Program-made: the position numbers and the translations under genes
Assembly (NCBI GenBank): GCA_963813715.1
Contig: CAWFAK010000012.1
Location: forward strand, 160,001-224,000
Direction: 5' to 3'
From: an uncultured Planctomycetaceae bacterium
Lineage (GTDB): Bacteria; Planctomycetota; Planctomycetia; Planctomycetales; Planctomycetaceae
Length of the DNA stretch: 64,000 bases
Notes under the pieces: generated by a model
What the model saw: only the letters and a program-made list of their open reading frames with translations
The model's database searches: none
Told to the model about the DNA's origin: nothing
Shown: positions 1 to 64,000 of the stretch, one piece after another
Numbering within the stretch: the first letter of the stretch is position 1
Layout: every line of letters begins with the position of its first letter

Positions 1-978
1 TCCGAGTACGCGTTCGGCCTTGCTCACATCGGGCACGCGGTGTTGCACGTCGTACGTGAAGGGGTCGTCCGACTCGTAGCGGAACGGCTTTTGAGAGCCG
101 TTGGCCGCGTGGATCTTGTTCCAGATCAGCTCGGCCAGCTCGAGCACGGTCGTCGCGCGGGGCGTTGAGAGATTGAAATCGTCGTTGAGCGCGGCCGGAT
201 GGAACAGGGCCGTGCAGATGCCGCGGGCCAGGTCGCCGCCATACGTGTAACAGCGGACCTGGTTGCCGTCCCCCAAGATCCGTAGCGGGTCCTGACCTTT
301 GAGAATCTTTTGCACGAGATCGGGAACGACGTGGCTCATCGCCAGCTTGACGTTGCCGCTGGAGATATCGCGATCGCCGAGCGCCCGCCGTTCGCCCACG
401 CCCACGCAGTTGAACGGCCGGCAAATCGTGTAGGGCAAGCCGTATTGTTCGTGCGCGCCCTTCGCGAAGTATTCAGCCGCCAGCTTCTGGAAGCCGTAGG
501 TGCTCGATGGGGGCGGGCAGACCTTGACGTGGTCCTCGGGCGTCGGGAAGACGGTCGCGTTCTCGAAGACCATGCTGCTTGAGAGCACGGTGATCTTCTT
601 GAGGTGCCCTTCGCGGAATGCGCGGATGGCCGCATCAAAGGTGGCCGCCAAAATGCGCTCGTTCTCGGCGATCAGGTCGTAGGCATACGCGTGAAAGTAC
701 GAGATGCCGCCGATGCGGGCGGCCGCCGCGATCACGTGGTCGCACTGTAGGGCCAGCTCGGTCAAGAGGCCGATGTCTTTTGCGTCCCCCTGCACGAACT
801 TGTAGTGCGGATGCGACTCGTAGCTCCGCTCGACCGGGCCATACTTGGAGAAATTGTCGACGCCCAGCACTTTGTGGCCGCGATCCAAAAGCTCTTGCAC
901 GAGATAGCCGGAAATGAATCCGGCCGAGCCCGTGACGAGCACGGTTGTGGGCGTTTCACCGGGAAGTTTGTCGGACAT
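1..978 (-). CDS. NAD-dependent epimerase/dehydratase (extended SDR), 3' end outside window
   Basis: Manual translation from ATG 978: MSDKLPGETPTTVLVTGSAGFISGYLVQELLDRGHKVLGVDNFSKYG (Rossmann TGxxGFI) and catalytic YGFQK (YxxxK). Absent from the ORF track because it runs off the edge. Confidence 0.9.
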   Translation of the reverse strand, partial: MSDKLPGETPTTVLVTGSAGFISGYLVQELLDRGHKVLGVDNFSKYGPVERSYESHPHYKFVQGDAKDIGLLTELALQCDHVIAAAARIGGISYFHAYAYDLIAENERILAATFDAAIRAFREGHLKKITVLSSSMVFENATVFPTPEDHVKVCPPPSSTYGFQKLAAEYFAKGAHEQYGLPYTICRPFNCVGVGERRALGDRDISSGNVKLAMSHVVPDLVQKILKGQDPLRILGDGNQVRCYTYGGDLARGICTALFHPAALNDDFNLSTPRATTVLELAELIWNKIHAANGSQKPFRYESDDPFTYDVQHRVPDVSKAERVLG

Positions 979-1017
979 GGCGTGTCGCGGGACCTTCGCT
1001 GTTGTACGGGTTCAGAT

Positions 1018-1765
1018 TCAGACGGCCGCGGTGCGGGCCGGTTTCGTCGCCACCTGCCGGGCGCCGAGCCAGGCGGTGGCGAACGCGTAAAAATACCACC
1101 GCAGATATTTCGGAAGCCAATGGAGCACGCGAAAGCGGCTCTGCCCCGCCGTCCGCTCGTACCACTCGATCGGCACCTCGCCGATGGGCCAGCCCAGGCG
1201 ATGGCACTTCACCAAGAGTTCGATGCTGTAGGTAAAGCCGCTGTCGGACTCGACGGGAATTTCGTCGATCACCCGCCGCGAAAAGAGCCGCAGACCGTTG
1301 CTGGGGTCGCGAACGGGCAACCTGCGCGAGGTGGTACATCGTGAACGACGCGCCCCGCACGAGAAAGCCCTTGAGCCAGGGAGCGCCCACCATGCAGCCG
1401 CCGGGCACGAAGCGGCTGGCGACGACAATGTCGTACCCCTGCTCGGCCTTCTCGACCATGCCGTCGATGCGGCGGGCGTTGAACGTGTCGTCAGCCATGT
1501 AGACGAGCGCGAACGGGGCCGTGCTTTGGGAAAGGCCCGTCATCACGGCGCCGTGCGGGCCGCGGCCGCGGTTTTTCACGAACACAATTTCGACCGCGTC
1601 CCGCTTCGGGTAAGCGTTGATGGCCGGCAGCGTGCTGTCGTCGTCCCGGTCGTAGCAGATGAGGACGCGATGCGGGGTATGGACCTCGGCGACGAACGTG
1701 TCCAGGAGGCGAGTGATGTTCTCGCCTTCCTGATACACGGGGATCACGATGTCGAGTCGAGCCAT
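1018..1765 (-). CDS. Glycosyltransferase family 2 (DPM1-like), frameshift at ~1325
   Basis: MARLDIVIPVYQEGENI...YMADD...ASRF in one frame continues as LPVRDPSNGLRLFSR...YSIELLVK...ERTAGQSRF in another; start overlaps the upstream gene's stop. Confidence 0.85.
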
Positions 1766-3025
1766 CAGTTGACCACGTCCACCGGACGCCCTTCCGCGGT
1801 CGACTTCCGCCAGAAGCCCCACACGTCGATCATCGGCTTGTTGCGGCGGTCGAGCTGGCGATACGCGGTGTGCGGCGTGCACAGGACCAATAGATCGCTC
1901 CGCTCGATAACGTCGTCGACCGGCAACAGCTCGGAATCGGTCGCCACGTACGGATCGGTGGTCAGCACGTCGGCCGCCACCAGCTTGAGCAGTTTTTTCA
2001 GCTTGTAACTGAGCGAGGAGCGGGTGTCGTCGCAGTCGGCCTTGAAGGCCATGCCCAACAGTCCGACCGTCATTTCGGACATAGGATATTTTCGCTTCAT
2101 CTCTTCGACGAGGTAGAGCACCAGCCCCTCGTTGACGAGCATGGCCGCGTGGCCCAGTGGAAACTGATTCTGCGAGAAGGCGGCCAGCTGCATCGTGTCT
2201 TTGACCAGGCAGGGACCCGCACTAAAGCCGGCCGTCGGCATCCCTTTGGCCCGCGGGTAATTCGCCTTCAGCCCCTCGAGCACGCGGTTGTAATCGACGC
2301 CGGCCGAGCTGGCGATCATGTAGAACTGGTTGGCGATGGCAAACTCGATGTAGCGATGTGCGTTGGTGAACAGCTTGGCGAACTCGGCCTCCATCGGTGC
2401 CAAGCGGCACGATCTGCGGCGCGATCGTGGCGAAGATTGCAGAGGCCGCCTCGGCGGCCGCGTCCGTCGTCCCGCTGACAATCTGAGGCAGCGTCTGCAG
2501 CTCGCGAACGGCGAAGCCCTGGACAATCCGCTCGGGACAGTAGGCGAGCAAGACGTCCTTGCCGCGACGGGTCAGGTAGCTCTCGAGCCACTGCGTCGTG
2601 CCCGGGTAAATCGTCGAGCGAAACACGAGCAACTGGCCCGGCGACAGATACTGCAGCGAATCGTCGGCCCACTGCTTGATGACCCGCGTCTCCGGGTTCA
2701 TGAACTCGTCGACCGGCGTGCCGATCGTCACGATCACCGTCGGCACGCCAGCGATGCTTTCGGCCGACGAGCTGAACGACAGACGATTAGCCTCGAGGGC
2801 TTGGTGCAGCAGGGGCTCGGCGTCGGCCTCGGCGAACGGCATCACGCCGTCCTGGATCCGCTTGAGCACCTCTCGGTTGAGATCGTAGATGCGGACCGAA
2901 TGCCCCTTGCTGGCCAGCACCAGGGCCAACGGCAGACCAACGTGGCCCGCTCCCCCCACGATGCAGATGCTGGGATCGCCGATCGGGGATCCTGGGGACG
3001 AAGATTGGCGTGGAGTGTCGGTCAT
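1765..3025 (-). CDS. UDP-glucose/GDP-mannose (nucleotide-sugar) dehydrogenase family, WecC-like, frameshift at ~2407
   Basis: GGAGHVGLP, TIGTP, RSTIYPGTT and YCPER in ORF 2222..3064; EAEFAKLFTNAHR, AGPCLVKD and GMAFKADCDDTRSS in ORF 1765..2526; joined by removing one extra C. Confidence 0.9.
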
Positions 3026-3208
3026 CGAAAGGAAGTCCTCGCGGTAACGGGCCGGACGGCGCAAAGGAGGAAGCGAGCGCCCCTCCCCGGCCGCGGTTTG
3101 CCGTCCCGCGGCTCGCCTGTTCGGCGACGAGATTCGTGCGAAATCCCAGATTCGCCCGAAATCTCAGTATAGCCGAGAGGCCGCCGCGGACTGCGACTGG
3201 CAACGCGG

Positions 3209-4000
3209 CTATTTTGAGGCGTGCTCGGTGGAGAGGGGCGGCTCGTGGATCTCGCGGATCCAGATGTTCCGAAACCGCACCGGATTGTGATGGAACTGCA
3301 ACTGCAGTTTCCCTTTGGGAGCATGCGGCTCGTAGTGCGGCGGCTGGTCGTAGAACGTGCTGCCCAAGAGTTCCGAATGGTTCTGGATCAGCACGCCATT
3401 CTGAAAGACCGTGACGTACCCCGGCTTCAGCAGCCGGCCCCCGTCGCCGAACCGCGGAGCGTTGAAGACGATGTCATACGTCTGCCATTCGCCCGGCTTG
3501 CGGCAGCAATTGACCATCGGCGGTTTCTGTTTGTAGATGCCGCCCGCCTGCCCGTCGAAATACGTCTTGTTGTTGTACGAATCGAGGATCTGAACCTCGT
3601 ACTTGTCCATCAAGTAAATGCCGCTGTTGCCACGCCCCTGCCCCGATCCGGAAACGACCGATGGCGTGGCCCATTCGACGTGCAGCTGGCAGTCGCCGAA
3701 TTCGTCTTTCGTTTTGATGTCGTGCCCGTGGGGAATGGCGTAGCCGTCTTTGATTTCCCATTTCTCGGCCCCCTCCCACTTGGAGAGGTCCTTGCCGTCG
3801 AAGAGGATGATCGCATCCGACGGCGGCTCGCCGCACTGGGCTCCCGGCTCGATCACCTTGGGCTCGAGCCACTTGATGCCGCTTTCGTATTCCTTGGCGT
3901 ACGCCGTCACGAAAGCCACCAGGCCGATCGCCAGACAGGCGACCGAACCAAACCTTGCCGACCGCCCGATCAACGTCCGAAACGCACGGATGCCACTCAT
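3209..4000 (-). CDS. DUF1080 / 3-keto-disaccharide hydrolase family secreted protein
   Basis: Signal-like N-terminus from [64 protein letters not shown]. Confidence 0.9.
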
Positions 4001-4380
4001 CGTTTCCCCCATCAGCCCCGCAGAATTTTGGTCTTCGTCCCCGAGGCCGCCGCCGGCCCGGCACTGCGATCGTATCGCCGGAGGCGCGCGGCTTCCACGC
4101 CGGGGCACCCGATGCGTTTTCCGCCAACAGGCCGTGTCTCGGCGACCTCGGCTGCGTTCCTTCTTCGCCGGCGGGTCCGGCTTGAACAGATTTCGCGTTC
4201 TCATTTTGGAGCCCGCGGGCGGGTCGACCTGAAGAAGGCAGTGGGACTGAGCTCGCATCGCGACGGGCGGTCGCCGAGCCGTCGCAGTGGCGAATAATTC
4301 ATCGCCGCCAGCGAGTGTTTGAGCGGCTCTGGGTGGAGCCTGAAAGCAAGCTCCCCGCGCGGTGCCGACGATCGCGTTGT

Positions 4381-4756
4381 CTAGCGGCGTTGCCGCGGAG
4401 CCGCGAGCTCGCGCTCGACCCGATGCAACAAAAACCAGGCGCCCAATGGCACTGCTTCCAGACCGACAAAAATCCCCGCGAGCCAAGGCTTTTCCCAGAT
4501 CGCGTAGCCCACGACGTGGTGCGCGTTTCGGCAGCTGAGCCAGGCCTTCGACGGCCAATCTCACGGCCAAGGCTCGTCTGCCCAGGCCGGTGGTGCTCAC
4601 CGCCCCCAACACTTCGTAACCGGGTTGTGCGTCGGGCTCGGTGTACTTGGCGTAGCTGGCCGCAGCGATCGACCAGGACAACAGCGCAAACGCGAGAGCC
4701 AGCACCAAACAGGTGCGGGTGTGAGTCCAGAAACCCGTAGGGGAATGGTCGACCAT
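4381..4756 (-). CDS. Hypothetical two-TM membrane protein, frameshift at ~4527
   Basis: [34 protein letters not shown]...LAQLP joins [48 protein letters not shown] after removing one A. Confidence 0.55.
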
Positions 4757-4856
4757 GGGCTCACCGGGGTTTGCGCGAGAGACGGTCGAATCGAGCCAAG
4801 AGACTGAGCACCGGCGATGGCCGGCGTACCCACTCGGCAACGGCCTCGACAGTCAG

Positions 4857-4942
4857 TGCCGGAGGAGGGACTCGAACCCACACACCCAGTTACGGATACT
4901 GGATTTTGAATCCAGCGCGTCTGCCAATTCCGCCACTCCGGC
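4857..4942 (-). tRNA. tRNA-Leu(CAA), CCA not encoded
   Basis: GCCGGAGTGGCGGAATTGGCAGACGCG-CTGGA-TT-CAA-AA-TCCAG, long variable arm, GGTTCGAGTCCC T-loop, acceptor stem GCCGGAG/CTCCGGC-A. Confidence 0.97.
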
Positions 4943-5231
4943 CTGATCGTCGCCCCTGCGGGCGACTCGACGTTGCGAAACTACAGCCCCTCGCCTGCCG
5001 GCGTCAACTGACTTAGCCCAATTGCTGATTGGCTGATTGCCTGTCCCACCCGGTCGCCAACTGCCTTCCGGAAACTTCTTCCGTGCTCCACAACGACTCG
5101 TCGAGCATCGCTCTACTCTCGCTCGCTGCGACCGGGACCGGACTTCCGCCCGCGGTGGCCTTACTCACCGCTTTCCGCTAACGTCGAGTGGCAACAGACT
5201 CCGGACCGAATCCTGGCCCTGTGCCGCATCG

Positions 5232-6041
5232 ATGGACCCGCTCGCCCGACTCCACGACCGCCTCGCGCCGCTCAAGGCGGCCCTGCTCGACCATCCGGTC
5301 TACCAGGCGATCGACTCTCTGCCCGCCTTGCACGTCTTCATGGAGCACCACGTCTTTGCCGTGTGGGATTTCATGTCCCTGCTCAAATCGTTGCAGCGGC
5401 GGCTCTCGGGCGTCGACGTTCCCTGGCTCCCCGGCGACAACCGGCTGGGCTGCCGCTTCATCAACGAAATCGTGCTGGCCGAAGAGAGCGATGAGGATGG
5501 ACAAGGCGCGTTCTGCAGCCACTTCGAGCTCTATCGCCGGGCGATGAAGCAGTCCGGAGCCAGCACGCTTGGCATTGACGGTTTGCTGGCGGCGCTCCGC
5601 CAGGGTCAGCCGCTGGCCGACGCCCTCGCCGCCGCAGAGGTCGCGCCGGCCGCACGCTCGTTCGTGCAGACAACGTTCGAGATCCTCGACGCTGGCAACC
5701 TCTGCGCCATCGCCTCGGCCTTCACGTTCGGTCGCGAGGATCTGCTCCCTGCGCTCTTTCAACGGATCGTTGACGAACTGAATCTCGAAACCGGCGGCGG
5801 CCTCGAATTGTTCCGCTACTATCTCAATCGGCACATCGGTTTGGACGGCGACGAACACGGCCCGATGGCCGGCCGGCTCATGCAATCGCTGTGCGGCAGC
5901 GACGAATCCCTCTGGGCGATTGCTGAACAAACGGCGACCAAGTCGCTGGAGGCGCGGCACGCGCTTTGGGACGGGATTTACGCAGCGATACAAACCCGAA
6001 AAGCAACGGATCGCACTGCCCCGACTCAAAGCAGTTGGTGA
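5232..6041 (+). CDS. DUF3050 family protein (heme-oxygenase-like fold)
   Basis: [65 protein letters not shown]. Confidence 0.85.
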
Positions 6042-6549
6042 TCCGGATTTGCCCGACTGACCGGGTATCGGGAGCGCTGCCTGAATTTCCCCCAAACGCA
6101 GCCTGAATTCGCCCGCTGAAAGGTCCTCGAACCGCCGGCATTCGGCTTGACCTCGGCGCGTGCCTTTTCTTAAAACTCTGCAAGCCGCGACCCCCCGAAG
6201 CAACGGATTGCCTAGCCACGATGAGCGATTCGCCGACCCTGACGGTTGGTGCGCTCTCAACCGCCGACTGGCTGCCTGAAGAGCCGTCGGATCGGTTGAC
6301 CGGTTGCCCGCGCGTTCTGAGCGCGCGGCGGTCGGGTTCCTCGCGCGCCCTCCTCACAATCGCCCCTCGAAGCCGAATCTTGCCCCCCGGGCACGACACT
6401 GAGAATTCATCAGGTCGGCATTTTCGCCAGCACTGAGTTCATCAGGGCCATGATGGACGCGGTTCAACCGAGCCGCGGCCCATTCACCTAATCACCTCGA
6501 GCATTTCTTAGAGCGGGGCGGCAGCCTGCCGTCCTGCGGATCGAACACG

Positions 6550-7917
6550 ATGCGCCTTGATGCCCCCAAATTTCTATTCCGTGCCTCGGTTTGCCTGTGC
6601 TTTTTTGCCTACGGAGTGGTGACAGCCTATTTCCGCGTCTTTCCCTTCTCCGTCCTGCACAACGCCCACGAGGCCGTGCTGGCGATCGCCCGCACCAACG
6701 ACGACGCCGAGTTCCGCGAGCCGGCCGATCTCAAGGACATCGCCGAGCCGACGGTGCACCACTACTCGCCCGCCTGCGGAACCGAGTTGCTGCTGGTCTC
6801 GGGCGGCGAAAATTACCTGAAGGACCAGAGCGCGGGACACGGGTGCCTGGCTTGGATCATGGATCGCCAGGGCCACGTGAAGCACGTCTGGCAGTACGAT
6901 CCGGGGCTCTGGTCGCAACTCGACGGCGTCGCGATCACTCCGGGAAGGTCGGCGAGAGTCTATCCCGTCGGTTTGCACCTCTATCCGGACGGCGGCCTGC
7001 TGGTGAGCTTTCAGGGCTGGTACACGTTCCCGGTCGGCATCGGACTCGCCCGGTTCGACAAAGACTCGAACCTGATGTGGAAGAAGGAGCTGCACACTCA
7101 TCACTGGTTCACCGTCGCCGACGACGGCCGGATTTACGCGCTCAAGTCCCGCGTCGTCGACTCGCCTCGGCCAGTCGGCGAGACGCGGTTCTCTCTGTCC
7201 TCCGGCGCAGCCAAGATCCTCGATGACGCCGTCGTGATCCTCGACGCGGACGGCAACGTGCTCGAAGAGATTCCTCTGCTCGACGCGCTGGTGCAGTCCG
7301 GTTACCAGGGGCTGCTAGCCGCCCGCGCCGGTTCCGATTGGGACAGCCAAGAGACCTGCGTGATTATGGATCAGGATCCGACGCACCTGAACGGCATTCA
7401 GCTCGTAAATGCCGCGGTCGCCGCAAAACACCCGTGGTTGCGGGCCGGCGACCTGTTGCTCTCGATGCGGAGCCTCAATGCGGTCGGCATCCTCGATCCT
7501 CACACGCGGAAGTTCAAATGGATGTCGGCGGGGACGACGGTCATGCAGCACAGCCCCTTGTTTCACGGCGACGGCGTGCTGGTCTTCGACAACCGCGGCG
7601 GCTCGATTGCAACTGGAGGCTCGCGCCTCGTGCAGATCGATCTGGAAACTCGCGGTTCCCAAGTCGTCTTCCCCGACCCGGCCGCGTCGTTGCCCGGAGC
7701 TTTTTATACGGGAGTGGCCGGCCACCTCGATCTGAGCGGCGATGGCCGAGTCTTGGTGACTTTGTCCAAGGCGCAAAAAGTCTGGGAAATCAATCTGAAG
7801 ACCGGGGCCGTGCTGTGGGAGTACGTTTGCGTCGATCCCGAACACCGCCGGCGCCGTGAATTGCTCACCGCCGAGTACGTGCGGCACATCGATTTTCCGA
7901 TGAATAAAAGCCAATAA
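6550..7917 (+). CDS. Arylsulfotransferase (ASST-like) family, membrane-anchored/periplasmic
   Basis: N-terminal TM (YGVVTAYFRVFPF), HTHHW, DPTHLNGI, LLSMRSLNAV, QHSP, VFDNRG. Confidence 0.8.
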   Translation: MRLDAPKFLFRASVCLCFFAYGVVTAYFRVFPFSVLHNAHEAVLAIARTNDDAEFREPADLKDIAEPTVHHYSPACGTELLLVSGGENYLKDQSAGHGCLAWIMDRQGHVKHVWQYDPGLWSQLDGVAITPGRSARVYPVGLHLYPDGGLLVSFQGWYTFPVGIGLARFDKDSNLMWKKELHTHHWFTVADDGRIYALKSRVVDSPRPVGETRFSLSSGAAKILDDAVVILDADGNVLEEIPLLDALVQSGYQGLLAARAGSDWDSQETCVIMDQDPTHLNGIQLVNAAVAAKHPWLRAGDLLLSMRSLNAVGILDPHTRKFKWMSAGTTVMQHSPLFHGDGVLVFDNRGGSIATGGSRLVQIDLETRGSQVVFPDPAASLPGAFYTGVAGHLDLSGDGRVLVTLSKAQKVWEINLKTGAVLWEYVCVDPEHRRRRELLTAEYVRHIDFPMNKSQ

Positions 7918-7957
7918 CCTCGCCAAGTTTGAACAGTCGGGCCTGAAGGAACATGTC

Positions 7958-8266
7958 GTGACACGGAAGTCATTTTTGCCTGCGATGGCCGTGCTGGCCG
8001 TCGCGATCTGTGTGGTTGGATTGCCACCCTCTGCGGCACAGGCGGCTGCGACCGGGCCCCCTCTGGTCGCCTACATCGGTCCCGGTGCGGGGCTGGGATT
8101 CCTTGGCAGCCTGCTCGCCGTCCTGATGGTTGTCTTCCTGGGTGTGGCAGGACTGATTCTTTATCCGGTGAAGCTCGCGATCCGCTGGCTGCGCAGGGCT
8201 CGCGCGACGAGCCGTGCAGCGACGCCGTTCGACGCTTCTTCGCTGCTTCGTTCCGGGCGCGCTTGA
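7958..8266 (+). CDS. Small membrane protein with AYIGPGAG motif
   Basis: Signal-like segment, AYIGPGAGLG, then a hydrophobic helix and YP-basic tail. Confidence 0.7.
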   Translation: MTRKSFLPAMAVLAVAICVVGLPPSAAQAAATGPPLVAYIGPGAGLGFLGSLLAVLMVVFLGVAGLILYPVKLAIRWLRRARATSRAATPFDASSLLRSGRA

Positions 8267-8274
8267 GGTCGCCC

Positions 8275-8693
8275 ATGAACGCCATGGATCTGGCTGCAAT
8301 CGGAGAAGGACTGGCCGCGGGCTTGATCGCCGGAGTGCTATTTCAGTGGGTCGGCTCGCGGATGCCGCGAATCGACTTCTGGAAGCCGGCGGCCGCTTTC
8401 GCCGCTCGCTCGTGGCGGTCCAAGATGACGACTTTTTCGCCCGCTACGCCGAACTGCTCAAACTGCTCGCGCTCTACCTGCGGCGCCAGGCCCTCGTCCT
8501 CGTTTTGCCCGTCGCCGTCGTCACGGGCGCCCTCTTGTTTCCGCCGCCGGAGACGGAGGCGCGAACGCCGGTTGACACGCCCGCCCGGATGATGAGTTGG
8601 ACGGCTCCGCTGCAGGCCGTCGAGCTCACCTCTCTGGTGAGCGTCTGCGTCGGCTCCGGCATCGGCATGGCCTTATTGCGGAAGCGGACGTGA
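8275..8693 (+). CDS. Hypothetical membrane protein, frameshift at ~8400
   Basis: MNAMDLAAIGEGLAAGLIAGVLF... joins DDFFARYAELLKLLALYLRRQALVLVLPVAVV...; stop overlaps the next GTG. Confidence 0.55.
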
Positions 8694-9866
8694 ATCTCAG
8701 CCGCACCGACTATTGGCTGGCCCGTCTGGCGCACGCCGGTGCGGACCTCTTCGAGTCGGTGGGAAACGTCGAATCGTCGATCCTGAGGCGACGCCTGGAT
8801 GCAATTCCGCTCGAGGCGCCGATTTTCGTCTGCGGCCTGGCGCGCTCGGGCACGACGATCCTGCTGCAAGAGCTGTCGCAGATGCCGAACGTCGCCACCC
8901 ATCGGTATCGCGATTTCCCCTTCCTGATGACCCCCTGGATTCTGGAGCCGCCTGGTCAATTGGGGCCGGGACAGCGCGGAGCGGCCGGCGACCGAACGGC
9001 CGCATCAGGACCGGATTCGCATCTCGGCCGAAAGTCCCGAAGCCTTCGAAGAGCCGCTCTGGCAATTCTTCTTTCCCCAACTGCATGGGGCCCAGTCATT
9101 GCATCGACTGACGGGCGAACGGCGTTCAGCCGAGTTCGACGCTTTCTTCCGCGACCACATCCGCAAGATTCTGCTGCTCCGCGACGGCCGCCGCTATCTC
9201 TCCAAGGGCAACTACAACGTTGCCCGGCTCGAGTACCTGGCCGCCCTCTTTCCCGATGCCCGCTTCGTGATCCCGATCCGGCACCCCTTCACGCACGTCC
9301 AATCGCTCGTGCGGCAACACGCCCTCTTCACCGCGTATGCCCAGCGCGACCCGCGCGTGCCCCACTACCTGCGAGCCGCCGGCCACTATGAATTCGGCCC
9401 GCAACGCGTGCCGATCCGCCTGACGCACGAGGCCGGCGACCGCATTCGCGACGCCTGGCACGGCAGCGACAACGCGACGGGCTACGCCATCCAATGGGCC
9501 GAAATCTACGGCTTCGCCCACGCGCTGCTCTCCGGCAATGACGATCTGGCCGAACGCACGTTCGTCATCCGCTACGAAGACTTCTGCGATCGCCCGGCCG
9601 AGGTCATGTCCGCCGTCTGCCGACACGCCCAGCTCGAACCTCTGGTGAAGAATGGACCGCCTGCCCTCGAGCACATCGTGGCGTCACCTCACGATTCGCT
9701 CGAACTCCCGGATGGCTTCTGCGAGACGGTATGGCGCGAAACCGGCTCGGTGGCGAAACGCTTCGGCTATTCGCCCACGGGCCGTCATCCGGCTAGCGCC
9801 CGCGACGAGCAGAAAACGGACGCCCTATCTCGGCTCGCTGCGGAACGCCAATTGGCCGCGTCTTAA
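8690..9866 (+). CDS. PAPS-dependent sulfotransferase family protein, frameshift at ~8945
   Basis: PIFVCGLARSGTTIL (5'-PSB loop), EEPLW, RYLSKGNYN, FPDARFVIPIRHP (3'-PB), IRYEDFC. Confidence 0.85.
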
Positions 9867-10119
9867 GGGCGCTGGCTCGGGGGACCGCTGATTTTGCTGG
9901 TGTTGACTCGATTCTCGATCCCACACGCCAGACCGCAGTTACCCCACCACTTAGCGAGCCGACGATCCACGCTCGCGGCAGTGCCGCAAAGCATGGCGGG
10001 GCTTGAAGATTGTGTCCGCGCGAACCTGCCCTGACCTTGCCGGTCTTATCCGTTATCCTACGATTCAAATTGCCGGTCCCCTTCTGTCCGTTGCGTCCTC
10101 TTGCGCTCGGGGTGATTCC

Positions 10120-11574
10120 ATGCTCGACGTCAATCGTCAGTTTCGCGTGCCCGCCATTCGGACGGAGTTGCCGGGGCCCAAGGCGCGGCGGATGGTTGAG
10201 CGGGATGAGCGGGTCACCTCGCCGTCGTACACGCGGGTTTATCCGCTGGTTGTGGCTCGTGGCGAAGGGGCGATGATTGAAGACGTCGACGGAAATCGGT
10301 TTCTCGATTTCAACGCGGGCATCGCCGTCTGCTCGACCGGGCATTGTCATCCGCGGGTCGTCGAGGCGATTCAGCGGCAGGCGGCCAACCTGCTGCACAT
10401 GTCGGGGACCGACTTTTATTACCCGACTGAAGTCGAGCTGGCCGAAAAGTTGACGCAGATTACGCCGGGCAAGTTCGCTAAGCGGGTCTTCTTCACGAAT
10501 TCGGGGACGGAATCGGTCGAGGCGGCGATCAAGCTGGCGCGGTATCACACGCGGCGGCAGAACATGATCGCGTTCTACGGCTGCTTTCACGGCCGCACAA
10601 TGGGCGCGGTTTCGCTCACGTCCAGCAAGGTCACGCAGCGACGCGGCTTCGGACCGCTCCTGCCGGGAGTGATTCACGTGCCGTACGCCGATTGCCGCGG
10701 CGGGAAGCACACGCCCGGAAGCGGCGCCGGCACGATTGAGATGATCGAAAAGACGCTCTTCCGCAAGCTGGTCGCCCCGGACGAGGTGGCGGCGATCTTC
10801 GTCGAGCCGATCCAGGGCGAGGGCGGATACCTGGTGCCGCCGCCCGAGTTTCATCGCGAGCTGCGAGCCCTGTGCGATCGGCACGGCATTCTGTTCGTCG
10901 CGGATGAAATTCAGTCGGGAATGGGGCGCACCGGAAAAATGTGCGCGATCGAGCATTGGGGCGTCGAGCCGGACATCATTTGCTTGGCGAAAGGAATTGC
11001 GTCGGGGATGCCGCTGGGGGCGATCGTCGCTCGCGCGGACTTGATGGATTGGCCGCCCGGGGCGCACGCCAGCACGTTCGGCGGCAACCCGGTGGCCTGC
11101 GCGGCGGCGCTCGAGACGATCGCCCTGCTCGAAGACGGACTGATGGAAAACGCGGCCCGCCAGGGAGCCTTCCTGTTGGCCGAGTTAGAGAAACTCAAAC
11201 GCAAGCACTCGGCAATCGGCGACGTGCGGGGCAAGGGACTGATGATCGGCTTCGACCTGGTGGCGGCCGACGGCTCGCCCGCTCCCGACGAGGCCGAGAG
11301 TCTCGTGCAAGCCTGTTTCCACAAAGGCCTGCTCCTGTTGCGCTGCGGCGAGAGTGCGATCCGGATCTGCCCGCCGCTCGTGGTCACGCAGGAGCACTGC
11401 GAGACGGCGCTGGCCATCATGTCCGAATGCCTGGGCGCGTTGGGCGGTGCCCCGGCTGGCCGCAGCAAGGGTGCAGCGATTGCCTCTCAGCCGTCGAAGT
11501 CGCCGTCGCCGACCGGCGATCAGAGCGGGAATCGACGCACTAGTAAAGGTGCAGCGAAACGCCGTTCCAAGTGA
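10120..11574 (+). CDS. Class III PLP aminotransferase (4-aminobutyrate/acetylornithine aminotransferase-like)
   Basis: DVDGNRFLDF, NSGTESVEAAIK, FHGRT, EPIQGEGG, DEIQSGMGRTG, AKGIASG, STFGGNP. Confidence 0.92.
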   Translation: MLDVNRQFRVPAIRTELPGPKARRMVERDERVTSPSYTRVYPLVVARGEGAMIEDVDGNRFLDFNAGIAVCSTGHCHPRVVEAIQRQAANLLHMSGTDFYYPTEVELAEKLTQITPGKFAKRVFFTNSGTESVEAAIKLARYHTRRQNMIAFYGCFHGRTMGAVSLTSSKVTQRRGFGPLLPGVIHVPYADCRGGKHTPGSGAGTIEMIEKTLFRKLVAPDEVAAIFVEPIQGEGGYLVPPPEFHRELRALCDRHGILFVADEIQSGMGRTGKMCAIEHWGVEPDIICLAKGIASGMPLGAIVARADLMDWPPGAHASTFGGNPVACAAALETIALLEDGLMENAARQGAFLLAELEKLKRKHSAIGDVRGKGLMIGFDLVAADGSPAPDEAESLVQACFHKGLLLLRCGESAIRICPPLVVTQEHCETALAIMSECLGALGGAPAGRSKGAAIASQPSKSPSPTGDQSGNRRTSKGAAKRRSK

Positions 11575-12310
11575 GGGCGGGCTGCGACTTAAGCTGCCGG
11601 CGGCCGAAGAGCAGTCGTTCTTCCGGGGCAGCCAGCCGCAACCGTAGTCGGTCCTGCTGGGAACAGCGCGGCAACGGCCGACTGGCGTCGTACGAGGGCC
11701 AGCCCGAAAACATCGTGCGCCACGCTTCTGTTCGCCGTCGCTGGCGGATGTGGATCGGATCGAAGCCGTACCAGGCAAGCGGCTGATCGATGAGCCGGGC
11801 GGAAAACCGTGTAGCCAGCCCCGCCAGCGCGTCATCCATCCCCCGCGCACGCTGGAGCATCTCGGGCCAGCTCACGCGCGTCTTCGGGAAAAAGAAGAAG
11901 CGGGTCGAATGATACCGCAGCGCCGAGAGCCGCTCGATACTGGCCAGCGGCAATCGGGTGACGACCAGTTCGGGCTTGTAAGCAGACAGCGCGGTCAAGC
12001 ACGTGACCAGATGCCGCTCGAGCACGTCGGCCGCCGAACCGTAGATCAGGTCGTTGCCGATGTCCGTGAGGAGAGCCAGCGTGCGGGCCGGTCGCTCGGC
12101 GACTACCCGTTCCAGATCGGCCCACAGTCCGCAGCGGTCAATGCCCGGCAGTCGGCGGGCGAGCACGCGGCTCCACGTGCAGTACGAACGGCCGTGGCCG
12201 AACGCGGCGAACAGCTCCAGTGGCCCGGGCAGCCCGGCCGACAACTGCCGCACGATCTGCGGGAAGGCGATCGCGATGTTGCTGGCACCGAGCAGGACGA
12301 CGCGAGTCAT
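11540..12310 (-). CDS. SGNH/GDSL-like hypothetical protein
   Basis: VVLLGASN block I, TDIGNDLIY block III, FDPIH block V. Confidence 0.65.
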   Translation of the reverse strand: MTRVVLLGASNIAIAFPQIVRQLSAGLPGPLELFAAFGHGRSYCTWSRVLARRLPGIDRCGLWADLERVVAERPARTLALLTDIGNDLIYGSAADVLERHLVTCLTALSAYKPELVVTRLPLASIERLSALRYHSTRFFFFPKTRVSWPEMLQRARGMDDALAGLATRFSARLIDQPLAWYGFDPIHIRQRRRTEAWRTMFSGWPSYDASRPLPRCSQQDRLRLRLAAPEERLLFGRRQLKSQPALTWNGVSLHLY

Positions 12311-12332
12311 TGGAGCCGAGCGGCGAATCGAG

Positions 12333-14153
12333 TTAGCTGCGCTGCGAGCGGTTCTTGCGCTTGCGGTCGGCCTCGGTCAGGCCGATCTTGCGGAGCCGAA
12401 TGACTTTGGGCGTCACCTCGACGTACTCGTCTTCTTCGATGTACTCGAGGGCGGCTTCCAGCGTCATCTCGCGCGGCGGCTTGAGCAGAATGTTTTCGTC
12501 CGAACCCGAGGCCCGCATGTTGGTCAGCTTCTTCTCGCGGACCGGGTTGACGACCATGTCCCCTTCGCGCGAGTTCTCGCCGACGATCATTCCTTCGTAG
12601 ACGTCGTCGCCGGGAGCGACGAACATGTCGGCCCGCTCCTGCAGCTTGCCAAGGGCGAAGGCGACGATCTTGCCCGAATCTTGCGACACGAGCACGCCGT
12701 TGGGGCGCTTGGGCACGTCGCCCTGCATCGGCTTGTAGGACTCGTAGCGGTGATGAATGATCGCCTCGCCGCGGGTCACGTTGAGCAGCTTGGTTCGCAA
12801 GCCGATCAGGCCCCGCGCGGGGATCGAAAACTCCAAGTGCGTCTGCCCGGTTTCGCCGGTCACCATCTCGAGGATTTGTCCGCGGCGCACGCCGACCTGC
12901 TCCATCACCTTGCCCATGTCGGGCGTGGGGACGTCGACCACCAGGATTTCAAACGGCTCGTGCCAGTGCCCCTCGATCCGCTTGCGGATGACCTGCGGCT
13001 TGCCGACCGACAGCTCGTAACCTTCGCGGCGCATCGTCTCGATCAGAATCGACAGGTGCAAGATGCCGCGACCGGAAACGGTGAACGAATCCTTCTCGCC
13101 GGTTTCCTCGACGCGGAGCGCCACGTTCGACTCGAGCTCTCGCAACAGACGCGTGCGGAGGTGGCGGCTCGTGACGTACTTGCCGTCGCGGCCGGCCAGC
13201 GGCGAATTGTTGATCGTAAAGACCATCGAGAGCGTCGGCTCGTCGACGCTGATCCGCTTGAGGGCCGACGGACGCTCGGGACAGGCGACGGTATCGCCGA
13301 TTTCGGGGTCCGGCAGACCGACCAGCGCGACGATGTCGCCCGCATCCGCCTCGGAAACCTCGTTGCGGCCCAGCTTGTCAAACAGCTCGACAGCGGCCAC
13401 TTCACCCCGCTCATGTTTGCCGTCATGACGGATCAGCACGACCTTTTCGCCGCGGTGCATCGTCCCGCTCTGAATGCGTCCGATGGCCACGCGGCCGACG
13501 TACTCGGACCACTCGACGGAAGTGACCATCATCTGCAGCGGGGCCTCGGGCTCGACGTCAGGCCCGGGAATCTTTTGCAGCACGAGATCGAGCAGCGGCT
13601 CCATCAATCCCGAGCGTGCCGCCGGGTCGTGCGAGGCATAACCCTCGCGGCCGCTGGCGTAAACGTAGGGGAAGTCGAGGGCCAATTCATCGGCCCCCAG
13701 CTCGACGAACAGGTCGAACATCTCGGAGAGCACTTCGCCGGGACGGGCGTCCGGGCGGTCGACCTTGTTGATGACCACGATCGGCTGCAGCCCGACCTCG
13801 AGCGCCTTCTTGACCACGTACCGCGTTTGCGGCCGCGGGCCTTCAAACGCGTCGACGAGGATCAGGGCACCGTCAGCCATCGATAGCACGCGCTCGACTT
13901 CGCCGCCGAAGTCGGCGTGGCCCGGCGTGTCGATGATGTTGACCTTCACGCCCTTGTAGACCAGGGCGATGTTCTTGGCGAGGATCGTAATGCCCCGCTC
14001 GCGCTCCAGGTCGTTGGAATCGAGGATGCACTCGCCCGAAAGCTGGGAATCGCGAAATTGCCCGCTTTGACGCAACAGGGCATCGACCAGGGTCGTCTTG
14101 CCGTGGTCGACGTGTGCAATGATGGCGATATTGCGGATATCTGTGCGTCGCAT
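12333..14153 (-). CDS. typA: Translational GTPase TypA/BipA
   Basis: IRNIAIIAHVDHGKTTLVD, ERGITILAKN, DTPGHADFGGEVER, GRGILHLSILIETMRREGYE, KLTNMRASGSDE. Confidence 0.98.
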   Translation of the reverse strand: MRRTDIRNIAIIAHVDHGKTTLVDALLRQSGQFRDSQLSGECILDSNDLERERGITILAKNIALVYKGVKVNIIDTPGHADFGGEVERVLSMADGALILVDAFEGPRPQTRYVVKKALEVGLQPIVVINKVDRPDARPGEVLSEMFDLFVELGADELALDFPYVYASGREGYASHDPAARSGLMEPLLDLVLQKIPGPDVEPEAPLQMMVTSVEWSEYVGRVAIGRIQSGTMHRGEKVVLIRHDGKHERGEVAAVELFDKLGRNEVSEADAGDIVALVGLPDPEIGDTVACPERPSALKRISVDEPTLSMVFTINNSPLAGRDGKYVTSRHLRTRLLRELESNVALRVEETGEKDSFTVSGRGILHLSILIETMRREGYELSVGKPQVIRKRIEGHWHEPFEILVVDVPTPDMGKVMEQVGVRRGQILEMVTGETGQTHLEFSIPARGLIGLRTKLLNVTRGEAIIHHRYESYKPMQGDVPKRPNGVLVSQDSGKIVAFALGKLQERADMFVAPGDDVYEGMIVGENSREGDMVVNPVREKKLTNMRASGSDENILLKPPREMTLEAALEYIEEDEYVEVTPKVIRLRKIGLTEADRKRKNRSQRS

Positions 14154-14599
14154 GGAATCTCAGAACTCGTGCTAGGGAAAGATCTTACGGGGCGGGCCGC
14201 CTAGGGAGGCACGGGCATGAGCCGGCCGCAGCTGCGGCCTAGGGCTTCAAAATTCCCGTGTCACAATCTCCCCGACAGAAGGAACCCAGCCGCCCGCTCA
14301 GACCCAACGGCTCGACCGAAGCCCGGTCAAACCGATGGTTGTTCGCTGCAGCGTAAGCTGATTCTAGGGCGCGGAGCCGCAGAAGTGTAGCAGCCAACGG
14401 TCTTTCCACAAGAGGGATCCGTTGTGAAGAAGCTGTTAAAGCCCGGCGTTTCACCGCCAAAGCGAGCCCGGCCCAGCGAGAGGCTGCCGCCCCAGACAGC
14501 CGCCGGCTCCATCTTCTTTCTCTCTCTTTACTTCTTACCTTCGCCCCAAGAGCGTACCAGCCGCATCCAAGCCGCTTCCTCCATCCCGAGCGTGGCGGC

Positions 14600-14703
14600 A
14601 AAAAAACTCCCCGCGGTGAGGCCGCCTGAACGACTGCTGCTGCGGGGCGGGTGGGTCCAGTTGTGTGACAGCAGCCGCTCAGGCGAATCTCACTCGCGGG
14701 GAG
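14600..14703 (-). terminator. Extended (~97 nt) hairpin plus U-tract downstream of the S41 gene
   Basis: CTCCCCGCG-GTGAG/CTCAC-CGCGGGGAG, CGCCTGA/TCAGGCG and CTGCTG/CAGCAG stems; A7 at 14600-14606 reads as a U-tract on the minus strand. Confidence 0.65.
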
Positions 14704-14738
14704 GCGAATCCCCCCAATTCGTAACTGGTTGTCAGTCT

Positions 14739-16787
14739 TTAGTTGCTGAGGGGTCGCTCCGGTGTCTGCGGGCCGCGGTGACCGCCGGCCGCTTGGGCCA
14801 ACTCGAGGGCTCGCTGGCTGGTGGCCGCTTCGATGCCGGCTTGCAGCACACGGTCCGAACCATTGAGGCCTTCGCCTCGGAAGCCGTCGCGTTGTTGTTC
14901 CGCCGCGTACGGATTAGCACCGTGACGGTAGGCCGCCTCGTGATGATGTTCTCCGTCACGCGAGCGCCAATCGTCGCCGTAACCGTACTCCTCGCGGCCG
15001 GAGGGCTCGTGTCGATCGTCTCCCTCCGGGCGGGGCTCACCGTCACGTCGGTATTCACCTTCGTGTCGATGCCGTGCGTGATGGGCCACGCGTTCCGCGT
15101 CGGCATGAATGTCCGGCTCGACGCCGGCGTCGGCCATCACGCGGCCGGTCGGCGAGAAGAATCGAGCGGTCGTCAGCCGCAGATTGCCCGACACGGTCTG
15201 CAGCGGAAAGTGCGTTTGCACCGTCCCCTTGCCGTAAGTCCGCTCGCCGACGATGAGGCCGCGTCCGTTTTCCTGGACGGCCGCCGCGAAAATCTCGCTG
15301 GCGCTGGCGCTGTTTTCGTCCACCAGCACCACGAGCGGCAGCTTCCAGGCATGCTGACGGTTGGCGTACTCGACCGTGTTATCGGAGCTGTCGCGACCGC
15401 GGGTGGAGACAATCGTTCCGGACGGCACGAACTTGTTTGACATCTGAATGGCGGTGGTCAGCAGGCCGCCCGGATTGCCGCGGACGTCGATCACCACCGA
15501 CTTCATTCCTTCGCGATAGAGCTGCCAGAGGGCGCGATCGCACTCTTCCGAGCTGTTCTGCGCGAACTTGTCGAGCTTGATGTAGCCCACGTTGTTGTCG
15601 AGCATTTTGACTTCGCTCACGCTGTGAACTTCGACGCGACGCCGCACCAGCGGAATCTCGGCGACCTTTTCTTCGCGGCGGACGCTCAGCGTGACGCGGC
15701 TGCCCGGCGGACCGGTGATCAGGCTGACGGCCGCGTCCAGCGTTTCGCCGGCGACCGACGTGCCGTTCACCGATTCGATCAAGTCTCCCTTTTGCACGCC
15801 GGCTTCGGCCGCCGGTCCGCCGGGCAGCGCATTGACGACCAGCATGCCGTGTTCGTCCGGCTTGATCTCGACACCCACGCCGACGATGTGATCTTCCAGC
15901 TCGGCACTGGGGCTGGCGTGGTCCATGTTCGGGACGAAGCCCGAGAATTTGTCGAGCGAGTCGGTCGAGCCGTACACGAATTCCAGCACGGCAACGGCCG
16001 GTCGCAAGCCGCCATGCTCCTGAGCGGCCCGCATCGTCCAGCGGAGCGCCTGGTTGGCCTCGTCGCGGCCGCCGATCGGGCGGCAATTGACGAGCTGCTC
16101 GAGGTCCAAACGGAAGGCGGCAACGCGCGACGGATCACCATCGAGCTGGTTGGCGCGGAGGAACGACCGGTTCTCGAGACCTCCGAGGAGGTTTTTCGCC
16201 GCTTGTTTCACTCGCGCGTCGTAGGTCGACGGCTTGAGGTGCCGCGCGTCGATCAGCGTCGAAACTTCGGCGAAGAGCTGCAGCCCCTGCTCAGGAGTGA
16301 GCGACCGCAGCAGATGCACGACGGCCGGGTTGCCGTAGCGAACGGTCAGCTTGCGCTGGATCAGCTCGCGTTCGGGAAGCAGGTCTTCCTCATGCGGGCG
16401 CCGAGGCTCAGACCTGCGGTGCGGCGCGGCTGGAGGAGACATCCGGTCAAATTCCCGGGTGCGGGGGTGATCGGGAGGCAGCGGAATTTCTTGAGGGACC
16501 GGCGGCGTCTCCCCATCTTCGGTGTGGAAGGGGGTGGGGTCTGCGGGCGGCGCACCGGGTCCGAAATTTTCTCCGCGCGGGGAATCATCGCGAGCGACAC
16601 TGCGTACGAGTCTCGAAGGCGGAACGAGTCCAGAAGGCAGAGCGAGTTCAGAGGCCGTGGGGGCGGGTTCAGAGGCCAAGCCAACCGAGATCGACAGGAT
16701 GGCGCCCAGACTGAGCACCAGACCTGTACACCGCCAGACGGCCGACGGCTTTCTCGAGCCGCGCGGCGGTTGAAGGTGATGGACCAT
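14739..16787 (-). CDS. S41A carboxyl-terminal processing protease with PDZ domain
   Basis: GVGVEIK...GGPAAEAG (PDZ), IDVRGNPGGLL, ENSASASEIFA, RTYGKGTVQ, LTTARFFSPTG; N-terminal TM/signal. Confidence 0.92.
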   Translation of the reverse strand: MVHHLQPPRGSRKPSAVWRCTGLVLSLGAILSISVGLASEPAPTASELALPSGLVPPSRLVRSVARDDSPRGENFGPGAPPADPTPFHTEDGETPPVPQEIPLPPDHPRTREFDRMSPPAAPHRRSEPRRPHEEDLLPERELIQRKLTVRYGNPAVVHLLRSLTPEQGLQLFAEVSTLIDARHLKPSTYDARVKQAAKNLLGGLENRSFLRANQLDGDPSRVAAFRLDLEQLVNCRPIGGRDEANQALRWTMRAAQEHGGLRPAVAVLEFVYGSTDSLDKFSGFVPNMDHASPSAELEDHIVGVGVEIKPDEHGMLVVNALPGGPAAEAGVQKGDLIESVNGTSVAGETLDAAVSLITGPPGSRVTLSVRREEKVAEIPLVRRRVEVHSVSEVKMLDNNVGYIKLDKFAQNSSEECDRALWQLYREGMKSVVIDVRGNPGGLLTTAIQMSNKFVPSGTIVSTRGRDSSDNTVEYANRQHAWKLPLVVLVDENSASASEIFAAAVQENGRGLIVGERTYGKGTVQTHFPLQTVSGNLRLTTARFFSPTGRVMADAGVEPDIHADAERVAHHARHRHEGEYRRDGEPRPEGDDRHEPSGREEYGYGDDWRSRDGEHHHEAAYRHGANPYAAEQQRDGFRGEGLNGSDRVLQAGIEAATSQRALELAQAAGGHRGPQTPERPLSN

Positions 16788-16971
16788 GACAAACGTCCTT
16801 TGGATTCCCGCGAGGACGCTTCCTGCGTAGTCCCCGCGAGAGTGCTTCGTGCGTGGGCGTCATGCACTCCCGTTTCCTTTTTTTGTTTGACACGTAGTTG
16901 TGTTCGCGCTTCAGACGCGATCAATCAATCGAGCGACAGGACAGATCCCGCTCAGGCGAGATCGGGCCTGC

Positions 16972-17229
16972 TCAAGCGAGATGGGTCTGCGGGGACTCAT
17001 CCGCGCAGGTGACCATGGCCTCGGGCTCCTCGGCCTCGGACGGGCACCAGTTCACTTCGGGGACGGCCGACGGGTCGTGACCGTCGAGCAGCTCGCCGCG
17101 GACGACGCGGACATTGGCCGGCGCTTCGATGCCGATCTTCACGCTGGTGCGTCCGGTGCGGATCACTTTGATTAAGATGTCCTGGCCAACATGTATCGTT
17201 TCAGCTCGTTTTCTTGTGAGTACCAACAT
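16972..17229 (-). CDS. csrA: Carbon storage regulator CsrA family
   Basis: MLVLTRK...VKIGIEAPANVRVVRGEL; AGGGAG RBS upstream. Confidence 0.9.
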   Translation of the reverse strand: MLVLTRKRAETIHVGQDILIKVIRTGRTSVKIGIEAPANVRVVRGELLDGHDPSAVPEVNWCPSEAEEPEAMVTCADESPQTHLA

Positions 17230-17333
17230 TGATGACTCCCTTCAGCTCCCTGTTTTTGTTTAGCACAGTCGTTCGGATTTGAACTCGGTCCTCACCGGAC
17301 GACTGGGATTGACTGACTACAGGGCTCGCCTTT

Positions 17334-17350
17334 CGCGAAGTCTGTGCCAA
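17334..17350 (-). promoter_or_regulatory. Putative sigma54 -24/-12 promoter for csrA and the S41 gene
   Basis: Minus strand TTGGCACAGACTTCGC: GG-N10-GC with the TGGCAC core. Confidence 0.55.
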
Positions 17351-17667
17351 ACTTGGTCTTTGTGCGTATGTTCAGTAATGGTCTATGTCGTAAGATCAGC
17401 AGAGCCATTTCATTACGTTGTAATGTGGAAGAATTCCGTGAGCGCCGTCGACGCCGTTTTTGCGCTCGATTGCAAAGATTCAATGGTAAGGTCTGCTAGA
17501 CATTCGGTGCGAAGCGTCACAAAAATGAATCGGTGCGCCGCGGATTTTGTAAAAAACGCGACACCACTGTTGTAAAAACGCCAGTTCGCGGCCTGCTGAT
17601 CTGATACGGAATGACCAGATTAACAAACCTGATTCTCCGGTAGGTCTTCTGATGCCTCCAAAGTCGG

Positions 17668-17684
17668 CGGTACGGGCGTTGCAT
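17668..17684 (+). promoter_or_regulatory. Putative sigma54 -24/-12 promoter for the Cys-rich protein gene
   Basis: CGGTACGGGCGTTGCAT: GG-N10-GC with TTGCA. Confidence 0.5.
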
Positions 17685-17771
17685 CTTTGATTCAAGGACT
17701 GCGTGTGAGTTCGAAGTGAAGCACAACGGTCTGCAAAGTCCGGTTTGAATAGACGCCTTTGGAGCGAACAC

Positions 17772-18626
17772 ATGAGGAAAATGCAGTTAGCGGCTTCAGC
17801 GCTGACTTTGGCGGTTCTCGCCTTTGCGGCCCTGCCGCAAGCCCGCGCGGATGTTTACGACTACGGCTACGGTCCGGTTTACAGCAGCTATCCGGCGACG
17901 AGCGGAACCACCTGCCCCAACGGGCAGTGCTCGGGATCCAATTACGCGCCGGCCTACTCGTCATATCCGACTTATGGTGCGACCTGCCCGAACGGTTCCT
18001 GCGGCGTGGGCGGGCTGCCCCAACGGCATGTGCGGCCTGCGCGGCAGTTGCGCCAGTGGCCAGTGCTCCAGCGGGCAGTGTTCCAGCGGCCAATGCGCGA
18101 GTGGCCAGTGCCCGAACGGCCAATGCTCGACGGGCCAGTGCCCCAACGGCCAGGCGCAGTGGGAGCTGTCGCAGCGGACGTTGTGGTTATTGCCCCAACG
18201 GGGATTGTGATCTCCGGCCACTGCAGCGGCAATTGCCCGAACGGCCAGTGCACGACCCGCTATCGCGGGCCCGTCGATTCGCTGAGCCCGCCGAACGCGC
18301 CGCTCTACGATCGGCCCGATTACGGCACGCCGGACGGGCCCCGCGCTCGTCCGATCTACTCGACCGAGCGGCCCGTTTCTCGCGAATATCGCGACAGCGA
18401 CTATCGGGATCGCGAACGTGACAGCGATTATCGTGATCGCGACTACCGGAGCCGCGATGACCGCGATCGGAGCGTTCGTGACGGGGGCTTCCGCGACACT
18501 GGTTACCACGATCGTGACTTCCGCGACCGTGCCTCGCTCGAGCAGCCGGTTTCACATCGCACCTGGCGGACCGACAGCCGACCGCTCAGCCGCGACGGCC
18601 AGATGGAGAGCCCGTTCTATAACTAA
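17772..18626 (+). CDS. Secreted Cys-rich repeat protein (CPNGQC/CSSGQC) with R/D-rich tail; several frameshifts at 18010-18215
   Basis: Signal peptide ending ARA; CxxGQC repeats spread over three frames; DSDYRDR repeats; C-terminal ESPFYN. Confidence 0.75.
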   Translation: MRKMQLAASALTLAVLAFAALPQARADVYDYGYGPVYSSYPATSGTTCPNGQCSGSNYAPAYSSYPTYGATCPNGSCGVGGLPQRHVRPARQLRQWPVLQRAVFQRPMREWPVPERPMLDGPVPQRPGAVGAVAADVVVIAPTGIVISGHCSGNCPNGQCTTRYRGPVDSLSPPNAPLYDRPDYGTPDGPRARPIYSTERPVSREYRDSDYRDRERDSDYRDRDYRSRDDRDRSVRDGGFRDTGYHDRDFRDRASLEQPVSHRTWRTDSRPLSRDGQMESPFYN

Positions 18627-18843
18627 TGGGTAATGGGCCCGACGTCTCATGGCGTCCGGGTCCGGGTGGCTGGGGTCGGCGTCTCGCCGCTCGACCGAGT
18701 CTCACCGAAGTCCGCCCGCGTCTGCCGCCGCCCAGACTGCCACTGACCCGTCTGCCAGCTCGAAAGGCGTCAGCCGCAAGCCGACCACCTCTTCCCATCA
18801 CCGGTCATAGCCATCTCACATCGCCGGGCATTCCGGCACAGCG

Positions 18844-18878
18844 ACGGGCCGCTGGAAGCTCTTTCGGCGGCCCGTTTT
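18844..18878 (+). terminator. Intrinsic terminator
   Basis: ACGGGCCGCTGGAAG-ct-CTTTCGGCGGCCCGT-TTT hairpin plus T run. Confidence 0.6.
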
Positions 18879-19115
18879 ATGTCACCTGCTCTGGCTCTCA
18901 TCTCACTTGCTTTCCCGGCCGGCCTGACTATACTTACCCCTTCGCTTTCGCGGTTAAAGAGCCGCGCACGAAGTCAGCGGTGTCTTCTGTTCTCCGGCGA
19001 CTTGTCGCCGGGGCAGTGACCGCTCACTTCGTCCGCGGCTCGTTCTCTCGGCGAGTCGTCTTGACCGCGAATTGTTCTCACGGCGAATTGTCGGACCGGA
19101 ATAAAGGTTGGCGTC

Positions 19116-19380
19116 ATGTCTCGCGAGTGTGAAATCTGTGGCAAGAAAGCCGTGATGGGTAACCAGGTGACCATGCGCGGCAAGGCGAAGTACCTCGGCG
19201 GCAACGGCCGCAAGACGACGGGCATCTCGCGCCGACAGTTCCGCCCGAATCTGCAGCGGATCCAGGTGCAGGAAGGGGGCTCGGTCGTCACGCGCAAGCG
19301 TCTGCACGCAGTGCATTCGTAGCGGACGCATCGTCAAAGCCGTCGTCCGCAAGCCCTTCACCCTGCCGGCCGCCACATGA
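19116..19380 (+). CDS. rpmB: 50S ribosomal protein L28 (Cys-containing form), frameshift at ~19298
   Basis: MSRECEICGKK...GKAKYLGGNGRKTTG...FRPNLQ, then VCTQCIRSGRIVKAVVRKPF in the shifted frame; ATGA overlap with gatC. Confidence 0.92.
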
Positions 19381-19679
19381 CCGCGCGGCTGACCCGCGAC
19401 GACGTGGCCAAGGTCGCCCTGCTGGGTCGGCTGAAGCTCTCGGCCGAAGAACTCGAGCGGATGACCTCGCAACTGGGTCGCGTGCTCGAATACGTCGACA
19501 TCCTGAACGAGGTCGACACCCAGTCCGTCGAGCCGCTGGCCCATCCGATTGAATTGGCCAACGTCTTTCGCGAAGACGTCGAACGGCCGTGCCTGTCGCG
19601 CGAGGAGGCGCTGGCCAACGCCCCCAAGACCGACGGCCGCTTCTTCGTCGTGCCGGCCATTCTCGACGTCAACCACTGA
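19377..19679 (+). CDS. gatC: Asp/Glu-tRNA amidotransferase subunit C
   Basis: DVAKVALLGRL, NVFRED, ALANAP, FFVVPAIL; lies upstream of gatA. Confidence 0.95.
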   Translation: MTARLTRDDVAKVALLGRLKLSAEELERMTSQLGRVLEYVDILNEVDTQSVEPLAHPIELANVFREDVERPCLSREEALANAPKTDGRFFVVPAILDVNH

Positions 19680-19742
19680 CGGACCTGCCTGCAGCGGATC
19701 GTGAAAGGCCGTGCCCAGCGAACGGCCGCAGGACATAACGGC

Positions 19743-21215
19743 ATGTCTCTCCTCGACGCCACGGCTTCGCAGCTGCTTGACTTCATTGCAGCACGAAAGT
19801 CGTCGGCCGTCAGCGTGGCGACCGCATTTCTCGATCAAATCGCGGCGCACGACGCCCGGATCGGCGCGTTCTTGCATGTCGACCGGGAGGGCGCGCTCAA
19901 GCAGGCCGCGTATGTCGACGAAAAGCTCCGTGCCCGCCAGCCGCTGGGGAAACTCGCCGGGCTGCCGATCGCGATTAAAGACGTCGTCTGCACGCGCGGT
20001 CTGCCGACCACCTGCGGCAGCCGCAGCTTGCAGAAGTTCGTGCCCCCCTACGATGCGGAACTGATCCGCCGCCTCCGCGCGGCCGACGCCGTGATCCTGG
20101 GCAAGACGAACATGGACGAGTTCGCGATGGGCTCGTCCACTGAGAATTCGGCCTTTCAGATCACGCGAAATCCCTGGGATACGGAGCGGACGCCGGGCGG
20201 ATCGAGCGGCGGATCGGCGGCCGCGGTGGCTGCGGCTATGGCGCCCCTGGCCATCGGCAGCGACACGGGCGGCTCGATCCGGCAGCCGGCAGCGTTTTGC
20301 GGCGTCGTCGGGATGAAGCCGACCTACGGACGCGTGTCGCGTTACGGATTGGTGGCGTTCGCCAGTTCGCTCGATCAGTTGGGGCCGTTCGCGTCCGACG
20401 TGGCGGGAGCCGCCGCGCTCTTGGAAGTGATCGCCGGCCACGACCCGCGCGATTCGACGTCGGTCGATCACCCCGTTCCCGACTATCGCCGCACGCTCGA
20501 GCGGCCGCTGTCGCCGCTCCGCATCGGCCTCGCCTCCGAGCACTTTGCCGAAGGGCTGGATGCGGAAGTGGCGGCCAGCGTGCGCCGGGCGGCGGACGTC
20601 TATCGCTCATTCGGCGCCGAAATCGTCGACGTCACCCTGCCCCACTCCAAGTACGGCGTGGCCGCCTATTACCTGATCGCTCCATCCGAGGCGGCCAGCA
20701 ACCTGGCCCGCTACGACGGCGTGCACTACGGACATCGGGCCGAAAAGTTCGACGGCCTGATCGACATGTACGCCACGTCGCGCGGTGAGGCGTTCGGGCC
20801 CGAGGTCAAGCGGCGGATCATGCTGGGCAACTACGCCCTCTCGGCCGGCTACTACGACGCCTACTATCTCAAGGCACTCAAAGTCCGCCGCCTGATCCGC
20901 CAGGATTTCGACCGCGCGTTCGAGAAGTGCGACGTGCTGCTTTCGCCCGTCGCCCCCACGCCCGCTTTCAAAGTCGGCGAGCTGGTGAACGATCCGCTGG
21001 CGATGTATCTCTCCGACATCTACACACTGAGCGCGAACCTGGCGGGACTACCCGGCATTTCGCTGCCCGGCGGACAGAGCTCCACCGGCCTGCCGATCGG
21101 CATTCAGCTTCTCGGCCCGCCGTTCGCGGAAGAAACGCTGCTGCGTGCCGCGCGGATGTTCGAGCGGGAGACGCCCTGGCACATACAACGCCCGTCACTG
21201 GCGGTGGCGCCATGA
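19743..21215 (+). CDS. gatA: Asp/Glu-tRNA amidotransferase subunit A
   Basis: [56 protein letters not shown]. Confidence 0.97.
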
Positions 21216-22735
21216 GCGACGTCAAAGCCCCCAACACGGCCACGAACTATACGACCGTCGTCGGCCTCGAAGTCCACGTGCAGCTGTTGACGCGGACAAA
21301 GCTGTTCTGCGGCTGCGTCAACAAGTTCAACCCCACGCAGCCCAACGTGCAGACCTGCCCGGTCTGCCTCGGCTTGCCCGGCAGCCTGCCGGTGATGAAT
21401 CGCCACGCCTTTGAGCTGGCCCTCAAGACGGGGCTGGCCCTTAACTGCCACATCCCGCCGCTCACGAAGTGGGACCGCAAGCAGTACTACTATCCCGATT
21501 TGCCCAAGGGCTATCAGATCAGCCAGTACGATCTGCCCTTCAGCTCCGAGGGCTGGCTGGAGATTGTCGCCGATCCCAAGGCGCCTGAGACGCGGCGGAT
21601 CGGCATCATCCGCGCGCATCTGGAAGAAGACGCCGGCAAAAACTTTCACGACGAGACGGGCCGCGGCGGCGAGAGCCTGATCGATCTCAACCGCGCCGGG
21701 ACGCCCCTTCTCGAAATCGTCACCAAGCCCGACATTCGCTCCGCGGCCGAGGCGCACGCCTTTCTCGATGAGCTGAAGCTGCTGCTCACGTATTTGGAGG
21801 TCTCCGACTGCAACATGCAGGAGGGGAGCCTCCGATGCGACGCGAACGTAAACCTGCACATCACTTCCGATGGCGGCACGGTCGCCACGCCGATCGTCGA
21901 GATCAAAAACCTCAACAGTTTTCGCGGCGTCGAGCAGGCGATCGACTACGAGGCCCGGCGGCAGTTCGACGTCTGGCAGGAAACGGGCAAAAAGTTCGGC
22001 GAAGTGGCCAAAGAAACTCGCGGCTGGGACGCCGACCGGGGCGTCACCTTCGGCCAGCGAGGCAAGGAGGAGGCCTCGGACTACCGCTACTTCCCCGATC
22101 CCGATCTCGTGCCCGTCACGATCGCGGACAGCTGGCGCGAACAAATTCGCGCAGCCCTGAGCGAATTCCCCGCGGCAAAACGCCACCGCTTCGAGACGGC
22201 GCATCACCTCTCGCATTACGACGCCTCCGTGATCGTCGCCCAGGGTCGCACGTTTGCCGACTACTTCGAACGTGTGCTCGCGGCCTGCGGCGACGCCAAG
22301 CAGGCGGCCAACTGGGTCACACAGGACGTGCTTCGTGAAATGAAGGAGCGGCAACTCGCCATCGAGACATTCCCGCTCTCGGCCGACGTCCTGGGTGCAC
22401 TCTTGCAACGAATCGTCAGCCGCAAAATCACGGTCAACAGCGGCCGCATCGTCTTCGCCGCCCTGCTCGAGCAATCGGCGTCAGTAAAAACGATCGCCGT
22501 TGATGACGTCGACGCGATCATCGCCGAAAAATCACTGGCCATCACATCGGGAGCCGACGAACTCACGCCGATCGTCGACGCGGTGCTGGCGGCCAACGCC
22601 AAGATCGTCGCCGACGTCAAAGGCGGCAAGCAACAGGCAATCGGCGCTCTGATCGGCCAGGTGATGAAGCAGACCAAAGGAGCCGATCCGCAAGTCGTCC
22701 GCGAGCTGCTGCAACAGCGGATCGCGGCGCTCTGA
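21212..22735 (+). CDS. gatB: Asp/Glu-tRNA amidotransferase subunit B
   Basis: [62 protein letters not shown]. Confidence 0.97.
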
Positions 22736-22758
22736 GCGTACGAATCCACCGCCGACCC

Positions 22759-22790
22759 GCCCGGCGAGCGTCGGGTGTCAGCCCGACGGT
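22759..22790. repeat. REP-like palindrome (GCCCGGCGAGCGTCGGGYGTCAGCCCGAYGGT), copy 1
   Basis: 30/32 identical to 23666-23697; internal TCGGG/CCCGA hairpin. Confidence 0.75.
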
Positions 22791-22819
22791 TCCTCAATTT
22801 CGGCAGAGCGAGAGCGTCG

Positions 22820-23742
22820 ATGACGGATGCTGTTCTCGAAATTCAGCGAACCGAGTATGCCACACAGGTTCGCACCGACGGTTTTGCCGTCTTTCCGCAG
22901 TTGCTTTCTGGCGCCGAAGTCGAGCCCTAAGGCGGGCGATCGAAGCCATTCCCGATTGCGATGCCGTTCGGCGAAAACGCAACATGTACGGCGTTCGCAA
23001 TCTGCTGGATCTTTCTCCCGACGTCCGCCGATTGGCCGCGCTGCCCGAAGTCCGCCAGCTCGTGACGCCGATCATCGGCGGAGGGGCTTTCGCGGCGCGG
23101 GCGATTTTTTTCGACAAAGTGCCGGGAGCCAATTGGGCGCTCGGCTGGCATCAGGACAGCGTGATCGCCGTCGCCGAGCAGCAGGATGTTCCCGGCTTTT
23201 TGGCCTGGGGCCAGAAGGCGGGCGTCTGGCAGGTGCAGCCGCCTCCCGAAATCCTCGCCGCGATGGTGGCCGTCCGCATTCATTTGGACGATTGCGGGCC
23301 CGACAACGGGCCGTTGCGAGTGATCCCCGGCTCCCATCGCCACGGTTGGTTGGATAACGAGATCAGCCGCTGGAAAGAAACGGTCGGGCCGGTGACGTGC
23401 CTCGCGCGGGCCGGCGGCGCGGTCGTGATGTGCCCACTCATCCTCCACGCCTCCTCGAAAGCAGTCTCGCCCAACCATCGCCGCGTGATTCATATCGAGT
23501 ACGCGAGTGAAGAGTTGCCAGGCGGACTCGAGTGGCACCGGCGCATCAGTTGCGAACCGGTGAGCGCGGCTCGGCGCCTCCACTCCAAGAAGAGAAGCAC
23601 CCGCCAGCTCACGCAGGCGGCTCGCCGGTGTCACACTCGAACTGGCCGCATCCACCGCGAAAACAGCCCGGCGAGCGTCGGGCGTCAGCCCGATGGTGCT
23701 TTGTTCTGTCGTTCTACGCGCATTCGTGCGCGAGCCCGTTAA
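22820..23742 (+). CDS. Phytanoyl-CoA dioxygenase (PhyH) family 2OG-Fe(II) oxygenase, frameshift at ~22925; true 3' end uncertain
   Basis: DGFAVFPQLL N-terminus; FFDK, WHQD, RIHLDDC, NGPLRVIPGSH, LHASSK, RRVIHIEY. Confidence 0.85.
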
Positions 23743-23781
23743 AGAAAATCAGAACCGGCCGGCTTACACCGGCCGCTCGCC
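23598..23781. repeat. Cluster of three REP-like copies (reverse, forward, reverse)
   Basis: CCGCCAGCTCACGCAGGCGGCTCGCC, GGCGAGCGTCGGGCGTCAGCCCGATGGT, ACCGGCCGGCTTACACCGGCCGCTCGCC. Confidence 0.7.
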
Positions 23782-25992
23782 TTGGACGCGGCGCGTTGTC
23801 AGGAGGATAAGCGCGGCACCGACCGCCGTGCCGATGGTCGCGGTGACGAGCCAGCTGGTCGGTAGGCCGGCCGACTGGATGTCGGTGGTTTCGTTGAGGC
23901 CCCAGCCCCAGTCGATCAGCTGCTTTTGAAAGTGGGCCGCGACGAGCAAGAGCGAATTGTGGATCGCGTGCAGCAGCATGCCGGGCAGAGCGCTGCCGCA
24001 GCGGACGCAGAGCCAGCCGAGTACCAGACCCAGCGCCGTACTCGGGACCAGCCGCTCGAAGTGCAAACGATCGGTCGCCACGAGGTGGAACAGGCCGAAC
24101 AGAATGCTCGACAACAGCACGGCCCGCGTCGCCGACATCGAGTTACGTAAGGCCGATAACAGGTAGCCGCGGAAGAAAAACTCCTCGCAGACCGCGGGCA
24201 CGACACCCAGCGTCACGACGAGCAGCGCGGGCGAAACGTGTTGAATCTGGCCCAGCAGCTCTTTGGCGGCCGCCATCGTCCGCGGGTCGAATTCGATCAC
24301 TTCATACTGGCTCAGCCACACCAGGATTTCATGGGCGAACGGCCAGAGCGAAACACCCAGCACGATGGCGCCGACGAACGCCCCGACCGGCGCGGGCCCC
24401 AAGCGAAAGCCGCTCGTCAGGTCGACGCGGTTGAGCACGGCCAGCGCCAGCGGAATCTGCAGGAAGACGAGAATCGTCACGAGCGCGGCCAAGAGCAGCC
24501 GCCCGTCGAGCCCAACCAGCGTCGAGCGGCTCAGCAGGTTCGAAGCGAGAAAGAACGTCGGAAAGATGATCGCCAGGCACAAGAGACCGCTCGTCGGCGT
24601 CGGCGCGGCCGACACCCGTCGTGGTCGGCGGAACAGATCCGACCAGGTGCCGTGGCTGCCGTACAAAATGGCGTCCGTCCCAAAGATTTTCGCGGCAACG
24701 CCGATCGCCGCCAGCGCGAACAGCCCCGTGGACGTCACCACCCACAGCGCGGTGGCCGGCTCGGCCGTGTGCTGCAACAGGTCGCGGGCCAACAGCACGA
24801 TGTTGACGAGCGGCGTCACGGCCAGCGGTCCCTGCAGCTTGAGCCCCGGAATCATCGACAGCATGCCGGGCGCGATCGACGCCAGCATCAGCGGAATCAG
24901 GTACGCCTGGGCCTCCTTAAAGCTGCGGGCAAAGCTCGTCACCGCCAGGAGCACGGCCGAGAAAAACGCCGCGAAGAGCACGAGCAGCGCCATGATCTCC
25001 AGCAGCTCTTCGAGCGAGATGCCCTTGCGGCCGAAGAGCAGCGGCGTGAGGCCGATGCTGGCAATCGTGACCATCATCGCCGCCAGGTTGATGATGGCCG
25101 TCAGCAGGGCGACGATCACCACCGTCAGGTATTTGCCCAACAGGAGCTGCATTCGCGGCACCGGCGCGGCCACCAACATCTCGAGCGTGCCCCGCTCCCG
25201 CTCGCCGGCCGTGAGGTCGATAGCCGGATAAACGGCCCCGGTGATCGTCATCAAAATCAGAATCAGCGGGACGAGCGCAGAGAGGGAGTGCGAGGCCGAG
25301 GCGCTGGCCGACTCGCCCCCCGATTCGATCGGCACTGCCAGCACCTGCACGGGACTCAGCCGATTCGTGGCGCCGCTCTCCCGCAATCGCCGCTCGACGC
25401 TGTGCAGGTTCACCGCGGCCAGGCAGCGATCGGCCCAGTGGTAGGCGTCGCGGCTGGCCGACGACTGCGGATCGTAGATCAGCTCATAGTCAATGGCCCG
25501 CTCCCCCTGCTTGTTCTTGCGATCGGCTGAGGGGACCGGCGACAGCTTGTGGACCCGCACGCCGACGTCGACGCGGCCGTCCAGTACCGACTGCCGCACA
25601 TCGTTGACCACCTCGTAATTGAGCGGTATGGCTGGCTGCTTGGAATTGGGCTGTAAGGCGGTGCGGTCCTGCGGCCGCGGGCCCAGGATCGCGCTGCCCC
25701 GCAACAGGTATTGGCCGAACTCCTGCGCCTCCGCATCGCTGACAAAGCCGAGCACCGGATCGCTGTGGCCTGAAACCGTCTTCATGCTCGACATCAAGAA
25801 TCGCTCGAAGGCGACGCTCAATAGCGGATAGACGAGCAGCGGCATCAGGATCAGCGTGGCAATCGTCCGGCGATCGCGGAGCGTCTCCCGCAGCTCTTTG
25901 AGCATCAACCGCAAAAAGAGCGGCGACTGCCGCCGCGGCGGGCGCGGAGCATTCGCTGTTGCTGAGTTTCCCGTGGCATCGGGACCGCTCAT
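23764..25992 (-). CDS. NatB-type ABC-2 permease fused to a CPBP/Abi (CAAX) intramembrane protease
   Basis: [38 protein letters not shown]-terminal EEFFFRG, FGLFH, HAIHN. Confidence 0.9.
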
Positions 25993-26827
25993 GAGGACGA
26001 ACCTTCCGCGGTCCGGGTGTCGGCGCTCGGATTTGTTCCCGCCGTGGCGCCCCCGGTCGAAGAGCCCGTCAAGTTCGGCGACAGGCCGGCCCCCTGCCGA
26101 TGGCCCGTCATCTCCATAAACATTTCGACGATCGTGTCGCGGCCGCTCTTTTGCCGCAATTCTTCGAGGGTCCCTTCGAGCACGAAGCGGCCCCGATGCA
26201 TCAGGCCGAAGCGATCGCACAGGCGTTGGGCTTCGTCGAGCCGGTGCGTGGTCACAATCACCGCACGGCCCTCCCGCCGCAGCTGCGAAATGTAGTCGAA
26301 GATGGCCTGGCTGCCGAAAACGTCCAGTCCGCGCGTCGGCTCGTCCAACAGCATGATGGGCGGATCGTGAATCAGCGCCCGCGCAGGTGCACGCGCTGGC
26401 GCTGCCCGGTGCTCAACGTCGCGCAGCGCTGATCGAGGAACGGCCCCAGATCCATCAAGGGCGTTAACTCGGCCAAGCGCGTCTCGGCCCGCTCGCGCGA
26501 CATTCCGTACAAGTCCGCGAAGAACAAAAGCAACTCGCGGGCCGACAGCCACTGATAGAGCCCCGCGCTCGTGGAGACGAGGCCGACGCGGCGCTTCACT
26601 TCTTCCGGCGCCTCCGACGATCGCAGCCCTTCGACTTCGGCATAGCCGCTCGTCGGATTGAGCAGCCCCAGGATCATGCGGACGGTGGTGGTCTTGCCCG
26701 CGCCGTTGGGCCCCAACAGTCCATAAACCTCGCCCGCGCGCACGCAAAAGGTCAAATGATCGACGGCAACCAGTTCCTCCTGGTTGTTCGTGACAAAGAC
26801 CTTCGTCAGTTCATGGACCGAGATCAT
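25989..26827 (-). CDS. NatA-type ABC ATP-binding protein, frameshift at ~26385
   Basis: [34 protein letters not shown]. Confidence 0.9.
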
Positions 26828-27082
26828 GGCATCTCAGAAGGGATCGGCCGGCAGGTACAACAAACAACCCACTAAGCCCCCTCGTAAACGGGCTCGCGAC
26901 CACTTCGGAGGGCATTTCGGAGCGATGAACGACTAATACGGCGACCCATTTTCCGTGGCTTGCGCAGGTCTCCGCACGAGTTCACATCCAGTTCACAATT
27001 TCTTGATGCAGTAAGTCCAAAGAGCCACTAGGGATTGGGGTCGCGAGCCGGTTTCCGCGCAAAGTTTTCAGAAATCCGCGGC

Positions 27083-27110
27083 TTGACTTTTGGGCTCGGA
27101 ATTTTATAGT
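27083..27110 (+). promoter_or_regulatory. Putative sigma70 promoter of nrdJ
   Basis: TTGACT-N16-TATAGT in an AT-rich intergenic region. Confidence 0.55.
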
Positions 27111-27125
27111 GGCCTTCCGCTCCAC

Positions 27126-27172
27126 TCACAACATCTTGCGTATAATTGTTTTGATTCCCCAATAAATAGTGG
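27126..27172 (+). promoter_or_regulatory. Tandem NrdR boxes
   Basis: tcaCAACATCTTGcgt (27126) and cccCAATAAATAGtgg (27157) match acaCwAtATaTwGtg, 31 bp apart, upstream of an RNR gene. Confidence 0.8.
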
Positions 27173-27385
27173 TTCCGGGGAGGTGAAAACCACGAAAGAA
27201 TGTTAGTGGACTTTTGTATCCATTCGGCTATTCTGGGACGCATAATGAATTGCCGAGTGGCCAGGCCGTCCGCCTGATCGCGGCCCCATCTCTTCCGTCA
27301 GGCGAACGCCAAATTCGGTTAAGAACGGCCCGGTTAATCAACGGCACCGGGCACTCATCCAGGAAATCCTAGACCAGGAGTGTGC

Positions 27386-30300
27386 ATGATGCACGAAGCA
27401 AAGGGAATTGTGCAGGATCGCCTTTCACGTGGTCACGCCGGCAATAATTCGGGCAACACATCGAACAGCAACAGCTTGAATAGCAACGGTTTGAACAGCA
27501 ACAGTGCGAATCGGCAACGTAATGACGGCAGCACGGCGATGAAAGTGCCTGCTCAATTCTGTCCGGTCGATCAGGATCCCTTCGACACCGTCTCCTGGGA
27601 AAAACGCACCGCCCAGATCAAGGACGAATCGGGCGACGTCCTCTTCGAGCAAACCGACTGCGAAATCCCCGAGTCGTGGAGCGCCCTGGCGACCAACGTC
27701 GTCGTCAGCAAATACTTTTACGGCGAACCCGGCACGGCCGAACGCGAACAGAGCGCTCGCCAGTTGATCCACCGCGTCGCCCGCACGATTGCCGACTGGG
27801 GCACCGGTGACGGCTACTTCGCCACGCGCGAAGACGGCGAGAATTTCTACCGCGACCTCTCCTGGCTCTGCCTCCATCAGTACGGGTCGTTCAACTCGCC
27901 CGTTTGGTTCAACGTCGGCCTGTACCACGAGTACGGCATCAAGGGCTCGCGCGGCAATTATTACTGGGACGTGAAGCAGGGCAAAATCGACCGCCCCGAA
28001 ACGCCCTACGAGTATCCGCAAGCGTCTGCCTGCTTCATCCAGTCGGTCGAAGACAACATGGAAGACATCATGCGTCTCGCCACGAGCGAGGCCATGCTGT
28101 TCAAGTACGGCTCGGGCACCGGCACCGACCTCTCGACCATCCGCAGCGCCCGCGAAAAGCTAAGCGGCGGCGGCATCCCCTCGGGTCCCCTGTCCTTCAT
28201 GCGGGTCTACGATCAGATCGCGGCTGTCGTGAAGTCGGGCGGCAAAACCCGCCGCGCGGCCAAGATGCAGAGCCTGAAGGACTGGCATCCGGACGTCCTC
28301 GAGTTCATCCAGGCCAAGCGTAAAGAGGAGAGAAAGGCCCGCACGCTCATCGAGAGCGGCGAGTACGACTCCAACTTCAACGGCGAGGCCTACAGCTCGA
28401 TCATGTTCCAGAACGCGAACCTCTCCGTTCGCGTCTCCGACGAGTTCATGAACGCCGCGGTCGACGGCAAGAAGTGGAAGACCCACTGGGTCACCGATCC
28501 CAAGCACGCCGGCCCCGAGCACGACGCCAAGTACCTCCTGCGGCAAATCGCCGACGGGACCTGGTACTGCGGCGACCCGGGCGTGCAGTACGAGACGACC
28601 ATCAATCGCTGGCACACGTGCTCGAACACGGGGCCGATCAACGCGTCCAACCCCTGCTCCGAGTACATGTTCCTCGACGACACGGCCTGCAACCTCTCGA
28701 GCCTCAACCTCAAGAAGTTCCAGGAAGCGGACGGCCGCTTGAATGTCGAGCGGTTCCGCGCCGCGGCGGCCATCTTCATCACCGCCCAGGAGATTCTCGT
28801 CGATCACGCCAGCTATCCGACGCCGGCCATCGCCGAGAACAGCCATCGCTTCCGTCCGCTCGGACTGGGTTATGCCAACTTGGGCAGCTTGCTGATGTCG
28901 ATGGGCATTCCCTACGACAGCGACGAAGGTCGCGGCATCGCCGGGTCGCTCACCGCCCTCTTGAACGGCCAGGGCTTCCTCACTTCGAGCCGCATCTCCG
29001 CCCACCTGGGCCCGTTTGCCGGCTACGACGAGAACGAGCGGCCCATGCTCCGCGTGATGCAGATGCATCGCGACGCCGTCGATGAAATCGATCCGTCGTG
29101 TCCGGAGTACCTGTCGGAAGCGGCTCGCGAAGTCTGGGACGAGTGCCTGGCCAGCGGTCGTCGCCACGGCTATCGCAACGCCCAGGCCACGGTGCTGGCT
29201 CCCACCGGCACGATCGCCTTCATGATGGATTGCGACACGACGGGCATCGAGCCCGACATCGCCCTCGTGAAGTACAAGCAGCTTGCCGGCGGCGGCATGA
29301 TGAAGATCATCAACCGCACCGTGCCCAAGTCGCTGGCGACGCTGGGTTACGAGCCGGCCGAGATCGAGGCCATCGTCAAGTACATCGACGAGCACGACAC
29401 GATCGAAGGCGCCCCCGAGCTCCGCGACGAGCACCTGGCCGTCTTCGACTGTGCGTTCAAGCCCAAGAACGGCAAGCGGTCGATCGCCTGGCAGGCGCCA
29501 CGTCAAGATGATGGCGGCCGCCCAGCCGTTCCTCTCCGGTGCGATTTCCAAAACGGTCAACATGCCCGAGGAGTCGACCGTCGAGGACATCGAGAACGCC
29601 TACCTCGAAGGTTGGCGGCTCGGCCTCAAGGCGCTGGCCATCTATCGCGACGGCTCGAAGAAGAGCCAGCCGCTCAACACCAGCAAGGGAGCCGACAGCA
29701 AGAAAGGCGGGGCATTCCAGCCGACGCGCCGCCGTCTGCCGGCCACCCGCCAATCGCTGACGCACAAGTTCTCCGTCGGCGGACACGAGGGCTACATCAC
29801 CGTCGGCCTGTTCGAGGACGGTCAGCCCGGCGAGCTGTTCATCACCATGGCCAAGGAAGGCAGCACCATCGGCGGCCTGATGGACACCATCGGCACCGAA
29901 ACCTCGCTCGGCCTGCAGTACGGCGTGCCTCTGCGGGTGTTTGTCGACAAGTTCTCCCACACGCGGTTCGAGCCGTCCGGCTGGACCACCAACCAGGAGA
30001 TTCCGCACGCCAAGAGCGTGGTCGACTACATCTTCCGCTGGCTCGGCATCCAATTCATCCCCGGCTACCGCGAAGCCAACACGCCCAAACGCGAACCGGA
30101 GGCCGGAGCGGAATCCAAGTCGGACCCTAAGAACGGCCCGGTGGCAGGAGCCGCCGGTGCCGCAACCAAGAACGGGACCCACAAAGCCGAAACCACGCCG
30201 GCCGCCGTCGCGGGAGCGATCAAATCACTCGTCGCCCCGCACACCAACGGCAACGGCTCAAACGGCCACGCCGCGAACGGTAATGGGAGTGGAAACGGCA

Positions 30301-30490
30301 ACGGCAAACATCACCAGCTCGTCCTCCGAGTCTAGATGAGCCGGTGCTTGACGGCCCACCGATCCGCAGCCAGCAGTTCGCGACGTTCCAAGACGACGCC
30401 CCGGCCTGCGACAACTGCGGCGCCATCACCGTCCGCAACGGCAATTGCTATCTCTGCCACAACTGTGGAAACAGCATGGGATGTAGCTGA
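27386..30490 (+). CDS. nrdJ: Class II adenosylcobalamin-dependent ribonucleotide reductase with C-terminal TSCPD and Zn-finger; frameshifts at ~29497 and ~30310
   Basis: [78 protein letters not shown]...[11 protein letters not shown]. Confidence 0.95.
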
Positions 30491-30517
30491 CGGATCAGCA
30501 TCATCTCCTGCGGGATG

Positions 30518-30552
30518 GCACCCTGGTCTTCGGAGGGACCAGGGTGCTTTTT
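30518..30552 (+). terminator. Intrinsic terminator of nrdJ
   Basis: GCACCCTGGTC...GACCAGGGTGC-TTTTT. Confidence 0.8.
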
Positions 30553-30650
30553 ATCGCCCGGGCCGGCAGGTGGATCCATTGCCGGCGCCCGCGGGACGCG
30601 TCGATGCGTCGCCATTGCATGCTCAGAACGTGACGCCATATAAGCCTCGA

Positions 30651-31430
30651 TTGTCTCGACCCGTTGGGCCTCCAGAACGACGCAATGCTGGCCCCAAGAT
30701 CCCAGGCCTGCGCTGCGCTCCGACCTGGGCTATAGAATCTCGCCCCGTTGGGGCTGAAGATGTGATGATCCAGGCAATCTGCCGGCTCCTCGTTTAGCCG
30801 CCATCATGGGGACAATAGCGTGCCGCAATCGTTGTCGAACGTCTTGGTGCACGTGATCTACAGCACCAAAAATCGCGAGCCCTTTCTGCGAAACGTCGCG
30901 TTGCGGCGTGAGCTTGAGGCGTATCTGGTTGGGACACTTCAACCATCGAATGCCCATCGCTGGGCCTGCGTGTCGTCGCGGACCATTTGCACGTTCTTTG
31001 CCGACTGTCGCGGACAGTGACAATCGCCAAGCTCGTCGAGCAGATGAAGATCGAATCGTCGAAGTGGATCAAGCGGCACAGCCGAGGAACGCCGGGCTTT
31101 CAATGGCAGCAAGGCTATGCCGCCTTCTCGGTAAGCGCGTCGAATTCCGGACGCGTAAAGCGGTACATCGAAAACCAAGACGCGCATCACCGCGTGAGGA
31201 CGTTCCAAGACGAATTGCGCGCTTTCCTGCGTCGTCACCAACTCGCGTTCGACGAGCGCTACGTGTGGGACTAATCGTGGTATGGTGTGCGAGCGGCGGG
31301 AACGGGATGTCTTCAGCCCCAACGGGGCGAGATTCTATAGCCCAGGTCGGAGCGCAGCGCAGGCCTGGGATCTAAACGACGCCCCATTCCGTTGCCTCCG
31401 AAGCCCCAACGGGGCGAGACAACGATAGCC
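30651..31430. mobile_element. REP-flanked HUH/Y1 transposase locus (RAYT / IS200-like)
   Basis: Perfect 63-bp inverted repeats at 30698-30760 and 31310-31372, plus outer partial copies at 30651-30670 and 31402-31430, around the transposase. Confidence 0.8.
30820..31274 (+). CDS. IS200/IS605-family (Y1) transposase, RAYT-like, frameshifted at ~30945-30985
   Basis: MPQSLSNVLVHVIYSTKNR, DHLHVL (HUH), KIESSKW, FQWQQGYAAFSVS, RYIENQDAHH, FDERYVWD. Confidence 0.9.
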
Positions 31431-31588
31431 AACTCGCGTGTTGACCTCGTCCGGGGGCCGCGATTGGCGTTCACAGGCACCCCACAAAAACCAATCGTCT
31501 TCGTGGTGGCTTTCATCGCTTACGCACAGTAGGCTCGCTCCCGAGTGCCCCCGCGTTTGCGACCGGGATTCTGAGATCAGGAACTGTC

Positions 31589-32697
31589 ATGTCGCCTCCT
31601 CTCCTGCAGCGGTTGGTCCTCGTCACGACGGCGGTTCTCTGCTTTGCCTCGGCGTCGCTCTTCAATTCGCCGGCGCGGGGGGATGACGGGGCGAAATCGG
31701 CGCACGAAGCCGCCGTGCTCGATCGCATCTTTGCCAACTGGCAAGCGCGGCGCGATCGGGTGCGTTCGTTTCACTTCACCTATGACTGCCGAACCACCTA
31801 CCGCAAGGGAAAGTTGGACCTCTCCAGCGAGCCTCGCACGAAGCTCGATCATGATCAGTCGTTCGACCAATTCGGCATCCAGCTTTGGGTGGACGAAGAT
31901 CGCGTCTGTTTGCTCATGACGCCGAGCTTCAAGGTGCCGATCGCAAAGCCCACGGACACAAGTCGCGTCGTCGCCCGTTCCGTCACGGCTGGCGACACGT
32001 CTTACATGTACTATTCCGCCCGCTGGTGGGAGACCGGCCAACCGCAGCACCCTCCCTTCGCCCCTTATGGACTCCTTTACCCGAGGACTGATGTCGAATG
32101 CGGAAACGCCGAATTTCGCCTTCCAGGCGCTCGGCCTTGACGTTTCGAACGGGGCACCCCTGGCCGTTCTTGAAACGGGAGCAATGCCGACTCGTCGATG
32201 AGAATGCCGTGATCGACAACGGCCGCTGCACCAAGTTTCACCGAGTGCTCAAGGGCGAGAACCCCGGCGAGGAGACTCTTTGGGTCAGTCCGGTGCGGGG
32301 CGACGTAGTCGTCCATTGGACCATTTTCGCGCCTGGCAGCAAGGCCGAGGGCTCGATCAAGTACAAGAAAGATGAACGCTACGGTTGGATTCCCTCGGAA
32401 TGGACCTGCGACTACCCGGGACACATGCTCGAAGAGTGCAAGGTCACCGCCTATGGGATCAACGAGAAGATCGACCCCGCCATCTTCTCGCTCGATTTTC
32501 CGCCGGGCACGCCTGTCGTAGATTCTCTGGCGTTGAAAAAGCCCATGCAGAACCCACTCGCCTTTGAGGCCATTCGCTATTACGTCGTCCAGCCGGGCGG
32601 GTCGAAACGGGCGATTTCGCACGACGAATTCAATCGGCTCGCCCACATCGGGAATCCGTTCAAACCGCAACGACCCGCGAAGCCGCAAGCGAAGTGA
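31589..32697 (+). CDS. Hypothetical secreted protein, frameshift at ~32100-32135
   Basis: Signal peptide (ARG|DD); two abutting ORFs with coding-like composition; FSLDFPPGTPVVD near the C-terminus. Confidence 0.65.
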
Positions 32698-32925
32698 CAG
32701 CGCCATCGGGCGGAGACAATGGCCGAACGACTCGTGTCGCGTGACCCGAACCGAGTCGGGCAAATTTCCCGAGTTGTTTACACGCGCATAGAAACGCGGG
32801 GTTCGCGAGCCGCGGCTGGCGTGTTAGCTTGGCGGATGCTCTTCCAGAGGCGATCGCTCGGGATCCGTCTGGATCCAGGCCCAGGTCCCCAGGGTGACAC
32901 GGACGGCCGTCGCTGCTGGGGAGAG

Positions 32926-33677
32926 GGATCCCCGGCGGGGATCCTTTTTCGTACCCGGCGGGGTGGGGATCCTTTTTTCACACAGGGCGAGAAACAGATC
33001 CCCCGGCGGCGCGGCGATCCGAGGGACCGTCGAAGTCCGGTCCGTACACTTTGGCGAACAGGGGTCCGGGTCCAGAGTGCTCTGCCAAACGCGACGGGAC
33101 TCGATCGGCCGAGGGACCTTCGCCCGTTACGTGCTCTTGGGGCTAGGTATTTTCACGGGGGGTTGGGTCACAATTTTTTACTCTATAGGCGACCCACGAA
33201 TTTGGTGACCCACCGCCGATCGGGGGCGGGACGGGACACGTTCGATCGAGTCCAATGTCGAAGATCAGATGCTCGCAATCCTGACTTTGGACCTTTGACC
33301 ACGGGACTTTGGACCGACCACGGGACGGGACACGTTGTTTCACCGAGAAATCCCGGGAGATTTTGGCCCCTCGCTCCGGCTCGAGAGGCGGCGAGCGTGG
33401 GGGGAAGATTGGGGCGTCGGGTGGAAAGAGGTTGGCCGGTGGATCGGTGGGTCGGGACACTTTGTTTCACTAGGTAGTTGACCCAGCGAAGTAGCTGACC
33501 TCCCGTCGCCGGTTTGCGAGGCGGACATTGGGACGGGATCGGGACGGGACACGTTGTTCTATCGAGAAAAGTTCGAAGAATGCGGCCGGCGGAAAGAGAT
33601 TGGCCGGTGGGTCGGGACACCGTTTTCAATTAGGAAGTGACTCGCAGAATGGGTGGACCCGGTCTGGGACGGGACCG
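32926..33677. repeat. Non-coding mosaic repeat region A (GGGACGGGACACGTTGTTTCAC motif, about 6 copies)
   Basis: Motif at ~33228, 33322, 33449, 33541, 33609 and 33666; long blocks are reverse-complement homologues of 49450-50815. Confidence 0.85.
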
Positions 33678-33683
33678 GGCGGC

Positions 33684-36600
33684 CTAGGCGGCGTCGCGGC
33701 CGCGGCGTGACGCCGGCTGCTGGGAGGCGGCGCCGCGGATGGCCCCGTTTTCGTCGACGTCCTCGAAACGGACGGAGAGTCGCTTCGAGACGCCCGATTC
33801 TTCCATCGTCACGCCGTAGAGCAGGTCGGCGGCCGCCATCGAGCGCTTGCTGTGCGTGATCATGATGAATTGCGTCGTCTGCTTGAACTCGCGGAGCACG
33901 GCGGCGAAACGCTCGACGTTGGCCTCGTCGAGGGCCGCGTCGACTTCGTCCAGGATGCAGAACGGGCTGGGCCGACTCTTGAAGATGGCCAGCAGGAGCG
34001 CGACGGCGGTGAGCGTTTTTTCGCCGCCGCTCAACAGCGACAGGCTCCGCAGTTCCTTGCCCGGGGGGCGGGCGACGATCTCGATGCCGCATTCGAGGAT
34101 GTCGTCCGGGTTCTCCAGCACGACGTCCCCTTCGCCGCCGCCGAAGAACTTGCGGAACAGTTCTTGAAAGTGAGCGCGGATGGACTGAAACGATTCGGCA
34201 AACAGCCGCGTGCTCTCGGCATTGATGCGGCGGAGAATCTCCTCGAGCGTCTTCTTGGCCTCGACCAGGTCGGCTAGCTGCTCGCTGAGATGCGTGAAGC
34301 GGTTCTCCATCTCGTCGAGATCGTGAAGGCTCTCCGTATTCACGCTGCCCATCGCCTTGAGCTGACGCCGCAAGCGATTGACCTGAGCCTCGATCTCTTC
34401 GCGGATCTCGGCCAGCTGGGCGTCGGTCAGCGCGGCATCGGAAGTGGACGACGGCGCCTCCGGGATCGCTGACGCGTCACCCGCGGCAGGATCGGCTGCG
34501 GCCGAGCTTTCGGCATGTCCTTCTGTGACAGCCTCGGACTGTTTTTTGGCGGCGAAGTTCGCCAGCGCGGAGATGCCCGATTCGACGATCTCGGACAAGC
34601 GTACCTGGTACTCTTCGTCGATGCGGGCAACGAGCGATTCGCGTTCGCGGCTCAGCTCGCGGGCTTGCAGCTCCAGCTGGTGCAGGCGGTCGCCCGCCCG
34701 GCGACGCTCTTCGCTGAGCGCCGACTCTTCCTTCATCAGCCCGGCGCGTTCCTTCCGCAGCCCGTCTTTCTCGCCGCCCAAGCGAGCCGCGTCGGCTGCC
34801 AGTTCCTGGACCTTGATGCAGCACTCGGCGAGTGCGGCATTCGTATTGAGGATGTGCAACGAGATCCGTCGCCGATCACCCAACACCTGCTGGACACGGC
34901 GGTCGGCTTCTGCCGATTGCTGACGAAACTGCAGCTGTTCTCGCTCGAGACGTTCTTCATCCTGGCGGAGGGCACCGCGACGCTCTTCGTGCTTGGCGAT
35001 CTCCAGCTGCTCGGTATTTTGGCGACGCACGACGACCACCGACCGCGACTCGAGCGTCGCCAGTTCGGTTTCCAGCTCGCCCAGATGCTGCCGCGACGCC
35101 TGGATTTGCCCATCGAGCGCGGCGAACGTCAGAGCCTCCTGTGCCGATTCCTCCTGCGTTTGCTCGAGTTTGCCTTCCTGTTGCTGGGCGGCAACTTCAA
35201 GTGTCTGGTGTTGGGCGTCGAGTCGGGCCAGCTCGCGCTCCCGCTCGGCCAGCTCGCGCTTGCACATGTGGTGATGTTCGGAGGCCGCGTCCAGTCGCAG
35301 CTTGCCGGCGTGCAGTTCGGTGTCCGCCTCGCCGAGCGACGCCAGGATCGATTCGCTGCGTTCTTCGTCTTCCTGGATCTGCCGATCGATGCGGACCAGA
35401 TCCTGCCGCAGCCGGCGGAGTTCGCTCTTTTGAGAGACCAGCGTGATTTCGCCGCGGAGCGCCCCGACCGTAAGCGTGCCGTCGGCTTCGACCAGTTCGC
35501 CCTGCAACGTGACGAAGCGGCAGCCGCGACCTGGACCGGCCGCCAGCGCGAAGGCCGTTTCGACCGTGTCGACAATCCAGGCGTCGGCAAGCAGTTGCTC
35601 GGCGAGCGCAGGCGCTTTGTCCGAAGTTCGCACGAGCGAGTCGGCCCGGCACTCGACGCCCAGCTGCGAGCGCAAGTCGACGCGGGCGGCCGCGTCGGCG
35701 GCCAGACTTTCAAGGAAGCGATGGACGGATCGCCCAGCGGGCCGACGGGCGGCAGCCTCATTGGCCGAGGCTTGGGAGTCGCGCCCGTGAGCGGTGTTCG
35801 CGGAGGGAATAAAACCGACACGGCCGGACAGCGGGACCGACGAACGGCTGAGGTAATCGAGGAACGGCACCAGATCGTCGACGACGACCGCCTCCGAGCG
35901 GCGGCCCAGCGCGATTTCAATCAGGGGCGCCCATTCGAGGTCGACCTCGAACAAGTCGGCCACGCTGCCGATCACCTGGTTCCAGGGCGCGACCTTGGTG
36001 CTGGCCGCGCGGCTGAGGATTTCACGGACGCCGAGCCCAAGCCCTTCTTGCCGGCTCTCGAGATCTTCGAGCACGCTCTTGCGGGCCCGCCAGGCGCTCC
36101 GCTGCTCGCGGCGGTCGGCCAGCGTTTTGTGGAATTGCTCCTGCACGCCGGCGAGCGCCAGCCGATCGCGCTCCAGCCGATCGAGTGCTTCGCGTTCGGC
36201 GGCCGCGGCGTCAGCTGCGGAGGCGACCTGCTCCGCCTGATGAGCCAGTTCGTCGCGGACCTCCTCAATCTGTTTCTCGAGAGCCGCCCGCTGTTGCCGG
36301 TTGCTCGACAACGACACGCGCAGCTCGTCGGCCTGACCGTTCAGGACCGATTGGCGATGCGACGCTTCGGACAGCTCATGATGTTTGTCGTGCAGGCCCT
36401 GCCGCTCGGCTTCGAGAGCTTTGCGCTGAGCGGCCAGTTCGGCGGTGATTTCAGCGGATTCGCGGGCCCGTTCTGCGAGCACGGCCTCCCGAGCGGCGAG
36501 CTCTTCGTCGATCCGGGCGGCTTGATGTCGGGCGTTTTCGAGTCCCTGCGCCGCGTCGCGGCCGCGCGATTCGATCGAGGTCCGCTGCCGCCGCAGCCGC

Positions 36601-37553
36601 ACCAGATCGGCCTCCAGCTCGCGGACGCGCGACGACTGATGTCGCACCGTCGCCTCCTGCCGGGCCGATTCTTCGCGGAGGTCGGCCCGACGCCCGTCGA
36701 CGTCGCGCAGAGTTTCATCGAGCCGGGCAATCTCGCTCTCCACCCTGGCGAGCGACGATTGGATCTCGGCAATCCGACCGTCCCATTCGGCGCCGGTCGA
36801 GTTTTGAGCGGCGAGCTGGGCTTCGACCTCGGCCAGCTTTGCCGACTGCTCGCGATATTGATCGGCCGCCAGACCGAGCCACAGCTCGCGGAGCTGCTCG
36901 GAAATCTGGCGGTACTTGGCCGCCTTCACGGCCTGGTTGCGGATGGCGTTGAGCTGGGCCTCGACCTCGTTGACGATGTCGGTGAGCCGGGCGACGTTCT
37001 GATCGACACGCTCCAGCTTGCGCTCGGCGTCGAGCTTGCGATTCTTGTAGCGGCTGATGCCGGCCGCTTCCTCGAAGACGAGTCGCCGGGCCGAGGCGTT
37101 GGCCTGCAGAATCTGTTCGACGCGTCCCTGCTCGATGATGCAATAGGTGGCCGAGCCGGCCCCCGTTCCCATGAGCAGGTCACGGATGTCCTTAAGGCGG
37201 GCCGGCGACCGATTGATCAGGTATTCGCCCTCGCCGTTGCGCGAGATGCGTCGCCCGATCTGCACCTCGGCTGTCTCCACGGGCAGAAAGCCAGTGGAGT
37301 TGTCGAAGGTGAGCGTGGCTTCGGCGAAGGCGCTCGGCTTGCGGCCCGACGCGCCGTTGAAGATGACGTCGGTCATCTCCTTGCCGCGGAGGCTCTTCGC
37401 GCTTTGGTCGCCGAGGATCCACTTGATCGAGTCGACGACGTTGCTCTTGCCGCTGCCGTTGGGCCCGACGACGCCCGTCGTTCCGGGCGCAAAGTCAAAC
37501 CGGATGCGGTCGGCAAAGCTCTTGAATCCGAAGATTTCGAGAGACTTCAACAT
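33684..37553 (-). CDS. smc: Chromosome segregation protein SMC
   Basis: [16 protein letters not shown], coiled coils, hinge, [27 protein letters not shown]. Confidence 0.98.
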
Positions 37554-37714
37554 CGGCGGCCATCATCCTGCCCCAAAAGCGGCGCGAAGCCCACCGGCGG
37601 CCGCCCGTGGGCTTTCCTCGTCCCCCGCCGTCCGACGACGCGAACAATTGCGAGCGTCGGCACGGGGAAGATGCAACTCGTTGATCGGGCCCATCGACAA
37701 GCAGCCAATTCCGG

Positions 37715-39850
37715 TCATGGCTCCTTGTTCCCGGAGACATCTGCGCCGCCAAACTTGAAGAGCTGCCAAAAGCTCCAACGGCTGGACGGTGGATCGGTGC
37801 TCTTGGAATCGTCGTCGTCGGTTTCCGCGACGGCCGGCTTGACCGCGCCCGTCTTGGTCGCGGCCGGATTGGTCGCACCGGCGTTGGTCGAAGTCGCGTC
37901 AGTTTGCGAGACTTGTTTGATCGGCTGCGTTCCGTCGGTCGTCGACGCGCTGCCGGAAGCTGCCTTCGGCGTCGCCGGCATGCTACTGCCGAGGTCGGAC
38001 GGGCGGATCGACTTTGACGCCCCATCGGACGACGAGCCGTCATCCTTGTCGTCGTCAGCGGCAGCTTTTTTCTTCTTGGCGTTACGGTCCTCGCCGATGG
38101 CAAACATGTTGGGACCGGTTTCCGGATTGCCAACCAGGTTCTTCGTGCGGAATTTTGCCTTGGCGATGCCCTGCTCGGGCGGCTGGTAACTGCGGCCCGC
38201 ACGGGGCAGGGCATCGATCTCGAGGTGGCCGGCCAGGTTGTCCTGGTGATCGGCTTCGGTCAAAAATTGATTGACGTCGGGAAACGTCGCGCCGAACTCG
38301 GTCAGCGTGCGAATCACGTCTTGCAGACGAGGCGAGATCGTCTTGCGCTGGTCCTCCTTGCCGACCTCGAAGCGGCATACGGTGACACGGTCGGCCCCCG
38401 GCGCGCCCGAGACAATGATGTTGTTGCCAGCCCGGGCGAAGATGGGAGTCTTGATCTCCTGCTCGGCGCCATACAACACGACTTCCGCTTTTTTGCAATT
38501 GGTGATGTGGACCATGGGCGAGCCCTCGGTCTTCAGCGTGTGCAGGCGGAATTGGTTGCCCAGCATCTCGCCGCGGACGAAGGGATCGTTCTTGTCGAGG
38601 GTGGTGAGCGCGCGAAATGCACCGTAACGGGTCTCGGCGCTCTGCACGTTCATCAATTCGCGCAACTTGACGTGCACCTCCGGATCGTCGAGGCAGGCCA
38701 TCGCCGCCAGCGCGAAGATGCGGAACGCGTATTGGTCGCGGGCCGCCTCGAAGAGGGCCTGCAGCCCCGCGGAGTCGCCGAGATAAGCGAGCGCCTCGGC
38801 CGAATAGAATTGAACTTGCGGATCCTTGCTCTTCAGCCCGTTCTTGAGAGTCGGAATTCCCTGATCGCCGATCGCTTCGAGCTTGAGCGCCGCCTGGGCC
38901 GACGTTTCCGGTTCGAGCAGATCCCATTTGAGCGCGCGGATTCGCACCGCTCGAGCAACGTCGGTCTCGCGAAAGGCAATCTTGCGGACGACGTCGACGT
39001 ACCGCGGATAGTTGTCCCGGTATTTGGGCAGAACCTTCAGTACGATCTTCTGATCGGTCTTGGCTTCGGCCAGCGGAATGCGCTGCCCGTGCCGGTCGTA
39101 GTCGAAGAATCGCCGGCCGATCGCATTGGCAATACGGACCGCGTTACGCTCGCTGCGGAACTCGTTGCGGAGGTAGAGTTCGAGTTCGCGGTCTTCCCAC
39201 TTCCAGGTGCCGCCCGCCACGATTCGGCCACGACGCAGCAGGCCAGCCTGGTCGTTCGCGTTCTTATGGGTGCTGCCCACGAGGATCGGCCCCTCGGCGA
39301 TGGCGAACTCGTGGCTGGTATGGTCGACGCCGGCGTTGTCGCGGAGGTGCTCACGCAGGTAGCACGGCATCAGCCGTCCGCCGTTGAGGCTCTTCACTTT
39401 GCTGCCGTCGGGCAGGCGGACTTCGACGTCAAAGTGTTCGTTCTTGCGGATCAGGGCCGGAACGTAACCGGTGACGATCACGACCGTGACGTTGGGCATC
39501 TTGAGAATCTTGTTGGGATTCGGAATGCCGCGGCGCTTGAGGTCTTCGAGCACCACGTGACGCGCTTCCGACGGCGGCGGATCTTCACCCGTGCCGTTGA
39601 GGTCCACGACCAGTCCGGCGCCTTCCAGCTGAATCCACCACCCGCCCGCAACCTGCGTATGCTCGCCGATAAGAGGCACCTTGGCCCGCGCGTCGTATTC
39701 GTCGAGTTCGCCCGTGTCGTCATCGTCCTTGTTTTTGGACGCCTTCTTCTTGGAACCGAATAAACCCGCCGCATGGCCTGCCGGCGGTACGGCCGCCGAA
39801 ACCAATAGAGCCAGCGTGGTGATCCAGACGACAAGCAGAGGGCGCTTCAT
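37715..39850 (-). CDS. FlgI (P-ring)-family protein with HEAT-like repeats, planctomycete type
   Basis: LEGAGLVVDLNGTGE, FDVEV...SLNGGRL, AEGP; HEAT-like AALKLEAIG, FYSAEALAYLGD, RYGAFRAL; signal peptide. Confidence 0.75.
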   Translation of the reverse strand: MKRPLLVVWITTLALLVSAAVPPAGHAAGLFGSKKKASKNKDDDDTGELDEYDARAKVPLIGEHTQVAGGWWIQLEGAGLVVDLNGTGEDPPPSEARHVVLEDLKRRGIPNPNKILKMPNVTVVIVTGYVPALIRKNEHFDVEVRLPDGSKVKSLNGGRLMPCYLREHLRDNAGVDHTSHEFAIAEGPILVGSTHKNANDQAGLLRRGRIVAGGTWKWEDRELELYLRNEFRSERNAVRIANAIGRRFFDYDRHGQRIPLAEAKTDQKIVLKVLPKYRDNYPRYVDVVRKIAFRETDVARAVRIRALKWDLLEPETSAQAALKLEAIGDQGIPTLKNGLKSKDPQVQFYSAEALAYLGDSAGLQALFEAARDQYAFRIFALAAMACLDDPEVHVKLRELMNVQSAETRYGAFRALTTLDKNDPFVRGEMLGNQFRLHTLKTEGSPMVHITNCKKAEVVLYGAEQEIKTPIFARAGNNIIVSGAPGADRVTVCRFEVGKEDQRKTISPRLQDVIRTLTEFGATFPDVNQFLTEADHQDNLAGHLEIDALPRAGRSYQPPEQGIAKAKFRTKNLVGNPETGPNMFAIGEDRNAKKKKAAADDDKDDGSSSDGASKSIRPSDLGSSMPATPKAASGSASTTDGTQPIKQVSQTDATSTNAGATNPAATKTGAVKPAVAETDDDDSKSTDPPSSRWSFWQLFKFGGADVSGNKEP

Positions 39851-40171
39851 GGCGAGGCACTCCTTGGAACGGGATCGCTCGAGTGCAAATCGGCAGGGTG
39901 TCGAGGCGAGAGATTAAATCAGAGCCGCGAACGCGCGTCGGTGCGCGGCGCAACGCAGCGGTTCTGACAAACGGTTGGAGCAGGAAGTGAAATGAAAGGC
40001 AGCGGAATGAAAGGCGGACGGGAAGAGAGGGGAGATTGGAGAGCGGGAGAATACGACCCGCGCCCCGGCGGGTCAAGGCGATTTCAGCAAACGCCGCGCA
40101 GCCGCAATTTCACGGCGTTCGAAGAGGGAATCTGCGCGGGCTGGAAAACTGGGCGGCGCCACCAAGCGTTG

Positions 40172-40632
40172 TCAGCTGCGCAGTTCCAGAATGCACTCGA
40201 TCTCGACGGCGATATTGCCCGGCAGGGAGCCCATGCCGACGGCGCTCGCGCGGCACGGCCGGCCTCGCCAAAGACGTCAACCATCAATTCGCTAAAGCCG
40301 TTGATGACTTGCGGATGCCGCTCGAAATTGGGGACCGCGTTGACCATGCCCAGAACTTTGAGCACGCGGCCGATGCGATCGAGACTGCCCAGTTGAGTGC
40401 GGAGAGTGGCGAGGATGGTCAACCCGACTTGCCGCGCCGCCCGCTTCCCCTGCTCTTCGTTGAGTTCCGCCCCAACCTTGCCGCAGATCATGCTGCCGTC
40501 GGGCAAGAGTGGTCCGTGTCCCGACACGTAGAGGATGTTGCCCGCCTGAACGACGGGATTGTAGACGCCGGCCGGTTTGGGCGGCGGCGGGAGTTCGAGC
40601 TTCAATTCCTGGATTCGTGCGTCGGCGCTCAT
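40172..40632 (-). CDS. RidA/YjgF family protein, frameshift at ~40248
   Basis: LELPPPPKPAGVY, YVSGHGP, HPQVINGFSEL, then AVGMGSLPGNIAVEIE in the shifted frame. Confidence 0.9.
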
Positions 40633-41004
40633 GACAAATCCCTGGGCGAACGAAACGGACCTGAATTCGAGCCGGCGTGGCAAAAGCAGACGGTCGCTGA
40701 GGATACCCGGATCCGCCCGCCAGTCCAATCGAGTCGCGGCGTCCTTTCCGCACCCGGGAGCTGGCCGTTTGCCGCCCGACCGTTTGCCGCACTTCGCCCA
40801 TCTTGTGGACTGAGCTTTCCAGCCCTCTTACAATGACAACTGACGAGGACAACGGCTTCTTGCAGTGATACTGGCTGAGTGGCACCGGCTTTTGAAAGCG
40901 CGGCTAGCACTGCCTTCCGAGGACACCGTCTGTTGAAGACGCTGTCTGTCTGAACGAACCTGTTGAGATCGCGGGCGATCGCCGTCCGCGAAGGTTGAAC
41001 GCGC

Positions 41005-42009
41005 ATGGAAAACTTCGTTTGGACGGCTCCGCTGGCCATTTTCGCCATCTTTGTGGCGATTATGGCGTTGGTTGTGCTGTTCATGTTTGCCCGCTATTTC
41101 AAGTTGTGGTTGCGAGTCTTCGTGTCACGTGCTCGCATCGGGCCGTTTGCGCTCATCGGCATGTCGCTGCGGAAAGTCAATCCGCAAGTCGTGGCTGAAA
41201 CGAAGATCATGGCCGTGCAGGCCGGCCTCGCCGACATCACTACGAACGCGATCGAGGCCCACTACCTGGCCGGCGGCAACATTCGCCGCGTCGTGCAGGC
41301 GCTGATTGCCGCTCATCGGGCCAGTATTGATTTGAACTGGGACACGGCGGCGGCGATCGACCTGGCCGGCCGCAACGTGCTGGAAGCCGTGCAGACCAGC
41401 GTCGATCCGAAAGTGATCGACTGTCCGGATCCGCGTCGGACCGGACGCACCACCCTCGACGGTGTGGCGAAGGACGGCATCCAGCTCAAGGCGCGGGCGC
41501 GCGTCACTGTCCGCACGAACCTCGCGCAGCTCGTCGGCGGCGCGACCGAAGAGACGGTCATCGCCCGCGTCGGCGAAGGCATTGTGTCGGCCATCGGTTC
41601 GTGCGGATCGCATAAGGACGTCCTGGCCAACCCGACGCTCATCGCCAAGGCCGTGCTCGACAAGGGGCTCGATTCGCAGACCGCGTACGAAATCGTCTCC
41701 ATCGACATTGCCGACATTGCCGTCGGCGACAATCTGGGCGCCCGGCTGATGGCCGACCAGGCCGAAGCGGACATGCGGATCGCTCGCGCCAAGGCCGAGG
41801 AGCGACGAGCCAACGCCGTCGCCAAAGAGCAGGAAATGCAGGCGCTCACCAAGGAAAATCAGGCGGCCGTCGTGATGTCCGAGGCCGAGATTCCCAAAGC
41901 CATGGCGGAGGCGTACCGCATGGGCAATTTGCGAGCCCGCATTTCCTCCAATGGAGAACCTCACGACGTGGGCCTGCCCGGCCTGCCCGCCCCCAGCGCG
42001 GAGCGGTGA
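41005..42009 (+). CDS. floA: Flotillin-like protein FloA (YqfA)
   Basis: [67 protein letters not shown]. Confidence 0.93.
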
Positions 42010-42341
42010 GGCCTTTTCCGGTGCTGAAGGGGGGCCGTTCGGCCGCCAAAGGTTTGCTGATTCGCTGCCGATCCTTTTGACATTCGAAACCTCTTGGCAT
42101 TCGAGGTGGCGGGCACGACGCGGCGGACGCGGTTCTGACCGGGCGAACTCCGGCGTTGAGTTCACGCCGTTCGAGTTTGCGGGTTGCACGTGCCGCGACA
42201 AATGCGAGGGCGGATGTTGGGGCAAACTAGGCTGCTTTGCTCTGTCTGCCGGTTGAGAACCCCCACGGCCGGCGTTACGATGAATGTGTGAGAAATGTCT
42301 TCCCGGCAGGGGCGGGTGAAACAGCAGGAGGTTTCGTTCCG

Positions 42342-42551
42342 ATGAGCGAAACTATGAGCGTCGGACTGACCGAAGATCAGCGCGAAATCCTTTTGCGGGG
42401 TCTGCGATTCGTTCGCAGTGCCGTGGCCCTCGAGGTTTACGATTCGACCCCCGAAACCGACATCCAGCGATCGAGCAAGCTACGGGAGATCCGGCAGCTC
42501 GCCGAATACCTGGAGGGCGCGCGGCCGGCCGGTACGACCGCCCGGGTCTAG
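42342..42551 (+). CDS. Small hypothetical protein
   Basis: AGGAGG RBS; MSETMSVGLTEDQREILLRGLRFVRS. Confidence 0.65.
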   Translation: MSETMSVGLTEDQREILLRGLRFVRSAVALEVYDSTPETDIQRSSKLREIRQLAEYLEGARPAGTTARV

Positions 42552-42634
42552 TCCTCTTCCGTGAGCGCGCCGTCGCATCGTCGAATAGTCCGTAAGAACC
42601 GGCAGGCTGACACCTGCCGCTCGCCGATGCCCTG

Positions 42635-43675
42635 ATGCGTTATCGCCACGTCTCGATCGCGGCCGTCTGCCACGTGTTGCCGCCCGAAATCGTCACGTCG
42701 GCCGAGATCGAAACCCGGCTGCGCCCGGTCTACGAACGGCTCGGACTGCCCGAAGGCCGCCTCGAGCTGATGACGGGCATCCGCGAGCGGCGATTCTTCC
42801 CCCGCGGCACACGACCCGGCCAGGTGAGCGCCCAGGTGGCCACTCGGGCTGTCGAAATGTCCGGCATCCCGCGGGCACTCTTTGGCGGACTGGTGCACGG
42901 ATCGGTCTGTCGCGACCAACTCGAGCCGGCGACGGCCAGCTTCGTACATCATGCGGCCGGACTGCCTCAATCGGCCTTCGTGCTGGACGTGAGCAATGCC
43001 TGTCTGGGGTTGCTCAACGGCATGATCCTGTTGGCCGACATGATCGAGCTCGGGCAAATCCGCGCCGGCGTGGTGGTCGGCACGGAAGACGGTCGCTCCC
43101 TCGTCGAAGGCACGATCGAATCGTTGCTGGCCAACCCCACGCTCACGCGGCAGGACGTGAAGCGTGACTTCGCGTCGCTGACGATCGGTTCGGGGTCGGC
43201 GGCGATTGTGCTCTGCGATCGCAAGCTCGCCAAATACGGACATCGGCTGCTGGGCGGTGCGTTTCGGGCGGAAACCAGCAATCACGAACTGTGCACGGGC
43301 GGAGATAGCGCCCAGCCCGGCGACGCACTGCGGATGCAGACCGACTCGGAAGCTCTGCTGCACGCGGGCGTCGCCCTGGCGGCCAGCACATGGCAGGACG
43401 CCAAGCAGGCTTTGGGCTGGTCCAACGCGGACGTCAACAAGACCTTCACGCACCAGGTCGGCCGAGCGCACCGCAAGCTGCTGTTCGAGCGGCTCGAGCT
43501 CGATCCGAAGATCGACTTTCCGACCGTCGAGTTCCTGGGCAATACCGGGGCCGTCGCGCTACCCACTGCCTGGTCGCTCGGCATCGAACAAGGTCGCATC
43601 ATCGCGGGAGATCGTGTCGCCCTGCTCGGAATAGGCAGCGGGCTCAACGCGCTGATGCTGGGGCTGGAGTGGTGA
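42635..43675 (+). CDS. 3-oxoacyl-ACP synthase III family, OleA-like thiolase
   Basis: TGIRERR, LEPATA (Glu), SNACLG (Cys), THQVG (His), GNTG (Asn), GIGSGLN. Confidence 0.85.
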   Translation: MRYRHVSIAAVCHVLPPEIVTSAEIETRLRPVYERLGLPEGRLELMTGIRERRFFPRGTRPGQVSAQVATRAVEMSGIPRALFGGLVHGSVCRDQLEPATASFVHHAAGLPQSAFVLDVSNACLGLLNGMILLADMIELGQIRAGVVVGTEDGRSLVEGTIESLLANPTLTRQDVKRDFASLTIGSGSAAIVLCDRKLAKYGHRLLGGAFRAETSNHELCTGGDSAQPGDALRMQTDSEALLHAGVALAASTWQDAKQALGWSNADVNKTFTHQVGRAHRKLLFERLELDPKIDFPTVEFLGNTGAVALPTAWSLGIEQGRIIAGDRVALLGIGSGLNALMLGLEW

Positions 43676-43690
43676 CAGCAGGAGATAGTC

Positions 43691-44501
43691 ATGTCCAGCG
43701 GTCGAAATAGTCGTCTTCACGCGACTGCCTTTCTTCGCGCGACGCGGTTGGCTGTCTTCTCATTCGCGGCGCTTGCTTTTGCTTCCGAGGGCCCAGGCCG
43801 GGATCCGGAGGATTCGTCGAAGTGGGTCGAGATGAGCGTCGACCAGAACGCCGATTACTGGCAGAGAGCCAACTGGTCGTCCGATGAATGGGTCGTCTAC
43901 TTACGCGAGGGCCGGCCGAGTGTGCGTACCCAAAAGAGAAGCGAGGACGATCGAGGCAAGCTACCGTTCGCGGTCGCGAAAGGCTTCCGCAATGTGCAGG
44001 TCGCCAAAGTTGCCGACGGATGGATCGTTGCTTCTAACTACGGCGAATTCGGGGCCGAGCTCTGGTGGTTTTCCCCGGAAGGGAAGAGCCGTTATCAGAT
44101 TTCACGAGAGCACGTCCGCGGCTTTCTACAAAACGATCGCGAGCTGTTTGCGTTAGAGGGACTTGCCCACAAGGGCATTGACCGGGGTCAAGTTCTTCGC
44201 ATCGTCCGTGGCTCAAACGGCAAATGGAGGTCCGAACGAGTGGTGGATCTGGGAAGTGAGCCGGGCGCGGCAACGCGAGACAAGGACGGCTCGTTGATCA
44301 TCGTCACCAACACGCGACTGGTCCGTGTCCGCGTTGGAAAGCCAGTGGAAACGCTGCTGGACGATATGTTCTGGGATGGCCTTTATCCCAACTCGATCGT
44401 CGTTGATAGCTCCGGCACCGTCTATATCGGAATGCGGAAGGGTGTCGCGAAGGCGACGCTCAAGGGAACCAAGACGCTGTCTCTGGTTAGTTCCCAAGTA
44501 G
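43691..44501 (+). CDS. Hypothetical secreted beta-propeller-like protein; probable frameshift at ~44480
   Basis: Signal peptide, GEFGAELWWF, LEGLAH, LYPNSIV, YIGMR. A shifted frame ends WLVPK* at 44501, which avoids overlap with the opposite gene. Confidence 0.6.
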
Positions 44502-44532
44502 GATGCTCTATTTGCGTGAAACCTGCCGCCGG

Positions 44533-44759
44533 CTATTGCGGCTCAGCCGGCTTCGGCACGGCGCGCTCAGCGGCAGCGAATCCGCACGCTTTGTGCTGGC
44601 CGTCGCAAAATGGTTTGTTCTGCGACTGGCCGCAACGGCACAGGGCGACCGTCTCTTTGCCGGCGATGTCGAATTGATTCCCGTCGGGGTCGACCAGGGT
44701 GATCGGGCCGGTGACCAGCAGCGGGCCGTTTTGCGCGTGCGAATCGAGACGTCGGGCAT
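44533..44759 (-). CDS. CDGSH iron-sulfur domain protein, frameshift at ~44730
   Basis: MPDVSIRTR joins NGPLLVTG...ALCRCGQSQNKPFCDGQH. Confidence 0.9.
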
Positions 44760-44927
44760 TTTCGAGAATCCTGCAGACGAGCGGGGGAAGAACGCCGCCG
44801 GGGCGGACGGCTCGAACATAACGGTGCCATTTTGCAAACGCAATCGCTGTCCATTAAGCTTCCGTTCACGCCTGGCTCGCGGTCAGGCGCGGGCATCATT
44901 CGCGAACGACTTGTTGAAGGACTCGCT

Positions 44928-45842
44928 GTGACCGCGCGCGACGATCTCCTCGGCGAGCTGCGCTGGAAAAAATTTCCCGTGCTCGACGATGGCTTTGTCT
45001 GCCTCGTCGATGTGATGGGCGACGACGGTTCGGTTGTGCAGGCGGCCCGCGTCAGCTACGGCGAGGGGACCAAGCGCGTCTCCGACGACCGCACGCTGAT
45101 CCGCTACTTGATGCGGCACCGTCACACCACGCCCTTCGAGATGGCGGAGATCAAGCTGCTCGTCCGCGTGCCGATGGATTGCTGGCGGCAATGGATTCGC
45201 CACCGCACGGCGTCTGTCAACGAGTACAGCACCCGCTACTCGATCGCCATCGATTCGGCCCAGGCCACGCCCGCCGATCAGTGGCGGAGCCAGGCCCAAA
45301 CGAACCGGCAGGGGAGCGGCGAGTTGTTGCCCGCCGAGCTTGGCCAGCAACTCACCGAGGCCGAGCAACGATTGCAGGAAGAATGTCGCCGCGTCTACCA
45401 GGAGCGACTCGATCGCGGCGTGGCCCGCGAGCAGGCTCGCAAGGACCTGCCGCTGGCGACCTACACCGAGGCCTACTGGAAGGTCGACCTGCACAATCTG
45501 CTCAACTTTCTAGTGTTGCGGATGGACGCGCATGCCCAGCAGGAAATCCGCGATTACGCTTGCGCCATCGGCGAGCGAATCGTGGCCCCACTCTTCCCCG
45601 TCGTCTGGGAGGCTTTTTGCGACTACCGCCGCGAGTCGATGGAATTGACGCGGCTCGACCTGGCGGTCATTCAGCGGCTGCTGGCCGCCGGAGGGACTGC
45701 CGGGACCGCACCTCCGTACGATCAGACGACCTTTCTGGCCGTGCAGGACGAATCCTGGAGGTCGCTCAGCCGCAGTCGGGAGCGGGAGGAATGTGCGGCC
45801 AAGCTGCGGCGCCTGGGCCTCCTGGCCGACGAGCCGAGCTGA
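44928..45842 (+). CDS. thyX: FAD-dependent thymidylate synthase
   Basis: QAARVSY, HRHTTPFE, RQWIRHRTASVNEYSTRY, AREQAR, HAQQEIR. Confidence 0.96.
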   Translation: MTARDDLLGELRWKKFPVLDDGFVCLVDVMGDDGSVVQAARVSYGEGTKRVSDDRTLIRYLMRHRHTTPFEMAEIKLLVRVPMDCWRQWIRHRTASVNEYSTRYSIAIDSAQATPADQWRSQAQTNRQGSGELLPAELGQQLTEAEQRLQEECRRVYQERLDRGVAREQARKDLPLATYTEAYWKVDLHNLLNFLVLRMDAHAQQEIRDYACAIGERIVAPLFPVVWEAFCDYRRESMELTRLDLAVIQRLLAAGGTAGTAPPYDQTTFLAVQDESWRSLSRSREREECAAKLRRLGLLADEPS

Positions 45843-46128
45843 CCAGCGGCCTCCAACGATCGGTCGCGGCACGGTTTGCATGGTTCCGGGGTTCTTGGTA
45901 CTCTAACGGTCCAATTGGGGTGGTCTGCGCTGTTTCTGAGCGCCGACAGCCGTCCGGTCCACACCCGGACTCGCGCTCGACTGGCCCTGCTTTTGCCAGT
46001 CGACCTGGCTGCGGCCCAGAGTGACCTGGCGGACTCCTGCGCGGGAGCCGCATGCAGGTGACTCACCAGCACGGTGATTCAAGTGCACCGCCACCGTTAC
46101 CGACATTCAGAGTCACAGGAGGAAATTC

Positions 46129-46326
46129 GTGGTCAAGCTGCGTCTGCGCGAGCATGAATCGATTTCGGATGCTGTGAAGAGATTTCGTAAGCTGGTGGAA
46201 CACGCGGGGATCAAAAAAGAGATGCGCCGCCGCGAGTATTACGAAAAGCCCAGCGACCAGCGCCGCCGCGCCCGCCGTCGGGCCGAACGCCGCGCCCGGA
46301 TGCTGCGAATGCCTGTCAGCCAGTAA
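46129..46326 (+). CDS. rpsU: 30S ribosomal protein S21
   Basis: [21 protein letters not shown]...[10 protein letters not shown]. Confidence 0.96.
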
Positions 46327-46403
46327 ACCAGCCTGGCGATAATTGCGACTGCGTGAATGCAAGCGGGCTCCGCCCTGCAGTCGCGCCTTTGAAGCAAACA
46401 AAC

Positions 46404-46439
46404 AAAAACCCCCGGCTTAACCACGTCGGGGGATTTTTT
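46404..46439. terminator. Bidirectional terminator between convergent genes
   Basis: AAAAACCCCCGGC...GTCGGGGGATTTTTT. Confidence 0.7.
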
Positions 46440-46470
46440 GTCTTCGTAATGAGCCTGCGAACGCCGGCGT

Positions 46471-46836
46471 TTACTTCGACGCCGCGGCTTCGACCGGCTT
46501 GGCCGGCGGAATGATGGTCTCTTTGATCGCCTGGATGAAGAAAATCTTCTTGGGCGACTTCAGCTTCAATTGCTGCACCTTCTCCTCGGCCGACTCCCGC
46601 GCGTCGTAGGCGAAGCGCCCTTCTTCTTTCATGCTGCCGTTGTAGACGGCCCACATCAGCCGCTTCCGCTCGGCGACCTTGGTCTTGGTGCGGCGGGTTG
46701 ACGGCTTCTTCGTGCCGTCCTTGCTTTTGACCTTCTTCTTGGCGGTCTTTTCGCCCTTTTCGCCGGACGAATCGGCCTCGCCGGCGGCTTCGACTTGTCG
46801 CCGCAATTCCAACCGACTGGGAGTCTTCCGCGCCAT
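46471..46836 (-). CDS. Basic hypothetical protein
   Basis: MARKTPSRLELRRQVEAA, Lys-rich linker, WAVYNGSMKEEGRFAY, FFIQAIKE; strong codon bias. Confidence 0.75.
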   Translation of the reverse strand: MARKTPSRLELRRQVEAAGEADSSGEKGEKTAKKKVKSKDGTKKPSTRRTKTKVAERKRLMWAVYNGSMKEEGRFAYDARESAEEKVQQLKLKSPKKIFFIQAIKETIIPPAKPVEAAASK

Positions 46837-47292
46837 CTCTTAAATCCTCAGCTCTCTTGATTCGCGCCCCGCACTGAATGAGGGGCGGCGTGAAATTCTC
46901 GCTTTGCCGCTCGTCGCCATTTTCCCGGGTTGCAATCGACGTCTGGCTGCCCCGAATGCACGGCCCAAACGCACGGCCGACCGGCCAACGGCAGAAGATA
47001 ACAGATGGATTTCGCGGCGGCCATTGAGCGGCAGGAAGTGCCGAAACATATGGCGCGGCGCGGTTCGCCAATGGAATAAGGGACCTATCAATGCCTTCCT
47101 CCGCGTTGCGGCTCCGGTTCCGAGCCGAATTTGCCCCTCGATTCCGGGTCAATTTCCTTGAGTGGAACGATCGTTTCGTCCGAAAAAAGCAGAATAGTTT
47201 ATCTAATCAGGCCAACCGGACCGATCAATATAACCGCGGGAGTCCTCCCAAGACCGGCTCCCACGGTCCATGTACGTTAAGGAGAGCACTCG

Positions 47293-48363
47293 ATGCGTAG
47301 GTACCCGAAATGGGTGTTGACCCTGGGAATCGTGGCGGTGACTCCTGGTCTGTCGATGGCCGCCTTCCCGTTCGGGAGCGACACCGACGCCAGCTCTTCC
47401 ACGGCGACTCCGCCGCGTTCCAGCCGTAACCAAAAAGTGGCCGAGGACATTGCTGTCGCCCTCAAGCGGGCTCAGTTCCACGGCTACGAGATCGAAATCG
47501 AATACAAAGATGGCGTGGCCATTCTGACCGGAAAGGTCTCCGACCCCCGGCAGAAGATGAAGGCCAACCAGGTCGTCAACGCCGTACCCGGCGTGCATCG
47601 CCTGGAAAACCGACTCTCGGTGATCACCGCCTCGCGCGGGCCGATCCGACAGGCGTCGGCCGATTCCGAGGTCACTGCTCAGCCCGCCATGCAGGCTGGC
47701 GGAGCGGCTCCGGCCGGCCCCGGCAACCAGGAAAAGGCCATGCTGATCGGCCGTGCTCTCGAAGCCGGCGGTCTCAGCGGGTATGACATCGAAATCCTGT
47801 TCCAGAACGGTCAGGCCGTGCTTCGCGGCACGGTCGCGACGCCGCAGCAGGTGGCCGTCGCGGGAAACATTGCTCAGTCGGTGCCGGGCGTCCAATCGGT
47901 CGCCAACCAGCTCCGACTCGGTCAGCCTCAGGGTCAACCTCCTGCCGGTGCGCGTTACGCGATGGCCGGATACCAGGCGGGTCCCGGTGCTCCGATGACT
48001 CCGGGCGTTGCTCCGGGAATTCCCGGTCCGGGTGGACCGGCTCCTTCCGCTGGTCCGGGCGGTCCGCTGGGAGCTCCGATTCCGGCGACGGGCCCGGTGC
48101 CCGCTGGCCCGGTCTACGACAACCCGAACATCCCCGAGTACGCCTGGCCGACGTACGCCCAACATCCGAACTACGCCGCTGTGACCTACCCGAGCCAATA
48201 CAGTGCTTCGGCATGGCCTTACATCGGACCGTTCTATCCGTATCCTCAGGTGCCGCTCAACTGGCGTAAGGTCAGCCTCGAGTGGTCGGACGGCCACTGG
48301 GATCTCAAGTTTGACTCCCGGACCGATCGCTGGTGGTGGTTCCTGAATCCGGTCAACTGGTGA
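47293..48363 (+). CDS. BON-domain secreted protein with Pro/Gly linker and aromatic C-terminal motif
   Basis: Two BON-like repeats (VPGVHRLENRL, VPGVQSVANQL); YAWPTYA...WPYIGPFYPYPQVP...W. Confidence 0.85.
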   Translation: MRRYPKWVLTLGIVAVTPGLSMAAFPFGSDTDASSSTATPPRSSRNQKVAEDIAVALKRAQFHGYEIEIEYKDGVAILTGKVSDPRQKMKANQVVNAVPGVHRLENRLSVITASRGPIRQASADSEVTAQPAMQAGGAAPAGPGNQEKAMLIGRALEAGGLSGYDIEILFQNGQAVLRGTVATPQQVAVAGNIAQSVPGVQSVANQLRLGQPQGQPPAGARYAMAGYQAGPGAPMTPGVAPGIPGPGGPAPSAGPGGPLGAPIPATGPVPAGPVYDNPNIPEYAWPTYAQHPNYAAVTYPSQYSASAWPYIGPFYPYPQVPLNWRKVSLEWSDGHWDLKFDSRTDRWWWFLNPVNW

Positions 48364-48673
48364 GCGGTTGCCGGCACAGCACACAGGGCGTCTTCGAGGT
48401 GCAGGCCTCGAAGACGCCCATGTCTTTTGAGCGTCCCGATTTCCGATTCGCGTGCTGAGTGCGTGTGACACCTGTCCGGATCGTCGGATTTTTCGTCAGA
48501 AGCGGAAAATTCGCAAAAGTCCACGTCACTTAACACTCGATAAGTAAGAGGCAGCCTTCAGAGCCGAAGGCGTTCGTGCGACTGCCACAACACCAGTCGC
48601 CAACAACGATTTCGCAAACGACATCCAACGCAACAAACCCTCGTTGGCTCGGCATCACCCGAAGGGGAACAGA

Positions 48674-49261
48674 ATGCCCTACGTGAGAAAACATGCAAAG
48701 CGAATCGCCCTCATCATCGCCCTGTGCGTGATGACGGTGCCGAGCAGCGGCTGCACCCTGTTCACCGGGTTCCTGAGTGCCACGTGGGGCTGGATGTGCT
48801 TCTGGGAAACCAGTCCGCTGATTCCAGTCTCGCCGTACTGGAGCCAGCTCATCGAGGACCGCTATCACTGGGAACAGCGCTACGCCAAAGTCCCCGTGCT
48901 CGATCCGGTGGAAGGCGAACACGCTCCCTTGTTCTGTCTCGATCCGCCGTCGCCCGACGAAGTCATGCGGTCCTTGCCTGACGACACGTCCGGCAGCGTT
49001 TACTTCCTCGCGGAAACCCATCGCAACAACGTGCGGATCGTCGTCGAGAACATCGTCGACAGCATCGGCGAGTGCCGCATGTATCCGCTGGTCGGCCCGT
49101 GCAAGTTGAAGAAGTGCCACTACAAATGCACGGTCTACTTCGACAAGCTGATCCGCTCCGACTGGCCGATCCCCTTCTCGAACAACCACCCGACGCAGGA
49201 AGTGGTCTACGTCGACCACGATCACCTGATCCGCTGTGCGGGCCCGGATACTCAGCAGTAG
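48674..49261 (+). CDS. Conserved hypothetical lipoprotein
   Basis: Signal with SSGC lipobox-like site; DPPSPDEV, YPLVGP, HYKCTVYF, EVVYVDHDHL. Confidence 0.75.
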   Translation: MPYVRKHAKRIALIIALCVMTVPSSGCTLFTGFLSATWGWMCFWETSPLIPVSPYWSQLIEDRYHWEQRYAKVPVLDPVEGEHAPLFCLDPPSPDEVMRSLPDDTSGSVYFLAETHRNNVRIVVENIVDSIGECRMYPLVGPCKLKKCHYKCTVYFDKLIRSDWPIPFSNNHPTQEVVYVDHDHLIRCAGPDTQQ

Positions 49262-49323
49262 TCCGCACTCAGCAGCAGTCGCACACTCAGCAGTTAGTCG
49301 GACACTTAGCAAACACTCAACAG
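49253..49323. repeat. Short degenerate ~18-bp tandem repeat
   Basis: CAGCAGTAGTCCGCACT / CAGCAGCAGTCGCACACT / CAGCAGTTAGTCGGACACT. Confidence 0.6.
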
Positions 49324-49740
49324 GAGTGACAGCGGGAGGTAGCCCGAGACTTCTCGCCTCAGGCCGCGAACCTCCAATCCCAAAAAGAGATTCGCAAAAA
49401 ATTTCCGGTGGCGTGCTCGGTTCGAGGGTCCGAGCAAATGCTGCCGGAAATTTTTTGCGCACCGCGCAGTCACGGGCCAGGCGAGCCGACTGCGTTAGCT
49501 GTCGGGTGCTTCGGCATCCTCCCGAGAGTTTTCTCCGGCCTTTTCCCGGTGAAACAACTTGTCCCGTCCCGATCCCGTCCCAATGGTCCCGCGGAATGGC
49601 GACCGGGGTGGGTCAACTACTTCGCTGGGTCAACTACCCAGTGAAACAAAGTGTCCCGACCCACCGGCCAACCTCTTTCCACTCCCGATATTCTTCGAAC
49701 TTCTCTCGATGAAACAACGTGTCCCATCCCGTTCTTCTCC

Positions 49741-49800
49741 AGCCCCAACGGGGCGCGACAGCTATAGCCTGGGTCGGAGCGCAGCGCAGGCCCAGGATCC
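49741..49800. repeat. Solo copy of the RAYT-associated REP
   Basis: AGCCCCAACGGGGCGCGACAGCTATAGCCTGGGTCGGAGCGCAGCGCAGGCCCAGGATC closely matches 31315-31372. Confidence 0.85.
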
Positions 49801-50010
49801 CGAGATCCCAATCCACATCCAATCGTCCCCCCTCCCCCCGTATCAGTCCGCGCCGGCACTTACCGCCGAAGCGGCGGACGCCGACAAGCCGGAGAGGGGC
49901 CGGGCGTGAGGGGGCTTTCGCACAACTGGACCAGGCTGAGGGAAGATTTCTCCGGGCTTTTCTCGGTAGAACAACGTGTCCCGTCCCGACTGAACCGAAT
50001 CCGGATGTCT

Positions 50011-50102
50011 AACCACCAAGCCACCAAGCACCAAGCACCAAGGGGACGCTAAGCTCAGCGGACTTTGCCTGCCTTGGTGATCTTGGTGGCTTGGTGGTTC
50101 AA
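50011..50102. repeat. CACCAAG-type inverted-repeat element
   Basis: AACCACCAAGCCACCAAG...CTTGGTGGCTTGGTGGTT. Confidence 0.75.
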
Positions 50103-50312
50103 ATCCGTCCCTGATTGATCGTTGGGACCGGATCGCGAACTATCCCGTCCCACCGGCCAATGCCTTTCCACCCTTCCTCCTCACTCTTCCCCCAACGCGC
50201 CCGGCCCTGGCGGGCCGACTGCGTCAGCTGTCGGGTGCTTCGGTCTTCCCGAGAGTTTCTCCGGGCTTTTCTGCGTAAAACAACTTGTCCCGTCCCGCTC
50301 GGAGGGGAGTCT

Positions 50313-50411
50313 TTCACCACAAAGACACTAAGGCACGAGTAAAGCCTACTCAGGTAATCCCGACTCAGCGGATCGGATTTCTTGGTGTCCTTGGTGTCTT
50401 TGTGGTGACAA
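50313..50411. repeat. CACCACAAAGACAC-type inverted-repeat element
   Basis: TCACCACAAAGACACTAAGG...CCTTGGTGTCTTTGTGGTGA. Confidence 0.75.
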
Positions 50412-51083
50412 ATCTTCGGTCTTGTCCCGCGTGTCCCGTCCCGCTGGTCTGAATCAATCCCGTCCCAACGTGTCCTGGGCCCACTTCGGCGGTTTGCCCC
50501 GGTGAAACAACGAGTCCCGTCCCGCGTCCCGAGCCGGCGGCAGAACGAAAGGCACCGGCTTACTGCGTGCGCGGCTCCCTAAGAGGGTCCCGATTGCCGG
50601 GCCGGATCGCCACTCAACGGATCGACACTGACCGGTGGGACTCTCGTCGGTGGGTCCACACCCCTTATATCAATTGTGAGAGACCCGTCCCGGCGGGACC
50701 ACTTTAGGCGGACCCGGCGGGTCAACGTGTCCCGGCGCGCCGGGGATCTTTTGCTCCCTCGATCCTCTATGTGAAAAAAGGATCCCCACCCCGCCGGGGG
50801 ATCCTTTTTCGTCCTCGCGGGGCGCCCTCCACGCGCACAAAACCGCTCGCGCCGAGATCCGCTCTCTCCATTCAGCCACAAAACCGAGATTCGTCCAAGA
50901 TCAGTTTCCTCCGAATCCTCGCTAAGAACCTGGGGAGGTGTTTGATCCCTCTCCCATTCAGATGGGAGAAGCAGTGCCCTCGTCACCATTCCCTCCCTCC
51001 CTCCCTCCCTCGCCTGGAGGATTCGGGCGTATTGCAGCACGGGCTTGGCACGCCGTAATCTGGCAGGATATTCGAGGTTTTGC

Positions 51084-53680
51084 ATGGAAGATCCCAGCCG
51101 TCCCGCGAGCGAGCTGCCACCGTCACCGGCCGCAACGGTGATCGGTAATGATCCGTCTCAGCTAATCGGGGCCGTCATTGGGCCCTACAAGCTCATCGAG
51201 CAAATCGGACAAGGAGGATTTGGCCTCGTTTTCGTTGCCGAGCAGCAGAAGCCTGTCAAACGCCGGGTGGCCCTCAAGGTCATCAAACCGGGGATGGACA
51301 CGCATGACGTGATCAAGCGCTTCGAGGCCGAACGGCAAGCGCTGGCTCTCATGGACCATCCCAACATTGCGCGGGTCCTCGATGCCGGCGCGACAGCTTC
51401 GGGTCGACCGTATTTTGTGATGGAGCTGGTCCACGGCATCCCCATCACGGATTACTGCGACAAGAATCGATTGACCTTGCGCCAGCGCCTCGAGCTGTTC
51501 GTATCCGTTTGCCAGGCCGTTCAGCACGCCCACCAGAAAGGGATCATTCACCGCGACATCAAACCGTCGAACGTGCTGGTGACGGTGCACGATCGTCGGC
51601 CGCTGGTGAAAGTGATCGACTTCGGCGTCGCCAAAGCGCTCCATCAACCGCTGACCGACAAGACGATTTACACGCGTTTTGCGCAGATGGTGGGCACGCC
51701 GCTCTACATGAGCCCCGAGCAGGCGGAGATGACCGGCCTCGACATCGACACGCGCAGCGACATCTATTCGCTGGGGGTGCTCTTGTACGAGCTTTTAACG
51801 GGGACCACCCCATTTGACAGGAAGCGACTGTCGCAGGTCGCCTACGACGAGCTGATCCGCATTATTCGCGACGAAGAACCACCTCGGCCGAGCACGCGGC
51901 TTTCTCGATCGACAGAAACGCTCTCCGCTGTCGCAGCGCACGCAGGACCGAACCGGCGCGGCTCTCGAGGATGTTCCGCGGAGACCTCGACTGGATCACG
52001 ATGAAGGCGCTCGAGAAGGATCGCACGCGGCGCTACGAGACAGCCAATGGTCTGGCGCGAGACGTCGAGCGCGTACTTGCGCGAGGAGCCGGTGGAAGCA
52101 GGTCCGCCTGGAGCCCGCTATCGACTGAGAAAACTGGCCCGGAAGCACCGAACGGCCCTAGGTGTGGTCGGGCTATTTGTGGCGCTCCTGTTAATCTCAG
52201 TCGGCGTGAGCACCTGGCAAGCGGTTCGCGCGAGGAGGGCCGAACGGGAAGCCGTGGCGGAGCGCGACCGAGCTGAGGCTAGCTTCAAGATGGCCCGCGA
52301 TACGGTGGACCGCTTCTTCACTCAAGTCGCTGAAAGCCCAAAGCTCAAGGCGCAGGGGATGGAGAGATTCCGGAGGGACCTGCTTGCCAACGCCAAGGAC
52401 TTTTATGAGCGTTCTATCAAGGAGCAGCTCGATGCGGCAGAGGTGCGCGAGGATCTGGGGCTGGCCCATATTCGGCTGGCCAAGATTCACCAGGTGCTCG
52501 GAGAGTATGCAACGGCACAGGCTCTGTCGGAGAAGGCCATCGAGCTCTTAAGCGAGCTGGCGCGGCGCATCCGGAGGTCGCCGACTATCAGCGCGATTTG
52601 GCTGCCAGTCAATTTGAGCTGGGCTCTGTCTATTTCGACACCGGCAACTTGGACAAGGAGGCTGCCGCGTATCAGCAGGCGCTGCCCATTCAGGTAAAAT
52701 TGTGTAACGACCATCCGGAAGTGGCGGAGTATCGTCGTGCTCTGGCGACCACCCAAGACGCTTTAGGATACTTGGATCTCCGTGCCCGGCGCCTGGAAGG
52801 AGCTCAGGCTAGCCTGGAACAGGCCTTGGTGACGTGGTCCGAACTCGCGAGTGACAGCTCACATCTCCCTGAAGACAGGTATGGGCTTGCGAGGGTGCAA
52901 CAACGGCTCGGCGGGACGTATGGACGGCGGGGCCAGACGGAGAAGTCGGAAGCAAGACTGAAGGAAGCAGCGAGCACGTATCAAGGTTTGGTTCGTGACT
53001 ACCCCGACGTCCCTGAGTACCGTCATTCCCTTGCCAGTACCTACACGGAACTGGGTGCTCTTTATATCAACAATACGCGGCAACTCCAAAATGCGGACGC
53101 AGCTCATCAGAAAGCACTGCAAATTCTTGAGAAGCTGGCTGAGGAGCATCCGGATGTGTTGGAATTTACTTACGACGTGGGTCATTGCTACCACAACCTC
53201 GCGGTGGGCGAGCGGCTACAGGGCCGCTCGGACGCTGCGCTGGCCAGTCTCGACAAGGCAATCAGGATCCTGGAGCATGTCGTTAACAGGGGCTATGGTC
53301 GTGCCCGATCGGATCTCCTCAACGGACGGATTTTGCACGCCTCCGTGCTGACTGTCCGGGGCGCCCACGCGCAGGCGATTGATGAAGTCACTGAGTTAGC
53401 CAGGCAGAACGGTTTAAGCGCGGCCAACTTGTACAACATCGGCTGCGTCTTTGCCCTATCATCGGCCGCTGCCGAGAACGACACGAAACTTTCTGCCGCA
53501 GATCGAACCAGGGTAAAATCGCAATATGCCGACCGTGCCATGGAGTTTTTGCACAAGGCGGTTGCCAAAGGCTTTCAAAACGCTGCCGAGCTGAAAAGCG
53601 ATCCGGACTTTGCTCCGCTACGCTCGCGCGAGGACTTTCAAAAGCTGCTGCGAGAGGTGGAGCAGAAGAACAAGAACTAG
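51084..53680 (+). CDS. Hanks-type Ser/Thr protein kinase with TM and TPR repeats; frameshifts at ~51945, ~52075, ~52565
   Basis: [57 protein letters not shown] helix, TPRs, C-terminal [13 protein letters not shown]. Confidence 0.92.
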
Positions 53681-53739
53681 GGTCCCTCGGGTTTCGCAGA
53701 ATCACCGAAACGTGGGTACTGAACGCTGTTCGATGCAGC

Positions 53740-53887
53740 GGGTGGCATGCCCCACGGCTTGGCTTGGGCAACTCTTGCTGCAGTTCGCATGCTCACGCGG
53801 ACGTCGTGAGGCTGTCCGAGAATTCGGTGGGATCTCCGAGCCCTTTCTCACGCTTCGGGCTGTGGTGTCGCGTGCATGAACCCGACG
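53740..53887. repeat. ~148-bp composite direct repeat, copy 1
   Basis: Colinear with 54421-54568 (GGGTGGCATGCCCC...CAGTTCGCATGCTCACGCG...GAATTCGGTGG...GTGTCGCGTGCATGAACCCGACG). Confidence 0.85.
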
Positions 53888-54107
53888 GGTCTGACGCCGC
53901 GGATTGACTCCACAGGAACAAAGCGGACCTTCGAGGACGTGCGGTCCCCAAGCGGAGCTCGCGACCGAGGAAATTTGGTTAATGGATCACTAGTTCTGAT
54001 GCATCTAGCTTGGGGTCGAAGCCGGCGTACTTCCTTTGCTCGGAGCGAGCGATTAATTTCAGCATCACCAGAATCTACCCTGGCCAACTGGACTTACGAG
54101 AGCCGCC

Positions 54108-54383
54108 ATGTGCAGAAACATCAAGAACCTGTTCAACTTTGATCCGCCCGCGACTGAAGCGGAGATTCGGGACGCATCGCTCCAGTTCGTGAGAAAGATC
54201 TGTGGATTCACCAGACCGTCCAAAGCAAACGAACTTGCGTTCGAGCGCGCGGTCGAAGAAGTGACGGCATCAGCCAGAGCAGTGATTCGGTCGTTGGTCA
54301 CCACGGCTGAGCCGCGCAACCGTAAGGTTGAGTCTGAGAAACTACGGGCCCGGTCTGCCGCGAGGTTCGGGCCGAAACAATGA
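54108..54383 (+). CDS. DUF2277 family protein
   Basis: MCRNIKNLFNFDPPATEAEIRDASLQFVRKICG. Confidence 0.9.
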   Translation: MCRNIKNLFNFDPPATEAEIRDASLQFVRKICGFTRPSKANELAFERAVEEVTASARAVIRSLVTTAEPRNRKVESEKLRARSAARFGPKQ

Positions 54384-54420
54384 GGCTCGGTTCATCGGCG
54401 CGGCAGCATGTCCCACGGCA

Positions 54421-54568
54421 GGGTGGCATGCCCCGCGGCTCGGCGTGGGCATGTCCGGCTACAGTTCGCATGCTCACGCGAACGTCGTGACGCCGTCCGG
54501 GAATTCGGTGGAATCTCGGAGCCCTCGCTCATCCTTCGGGTTGGTGTGTCGCGTGCATGAACCCGACG
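54421..54568. repeat. ~148-bp composite direct repeat, copy 2
   Basis: Matches copy 1; partial third copy at ~58060-58095. Confidence 0.85.
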
Positions 54569-54983
54569 CGTAACGTGAAGGCCGTGCAGCGAGCGGAGCT
54601 TCGAGGAAGAGCGGGTCCCAAGTTGGAGCTTGGCGGCGAAACACTTGTCCCCCGAGCGATCGATTTGCCAAAGAGGGATAAGCTGCTTGCCGGGATATCC
54701 TTTGTCTACGTCGGTCGATGTGATCGACGCGCGCAAAAGGCTTGTGCCGGCGCCATGGCCGGTTTGCGAAACCTGCTCGAGGGAACGTCTTCTTGGAGAA
54801 GTTGTTGAAGTGCGGTCATGATTATAACGGAGCAACTAACGGGAAATCTGCTCGCGGCGATTAACGATTTTGAAACGGTTGCAGGAATCGAACCGTCCGA
54901 CCACGATAAGATTCGAACGCATCATCCCCCCGAATCTCTGCATCGATCGTCCCGACACGGTCTGCCGCAATCCGAGGTGCAGC

Positions 54984-57926
54984 ATGTCACGGCTCGTTGG
55001 CATTCTCTTTCTCGCAATCGGAACGCTGCATGTCGCGAGCGCGACGCGTGCTGATGACGGTCCTTCGGCCGGCCAGACCGTTTACTTGACGGTTCGCGAA
55101 CCCGAGGTTGCCGGTCCCGCGGGGGGCATCGCGCCGATGGGCATGCGCGAGCTGGTGCGCCAGGCGTTTCTTGTAGCGGCCCGCGATGAATTGGGACTCT
55201 CCACGCGCGACGTGATGCTGCGCGAGGACTTCCCGGACAAACCCGACGAAAAGTCTGCTCCTTTCGAACTGTTTTGCCGAACGTTGGATGCAAATGACGA
55301 CCGCAAGATCGAGTACGTCCTGACTCGTCAGGGATCGCCCGACAAGGTGCTTTGGCGCTGGATCTTCACTGCAGAGACGACTCAGCCGCTCGGAGCGCTG
55401 GCAAACAAGGTCGAACTCTTGTCGCGGGGCGAACTCAAAGACGTGCTTGTGCGCGCCGGCTACAAAGGAAAGGTCACGGCGGCCCGAGTCTCGTCCGACG
55501 TGCCGAGCGCGGCGTACGACTTGCTCTTTACCTGGAACGAAATCTCGGTGATTGCCGGCTTGCGCCAGCTGCACGCGGAGATCCGCGCGAAGGGAGAGTC
55601 GCCGGAGCTCCTGGCGGCCCTGGCGGTGGGGTACGCCAATCTGGGCTCGCTCACGGAGTATTACTACAGCGGTGCCTGTAAGGCTTACTATGCGCGTGCG
55701 CTGCTGTACGAGGAGCGATTGTCGCACTGGACGAAGGACTCACCCTGGTCGCTGTGGAACAGCGCCTACGTGGCGACGCAGATCGGACTGCACAGTCTCG
55801 GACTGGAGGCGCTCGAGGACTCCAAAAAGAAGCAGGGCGTCTCGCCTCCTGAAAAGCCCGTTCCGTTCTTTGCGAGCGTGATCGAGGCGTTCGGTCAGGG
55901 AGACCTCCAGCGGATGGTGAAGGTCGCCAAAACGCCGCTGGAGCGACGGCTGGCCGGCTATCTGAACTGGCAGGCCGTCGTCTTCGGCCACCTGAACGAT
56001 TTGACGCTACAGGCCCTGCAAGATTTCATCCGAGAGTGTCCAGACTCCCCTCGGGCCTACGACTCGCTCGCGGCATCCGGCGAGCTAGGCCCCTCGCGAA
56101 TGGCGGCGGAATCGGCATTCAGCGTCACCGGCGCCTTCCTCCGCAAGCGATTGTTGGACGTTGCCGGCCTTCCGGAGGCCGCGGCAAAACGAGTCCGAGA
56201 TTCCGGCAAGACCCAGGATATCGCCGAAGAGATTGAATTTCGCAAGGGCGTCGTTGCGGATCTGAAAAAAGCCGGGGCACCGGGAGTCGACCGGGGCGAA
56301 CCCTCGCTCTCGGCACTCGGGCACACGATCGAAGAGATCGATTTCGCCCAACTCATGCGCCGACTGGAGATCAATCGAAACAAGCTGAGCGTCCCGGTCG
56401 ACGACATCATTGAATCCATGGATCCGCTCTGCGCGGCCCATCCCTATGCCGCCTACATCAAGGCGTTCAGCCAAAGCAAGCCGGAGAGGGAATCGGCCGC
56501 CGCGCTGCTCGTCAACAAACTCCAACTGTTTGCGGTCAGGATCAAGGAGCGATCGCTCTTGAGCTGGCTCTACCAAATCACCCCGACCGGGCGTCTGCAT
56601 GACTGGTATCAAGTGCCCGGGATGCACTCCGACATGATTTTTGTCGACCAGATGCGCTGCATCCAAGCGGGGTTGTACGGCGTGCCGGACGACGCCAAGT
56701 ACAACGCTCCGTCCATGCGGAGGTGCTGGGAAGTCAGCAAAAAGCTGCCGCTGGCGGTCGCCATGCGAATCGTGCGTGACTGGGCGCATGCGAAGACCGA
56801 AGTCAAAGCCTACGAGCGTGATTATGTCGGCGACCCCACCGTCATGGGCGCCTTGGCCGATCGTTACTATGCGCTCAAGCGTTACGACGATGCCGAACGT
56901 TGCGCGAAGCGGCAAGTCGAGATCCATCCGGGCTATCCGTCGTATCGACTGCTGGCCGCGGTTTACAAGGCGAAGAAGGACCACGTGAAGTGGAAGGAGA
57001 CTCTGGACAAGGCGATCGAACTGCCGTCCGCTGGACTCGAGCAAGCCCAGCTGCAAAACCAGATCGCTTTGGACTTCATGAGTCGCAACGAATGGAACGA
57101 GGCCGTCACCTACGCCGACGCGGCCGCCGAGAGCTATTCCGGCTGGTCGATGATGACGGCGGCCCGCTGCCACGAGATGCTCGGCGAGTGGAAGAAATCC
57201 GAGCAATTGGTCCGCGCGGTCTCGGAGCGCTACGACAACAGCACGTTCGAGTGGATGTATTGGTGTCACCGGACCGGACGCGGCGATATTCGAGCGGCCG
57301 ACGAGTTCACTCGCACCAAAATCGAGGCCCTCGGGACCGCGCTTTATCCCGAGCAATATCGAAACATCGGGCACTATTATCTGCTGACCGGTGAACCGCT
57401 GAAGGCGCTCTTGCTCTACAAGCGCGCCTACGAAAAGGCCCACGACCCATTTACCGGCTTGCACGCGGCGCTGGCGGCGGACAGGAGCGGCAAGACGGCA
57501 GACCGCGACGCGCTCTTTCAGCAGATCCTCGACACCAAGCCGCCCGCCAATCCCGTCGAAGCGCGGAAAATCGACTATTACAAGCAGTTGGTCCGGCAAC
57601 TTCGGGACATGCTGCCGCCCAAAGGCGAGAAGGAAATCAATCTTCCCGAAGTCGAAAACATCCTGAAGGTCGCCGCACCCAAAGATCTCGCCGCGTCCAC
57701 GCTCCCATATTTTGTCGGAGTGTTTCTCAGGGACCGCGGCGACTTGGAGACCGCCAAGACTTATCTGATTCGCTGCGCCGAGTCGAAAGACTGGCAGAAG
57801 GTCAACAATGCCCTCGCGTGCCAGTTGCTGCGGGAATTGAAGGCCGAAGTTCCGCCCAACGTAGACCGGCCCAAGAAAACCGAGCCTGCAAAGACTCCAG
57901 CGGACAAAAAGCCCAAAGGCTCCTGA
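54984..57926 (+). CDS. Large secreted all-helical/TPR-like hypothetical protein
   Basis: Signal peptide MSRLVGILFLAIG...TRA; ~980-codon uninterrupted ORF with TPR-like helices. Confidence 0.75.
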   Translation: MSRLVGILFLAIGTLHVASATRADDGPSAGQTVYLTVREPEVAGPAGGIAPMGMRELVRQAFLVAARDELGLSTRDVMLREDFPDKPDEKSAPFELFCRTLDANDDRKIEYVLTRQGSPDKVLWRWIFTAETTQPLGALANKVELLSRGELKDVLVRAGYKGKVTAARVSSDVPSAAYDLLFTWNEISVIAGLRQLHAEIRAKGESPELLAALAVGYANLGSLTEYYYSGACKAYYARALLYEERLSHWTKDSPWSLWNSAYVATQIGLHSLGLEALEDSKKKQGVSPPEKPVPFFASVIEAFGQGDLQRMVKVAKTPLERRLAGYLNWQAVVFGHLNDLTLQALQDFIRECPDSPRAYDSLAASGELGPSRMAAESAFSVTGAFLRKRLLDVAGLPEAAAKRVRDSGKTQDIAEEIEFRKGVVADLKKAGAPGVDRGEPSLSALGHTIEEIDFAQLMRRLEINRNKLSVPVDDIIESMDPLCAAHPYAAYIKAFSQSKPERESAAALLVNKLQLFAVRIKERSLLSWLYQITPTGRLHDWYQVPGMHSDMIFVDQMRCIQAGLYGVPDDAKYNAPSMRRCWEVSKKLPLAVAMRIVRDWAHAKTEVKAYERDYVGDPTVMGALADRYYALKRYDDAERCAKRQVEIHPGYPSYRLLAAVYKAKKDHVKWKETLDKAIELPSAGLEQAQLQNQIALDFMSRNEWNEAVTYADAAAESYSGWSMMTAARCHEMLGEWKKSEQLVRAVSERYDNSTFEWMYWCHRTGRGDIRAADEFTRTKIEALGTALYPEQYRNIGHYYLLTGEPLKALLLYKRAYEKAHDPFTGLHAALAADRSGKTADRDALFQQILDTKPPANPVEARKIDYYKQLVRQLRDMLPPKGEKEINLPEVENILKVAAPKDLAASTLPYFVGVFLRDRGDLETAKTYLIRCAESKDWQKVNNALACQLLRELKAEVPPNVDRPKKTEPAKTPADKKPKGS

Positions 57927-58139
57927 GAGCCGATGCGGAATGACCTTAGGCCCGCACGCGCTGGGTATTACATAACTGGCTAGCGATCGTCATCCTCATC
58001 GTTTTTGAGACGTCTCTTCGCTGGTCCCTGAGTGGGACTCTCCGGGAATTCGGTCGGATCTCGGAGTCCTCGCTCACGCTTCGGGTTGGTGTGGGCGCGA
58101 AGACGTTGGGGAGAGTGCAAATCGTTGATTCACCGATCC

Positions 58140-58336
58140 CATCGGCGAGCGCCTGGGTGACTCCCTCGATCTCTACGCACCCAGGCCGATCGCCAGCGGA
58201 CGCGTCATCCTGACGACCAAGAGTCTTCAGGCCGGCCGGCATACGATCCGGTTCGAAATCGTGGGCAAGAATCCAAAGTCGACAGGGACCGACTTCGGCG
58301 TCGATTGCTGCGAGGTCGCTCCGCCGGACCGCTGAG
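58140..58336 (+). pseudogene. Fragment resembling a C-terminal beta-sandwich of DUF2961-like/carbohydrate-binding proteins
   Basis: Disrupted frames read GERLGDSLDLYAP and AGRHTIRFEIVGKNPKSTGTDFGVD; no start codon, preceded by a REP copy. Confidence 0.45.
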
Positions 58337-58380
58337 GTCGAAGAAGAGATCGTGAGCATATCAGAGCTCTCGCCGAGTGC

Positions 58381-59576
58381 TCAGCTCGCCGACCGTTCGC
58401 CTGCGCCTCGAAGCACCTCGGCGACCTCTGCGTGTCCCTTTCCTATCGCAAGGTCAAGCGGCGTTTGACCGTCACCGTTTGTCAGCAGCGGGTTAGCTCC
58501 CTGATCGAGCAACAGTCGCACGATCTGAGCGTGGTTGTTGCCGGCCGCCTCGTGTAGAGGGCTGGTCTTTCCGTCCATGACGTTGAGCAGACTTGGATCT
58601 TCGGCAAGGCGGGCACGGACCAGAAAGTCAAAGCCCCAGTTGGCCGCAACGCAAATGCCAAAAGATCGCGGCTTGCAGCCCAGAACTGGGTCACGCACTT
58701 CCGGATCGGCCCCGGCCTGCTCGAGCAGGGCAATCACCGTGCGCGAGCCGCCGAAGTACGCCCAGTGCAGGGGCGTCGCTCCCAAGAAGGCCCGAAACGA
58801 GAGATCCGGCCGCTTCTCCAAAAGGAATCGCACGACGTCGGCCTGGCCGTTGCGAGAGGCGATGTAAAGCGCGTCGGAAAGTTGATCCCGACCCGACAAC
58901 GGCGGACACGGCAAACGCGTTCCATCGGGTGCAAAACGACTGCTGCCGGTGCGCGATGCGCCGGGAACGAGTTCGCCTGCATCATCGAAGTGGGCTTGAA
59001 CCTCTTCCAGCGCGCCGATTCCCGCCGCGCAAAAGACGTCGGCCTCTGCTCCCAGCGCCACGAGAGTGCGGGCGCATTCGGGCGCGTTGCAGGTCACGGC
59101 CCAGGAGACGGCCGTGTGACCCGACTTCCCGATTTTGGCATCAACGTCGGCACCATAAGCGACCAGCACCGTCGCCAATCGCGGGTCGTTGCACTGCGCG
59201 GCCACATGCAGCGGCGTTTGACCTTCGGAACCGTAGGCCGCCGCCAGAGCCGGGCGGCGACTGAGCAGTTCGGTGACGGCCAGTTCTTCGCCCGCCTCGA
59301 CTGCCGACAGGAGTTGCACGAGATCGGGATCGTCGGGCGACGCGCCGCTGCGGCACGCCCTCGAACTCCGCGGAGCACCGCATCGAGCTTCTCGCGAACC
59401 AGTTCGACGTGGGCCTTGAGTTTGCGCCAGCTCGCGAAGCCGAATTCGCGGGCGACCTCAAGCTGCACGTCACTGAGCCGAGCGGTCGGATTAGTCGCGC
59501 GCAGCGCGTCGAGGCGGTCTTTGCTGAGTTTCTTGAGCCACTCGAGACTGGCGCGGAGGGGGAGCGAGCGAGACAT
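58381..59576 (-). CDS. Ankyrin-repeat protein with conserved N-terminal helical domain, frameshift at ~59345
   Basis: MSRSLPLRASLEWLKK...AREFGFASWRKLK; GQTPLHVAA, ATPLHWA, SPLHEAA, GQTPLDLA. Confidence 0.9.
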
Positions 59577-59580
59577 GCGG

Positions 59581-59710
59581 ATAACCTTCTTTCAACTGCG
59601 CCCGGCGTCCGCGATCACGGGCAGAAAGAAGGCCATCAGAATTTGGCAGGCTGACGAGTGGGTTCAACCCTGCACGCGGACCGTCGGCCGCTCGTCACGG
59701 CCAAAATCCA
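59581..59710 (-). promoter_or_regulatory. Candidate structured 5' leader RNA of the ankyrin gene
   Basis: Two hairpins with complementary loops (GTCCGCG/CGCGGAC); CCTTCTTTC pairs with the GAAAGAAGG RBS region. Confidence 0.55.
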
Positions 59711-59751
59711 CTCTAAACGCGGACCACGGGTCGAAGCAACAGTGCGGTCGG

Positions 59752-60472
59752 TTAGCCCCGCGTCGAGACGTACTTTGCTCGCACCTCGGGGGCAAGCTGC
59801 TCCACCGCATTGCGCAGCATGGGCCGGGGCATCGTGCCGGCGTGGGCCTTGAGGAACCGCAAGAGCCGCTTCCGGTCCTTTTTGCCGGCGTCGCGAATCC
59901 ACGAGCCCACCGCTTTCTGGACCAACTCGTGTTCGTCATGAACCAGCAACTCGGCGATTCGGAACGTGTCTTCGACATCGCCCTGCCGGATGAAATAGTA
60001 GGTACTGACGATCGCGGTCCGGCGCTCCAGGGGTTGGCGGAACGCGCGAGCTGGTATAAGACGTCACGCGGCTGGTCGGAGAGGTAGCCGCCAACGACAT
60101 AGGGCGCCGCGCGATCGACCAGGTCCCAGTTGTTGATTCGATCATGACGCCGGAGGTACAGATCGAAGAGGGCCCTGCGATGCTCCGGCGAAATGCGTTT
60201 GCGCGGGCTTGGAAATCCATAATGCTCACTGCCCCCATCCGGACTTCGTAGTACGGGCTCCCGAGGAGCCGATCGATGTCAGCGAGCGGCATGTCGATGA
60301 AGAGCTTCGCCACGGCGAAAATCTTGCCATGGCTCACGCCAAGGACCTTGTTGCCGCGGGAGTGGCCATTCGGGTCCGCGCGGAAGAAACGCGACACATC
60401 GGCAACAACGGCCGGATCGGCCAGGTCCTCGAGGGCCGCGACAAACTGCTGACGCAGCTTCGGTGTCGGCAT
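59752..60472 (-). CDS. DNA alkylation repair protein (AlkD-like), frameshifts at ~60195 and ~60025
   Basis: YEVRMGAVSIMD, INNWDLVDRAAP in the shifted frame, VQKAVGSWIRDAGK, MPRPMLRNAVE. Confidence 0.85.
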
Positions 60473-60929
60473 GTTCGAATTGCTCCGGGATAATATGGCG
60501 AGCGTCGTGTGGGCTAATTTCCTTGCTCGCGCGGCTTCCGGCACTCGAATCCGCTCGACACCCGAAATAGGACCAGATGGAGACTTACAGCACTCTATGC
60601 GGCTGTCCCGGTCAACCGAAGTCGGAACACTGCAGAGGCCGAAGTCGACCAAGAAACTCTTCGTTCACCGTCGGGCTGCTGTCGGGGCCCGGTTCACGGG
60701 TGGCACGAGTGAACTGGTGTGGAGTGTGAGAATTGACGTGCGTTGGGTTAAGCGGCCCTCGACGCCGAGCGCGGCGTCGAGGGGTCGCGACTTTCCCGCG
60801 GTCACACGAACCGGCGGCAATGCGATTGCACGCGGACAGCTGGCTTAAGCCCCGTATCCATTCGGCGCCTCGCCGGCCGATAGTTGATCGGAGTCAAACC
60901 ACAACCGCCGCCGGTGGGCGAGAGGCGGC

Positions 60930-61400
60930 TCATTTGTGTTTCTTTGCCGCGGCATTCTGATTGGCGGGGGCGAGCACGATTCTGCCACCCATCACGGTTG
61001 GATGAATCTTGCAGTAATAGCCCAGCTGGATGTTCCCGGAATTGGGATCGACGTCGCCGCCAGCGGCAACGGCAGCGTCATAAATGGCCTGCGTAAACTG
61101 AAAAGCGTGCGGCTGACCATCGGCATTGACTGCCACATCGAAGATCCGCGCGTGTGCGGTGGTCGAGTCCCGCAGTTCGGAAGTTGCCGTATGGTTTGAG
61201 TTCCCAGTCGGGTTGACCCAGTTCACGGTGTCGCCGACGGTGACCACCACGTTGAACTGTTGAGTTTGCCCCTGCTGAATGTATTGGGCATGGTTCTGTG
61301 ACCCTTGCAGGTTGATCGTAATATTGTCCGCACGACCAACTGAACCACTGACAATCGAACCCATGCCGACGAATAACGGAAACAGGACGTTGCGGCACAT
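60930..61400 (-). CDS. Secreted cupredoxin (plastocyanin/azurin-like)
   Basis: Signal peptide; VGDTVNWVN, HTATS, YYCKIHPTVMGG type-1 Cu ligands. Confidence 0.85.
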   Translation of the reverse strand: MCRNVLFPLFVGMGSIVSGSVGRADNITINLQGSQNHAQYIQQGQTQQFNVVVTVGDTVNWVNPTGNSNHTATSELRDSTTAHARIFDVAVNADGQPHAFQFTQAIYDAAVAAGGDVDPNSGNIQLGYYCKIHPTVMGGRIVLAPANQNAAAKKHK

Positions 61401-61511
61401 GAGAATCGCCTTTCGTGGAAATGGGACGGTCAAGAGCAGAATTCTGAAATCCACCGGAGGATATCGCCCAAACGACTACGTCGACTCGGAGGCGGCCGCT
61501 TCGACAAAGCC

Positions 61512-63623
61512 TCACTTGTTTTGCACGCGCTGGCACTGCTCGACGAGCGAATCCATGTCGAAATAGGGTTGTTCGCCGATTGCCTGCCAGCGCCTGCGAC
61601 CTGCCGAATCAATCACAAACAGACCGTGGAGCGGATGATCCGCAAAGCAACCATATTGCTTGAACACGGAGCGACTTTCGTCGGCCAGGAGCAGCAAGGC
61701 GGACTGCTGGCTTCGTGGCTCATCCGAGAGCGCCGTGATCAATGAATTCTTTGAGTCGGTGCCAATCGCCACGACCGACATGCCGGCCGCTTCCAGCGCC
61801 GACTTACGCGCAGAAATCAGCCGCAGCTGCTCGACGCAATGCGGGCACCCTTTCCCACGGTAAAACGCCAGGACGAGCGGGCGTCCCTTGAACTCCGCAA
61901 GAGTGTGCCATTTGCCGTCGGCGCGGGCAGCCGCCAGGTCGCTGCTTGTCCCAGGTCGGGAAGCGGCTGCCGCTGAGCAACCACTTTCGGCTGTGGCGCG
62001 GTGTTATAACATTTCGCCAGGATCCGAAACATCTCCATCATGCCATAGTCTTCGTGGTCGAGTTTGTGGCAGTGAAGCACGGTTTTGCCGGGATAATCCG
62101 CGAACTGGGTGCGGAAGCAAATCGTGTAGTTCTGTGGCAGAAGGATGGTGTCCTTCCAGACCGGTTGCTTGAGTGTTTCGTTGTTATTTGAGTCCTTGAT
62201 CGAAAGAACTTGAAAAGGATTGACGTGAACGTGAAAGGGATGGTTGTCATTGGAAGAATGCAACGTCCATTCTTCCGCGGTATCGACCTGTGGGCACTGA
62301 TCCGTGCGCACCGGATCGAATAGCAGGCCATTGATCGTCCATGTCGTCGCGGAAAGGCCGGTGAGCTCGAACTTTCTGGTCCCGACGAACGTGTTTATCG
62401 GGGCGTAGGGAGCCAACCCGGCTAATTCGATTTTTGCGGAAAAAGCCTTGATTCCTGCGCTTTCCGCAGACGTGAATCCTCGCCAGCACGGCGGCAGGTT
62501 CATCGCGTCCTCGGCGAAGCGCCTTGTCGGCGGTCGAGGCAAGGTCATAGACCAGGTAGTCCCCCGTATGCTCCGGCGCTTTTACCAAGACATCCGATCG
62601 ATAACCCGGAGCCAAGGTGATCGGCTCCCTGGGATAGATGTCACCAAAGGCAATTCCATCGTTGGCAATTTCGTTGAAGAACGGGACTGGCTGGTCGGTG
62701 AGTGTCCTCAGTGCCAGATCGATTCGCTCTCCGATCCCCGCGTGAATCAAACGCCACCGCTGCACTTCGCAAGGGGCCATTTCGATCACGGGTTGCAACA
62801 GCCCGTTAATCGTCGTCTGACGTCCGGGTTCCGGCCAGCTTTGAATCGCGTTGGTCGATTCCACCGTTCCCGGATTTCCGTCGGAAAATGGAATCTGTTG
62901 AAACAACAGAGTGTGCTCTGTCGCGGCTTTGATTTCGGGAACTTCGTCCAAACCGCCTTCGACAATCAGCGCACCTGCCATCCCGCTACAGACCTGGACG
63001 GCCACTGCCATATGCTTATGCGGGTGGTACCAATGTGTGCCGGGCGGATGCTTCGGACCGATCGTGATGGAGTAATCCTGCCGCCCGCGCGGCGGAACCT
63101 GGATAAACGGATTGTCGCTGTTGTCCTCTGGTGAAACGTGCAAGCCATGGGTATGCAGATTGGTCGTGTTGTATCCGTGCGGAATTAAAGGAGGCGTCGG
63201 CTTCGGTTCATCCAACATGTCGTTGATCAACCGGATTGCGAGCGTGTCCCCTGGGCGAACTCGGAACGTCGGCCCCACGAGCCCACCGTTGTACGACCGT
63301 AACTTCACGACATGGCCGCCGATGGTGTTGTAGGCGTAATTGACCACGAGCGTCGTCTGCAAAATCCCGTCTCCCGAGTGAACCACGGGCGGATCTCGAA
63401 ACGGAACCTGGCTGGCGATCGCCCCGGACTTCGACGCGCGTTCGTAATCTTGGATAAAGGTCAAGGTCCTCACCGGTGGGGCGACCGGCACGTGATCGTC
63501 GGACACCTGGCCCTGTCGTGGCACGCCCGAGGCAGCCGTCATCGCATCTTCGGCGGCTGACTTCGAACCCAAACCGATGAGAAGAGCTAGTGCGACAGCG
63601 AATTTGGCGTTTTGTGTTAGCAC
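61512..63623 (-). CDS. Multicopper oxidase, apparently fused to a C-terminal AhpC/TSA redoxin domain; frameshifts at ~62400-62460 and ~61920
   Basis: NLHTHG, WYHPH, HPFHVH, HCHKLDHEDYGMM; no stop before a shift into DGKWHTLAEFKGRPLVLAFYRGKGCPHCVEQL...HGLFVID. Confidence 0.8.
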
Positions 63624-63752
63624 AGATTCCTCTCACGTAATGACTCGAGAAGGCAATGGCAAAGGATGCAATAAGCACAGCCCCAATTGTGGGTGTGGCT
63701 CATTTATTTCACCGTCCGCGACGAACAATTCAATAACCTAAACAGACTATTC

Positions 63753-63780
63753 ACCATTGACAACAAAAGTTGTCAATGGT
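63753..63780. promoter_or_regulatory. Perfect palindromic operator
   Basis: ACCATTGACAAC-AAAA-GTTGTCAATGGT, 11 bp before the HTH gene ATG; contains TTGACA. Confidence 0.75.
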
Positions 63781-63791
63781 ACCGTCGTCTC

Positions 63792-64000
63792 ATGCTCGAC
63801 ATCCAAGTCATCGACGATCCGGCGACGGCGACGGTGGCCTTGGAGCCGGTGCGGAGTCGACTCCTCTCCGAGCTCGTCGCACCCGCGTCGGCGGCAACAT
63901 TGGCCACGCGGGTCGGCTTGGCTCGGCAGAAGGTCAACTACCATCTGCACGCGCTGGAGGCGCACGGGCTGGTGCGGCTGGCCCAGGAACGCAAGTGGGG
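63792..64000 (+). CDS. ArsR/HTH_20-type transcriptional regulator (truncated by window)
   Basis: MLDIQVIDDPATATVALEPVRSRLLSELVAPASAATLATRVGLARQKVNYHLHALEAHGLV. Confidence 0.88.
   Translation, partial: MLDIQVIDDPATATVALEPVRSRLLSELVAPASAATLATRVGLARQKVNYHLHALEAHGLVRLAQERKW

What the first reader, a model, noticed from the sequence alone, without database searches (positions are those of the whole stretch)
32926..50815. Two inverted non-coding mosaics built on a GGGACGGGACACGTTGTTTCAC motif, with permuted modules
Seen: region A (32926-33677) and region B (49450-50815) lack credible genes and carry about 6 and about 9 irregularly spaced motif copies in opposite orientation. A 33421-33560 is the near-identical reverse complement of B 49550-49682, and A 33541-33620 matches B 49652-49730. 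The two modules therefore occur as X-Y in A but Y-X in B, with junctions at the motif. B also holds an internal ~95-bp duplication. Both outer ends carry GGATCCCC..GGGGATCCTTTTTTCAC (32926-32981; 50771-50811). Inference: a dispersed, modular non-coding family whose units are shuffled at the motif. Candidate roles are an iteron/protein-binding array, a recombination array or a non-autonomous element. No cognate enzyme is encoded next to either copy, and I do not recognise the family.
Basis: partly seen in the sequence, partly recalled or inferred. Interest (0 to 1): 0.8.

Follow-up and report, generated by a model that had tools for sequence, protein, structure and literature searches.

The report
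Promoter-headed mosaic repeat arrays in planctomycetes
The two patches belong to a family of about 65 one-directional mosaic repeat arrays found in one branch of a planctomycete genus; more than half begin with a predicted promoter, and they sit where related genomes gain, lose or rearrange genes, likely because the shared repeats act as recombination joints.

Summary
The repeats are real, but A and B are not a pair: they are 2 of 67 motif clusters in the genome. The ~16 kb between them is housekeeping DNA, in the same orientation in three relatives. The basic unit is a 13-nt G-rich core with 62-250 copies in 7 genus members and 0-3 in 34 other genomes. All 33 multi-copy clusters are single-stranded in orientation. 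One head type has promoter geometry facing the array (21 of 22, against 1 of 22 facing away). Arrays are inherited, swap modules at shared homologies, attract several insertion sequences, and mark synteny breaks with the sister species (23 of 31 against 24 of 99 control gaps after removing IS). The closest known kind is the neisserial NIME array. No cognate enzyme was found, transcription is not shown, and the X-Y/Y-X order is a cyclic repeat order, not proof of shuffling. The scan noted what is probably this family before on other DNA (e1-7460752). Verdict: new variant of a known kind.

The parts
32776..32830 (+). Head of array A (type U2): 20-bp palindrome 32776-32795, -35-like hexamer 32802-32807, 17-nt spacer, -10-like hexamer 32825-32830, facing the array
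   Evidence: Promoter function is inferred from geometry; the consensus scan did not call it
32926..32981 (+). Module K, two copies: G+C hairpin followed by a T run (terminator-like)
   Evidence: (I12)
33036..33215 (+). Modules V (33036-33049) and Y (about 33165-33215); Y is absent from strains L273 and L217
33227..33320 (+). Core plus heptamer-repeat hairpin module H, bounded by two cores; absent from strains L273 and L217
33321..33365 (+).
33421..33539 (+).
33540..33677 (+).
33684..37553 (-). smc gene, first of the housekeeping block between A and B (FlgI-domain, RidA-like, FloA, FabH-like, ThyX, BON genes); not part of the element
49395..49462 (.). Long hairpin with A and T runs at the distal end of B, present in all 10 relatives examined, with or without arrays; likely the host's bidirectional terminator
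   Evidence: function inferred
49473..49571 (-). Last unit of B: M plus module S; G002 diverges from this genome right at the 5' edge of this core
49572..49731 (-).
49736..49799 (-). Module R: copy (86% over 64) of the repeat that flanks the Y1 gene at 30697-31373
49860..49988 (-). M plus module D (palindrome of the kind flanking DUF559 genes); strain L269 has an IS110 element inserted in D
49989..50297 (-). M, S, truncated M2 and heptamer hairpin P; this unit is deleted in strain L258 with the crossover in the M tail
50298..50745 (-). Modules T and W, M, further cores and a second P-type hairpin
50768..50812 (-). Module K (terminator-like on both strands)
50868..50907 (-). Head of array B (type U): A-rich box, -35-like hexamer 50898-50893, 17-nt spacer, weak -10-like hexamer 50875-50870, facing the array
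   Evidence: Promoter function inferred; not called by the consensus scan
30697..31373 (+). Neighbouring REPtron: Y1 transposase gene (profile positions 43-121 in one open frame, apparently frameshifted) between 64-nt inverted repeats; source family of module R, not of the core
   Evidence: (I2)

Best explanation
A and B are two members of a genus-branch-specific family of one-directional composite repeat arrays, each a conserved head followed by a string of modules joined at a shared G-rich core, and the arrays likely serve as recombination joints for module exchange, gene gain and loss, and chromosome rearrangement. Shown: polarity, heads, vertical inheritance, module gain and loss, insertion-sequence targeting, and excess of synteny breaks. 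Inferred: (1) the exchange is homology-dependent (RecA or slippage) at whatever repeat two partners share, not cutting at one fixed base; (2) the heads are sigma-70-type promoters firing into the array, so the G-rich strand is the displaced strand and would be exposed to recombination and to single-strand transposases; (3) the core may descend from the terminal repeat of a TIRYT-type Y1 transposase. It works like a neisserial NIME array but is not one by sequence.
For: Family size and range: (core and U head occur in the same 7 of 41 genomes). Polarity: 33 of 33 multi-copy clusters on one strand, heads upstream in 39 of 67; 290 of 290 clustered 10-nt cores share their neighbours' strand, and 119 against 1 lie on the head's strand downstream of U, none upstream. 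Promoter geometry: 21 of 22 against 1 of 22, unconserved spacer. Inheritance with module swaps: 6 orthologous pairs, strains. Varied crossovers: in the M tail, across the core, in heptamers and M2. Synteny breaks: 28 of 33 against 24 of 99; 23 of 31 against 24 of 99 after removing IS, and 6 of 19 against 2 of 79 for flanks far apart. A and B each separate genes that are neighbours in array-free relatives. IS targeting.
Against: Transcription is not shown: only contigs of RNA runs were available and they cannot give strand, start or level. The consensus scan calls neither head, and the U-type -10 box lacks the usual A at its second position in 43 of 50 copies. A terminator-like K module often follows the head and would stop transcription before most cores. 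28 of 67 clusters have no head within 1.2 kb by my patterns. Breaks near arrays could reflect accumulation of repeats at sites already tolerant of insertion, and G000 is only 83% complete, which inflates the 'one flank absent' class (12 of the 23). The junction survey gave only 9 events from 23 aligned loci. No TIRYT match was found in G000, G002, G003 or G006.
Confidence: 0.55

Rival explanations
1. The arrays are built by a single-strand HUH (Y1) transposase of the TIRYT kind that nicks at the 5' edge of the core, peels out core-to-core units as single-strand circles and pastes them at other cores; homologous recombination is secondary.
For: Sharp 5' edge: a pyrimidine in 96 of 96 copies just before the search pattern, no conservation further upstream. 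The terminal repeat of TIRYT genes in G009 and G011 matches a common core variant at 14 of 17 positions by my alignment. 71-72% identical relatives of the core-targeting IS4-like transposase sit in such terminal repeats in G006 and G011. 4 of 8 Y1 genes of G000 lie within 2 kb of a head, against 4% of the genome. Several G000/G002 alignments end at the core's 5' edge.
Against: No Y1 gene flanked by cores was seen among the 8 of G000 or 51 loci of the genus. No TIRYT match in the four genomes named above. True TIRYT repeats carry an A tract and form inverted pairs, whereas cores are always direct. Two deletions cross over downstream of the core. The tail hairpin is not supported by covariation at most pairs.
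Confidence: 0.17
2. The arrays are genes for non-coding RNAs, such as protein-titrating (CsrA-sponge-like) RNAs rich in GGA, or short head-to-terminator RNAs; the recombination is a by-product.
For: Promoter geometry conserved while the spacer drifts; terminator-like K module; GGA-rich sense strand; 12 CsrA-family matches in G000, 11 over the cut-off.
Against: No consensus structure for the U head region in 50 copies; weak covariation in the M tail; modules are freely lost and interrupted by IS; no Rfam match; the core lacks the A two bases before GGA that CsrA prefers (recalled consensus).
Confidence: 0.12
3. The core is the crossover site of a dedicated site-specific recombinase, and the arrays are integron-like cassette platforms with the head as their promoter.
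For: Modules replaced between two cores; a promoter-like head at the 5' end; B and an array 25 kb further on bracket a ~29-kb accessory island in the same orientation; recombinase genes lie beside three arrays.
Against: Those recombinases are three unrelated enzymes of elements inserted in or beside arrays; the large serine recombinase element splits module T, not the core. Crossovers are not confined to the core. Modules are non-coding.
Confidence: 0.08
4. The arrays are functionless piles of unrelated small repeats that collect in insertion-tolerant gaps; polarity and heads are only inherited from one founder copy.
For: Modules belong to separate repeat families with their own enzymes (R with RAYT, D with DUF559); enrichment in convergent gaps, 21 of 66 against 239 of 1808.
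Against: Fixed box spacing with a drifting spacer in two head types indicates selection; heads and polarity persist in G007 and G010 (listed places).
Confidence: 0.08

Closest known systems
Neisserial intergenic mosaic elements (NIME arrays: dRS3 plus RS elements; Bentley et al. 2007, PMC1797815, passages read)
   Same: A short conserved junction flanks many families of 50-200-bp non-coding modules; arrays are syntenic but vary in number and length, host other repeats and IS, and are proposed recombination substrates; the junction is the target of a transposase.
   Different: dRS3 is a 20-bp inverted repeat, the core here is non-palindromic and strictly polar; no sequence likeness; arrays here have promoter-like heads and a G-rich strand. 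The 2007 paper had not seen NIME arrays outside Neisseria.
REP/BIME repeats with RAYT, and IS that target them (PMC6006769 and PMC1525189, passages read)
   Same: Abundant, lineage-restricted extragenic repeats, clustered, enriched between convergent genes, with IS4- and IS110-family elements inserting at fixed points (as ISRm22, ISPa11). True REP modules occur inside the arrays.
   Different: The core is not a hairpin with a 5' guide tetranucleotide, copies are direct rather than alternating, and no cognate RAYT was found.
TIRYT terminal repeats (Di Nocera et al. 2013, PMC3733652, section 16 read; TnpA-Y1 subclass 2.1 in PMC6006769)
   Same: Non-palindromic G-rich tag; the core fits the published 8-letter consensus at 7 of 8 positions and a genus TIRYT repeat at 14 of 17.
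   Different: TIRYT repeats have an A tract, flank a transposase gene and form inverted pairs; the core does none of these.
Gonococcal pilE G4 with its cis-acting sRNA promoter (Cahoon and Seifert 2013, PMC3547852, abstract read)
   Same: A promoter oriented with respect to a G-rich non-coding tract beside recombining DNA.
   Different: That is one locus with tested function; here some 80 heads, a canonical G4 pattern in only 36 of 67 clusters, and nothing tested.

Membership tests
NIME array | 20-bp inverted dRS3 junction | tested here: not met
   The junction is a non-palindromic polar 13-mer
NIME array | Junction alternating with many families of short non-coding modules | tested here: met
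NIME array | Syntenic arrays that vary in module number between genomes | tested here: met
NIME array | Junction used as a target by a transposase or recombinase | tested here: met
   IS4-like element: 12 of 12 ends at the first 11 nt of the motif; SWIM-DDE element inside it
REP/BIME | Hairpin supported by compensatory changes, with a 5' guide tetranucleotide | tested here: inconclusive
   One of three informative tail pairs covaries (p=0.001 in G000), the others do not; the core itself lies outside the stem
REP/BIME | Copies in inverted (alternating) orientation | tested here: not met
   290 of 290 clustered cores are direct
REP/BIME | Cognate RAYT gene flanked by the repeat | tested here: not met
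   None among 8 Y1 genes of G000 (83% complete) or 51 Y1 loci of the genus
TIRYT terminal repeat | Fits the published G-rich 8-letter tag | tested here: inconclusive
   7 of 8 to the tag, 14 of 17 to a genus TIRYT repeat; A tract missing
TIRYT terminal repeat | Inverted pair around a Y1 gene | tested here: not met
Integron | One IntI-type integrase tied to the arrays; fixed crossover at attC-like hairpins; gene cassettes | tested here: not met
   11 tyrosine recombinase matches, one gene beside an array; variable crossovers; non-coding modules
CRISPR array | Regular spacing and unique spacers | tested here: not met
   Start-to-start spacing 68-309 nt in B; modules recur at many loci
IS-derived MITE | Terminal inverted repeats and a target duplication around the whole array | tested here: inconclusive
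   No common ends seen in two empty-site comparisons, both complex
pilE-type G4 recombination initiator | G4-forming sequence on the non-template strand of an oriented promoter | tested here: inconclusive
   63 same-strand against 15 opposite canonical patterns, 1.23 per kb against 0.077 in other gaps, but in only 36 of 67 clusters; geometry
pilE-type G4 recombination initiator | Transcription required for recombination | not testable with these tools
   Needs promoter mutants
CsrA-sponge sRNA | Stable transcript with GGA in hairpin loops that binds CsrA | not testable with these tools
   RNA contigs give no strand or level; no conserved structure at the U head

The most novel reading that the evidence does not exclude
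The arrays are bacterial 'switch regions': about 80 dedicated promoters transcribe G-rich repeat tracts, the displaced strand forms R-loops or G-quadruplexes, and this licenses recombination at those loci, giving the lineage a genome-wide, regulated system for swapping accessory genes and rearranging its chromosome, a dispersed version of the single pilE G4 locus of Neisseria.
Probability: 0.2. Interest if true: 0.85.

Novelty: new variant of a known kind. Interest (0 to 1): 0.58.

Why it matters
NIME-type arrays were described as special to Neisseria, and how they promote recombination is still a hypothesis. A second, unrelated family with a simpler junction, strict polarity and a promoter-like head gives a direct way to test whether transcription drives recombination at intergenic repeat arrays. 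It also explains much of the genome plasticity of this uncultured branch: about three quarters of its motif-bearing gaps differ in gene neighbourhood between sister species. The IS4-like transposase with 12 of 12 ends at one 11-bp word is a naturally site-specific DDE enzyme.

Tried and rejected
Inversion or mobile block between A and B: the block keeps order and orientation in G002, G003 and G009. Known RNA family: none at threshold; no consensus structure at the U head. Decayed gene: no Pfam match in 4 overlapping ORFs; U conservation is not codon-periodic; U beside Y1 genes in G003, G009 and G006 lies outside the genes. Phage or satellite origin: four scans of viral contigs found nothing, a fifth gave 2 chance matches inside genes. 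parS or Noc-type site (consensus recalled): 2 parS-like sites genome-wide, neither in an array. IS4-like element as builder: found only in G000, with 71-72% relatives in G006 and G011, among 26 genomes, so a recent passenger. Reverse transcriptase: 3 matches at 2 loci, neither at a motif cluster. Four-helix-bundle gene as partner of the heptamer modules (link recalled): none found. The single GxxExxY gene is flanked by a different repeat. One search is void: the pattern was miscounted and missed G000 itself; one search repeats it correctly. RNA runs: 4 of 14 laid, all contigs, even cover of single-copy genes, so no statement on expression. The automated junction survey was too small for statistics. 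The range of the U2 head among relatives was not determined.
Full report
OBSERVATION. The window is G000:C12:160001-224000. X is 84% identical between A and B over 142 columns, Y 86% over 81, the B duplication 86% over 102, and the outer palindrome 31 of 32. A reads X-Y-X' and B reads Y-X-motif, and this cyclic order recurs in other arrays, so the 'permutation' alone shows no shuffling. Four overlapping ORFs have no Pfam match; no Rfam family reaches threshold in 30000-60000.

A AND B ARE NOT A PAIR. The 22-nt motif has 32 exact copies and 130 at up to 4 mismatches in G000, in 67 clusters. Between A and B lie smc, FlgI-domain, RidA-like, FloA, FabH-like, ThyX and BON genes; the two flanking probes keep order and orientation in G002, G003 and G009. 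A metagenome scan gave 104 stretches, 80 returned; 73 of the 80 have a match of 400 bases or more to G000, mostly 95-99% identical, so they are strains of the same species. L258 and L269 reproduce B and L273 reproduces A (L217 in part); RNA-run contigs also bridge some B junctions. Misassembly is unlikely.

RANGE. A 21-nt form of the motif occurs 86 times in G000, 63 in G002, 3 in G006, once in G009 and not in 37 other genomes of 41. The 13-nt core is wider: 208, 161, 238, 250, 93, 235 and 62 exact copies in G000, G002, G003, G006, G007, G009 and G010, and 0-3 in the other 34, including five members of the genus. In G006 and G009 it also forms tandem runs of 17-20-nt units. The genome-collection scan gave 30 loci, 26 in records titled Planctomycetaceae and 4 in one titled Tepidisphaeraceae; the 2 of those 4 whose alignments I saw are 94-98% identical to G000, so they are probably mis-binned.

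ANATOMY. In 96 copies the base before the pattern is always a pyrimidine, nothing upstream is conserved, and conservation fades about 44 nt downstream. The tail can fold into an imperfect hairpin, but only one of three informative pairs covaries (p=0.001 in G000). The tail is the commonest of many modules that follow the core (58 of 207 cores). Other modules include a terminator-like hairpin K, boxes T, W, V, Y, Z, S and M2, heptamer hairpins, a palindrome D of the kind flanking DUF559 genes, and R, an 86% copy of the repeat around the Y1 gene at 30697-31373. All 33 multi-copy clusters are on one strand; 290 of 353 10-nt cores have a neighbour within 300 bases and all 290 share its strand. By my rough gene calls, 21 of 66 clusters lie between convergent genes, against 239 of 1808 gaps over 400 bases.

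HEADS. Two related heads precede arrays. U (B: 50907-50868) has two boxes at fixed distance with a variable spacer and occurs in exactly the 7 core-rich genomes (41, 29, 8, 13, 8, 10, 6 copies). U lies upstream on the same strand in 28 of 67 clusters and never opposite or downstream; U2 adds 11. Within 1.2 kb downstream of U, 119 cores are on U's strand and 1 on the other, none upstream, and G skew is positive in 49 of 50. U2 (A: 32776-32830) starts with a 20-bp palindrome, which gives an internal control: of 28 copies, 22 have an array on one side, and a -10-like hexamer stands 28-30 bases from the palindrome on the array side in 21 of 22, against 1 of 22 on the far side (p=5e-10); a T marks a -35 start 23 bases earlier in 95%, and the spacer is unconserved. 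I chose the offset, but no other offset on the array side has a match. U has the same geometry with a weaker -10 box. Against this: the consensus scan calls neither head, K often follows the head and may end transcription early, and RNA contigs show no strand or level. Canonical G-quadruplex patterns are 1.23 per kb around clusters (63 on the core strand, 15 opposite) against 0.077 in other gaps, but only 36 of 67 clusters have one; A and B each do.

DYNAMICS. Six orthologous pairs show inheritance with gain, loss and replacement of modules, often between two cores. Crossovers are not fixed: strain L258 lacks one B unit with the join in a 17-nt identity in the tail; L100 differs from the next array by a join in the tail; L273 lacks the H module between two cores; 9 events from 23 aligned loci fall in the core plus tail, heptamers, M2 or IS ends. 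I took 40 stretches of G002 around its motif clusters and 20 evenly placed stretches. Of predicted gaps of 400-3000 bases, 28 of 33 with the motif are not collinear with G000, against 24 of 99 controls; 18 control gaps with both flanks absent and 3 with only the short core were set aside. After cutting out five IS types the counts are 23 of 31 against 24 of 99 (p=9e-7), and 6 of 19 against 2 of 79 have flanks far apart or on different contigs. Twelve of the 23 have one flank missing from G000, which is 83% complete. B separates 48644-49261 from the TPR gene that follows it in G001, G005, G007, G008 and G011 and now lies 30 kb away; G002 diverges at B's last core and carries other cargo. The gene next to smc in five array-poor relatives is on another contig in G000.

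PASSENGERS. A DDE_Tnp_1 (IS4-like) element has 6 copies; all 12 ends abut the first 11 nt of the motif, 5 copies with a direct duplication and one with inverted flanks. A SWIM-DDE element duplicates 10 nt inside the motif at two loci. An IS110 element has 9 copies, 8 with the left end in D. A large serine recombinase element splits module T. The IS4-like element is missing from G002, G003, G007, G009 and G010, so it did not build the arrays.

ORIGIN. No Y1 gene is flanked by cores among the 8 of G000 or 51 loci of the genus, though 4 of the 8 lie within 2 kb of a head, against 4% of the genome. TIRYT genes in G009 and G011 have terminal repeats matching a common core variant at 14 of 17 positions (my alignment output), and relatives of the IS4-like element sit in such repeats. 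No TIRYT match was found in G000, G001, G002, G003 or G006, and the A-tract form occurs in 1 of 121 genomes, in inverted pairs. Descent from a TIRYT repeat is a lead only.

COMPARISON AND PRINT RECORD. The anatomy and behaviour match NIME arrays (PMC1797815, passages read); that comparison came from earlier finding e1-7460752. IS targeting matches ISRm22 and ISPa11 (PMC1525189, passages). TIRYT: PMC3733652, section 16 and passages; PMC6006769, passages; their figures and supplements, which list the repeat sequences, were not seen and may bear on the origin. pilE G4: PMC3547852, abstract. Six searches found no description of this family; by title, the 5 papers holding the 12-letter core string concern mammalian cells. 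Subscription journals are mostly outside the library.

VERDICT. Real, lineage-restricted, NIME-like in function but not a member of any tested family; new variant of a known kind. The polar promoter-like head is the unusual part and makes a transcription-driven recombination model testable (probability about 0.2). Interest 0.58.

Noticed in passing
window 49395-49462: Long hairpin with A and T runs, present in all 10 relatives examined with a paired change in the inner stem; no Rfam match. Likely a bidirectional terminator, possibly a small structured RNA.
   Followed up: partly
window 30697-31373: REPtron with an apparently frameshifted RAYT gene between 64-nt perfect inverted repeats; in strains L273 and L217 a related RAYT gene (78% identical) lies directly beside the head of array A, in the opposite orientation.
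   Followed up: partly
G000:C5:443968-445479 and five other loci: IS4-like DDE element whose 12 ends all abut the same 11-bp word; its relatives in G006 and G011 sit in TIRYT-type repeats.
   Followed up: yes
G000:C17:4639-6190 and the end of C2: Element with a large serine recombinase that splits module T; G002 (L040) has the uninterrupted site.
   Followed up: partly
G000:C5:556918-557600, C12:50961-51500, C17:329600-330300 and similar: A sub-family of U-headed arrays with regular ~185-nt units built on module V and an A+T-rich inverted repeat, with variable segments between; more regular than the arrays studied here.
   Followed up: no
L152:2659-3160 (G006), L159:2642-2820 (G009), L008:1160-1400 (G006): The core forms minisatellite-like tandem runs of 17-20-nt units, up to about 16 copies.
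   Followed up: no
window 51045-64000 and on to G000:C12:239400: Accessory island of about 29 kb (Ser/Thr kinase, TPR, ankyrin-like and other genes) between B and the ancestral neighbour gene, with a second array of the same orientation at C12:235.4-236.0 kb; content differs in G002.
   Followed up: partly
window 53740-54571 and 58032-58093: Another repeat family (151-nt direct repeat, 85% identical, and a third partial copy) inside the accessory island.
   Followed up: no
window 18041-18256 and 27453-27512: Tandem 15-nt repeats: Cys-Pro-rich units in an ORF near 18.1 kb, and Asn-Ser-rich units just upstream of the class II ribonucleotide reductase gene.
   Followed up: no
window 51045-53680: Ser/Thr kinase-TPR gene appears split over three ORFs (51045-52004, 52047-52697, 52598-53680): frameshifted or an assembly error.
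   Followed up: no
L100, L111, L112, L114: Contigs of a record titled Tepidisphaeraceae carry the arrays; the two whose alignments I saw are 94-98% identical to G000, so the bin probably holds foreign contigs.
   Followed up: partly
G000 genome: Twelve CsrA-family matches (11 over the cut-off), one in the window at about 16972-17229.
   Followed up: no

Follow-up and report, generated by a model that had tools for sequence, protein, structure and literature searches.

An ankyrin-repeat gene in the genome of an uncultured Planctomycetaceae bacterium is preceded by a compact array of complementary elements (59581–59710, minus strand, in the window, i.e. the whole stretch of 64,000 nucleotides analysed here). 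The question raised by this locus is whether these elements form an actual regulatory RNA and, if so, what this RNA controls and what acts on it. In the original prediction, the elements were drawn as two hairpin domains with kissing loops, one of which sequesters the ribosome-binding site (RBS). A reading of the sequence finds all of the quoted elements exactly where they had been placed. As judged by sequence comparison, the leader is a real member of a large RNA family outside Rfam. The Rfam 15 covariance models give no match to the leader, in agreement with the prior statement that no named family could be assigned, and detect only one tRNA in the window, the sole match near the locus being a chance miRNA match (E 2.8).

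Fold of the leader and its conservation

The conserved fold includes an H-type pseudoknot (P1/pk1) that carries P2 and the kissing strand, followed by the hairpin that holds the RBS (Table 1). The 5′ domain of the original drawing survives in part: its TGACGAG/CTCGTCA helix is borne out by compensatory changes, but P1 was absent from the drawing and the outer TTTGGC/GCCAAA helix is rejected as local chance. The duplex energy of this outer helix is −5.20 kcal/mol for the native strands compared with −5.04 ± 0.20 kcal/mol for swapped ones (104 leaders); it is partly broken even in a near-identical relative (L001) and overlaps the conserved stem GGCCG/CGGCC.

Table 1. Elements of the leader, its predicted promoter and its gene in the window.
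Feature	Coordinates	Strand	Remarks
pk1 strands as originally quoted	TGACGAG 59697-59691 / CTCGTCA 59658-59652	-	
Kissing strands as originally quoted	GTCCGCG 59681-59675; CGCGGAC 59613-59607	-	
Promoter, predicted sigma-70-type	59710..59739	-	−35-like TTGCTT 59739-59734, 18-nt spacer, −10-like TAGAGT 59715-59710
P1 hairpin	GGCCG 59702-59698 / CGGCC 59690-59686	-	loop is the 5′ strand of pk1
pk1	P1 loop (T)GACGAG 59697-59691 + CTCGTC(A) 59658-59652	-	H-type pseudoknot with P1
pk2 kissing helix	GTCCGC 59681-59676 + GCGGAC 59612-59607	-	second strand in the 3′ hairpin loop
P2 hairpin GGGTTGAACCC	59670-59660	-	GGG / CCC; purine-rich strand 5′, single purine 3′
P3	anti-RBS CCTTCTTTC 59632-59624 / RBS tract GAAAGAAGG 59593-59585	-	83.7% and 75.5% paired, double changes; RBS tract lies 8 nt before ATG 59576
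P4	GCCCG 59622-59618 / CGGGC 59604-59600	-	stem presenting the kissing loop; 88.3% paired
N-terminal three-helix basic domain	59388..59576	-	distant Glyoxalase_8 relative (positions ~4-60); candidate RNA binder
Ankyrin-repeat cargo	58381..59319	-	Pfam Ank E 1.7e-37

The pairs were assessed in an alignment of the window leader with 62 of the 109 domain-linked leaders described below. The proposed pairs are formed in 82.8% of the cases and reach a covariation score of 0.232, compared with 0.148 after shuffling and at most 0.141 with slid partners. In pk1, 88.9% of the cells are paired, three of the four core pairs have changed on both sides, and the top mutual-information pair (95% paired) lies in this helix; one P4 pair, alternating among C-G, U-A and U-G, shows 14 double changes. 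P1 is paired in 43% of the alignment, a low value because its register varies; with loops of 5–9 nt, all four pairs form in 94 of the 104 leaders, compared with 40.7 ± 3.8 when the 3′ strands are swapped. The anti-RBS hairpin, as originally proposed, is corroborated both by compensatory changes and by duplex energies (native −12.4, swapped −9.3 ± 0.19 kcal/mol, n = 104), and P3 is rich in U-G pairs.

In the metagenome set, pk2 and P2 were unable to covary because the search pattern fixed both. The kissing helix was tested on 46 protein-first loci, of which 35 contain a match to the covariance model (36 matches in total); this model includes no pseudoknot pairs but favours the consensus letters. 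All six pk2 pairs are formed in 35 of the 36 matches, and the remaining one (L179) pairs by eye with one G-U; compensatory double changes, of six types, are found in eight matches. Among the 11 loci without a model match, three have further compensatory kissing helices (L185, L191 and L195), two have a fold visible by eye (L158 and L219), three retain a partial RNA (L017, L182 and L196), one is ambiguous (L152), and two encode the domain with no leader found (L186 and L194). The 46 loci exclude L003, L013 and L016, which have matches, L153, in which no leader is seen, duplicates, and the weak protein matches L154, L155 and L160. For P2, the variants GGA/TCC and GAA/TTC occur in the alignments of protein-first leaders. 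Covariation, the check to which the original prediction had submitted itself, is present both in the loop–loop helix and in the anti-RBS/RBS stem. The loop complementarity of seven nucleotides is reduced to six conserved base pairs, the seventh position being G-C in 29, G-U in 39 and unpaired in 41 of the 109 leaders.

By itself, the folding energy of the window leader provides little evidence (z −1.92; 6 of 200 shuffles do as well); the comparative evidence is strong. Several other explanations of the conserved elements were rejected. A single-stranded DNA structure is disfavoured by the strand-specific U-G pairs and by the position between the promoter box and the start codon; an HDV-like ribozyme has a different stem order and there is no Rfam match; and, for a leader peptide, no ATG column is conserved besides the start, with some ATG present in 65 of the 109 leaders.

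Linkage to a basic N-terminal domain with variable cargo

The exact pattern, with the kissing helix and P2 fixed, is matched by approximately 10,000 metagenome stretches (an extrapolation by the search tool from 1 of 64 parts) and by two viral contigs. Of the 122 matches that were fetched, 109 directly precede the same three-helix N-terminal domain of 55–90 amino acids, so that the gene of the presumed binder has a structured RNA as part of its 5′ UTR. The remaining 13 comprise seven without the other stems by eye, which are likely chance matches, three at contig edges, and three true exceptions (L125, L128 and L142), i.e. real leaders with no intact domain within the 300 nt examined. A broken or absent domain next to the RNA is also seen in L171 and at the second leader of L003; conversely, the domain stands without the RNA in L153 in addition to the two loci listed above. 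The second leader of L003 (2820–2953) is intact and lies right after the ankyrin gene, and in the next ORF the domain is reduced to its first codons; this is a recent duplication followed by decay. In L011, two divergent genes, one with a cargo that is VOC-like by eye and the other with ankyrin repeats, each have their own leader and domain (665–792, minus strand, and 1349–1476, plus strand).

The linkage holds across phyla. In 151 genomes of Actinomycetota, all eight model matches with E<0.003 precede the domain and four weaker matches do not, and in the genome from which the window comes, the covariance model finds exactly three leaders, each before one of the three domain genes. The leaders of the two paralogous genes have the same core as that of the window, and BLAST and nhmmer searches of this genome with the window leader miss both. 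The named records of the family belong to Planctomycetota, Acidobacteriota, Pseudomonadota and Actinomycetota, and include a Pseudomonas plasmid with a leader before a DUF1835 gene; among the listed sequencing runs, there is no holder of the RNA.

In 88 of 104 leaders, a TAnnnT box occurs at a distance of 28–36 nt upstream of the kissing strand, compared with 2 of 104 in a control window. The box directly precedes P1, with a TTG peak about 23 nt further upstream; a strict consensus promoter scan did not list the site in the window. This −10-like box just upstream leads to the prediction that the RNA is a 5′ UTR with a length of about 125 nt; the linker is 16–38 nt long, the minimum being partly set by the search pattern. 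By eye, no shared downstream gene is seen in 60 loci, which points to the gene directly behind the leader as the evident target, and a regulated operon is rejected.

The domain of the window protein is predicted by AlphaFold2 (pLDDT 87) to consist of three helices (11–28, 34–44 and 50–66). The conserved residues are K/R at positions 15 (98%), 16, 19 (99%) and 43, Q38 and the invariant W50; the median net charge is +4, compared with −1.5 for the next 67 amino acids. The domain profile matches 10,842 protein clusters at 50% identity (E<=0.001). Neither a Pfam match for the domain starting at ATG 59576 nor a significant fold match (best Foldseek E 1.2, best VIA Z 4.8) was obtained, and searches of PDB sequences and the ESM Atlas gave nothing significant, so that neither structure nor sequence links the domain significantly to any known RNA-binding fold or solved binder. 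An additional internal domain copy occurs frequently (e.g. G000:C8:589915-590124 and many of the proteins P0086–P0235), hinting at a dimeric mode.

The features described so far bear on one rival reading of the locus, namely a stand-alone dampener or thermometer that has no specific binder, in which the promoter, leader and first domain are shuffled as a cassette and the fold either holds translation at a low level or opens upon heating or cleavage. The many U-G pairs in P3 fit such an element, as does the decay of the cassette in places (L125, L128, L142 and the second copy of L003). A simple hairpin would suffice for this role, however, and the two conserved pseudoknots, the conserved unpaired bases, and the invariant W and K/R residues across the ~10,800 protein clusters would be left unexplained, which makes this reading quite improbable.

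The original prediction tied the leader to an ankyrin gene and named its small N-terminal domain as a candidate autoregulatory binder; the tight link with this domain is supported. An ankyrin gene is indeed present at the window locus, but the leader is linked to the domain and not to the ankyrin repeats because the cargo differs widely. Among 69 RNA-linked loci, with at most the first 225 amino acids considered, the cargo is ankyrin in 32, Clp_N in 3, DUF1835 in 2, and FliG_C and WD40 in 1 each, and in many there is no Pfam match; longer loci add LRR, beta-lactamase, APH and T2SSF/T2SSE, and VOC is also among the cargo. In 130 of the best 150 proteins, which come without genomic context, the cargo includes ankyrin (34), Clp_N (11), LRR (8), FliM (3), FliG_C (2) and the ClpX zinc finger (2). 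Fusions to lone parts of molecular machines, namely FliM, FliG_C, Clp_N, the ClpX zinc finger and T2SSF/T2SSE, are found in P0122, P0126, P0131, P0200, P0123, P0160, L070 and L150; such cargo looks like decoys.

In the window itself, the start codon (ATG 59576) and the ankyrin ORF are in different frames, a garbled stretch at about 59375–59345 accounting for a net loss of 7 nt, and the near-identical relative (L001) encodes an intact orthologue of 400 amino acids as a single protein. The frameshift is probably a sequencing error, since neighbouring genes also look split: a DNA alkylation repair gene upstream (PF08713; 59752–60652, minus strand) is split across frames, and a kinase gene (51045–53680) and an oxidase-like gene (61817–63623) look split on visual inspection, a sign that the assembly may be error-prone. 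The window also contains three copies of an intergenic repeat of ~150 nt in a REP-like position (53740–53890, 54421–54571 and 58032–58093), which are 81–85% identical, the third being matched over 62 nt.

Sister classes of the leader

The window protein does not match the Pfam family Glyoxalase_8 (PF20066); of 69 relatives, eight weakly match the N-terminal part of the Glyoxalase_8 model only (E 6e-5 to 4e-3). In HHalign comparisons, the domain linked to the window-type leaders (class I) reaches 96.8% with the N-terminus of Glyoxalase_8 (class II), and the latter reaches 96.4% with the domain linked to the COG3860 RNA (class III, RF02940), for which the profile was built from five sequences; the link between classes I and III is transitive because the direct comparison gives only 9%. 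These profile comparisons make the domain distantly related to the N-terminal part of Glyoxalase_8.

Among 29 distinct Glyoxalase_8 loci from the class and order of Ensifer, 25 have a class II leader by pattern, one by eye, one has none, and two have the COG3860 RNA (71 bits). In the class II alignment (22 of the 25), 84.6% of the proposed positions are paired and the covariation score is 0.411, compared with 0.202 after shuffling; P1, pk1, P2, pk2 and P4 covary. The pk2 helix is 100% paired, with double changes in two of its six pairs, three of which were fixed by the selection pattern. The class II leaders share with class I the topology and a homologous N-terminal domain, but differ in their core letters and have a longer 3′ stem; in this analysis, they were encountered only in the class of Ensifer, and they match neither Rfam nor the class I model. 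Of the proteins encoded at the class II loci (L172–L178 and L197–L217), the members of 143 amino acids have a C-terminal part without a separate Pfam name, and others carry Glyoxalase_7. One cultured Ensifer genome (G061) contains both a class I (L015) and a class II (L172) locus.

The COG3860 RNA presumably comes from PMC5737381, the main text of which does not name it. It resembles class I in having P1, a pairing of the P1 loop after the second hairpin and a conserved kissing single strand in between, all in the same order, and a long 3′ stem with a purine tract at its base. The RF02940 model, with 54 positions, stops short of both the kissing partner and the RBS stem; beyond its end, in a small set of seven COG3860 RNAs, the single strand pairs with a hairpin loop (100% paired), and four of the six pairs have changed on both sides. 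The extended fold is seen at L216:1330–1476, L218:1327–1482 and L230–L234, and the COG3860 family could be extended by this conserved 3′ hairpin. The genes that follow have an N-terminus homologous to the class II domain. The differences lie in the conserved letters and the cargo, which is DUF2087 for RF02940 and ankyrin for the window RNA, and RF02940 has no match in the window, either at the gathering threshold (42.5 bits) or at E<=10, and none in 20 class I loci. The window RNA is thus not a member of RF02940 but is built like it.

Overall, three domain subfamilies are each accompanied by their own RNA class, and nearly all conserved letters differ among the three classes while the topology is kept. 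This tracking of classes and subfamilies is ambiguous because physical linkage alone would also produce it.

Riboswitches usually govern unrelated genes of one pathway. The conserved leader could be a riboswitch for a small molecule or an ion, with the 5′ knot and the kissing loop serving as the aptamer, a ligand that opens or locks the RBS hairpin, and a domain kept for another reason, e.g. handling the same signal. A complex conserved fold with two pseudoknots does lie beside an RBS-sequestering stem, and these pseudoknots, the conserved unpaired purines and the spread over several phyla match the description of biochemically sophisticated RNAs in the main text of PMC5737381; furthermore, a strong promoter followed by a buried RBS suits an ON switch, and some of the cargo is of the detoxification type (VOC, beta-lactamase, APH). 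Against this stand the constant part, which is one small non-enzymatic domain followed by cargo without a common pathway, and the divergence of the conserved letters between the classes, to the extent that the class I model misses class II, so that a riboswitch appears unlikely.

Proposed autoregulation and its implications

Comparison of the sequences establishes the covarying stems, the anti-RBS/RBS covariation, the promoter-like box, the nearly one-to-one link between RNA and domain, and the correspondence of three RNA classes to three domain subfamilies. Beyond these, the chances are about even that the leader is an autoregulatory translational element bound by the protein it encodes. Under such a mechanism, the leader would fold into two pseudoknots and hold the RBS in a hairpin, the 5′ knot would dock onto the loop of this hairpin, and the basic N-terminal domain would clamp the docked leader, so that translation of the protein would be blocked by the protein itself until the variable C-terminal cargo is engaged by a ligand or partner. 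The domain is kept across cargo swaps and therefore speaks for a binder, given that a purely cis-acting sensor needs no 60–90 codons. Its basic charge with near-invariant K/R, and the matching of each subfamily to an RNA class of the same topology, point the same way.

Of the steps in this mechanism, the direction, taken here as repression and not activation, is the weakest. The median cost of opening the start region is 16.5 kcal/mol, compared with 11.1 kcal/mol for 82 pattern-selected control genes of the same genome, a rough comparison in which the segment lengths differ. Because the RBS stem is strong alone, a repressor is possibly redundant and the binder is possibly an activator. It is conceivable, accordingly, that the domain binds the leader but activates translation, or works in cis while still a nascent chain, resulting in positive feedback or an RNA–protein particle. 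The apparently closed default state of the RBS stem would fit, as would co-translational action in cis of a domain whose best profile match starts no later than residue 20 in 146 of the best 150 proteins, and the second domain copy of many members. The N-terminal position, however, also follows if leader and domain are inherited as a cassette, and the list of the top 150 proteins is biased towards those with two copies. Moreover, for the one candidate anti-anti-RBS strand, the purine strand before P2, the native duplex energy is −4.29 kcal/mol compared with −4.51 ± 0.12 kcal/mol for swapped strands. With no covarying anti-anti-RBS pairing found for this one strand, activation or action in cis appears distinctly unlikely, and the original reading of the leader as a switch is unproven.

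Autoregulation through a pseudoknotted leader has precedents: according to passages of PMC3616713, the ribosomal proteins S4 and S15 bind such leaders of their own mRNAs and repress translation. The S4 alpha-operon double pseudoknot (RF00140) and the S15 rpsO pseudoknot (RF00114) are, as proposed here, 5′ leaders bound by the protein encoded downstream; they differ in that there is no sequence match, the gene here is not ribosomal, the RBS here is in a kissing-linked hairpin, and the binding here is proposed. A likeness in logic only is offered by mycobacterial ClpC2, a 'molecular sponge' protein with a copy of a toxin-targeted Clp N-domain that, according to PMC10030653, acts as a repressor of its own gene until the ligand sets it free; Clp_N cargo accounts for 11 of 130 proteins in the present family. 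ClpC2 acts on a DNA operator, and contact with DNA via its C-terminal domain is suggested in that paper.

A broader possibility, to which only a modest chance can be assigned, is that the locus represents a portable one-component cassette acting at the RNA level, made of a promoter, a double-pseudoknot leader and an RNA-binding domain, with at least three orthogonal pairs, in which the ligand of the cargo (toxin, antibiotic or phage protein) induces its own sponge. Thousands of domains that bind partners or serve as decoys (ankyrin, LRR, WD40, Clp_N, ClpX zinc finger, FliG/FliM, VOC) would have been joined to this cassette, and each fusion would silence its own mRNA until the cargo is occupied, as a translational counterpart of ClpC2.

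A full-text literature search retrieved no description of class I or class II leaders among the matches listed. The motifs Solibacter-1, Soil-1 and GUCCY, as they appear in the accessible part of Weinberg 2010 (PMC2864571), were rejected as different sequences, and four class I core strings are absent from eight supplements of that paper. The supplements of PMC5737381 and PMC11109978 may bear on novelty; one supplement of PMC8632094 was searched and yielded nothing. A preprint (10.64898/2026.10.21.760802) describes, in its accessible part, a database of 20,149 clusters, one of which (#630,527) is a motif before glyoxalase, monooxygenase or NmrA genes; on that description, this cluster might be class II, and the database may well hold class I unnamed.

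Despite their abundance, neither the leader nor the domain has an entry of its own in the Rfam and Pfam libraries scanned. The connection with class II and the COG3860 RNA, an orphan, supplies the latter with its missing 3′ half and a named candidate binder, and thus makes it directly testable. Because class I and class II occur together in one cultured Ensifer genome, cross-specificity can be tested in a single organism. Should the pairs prove orthogonal, they would also provide compact parts for translational control.
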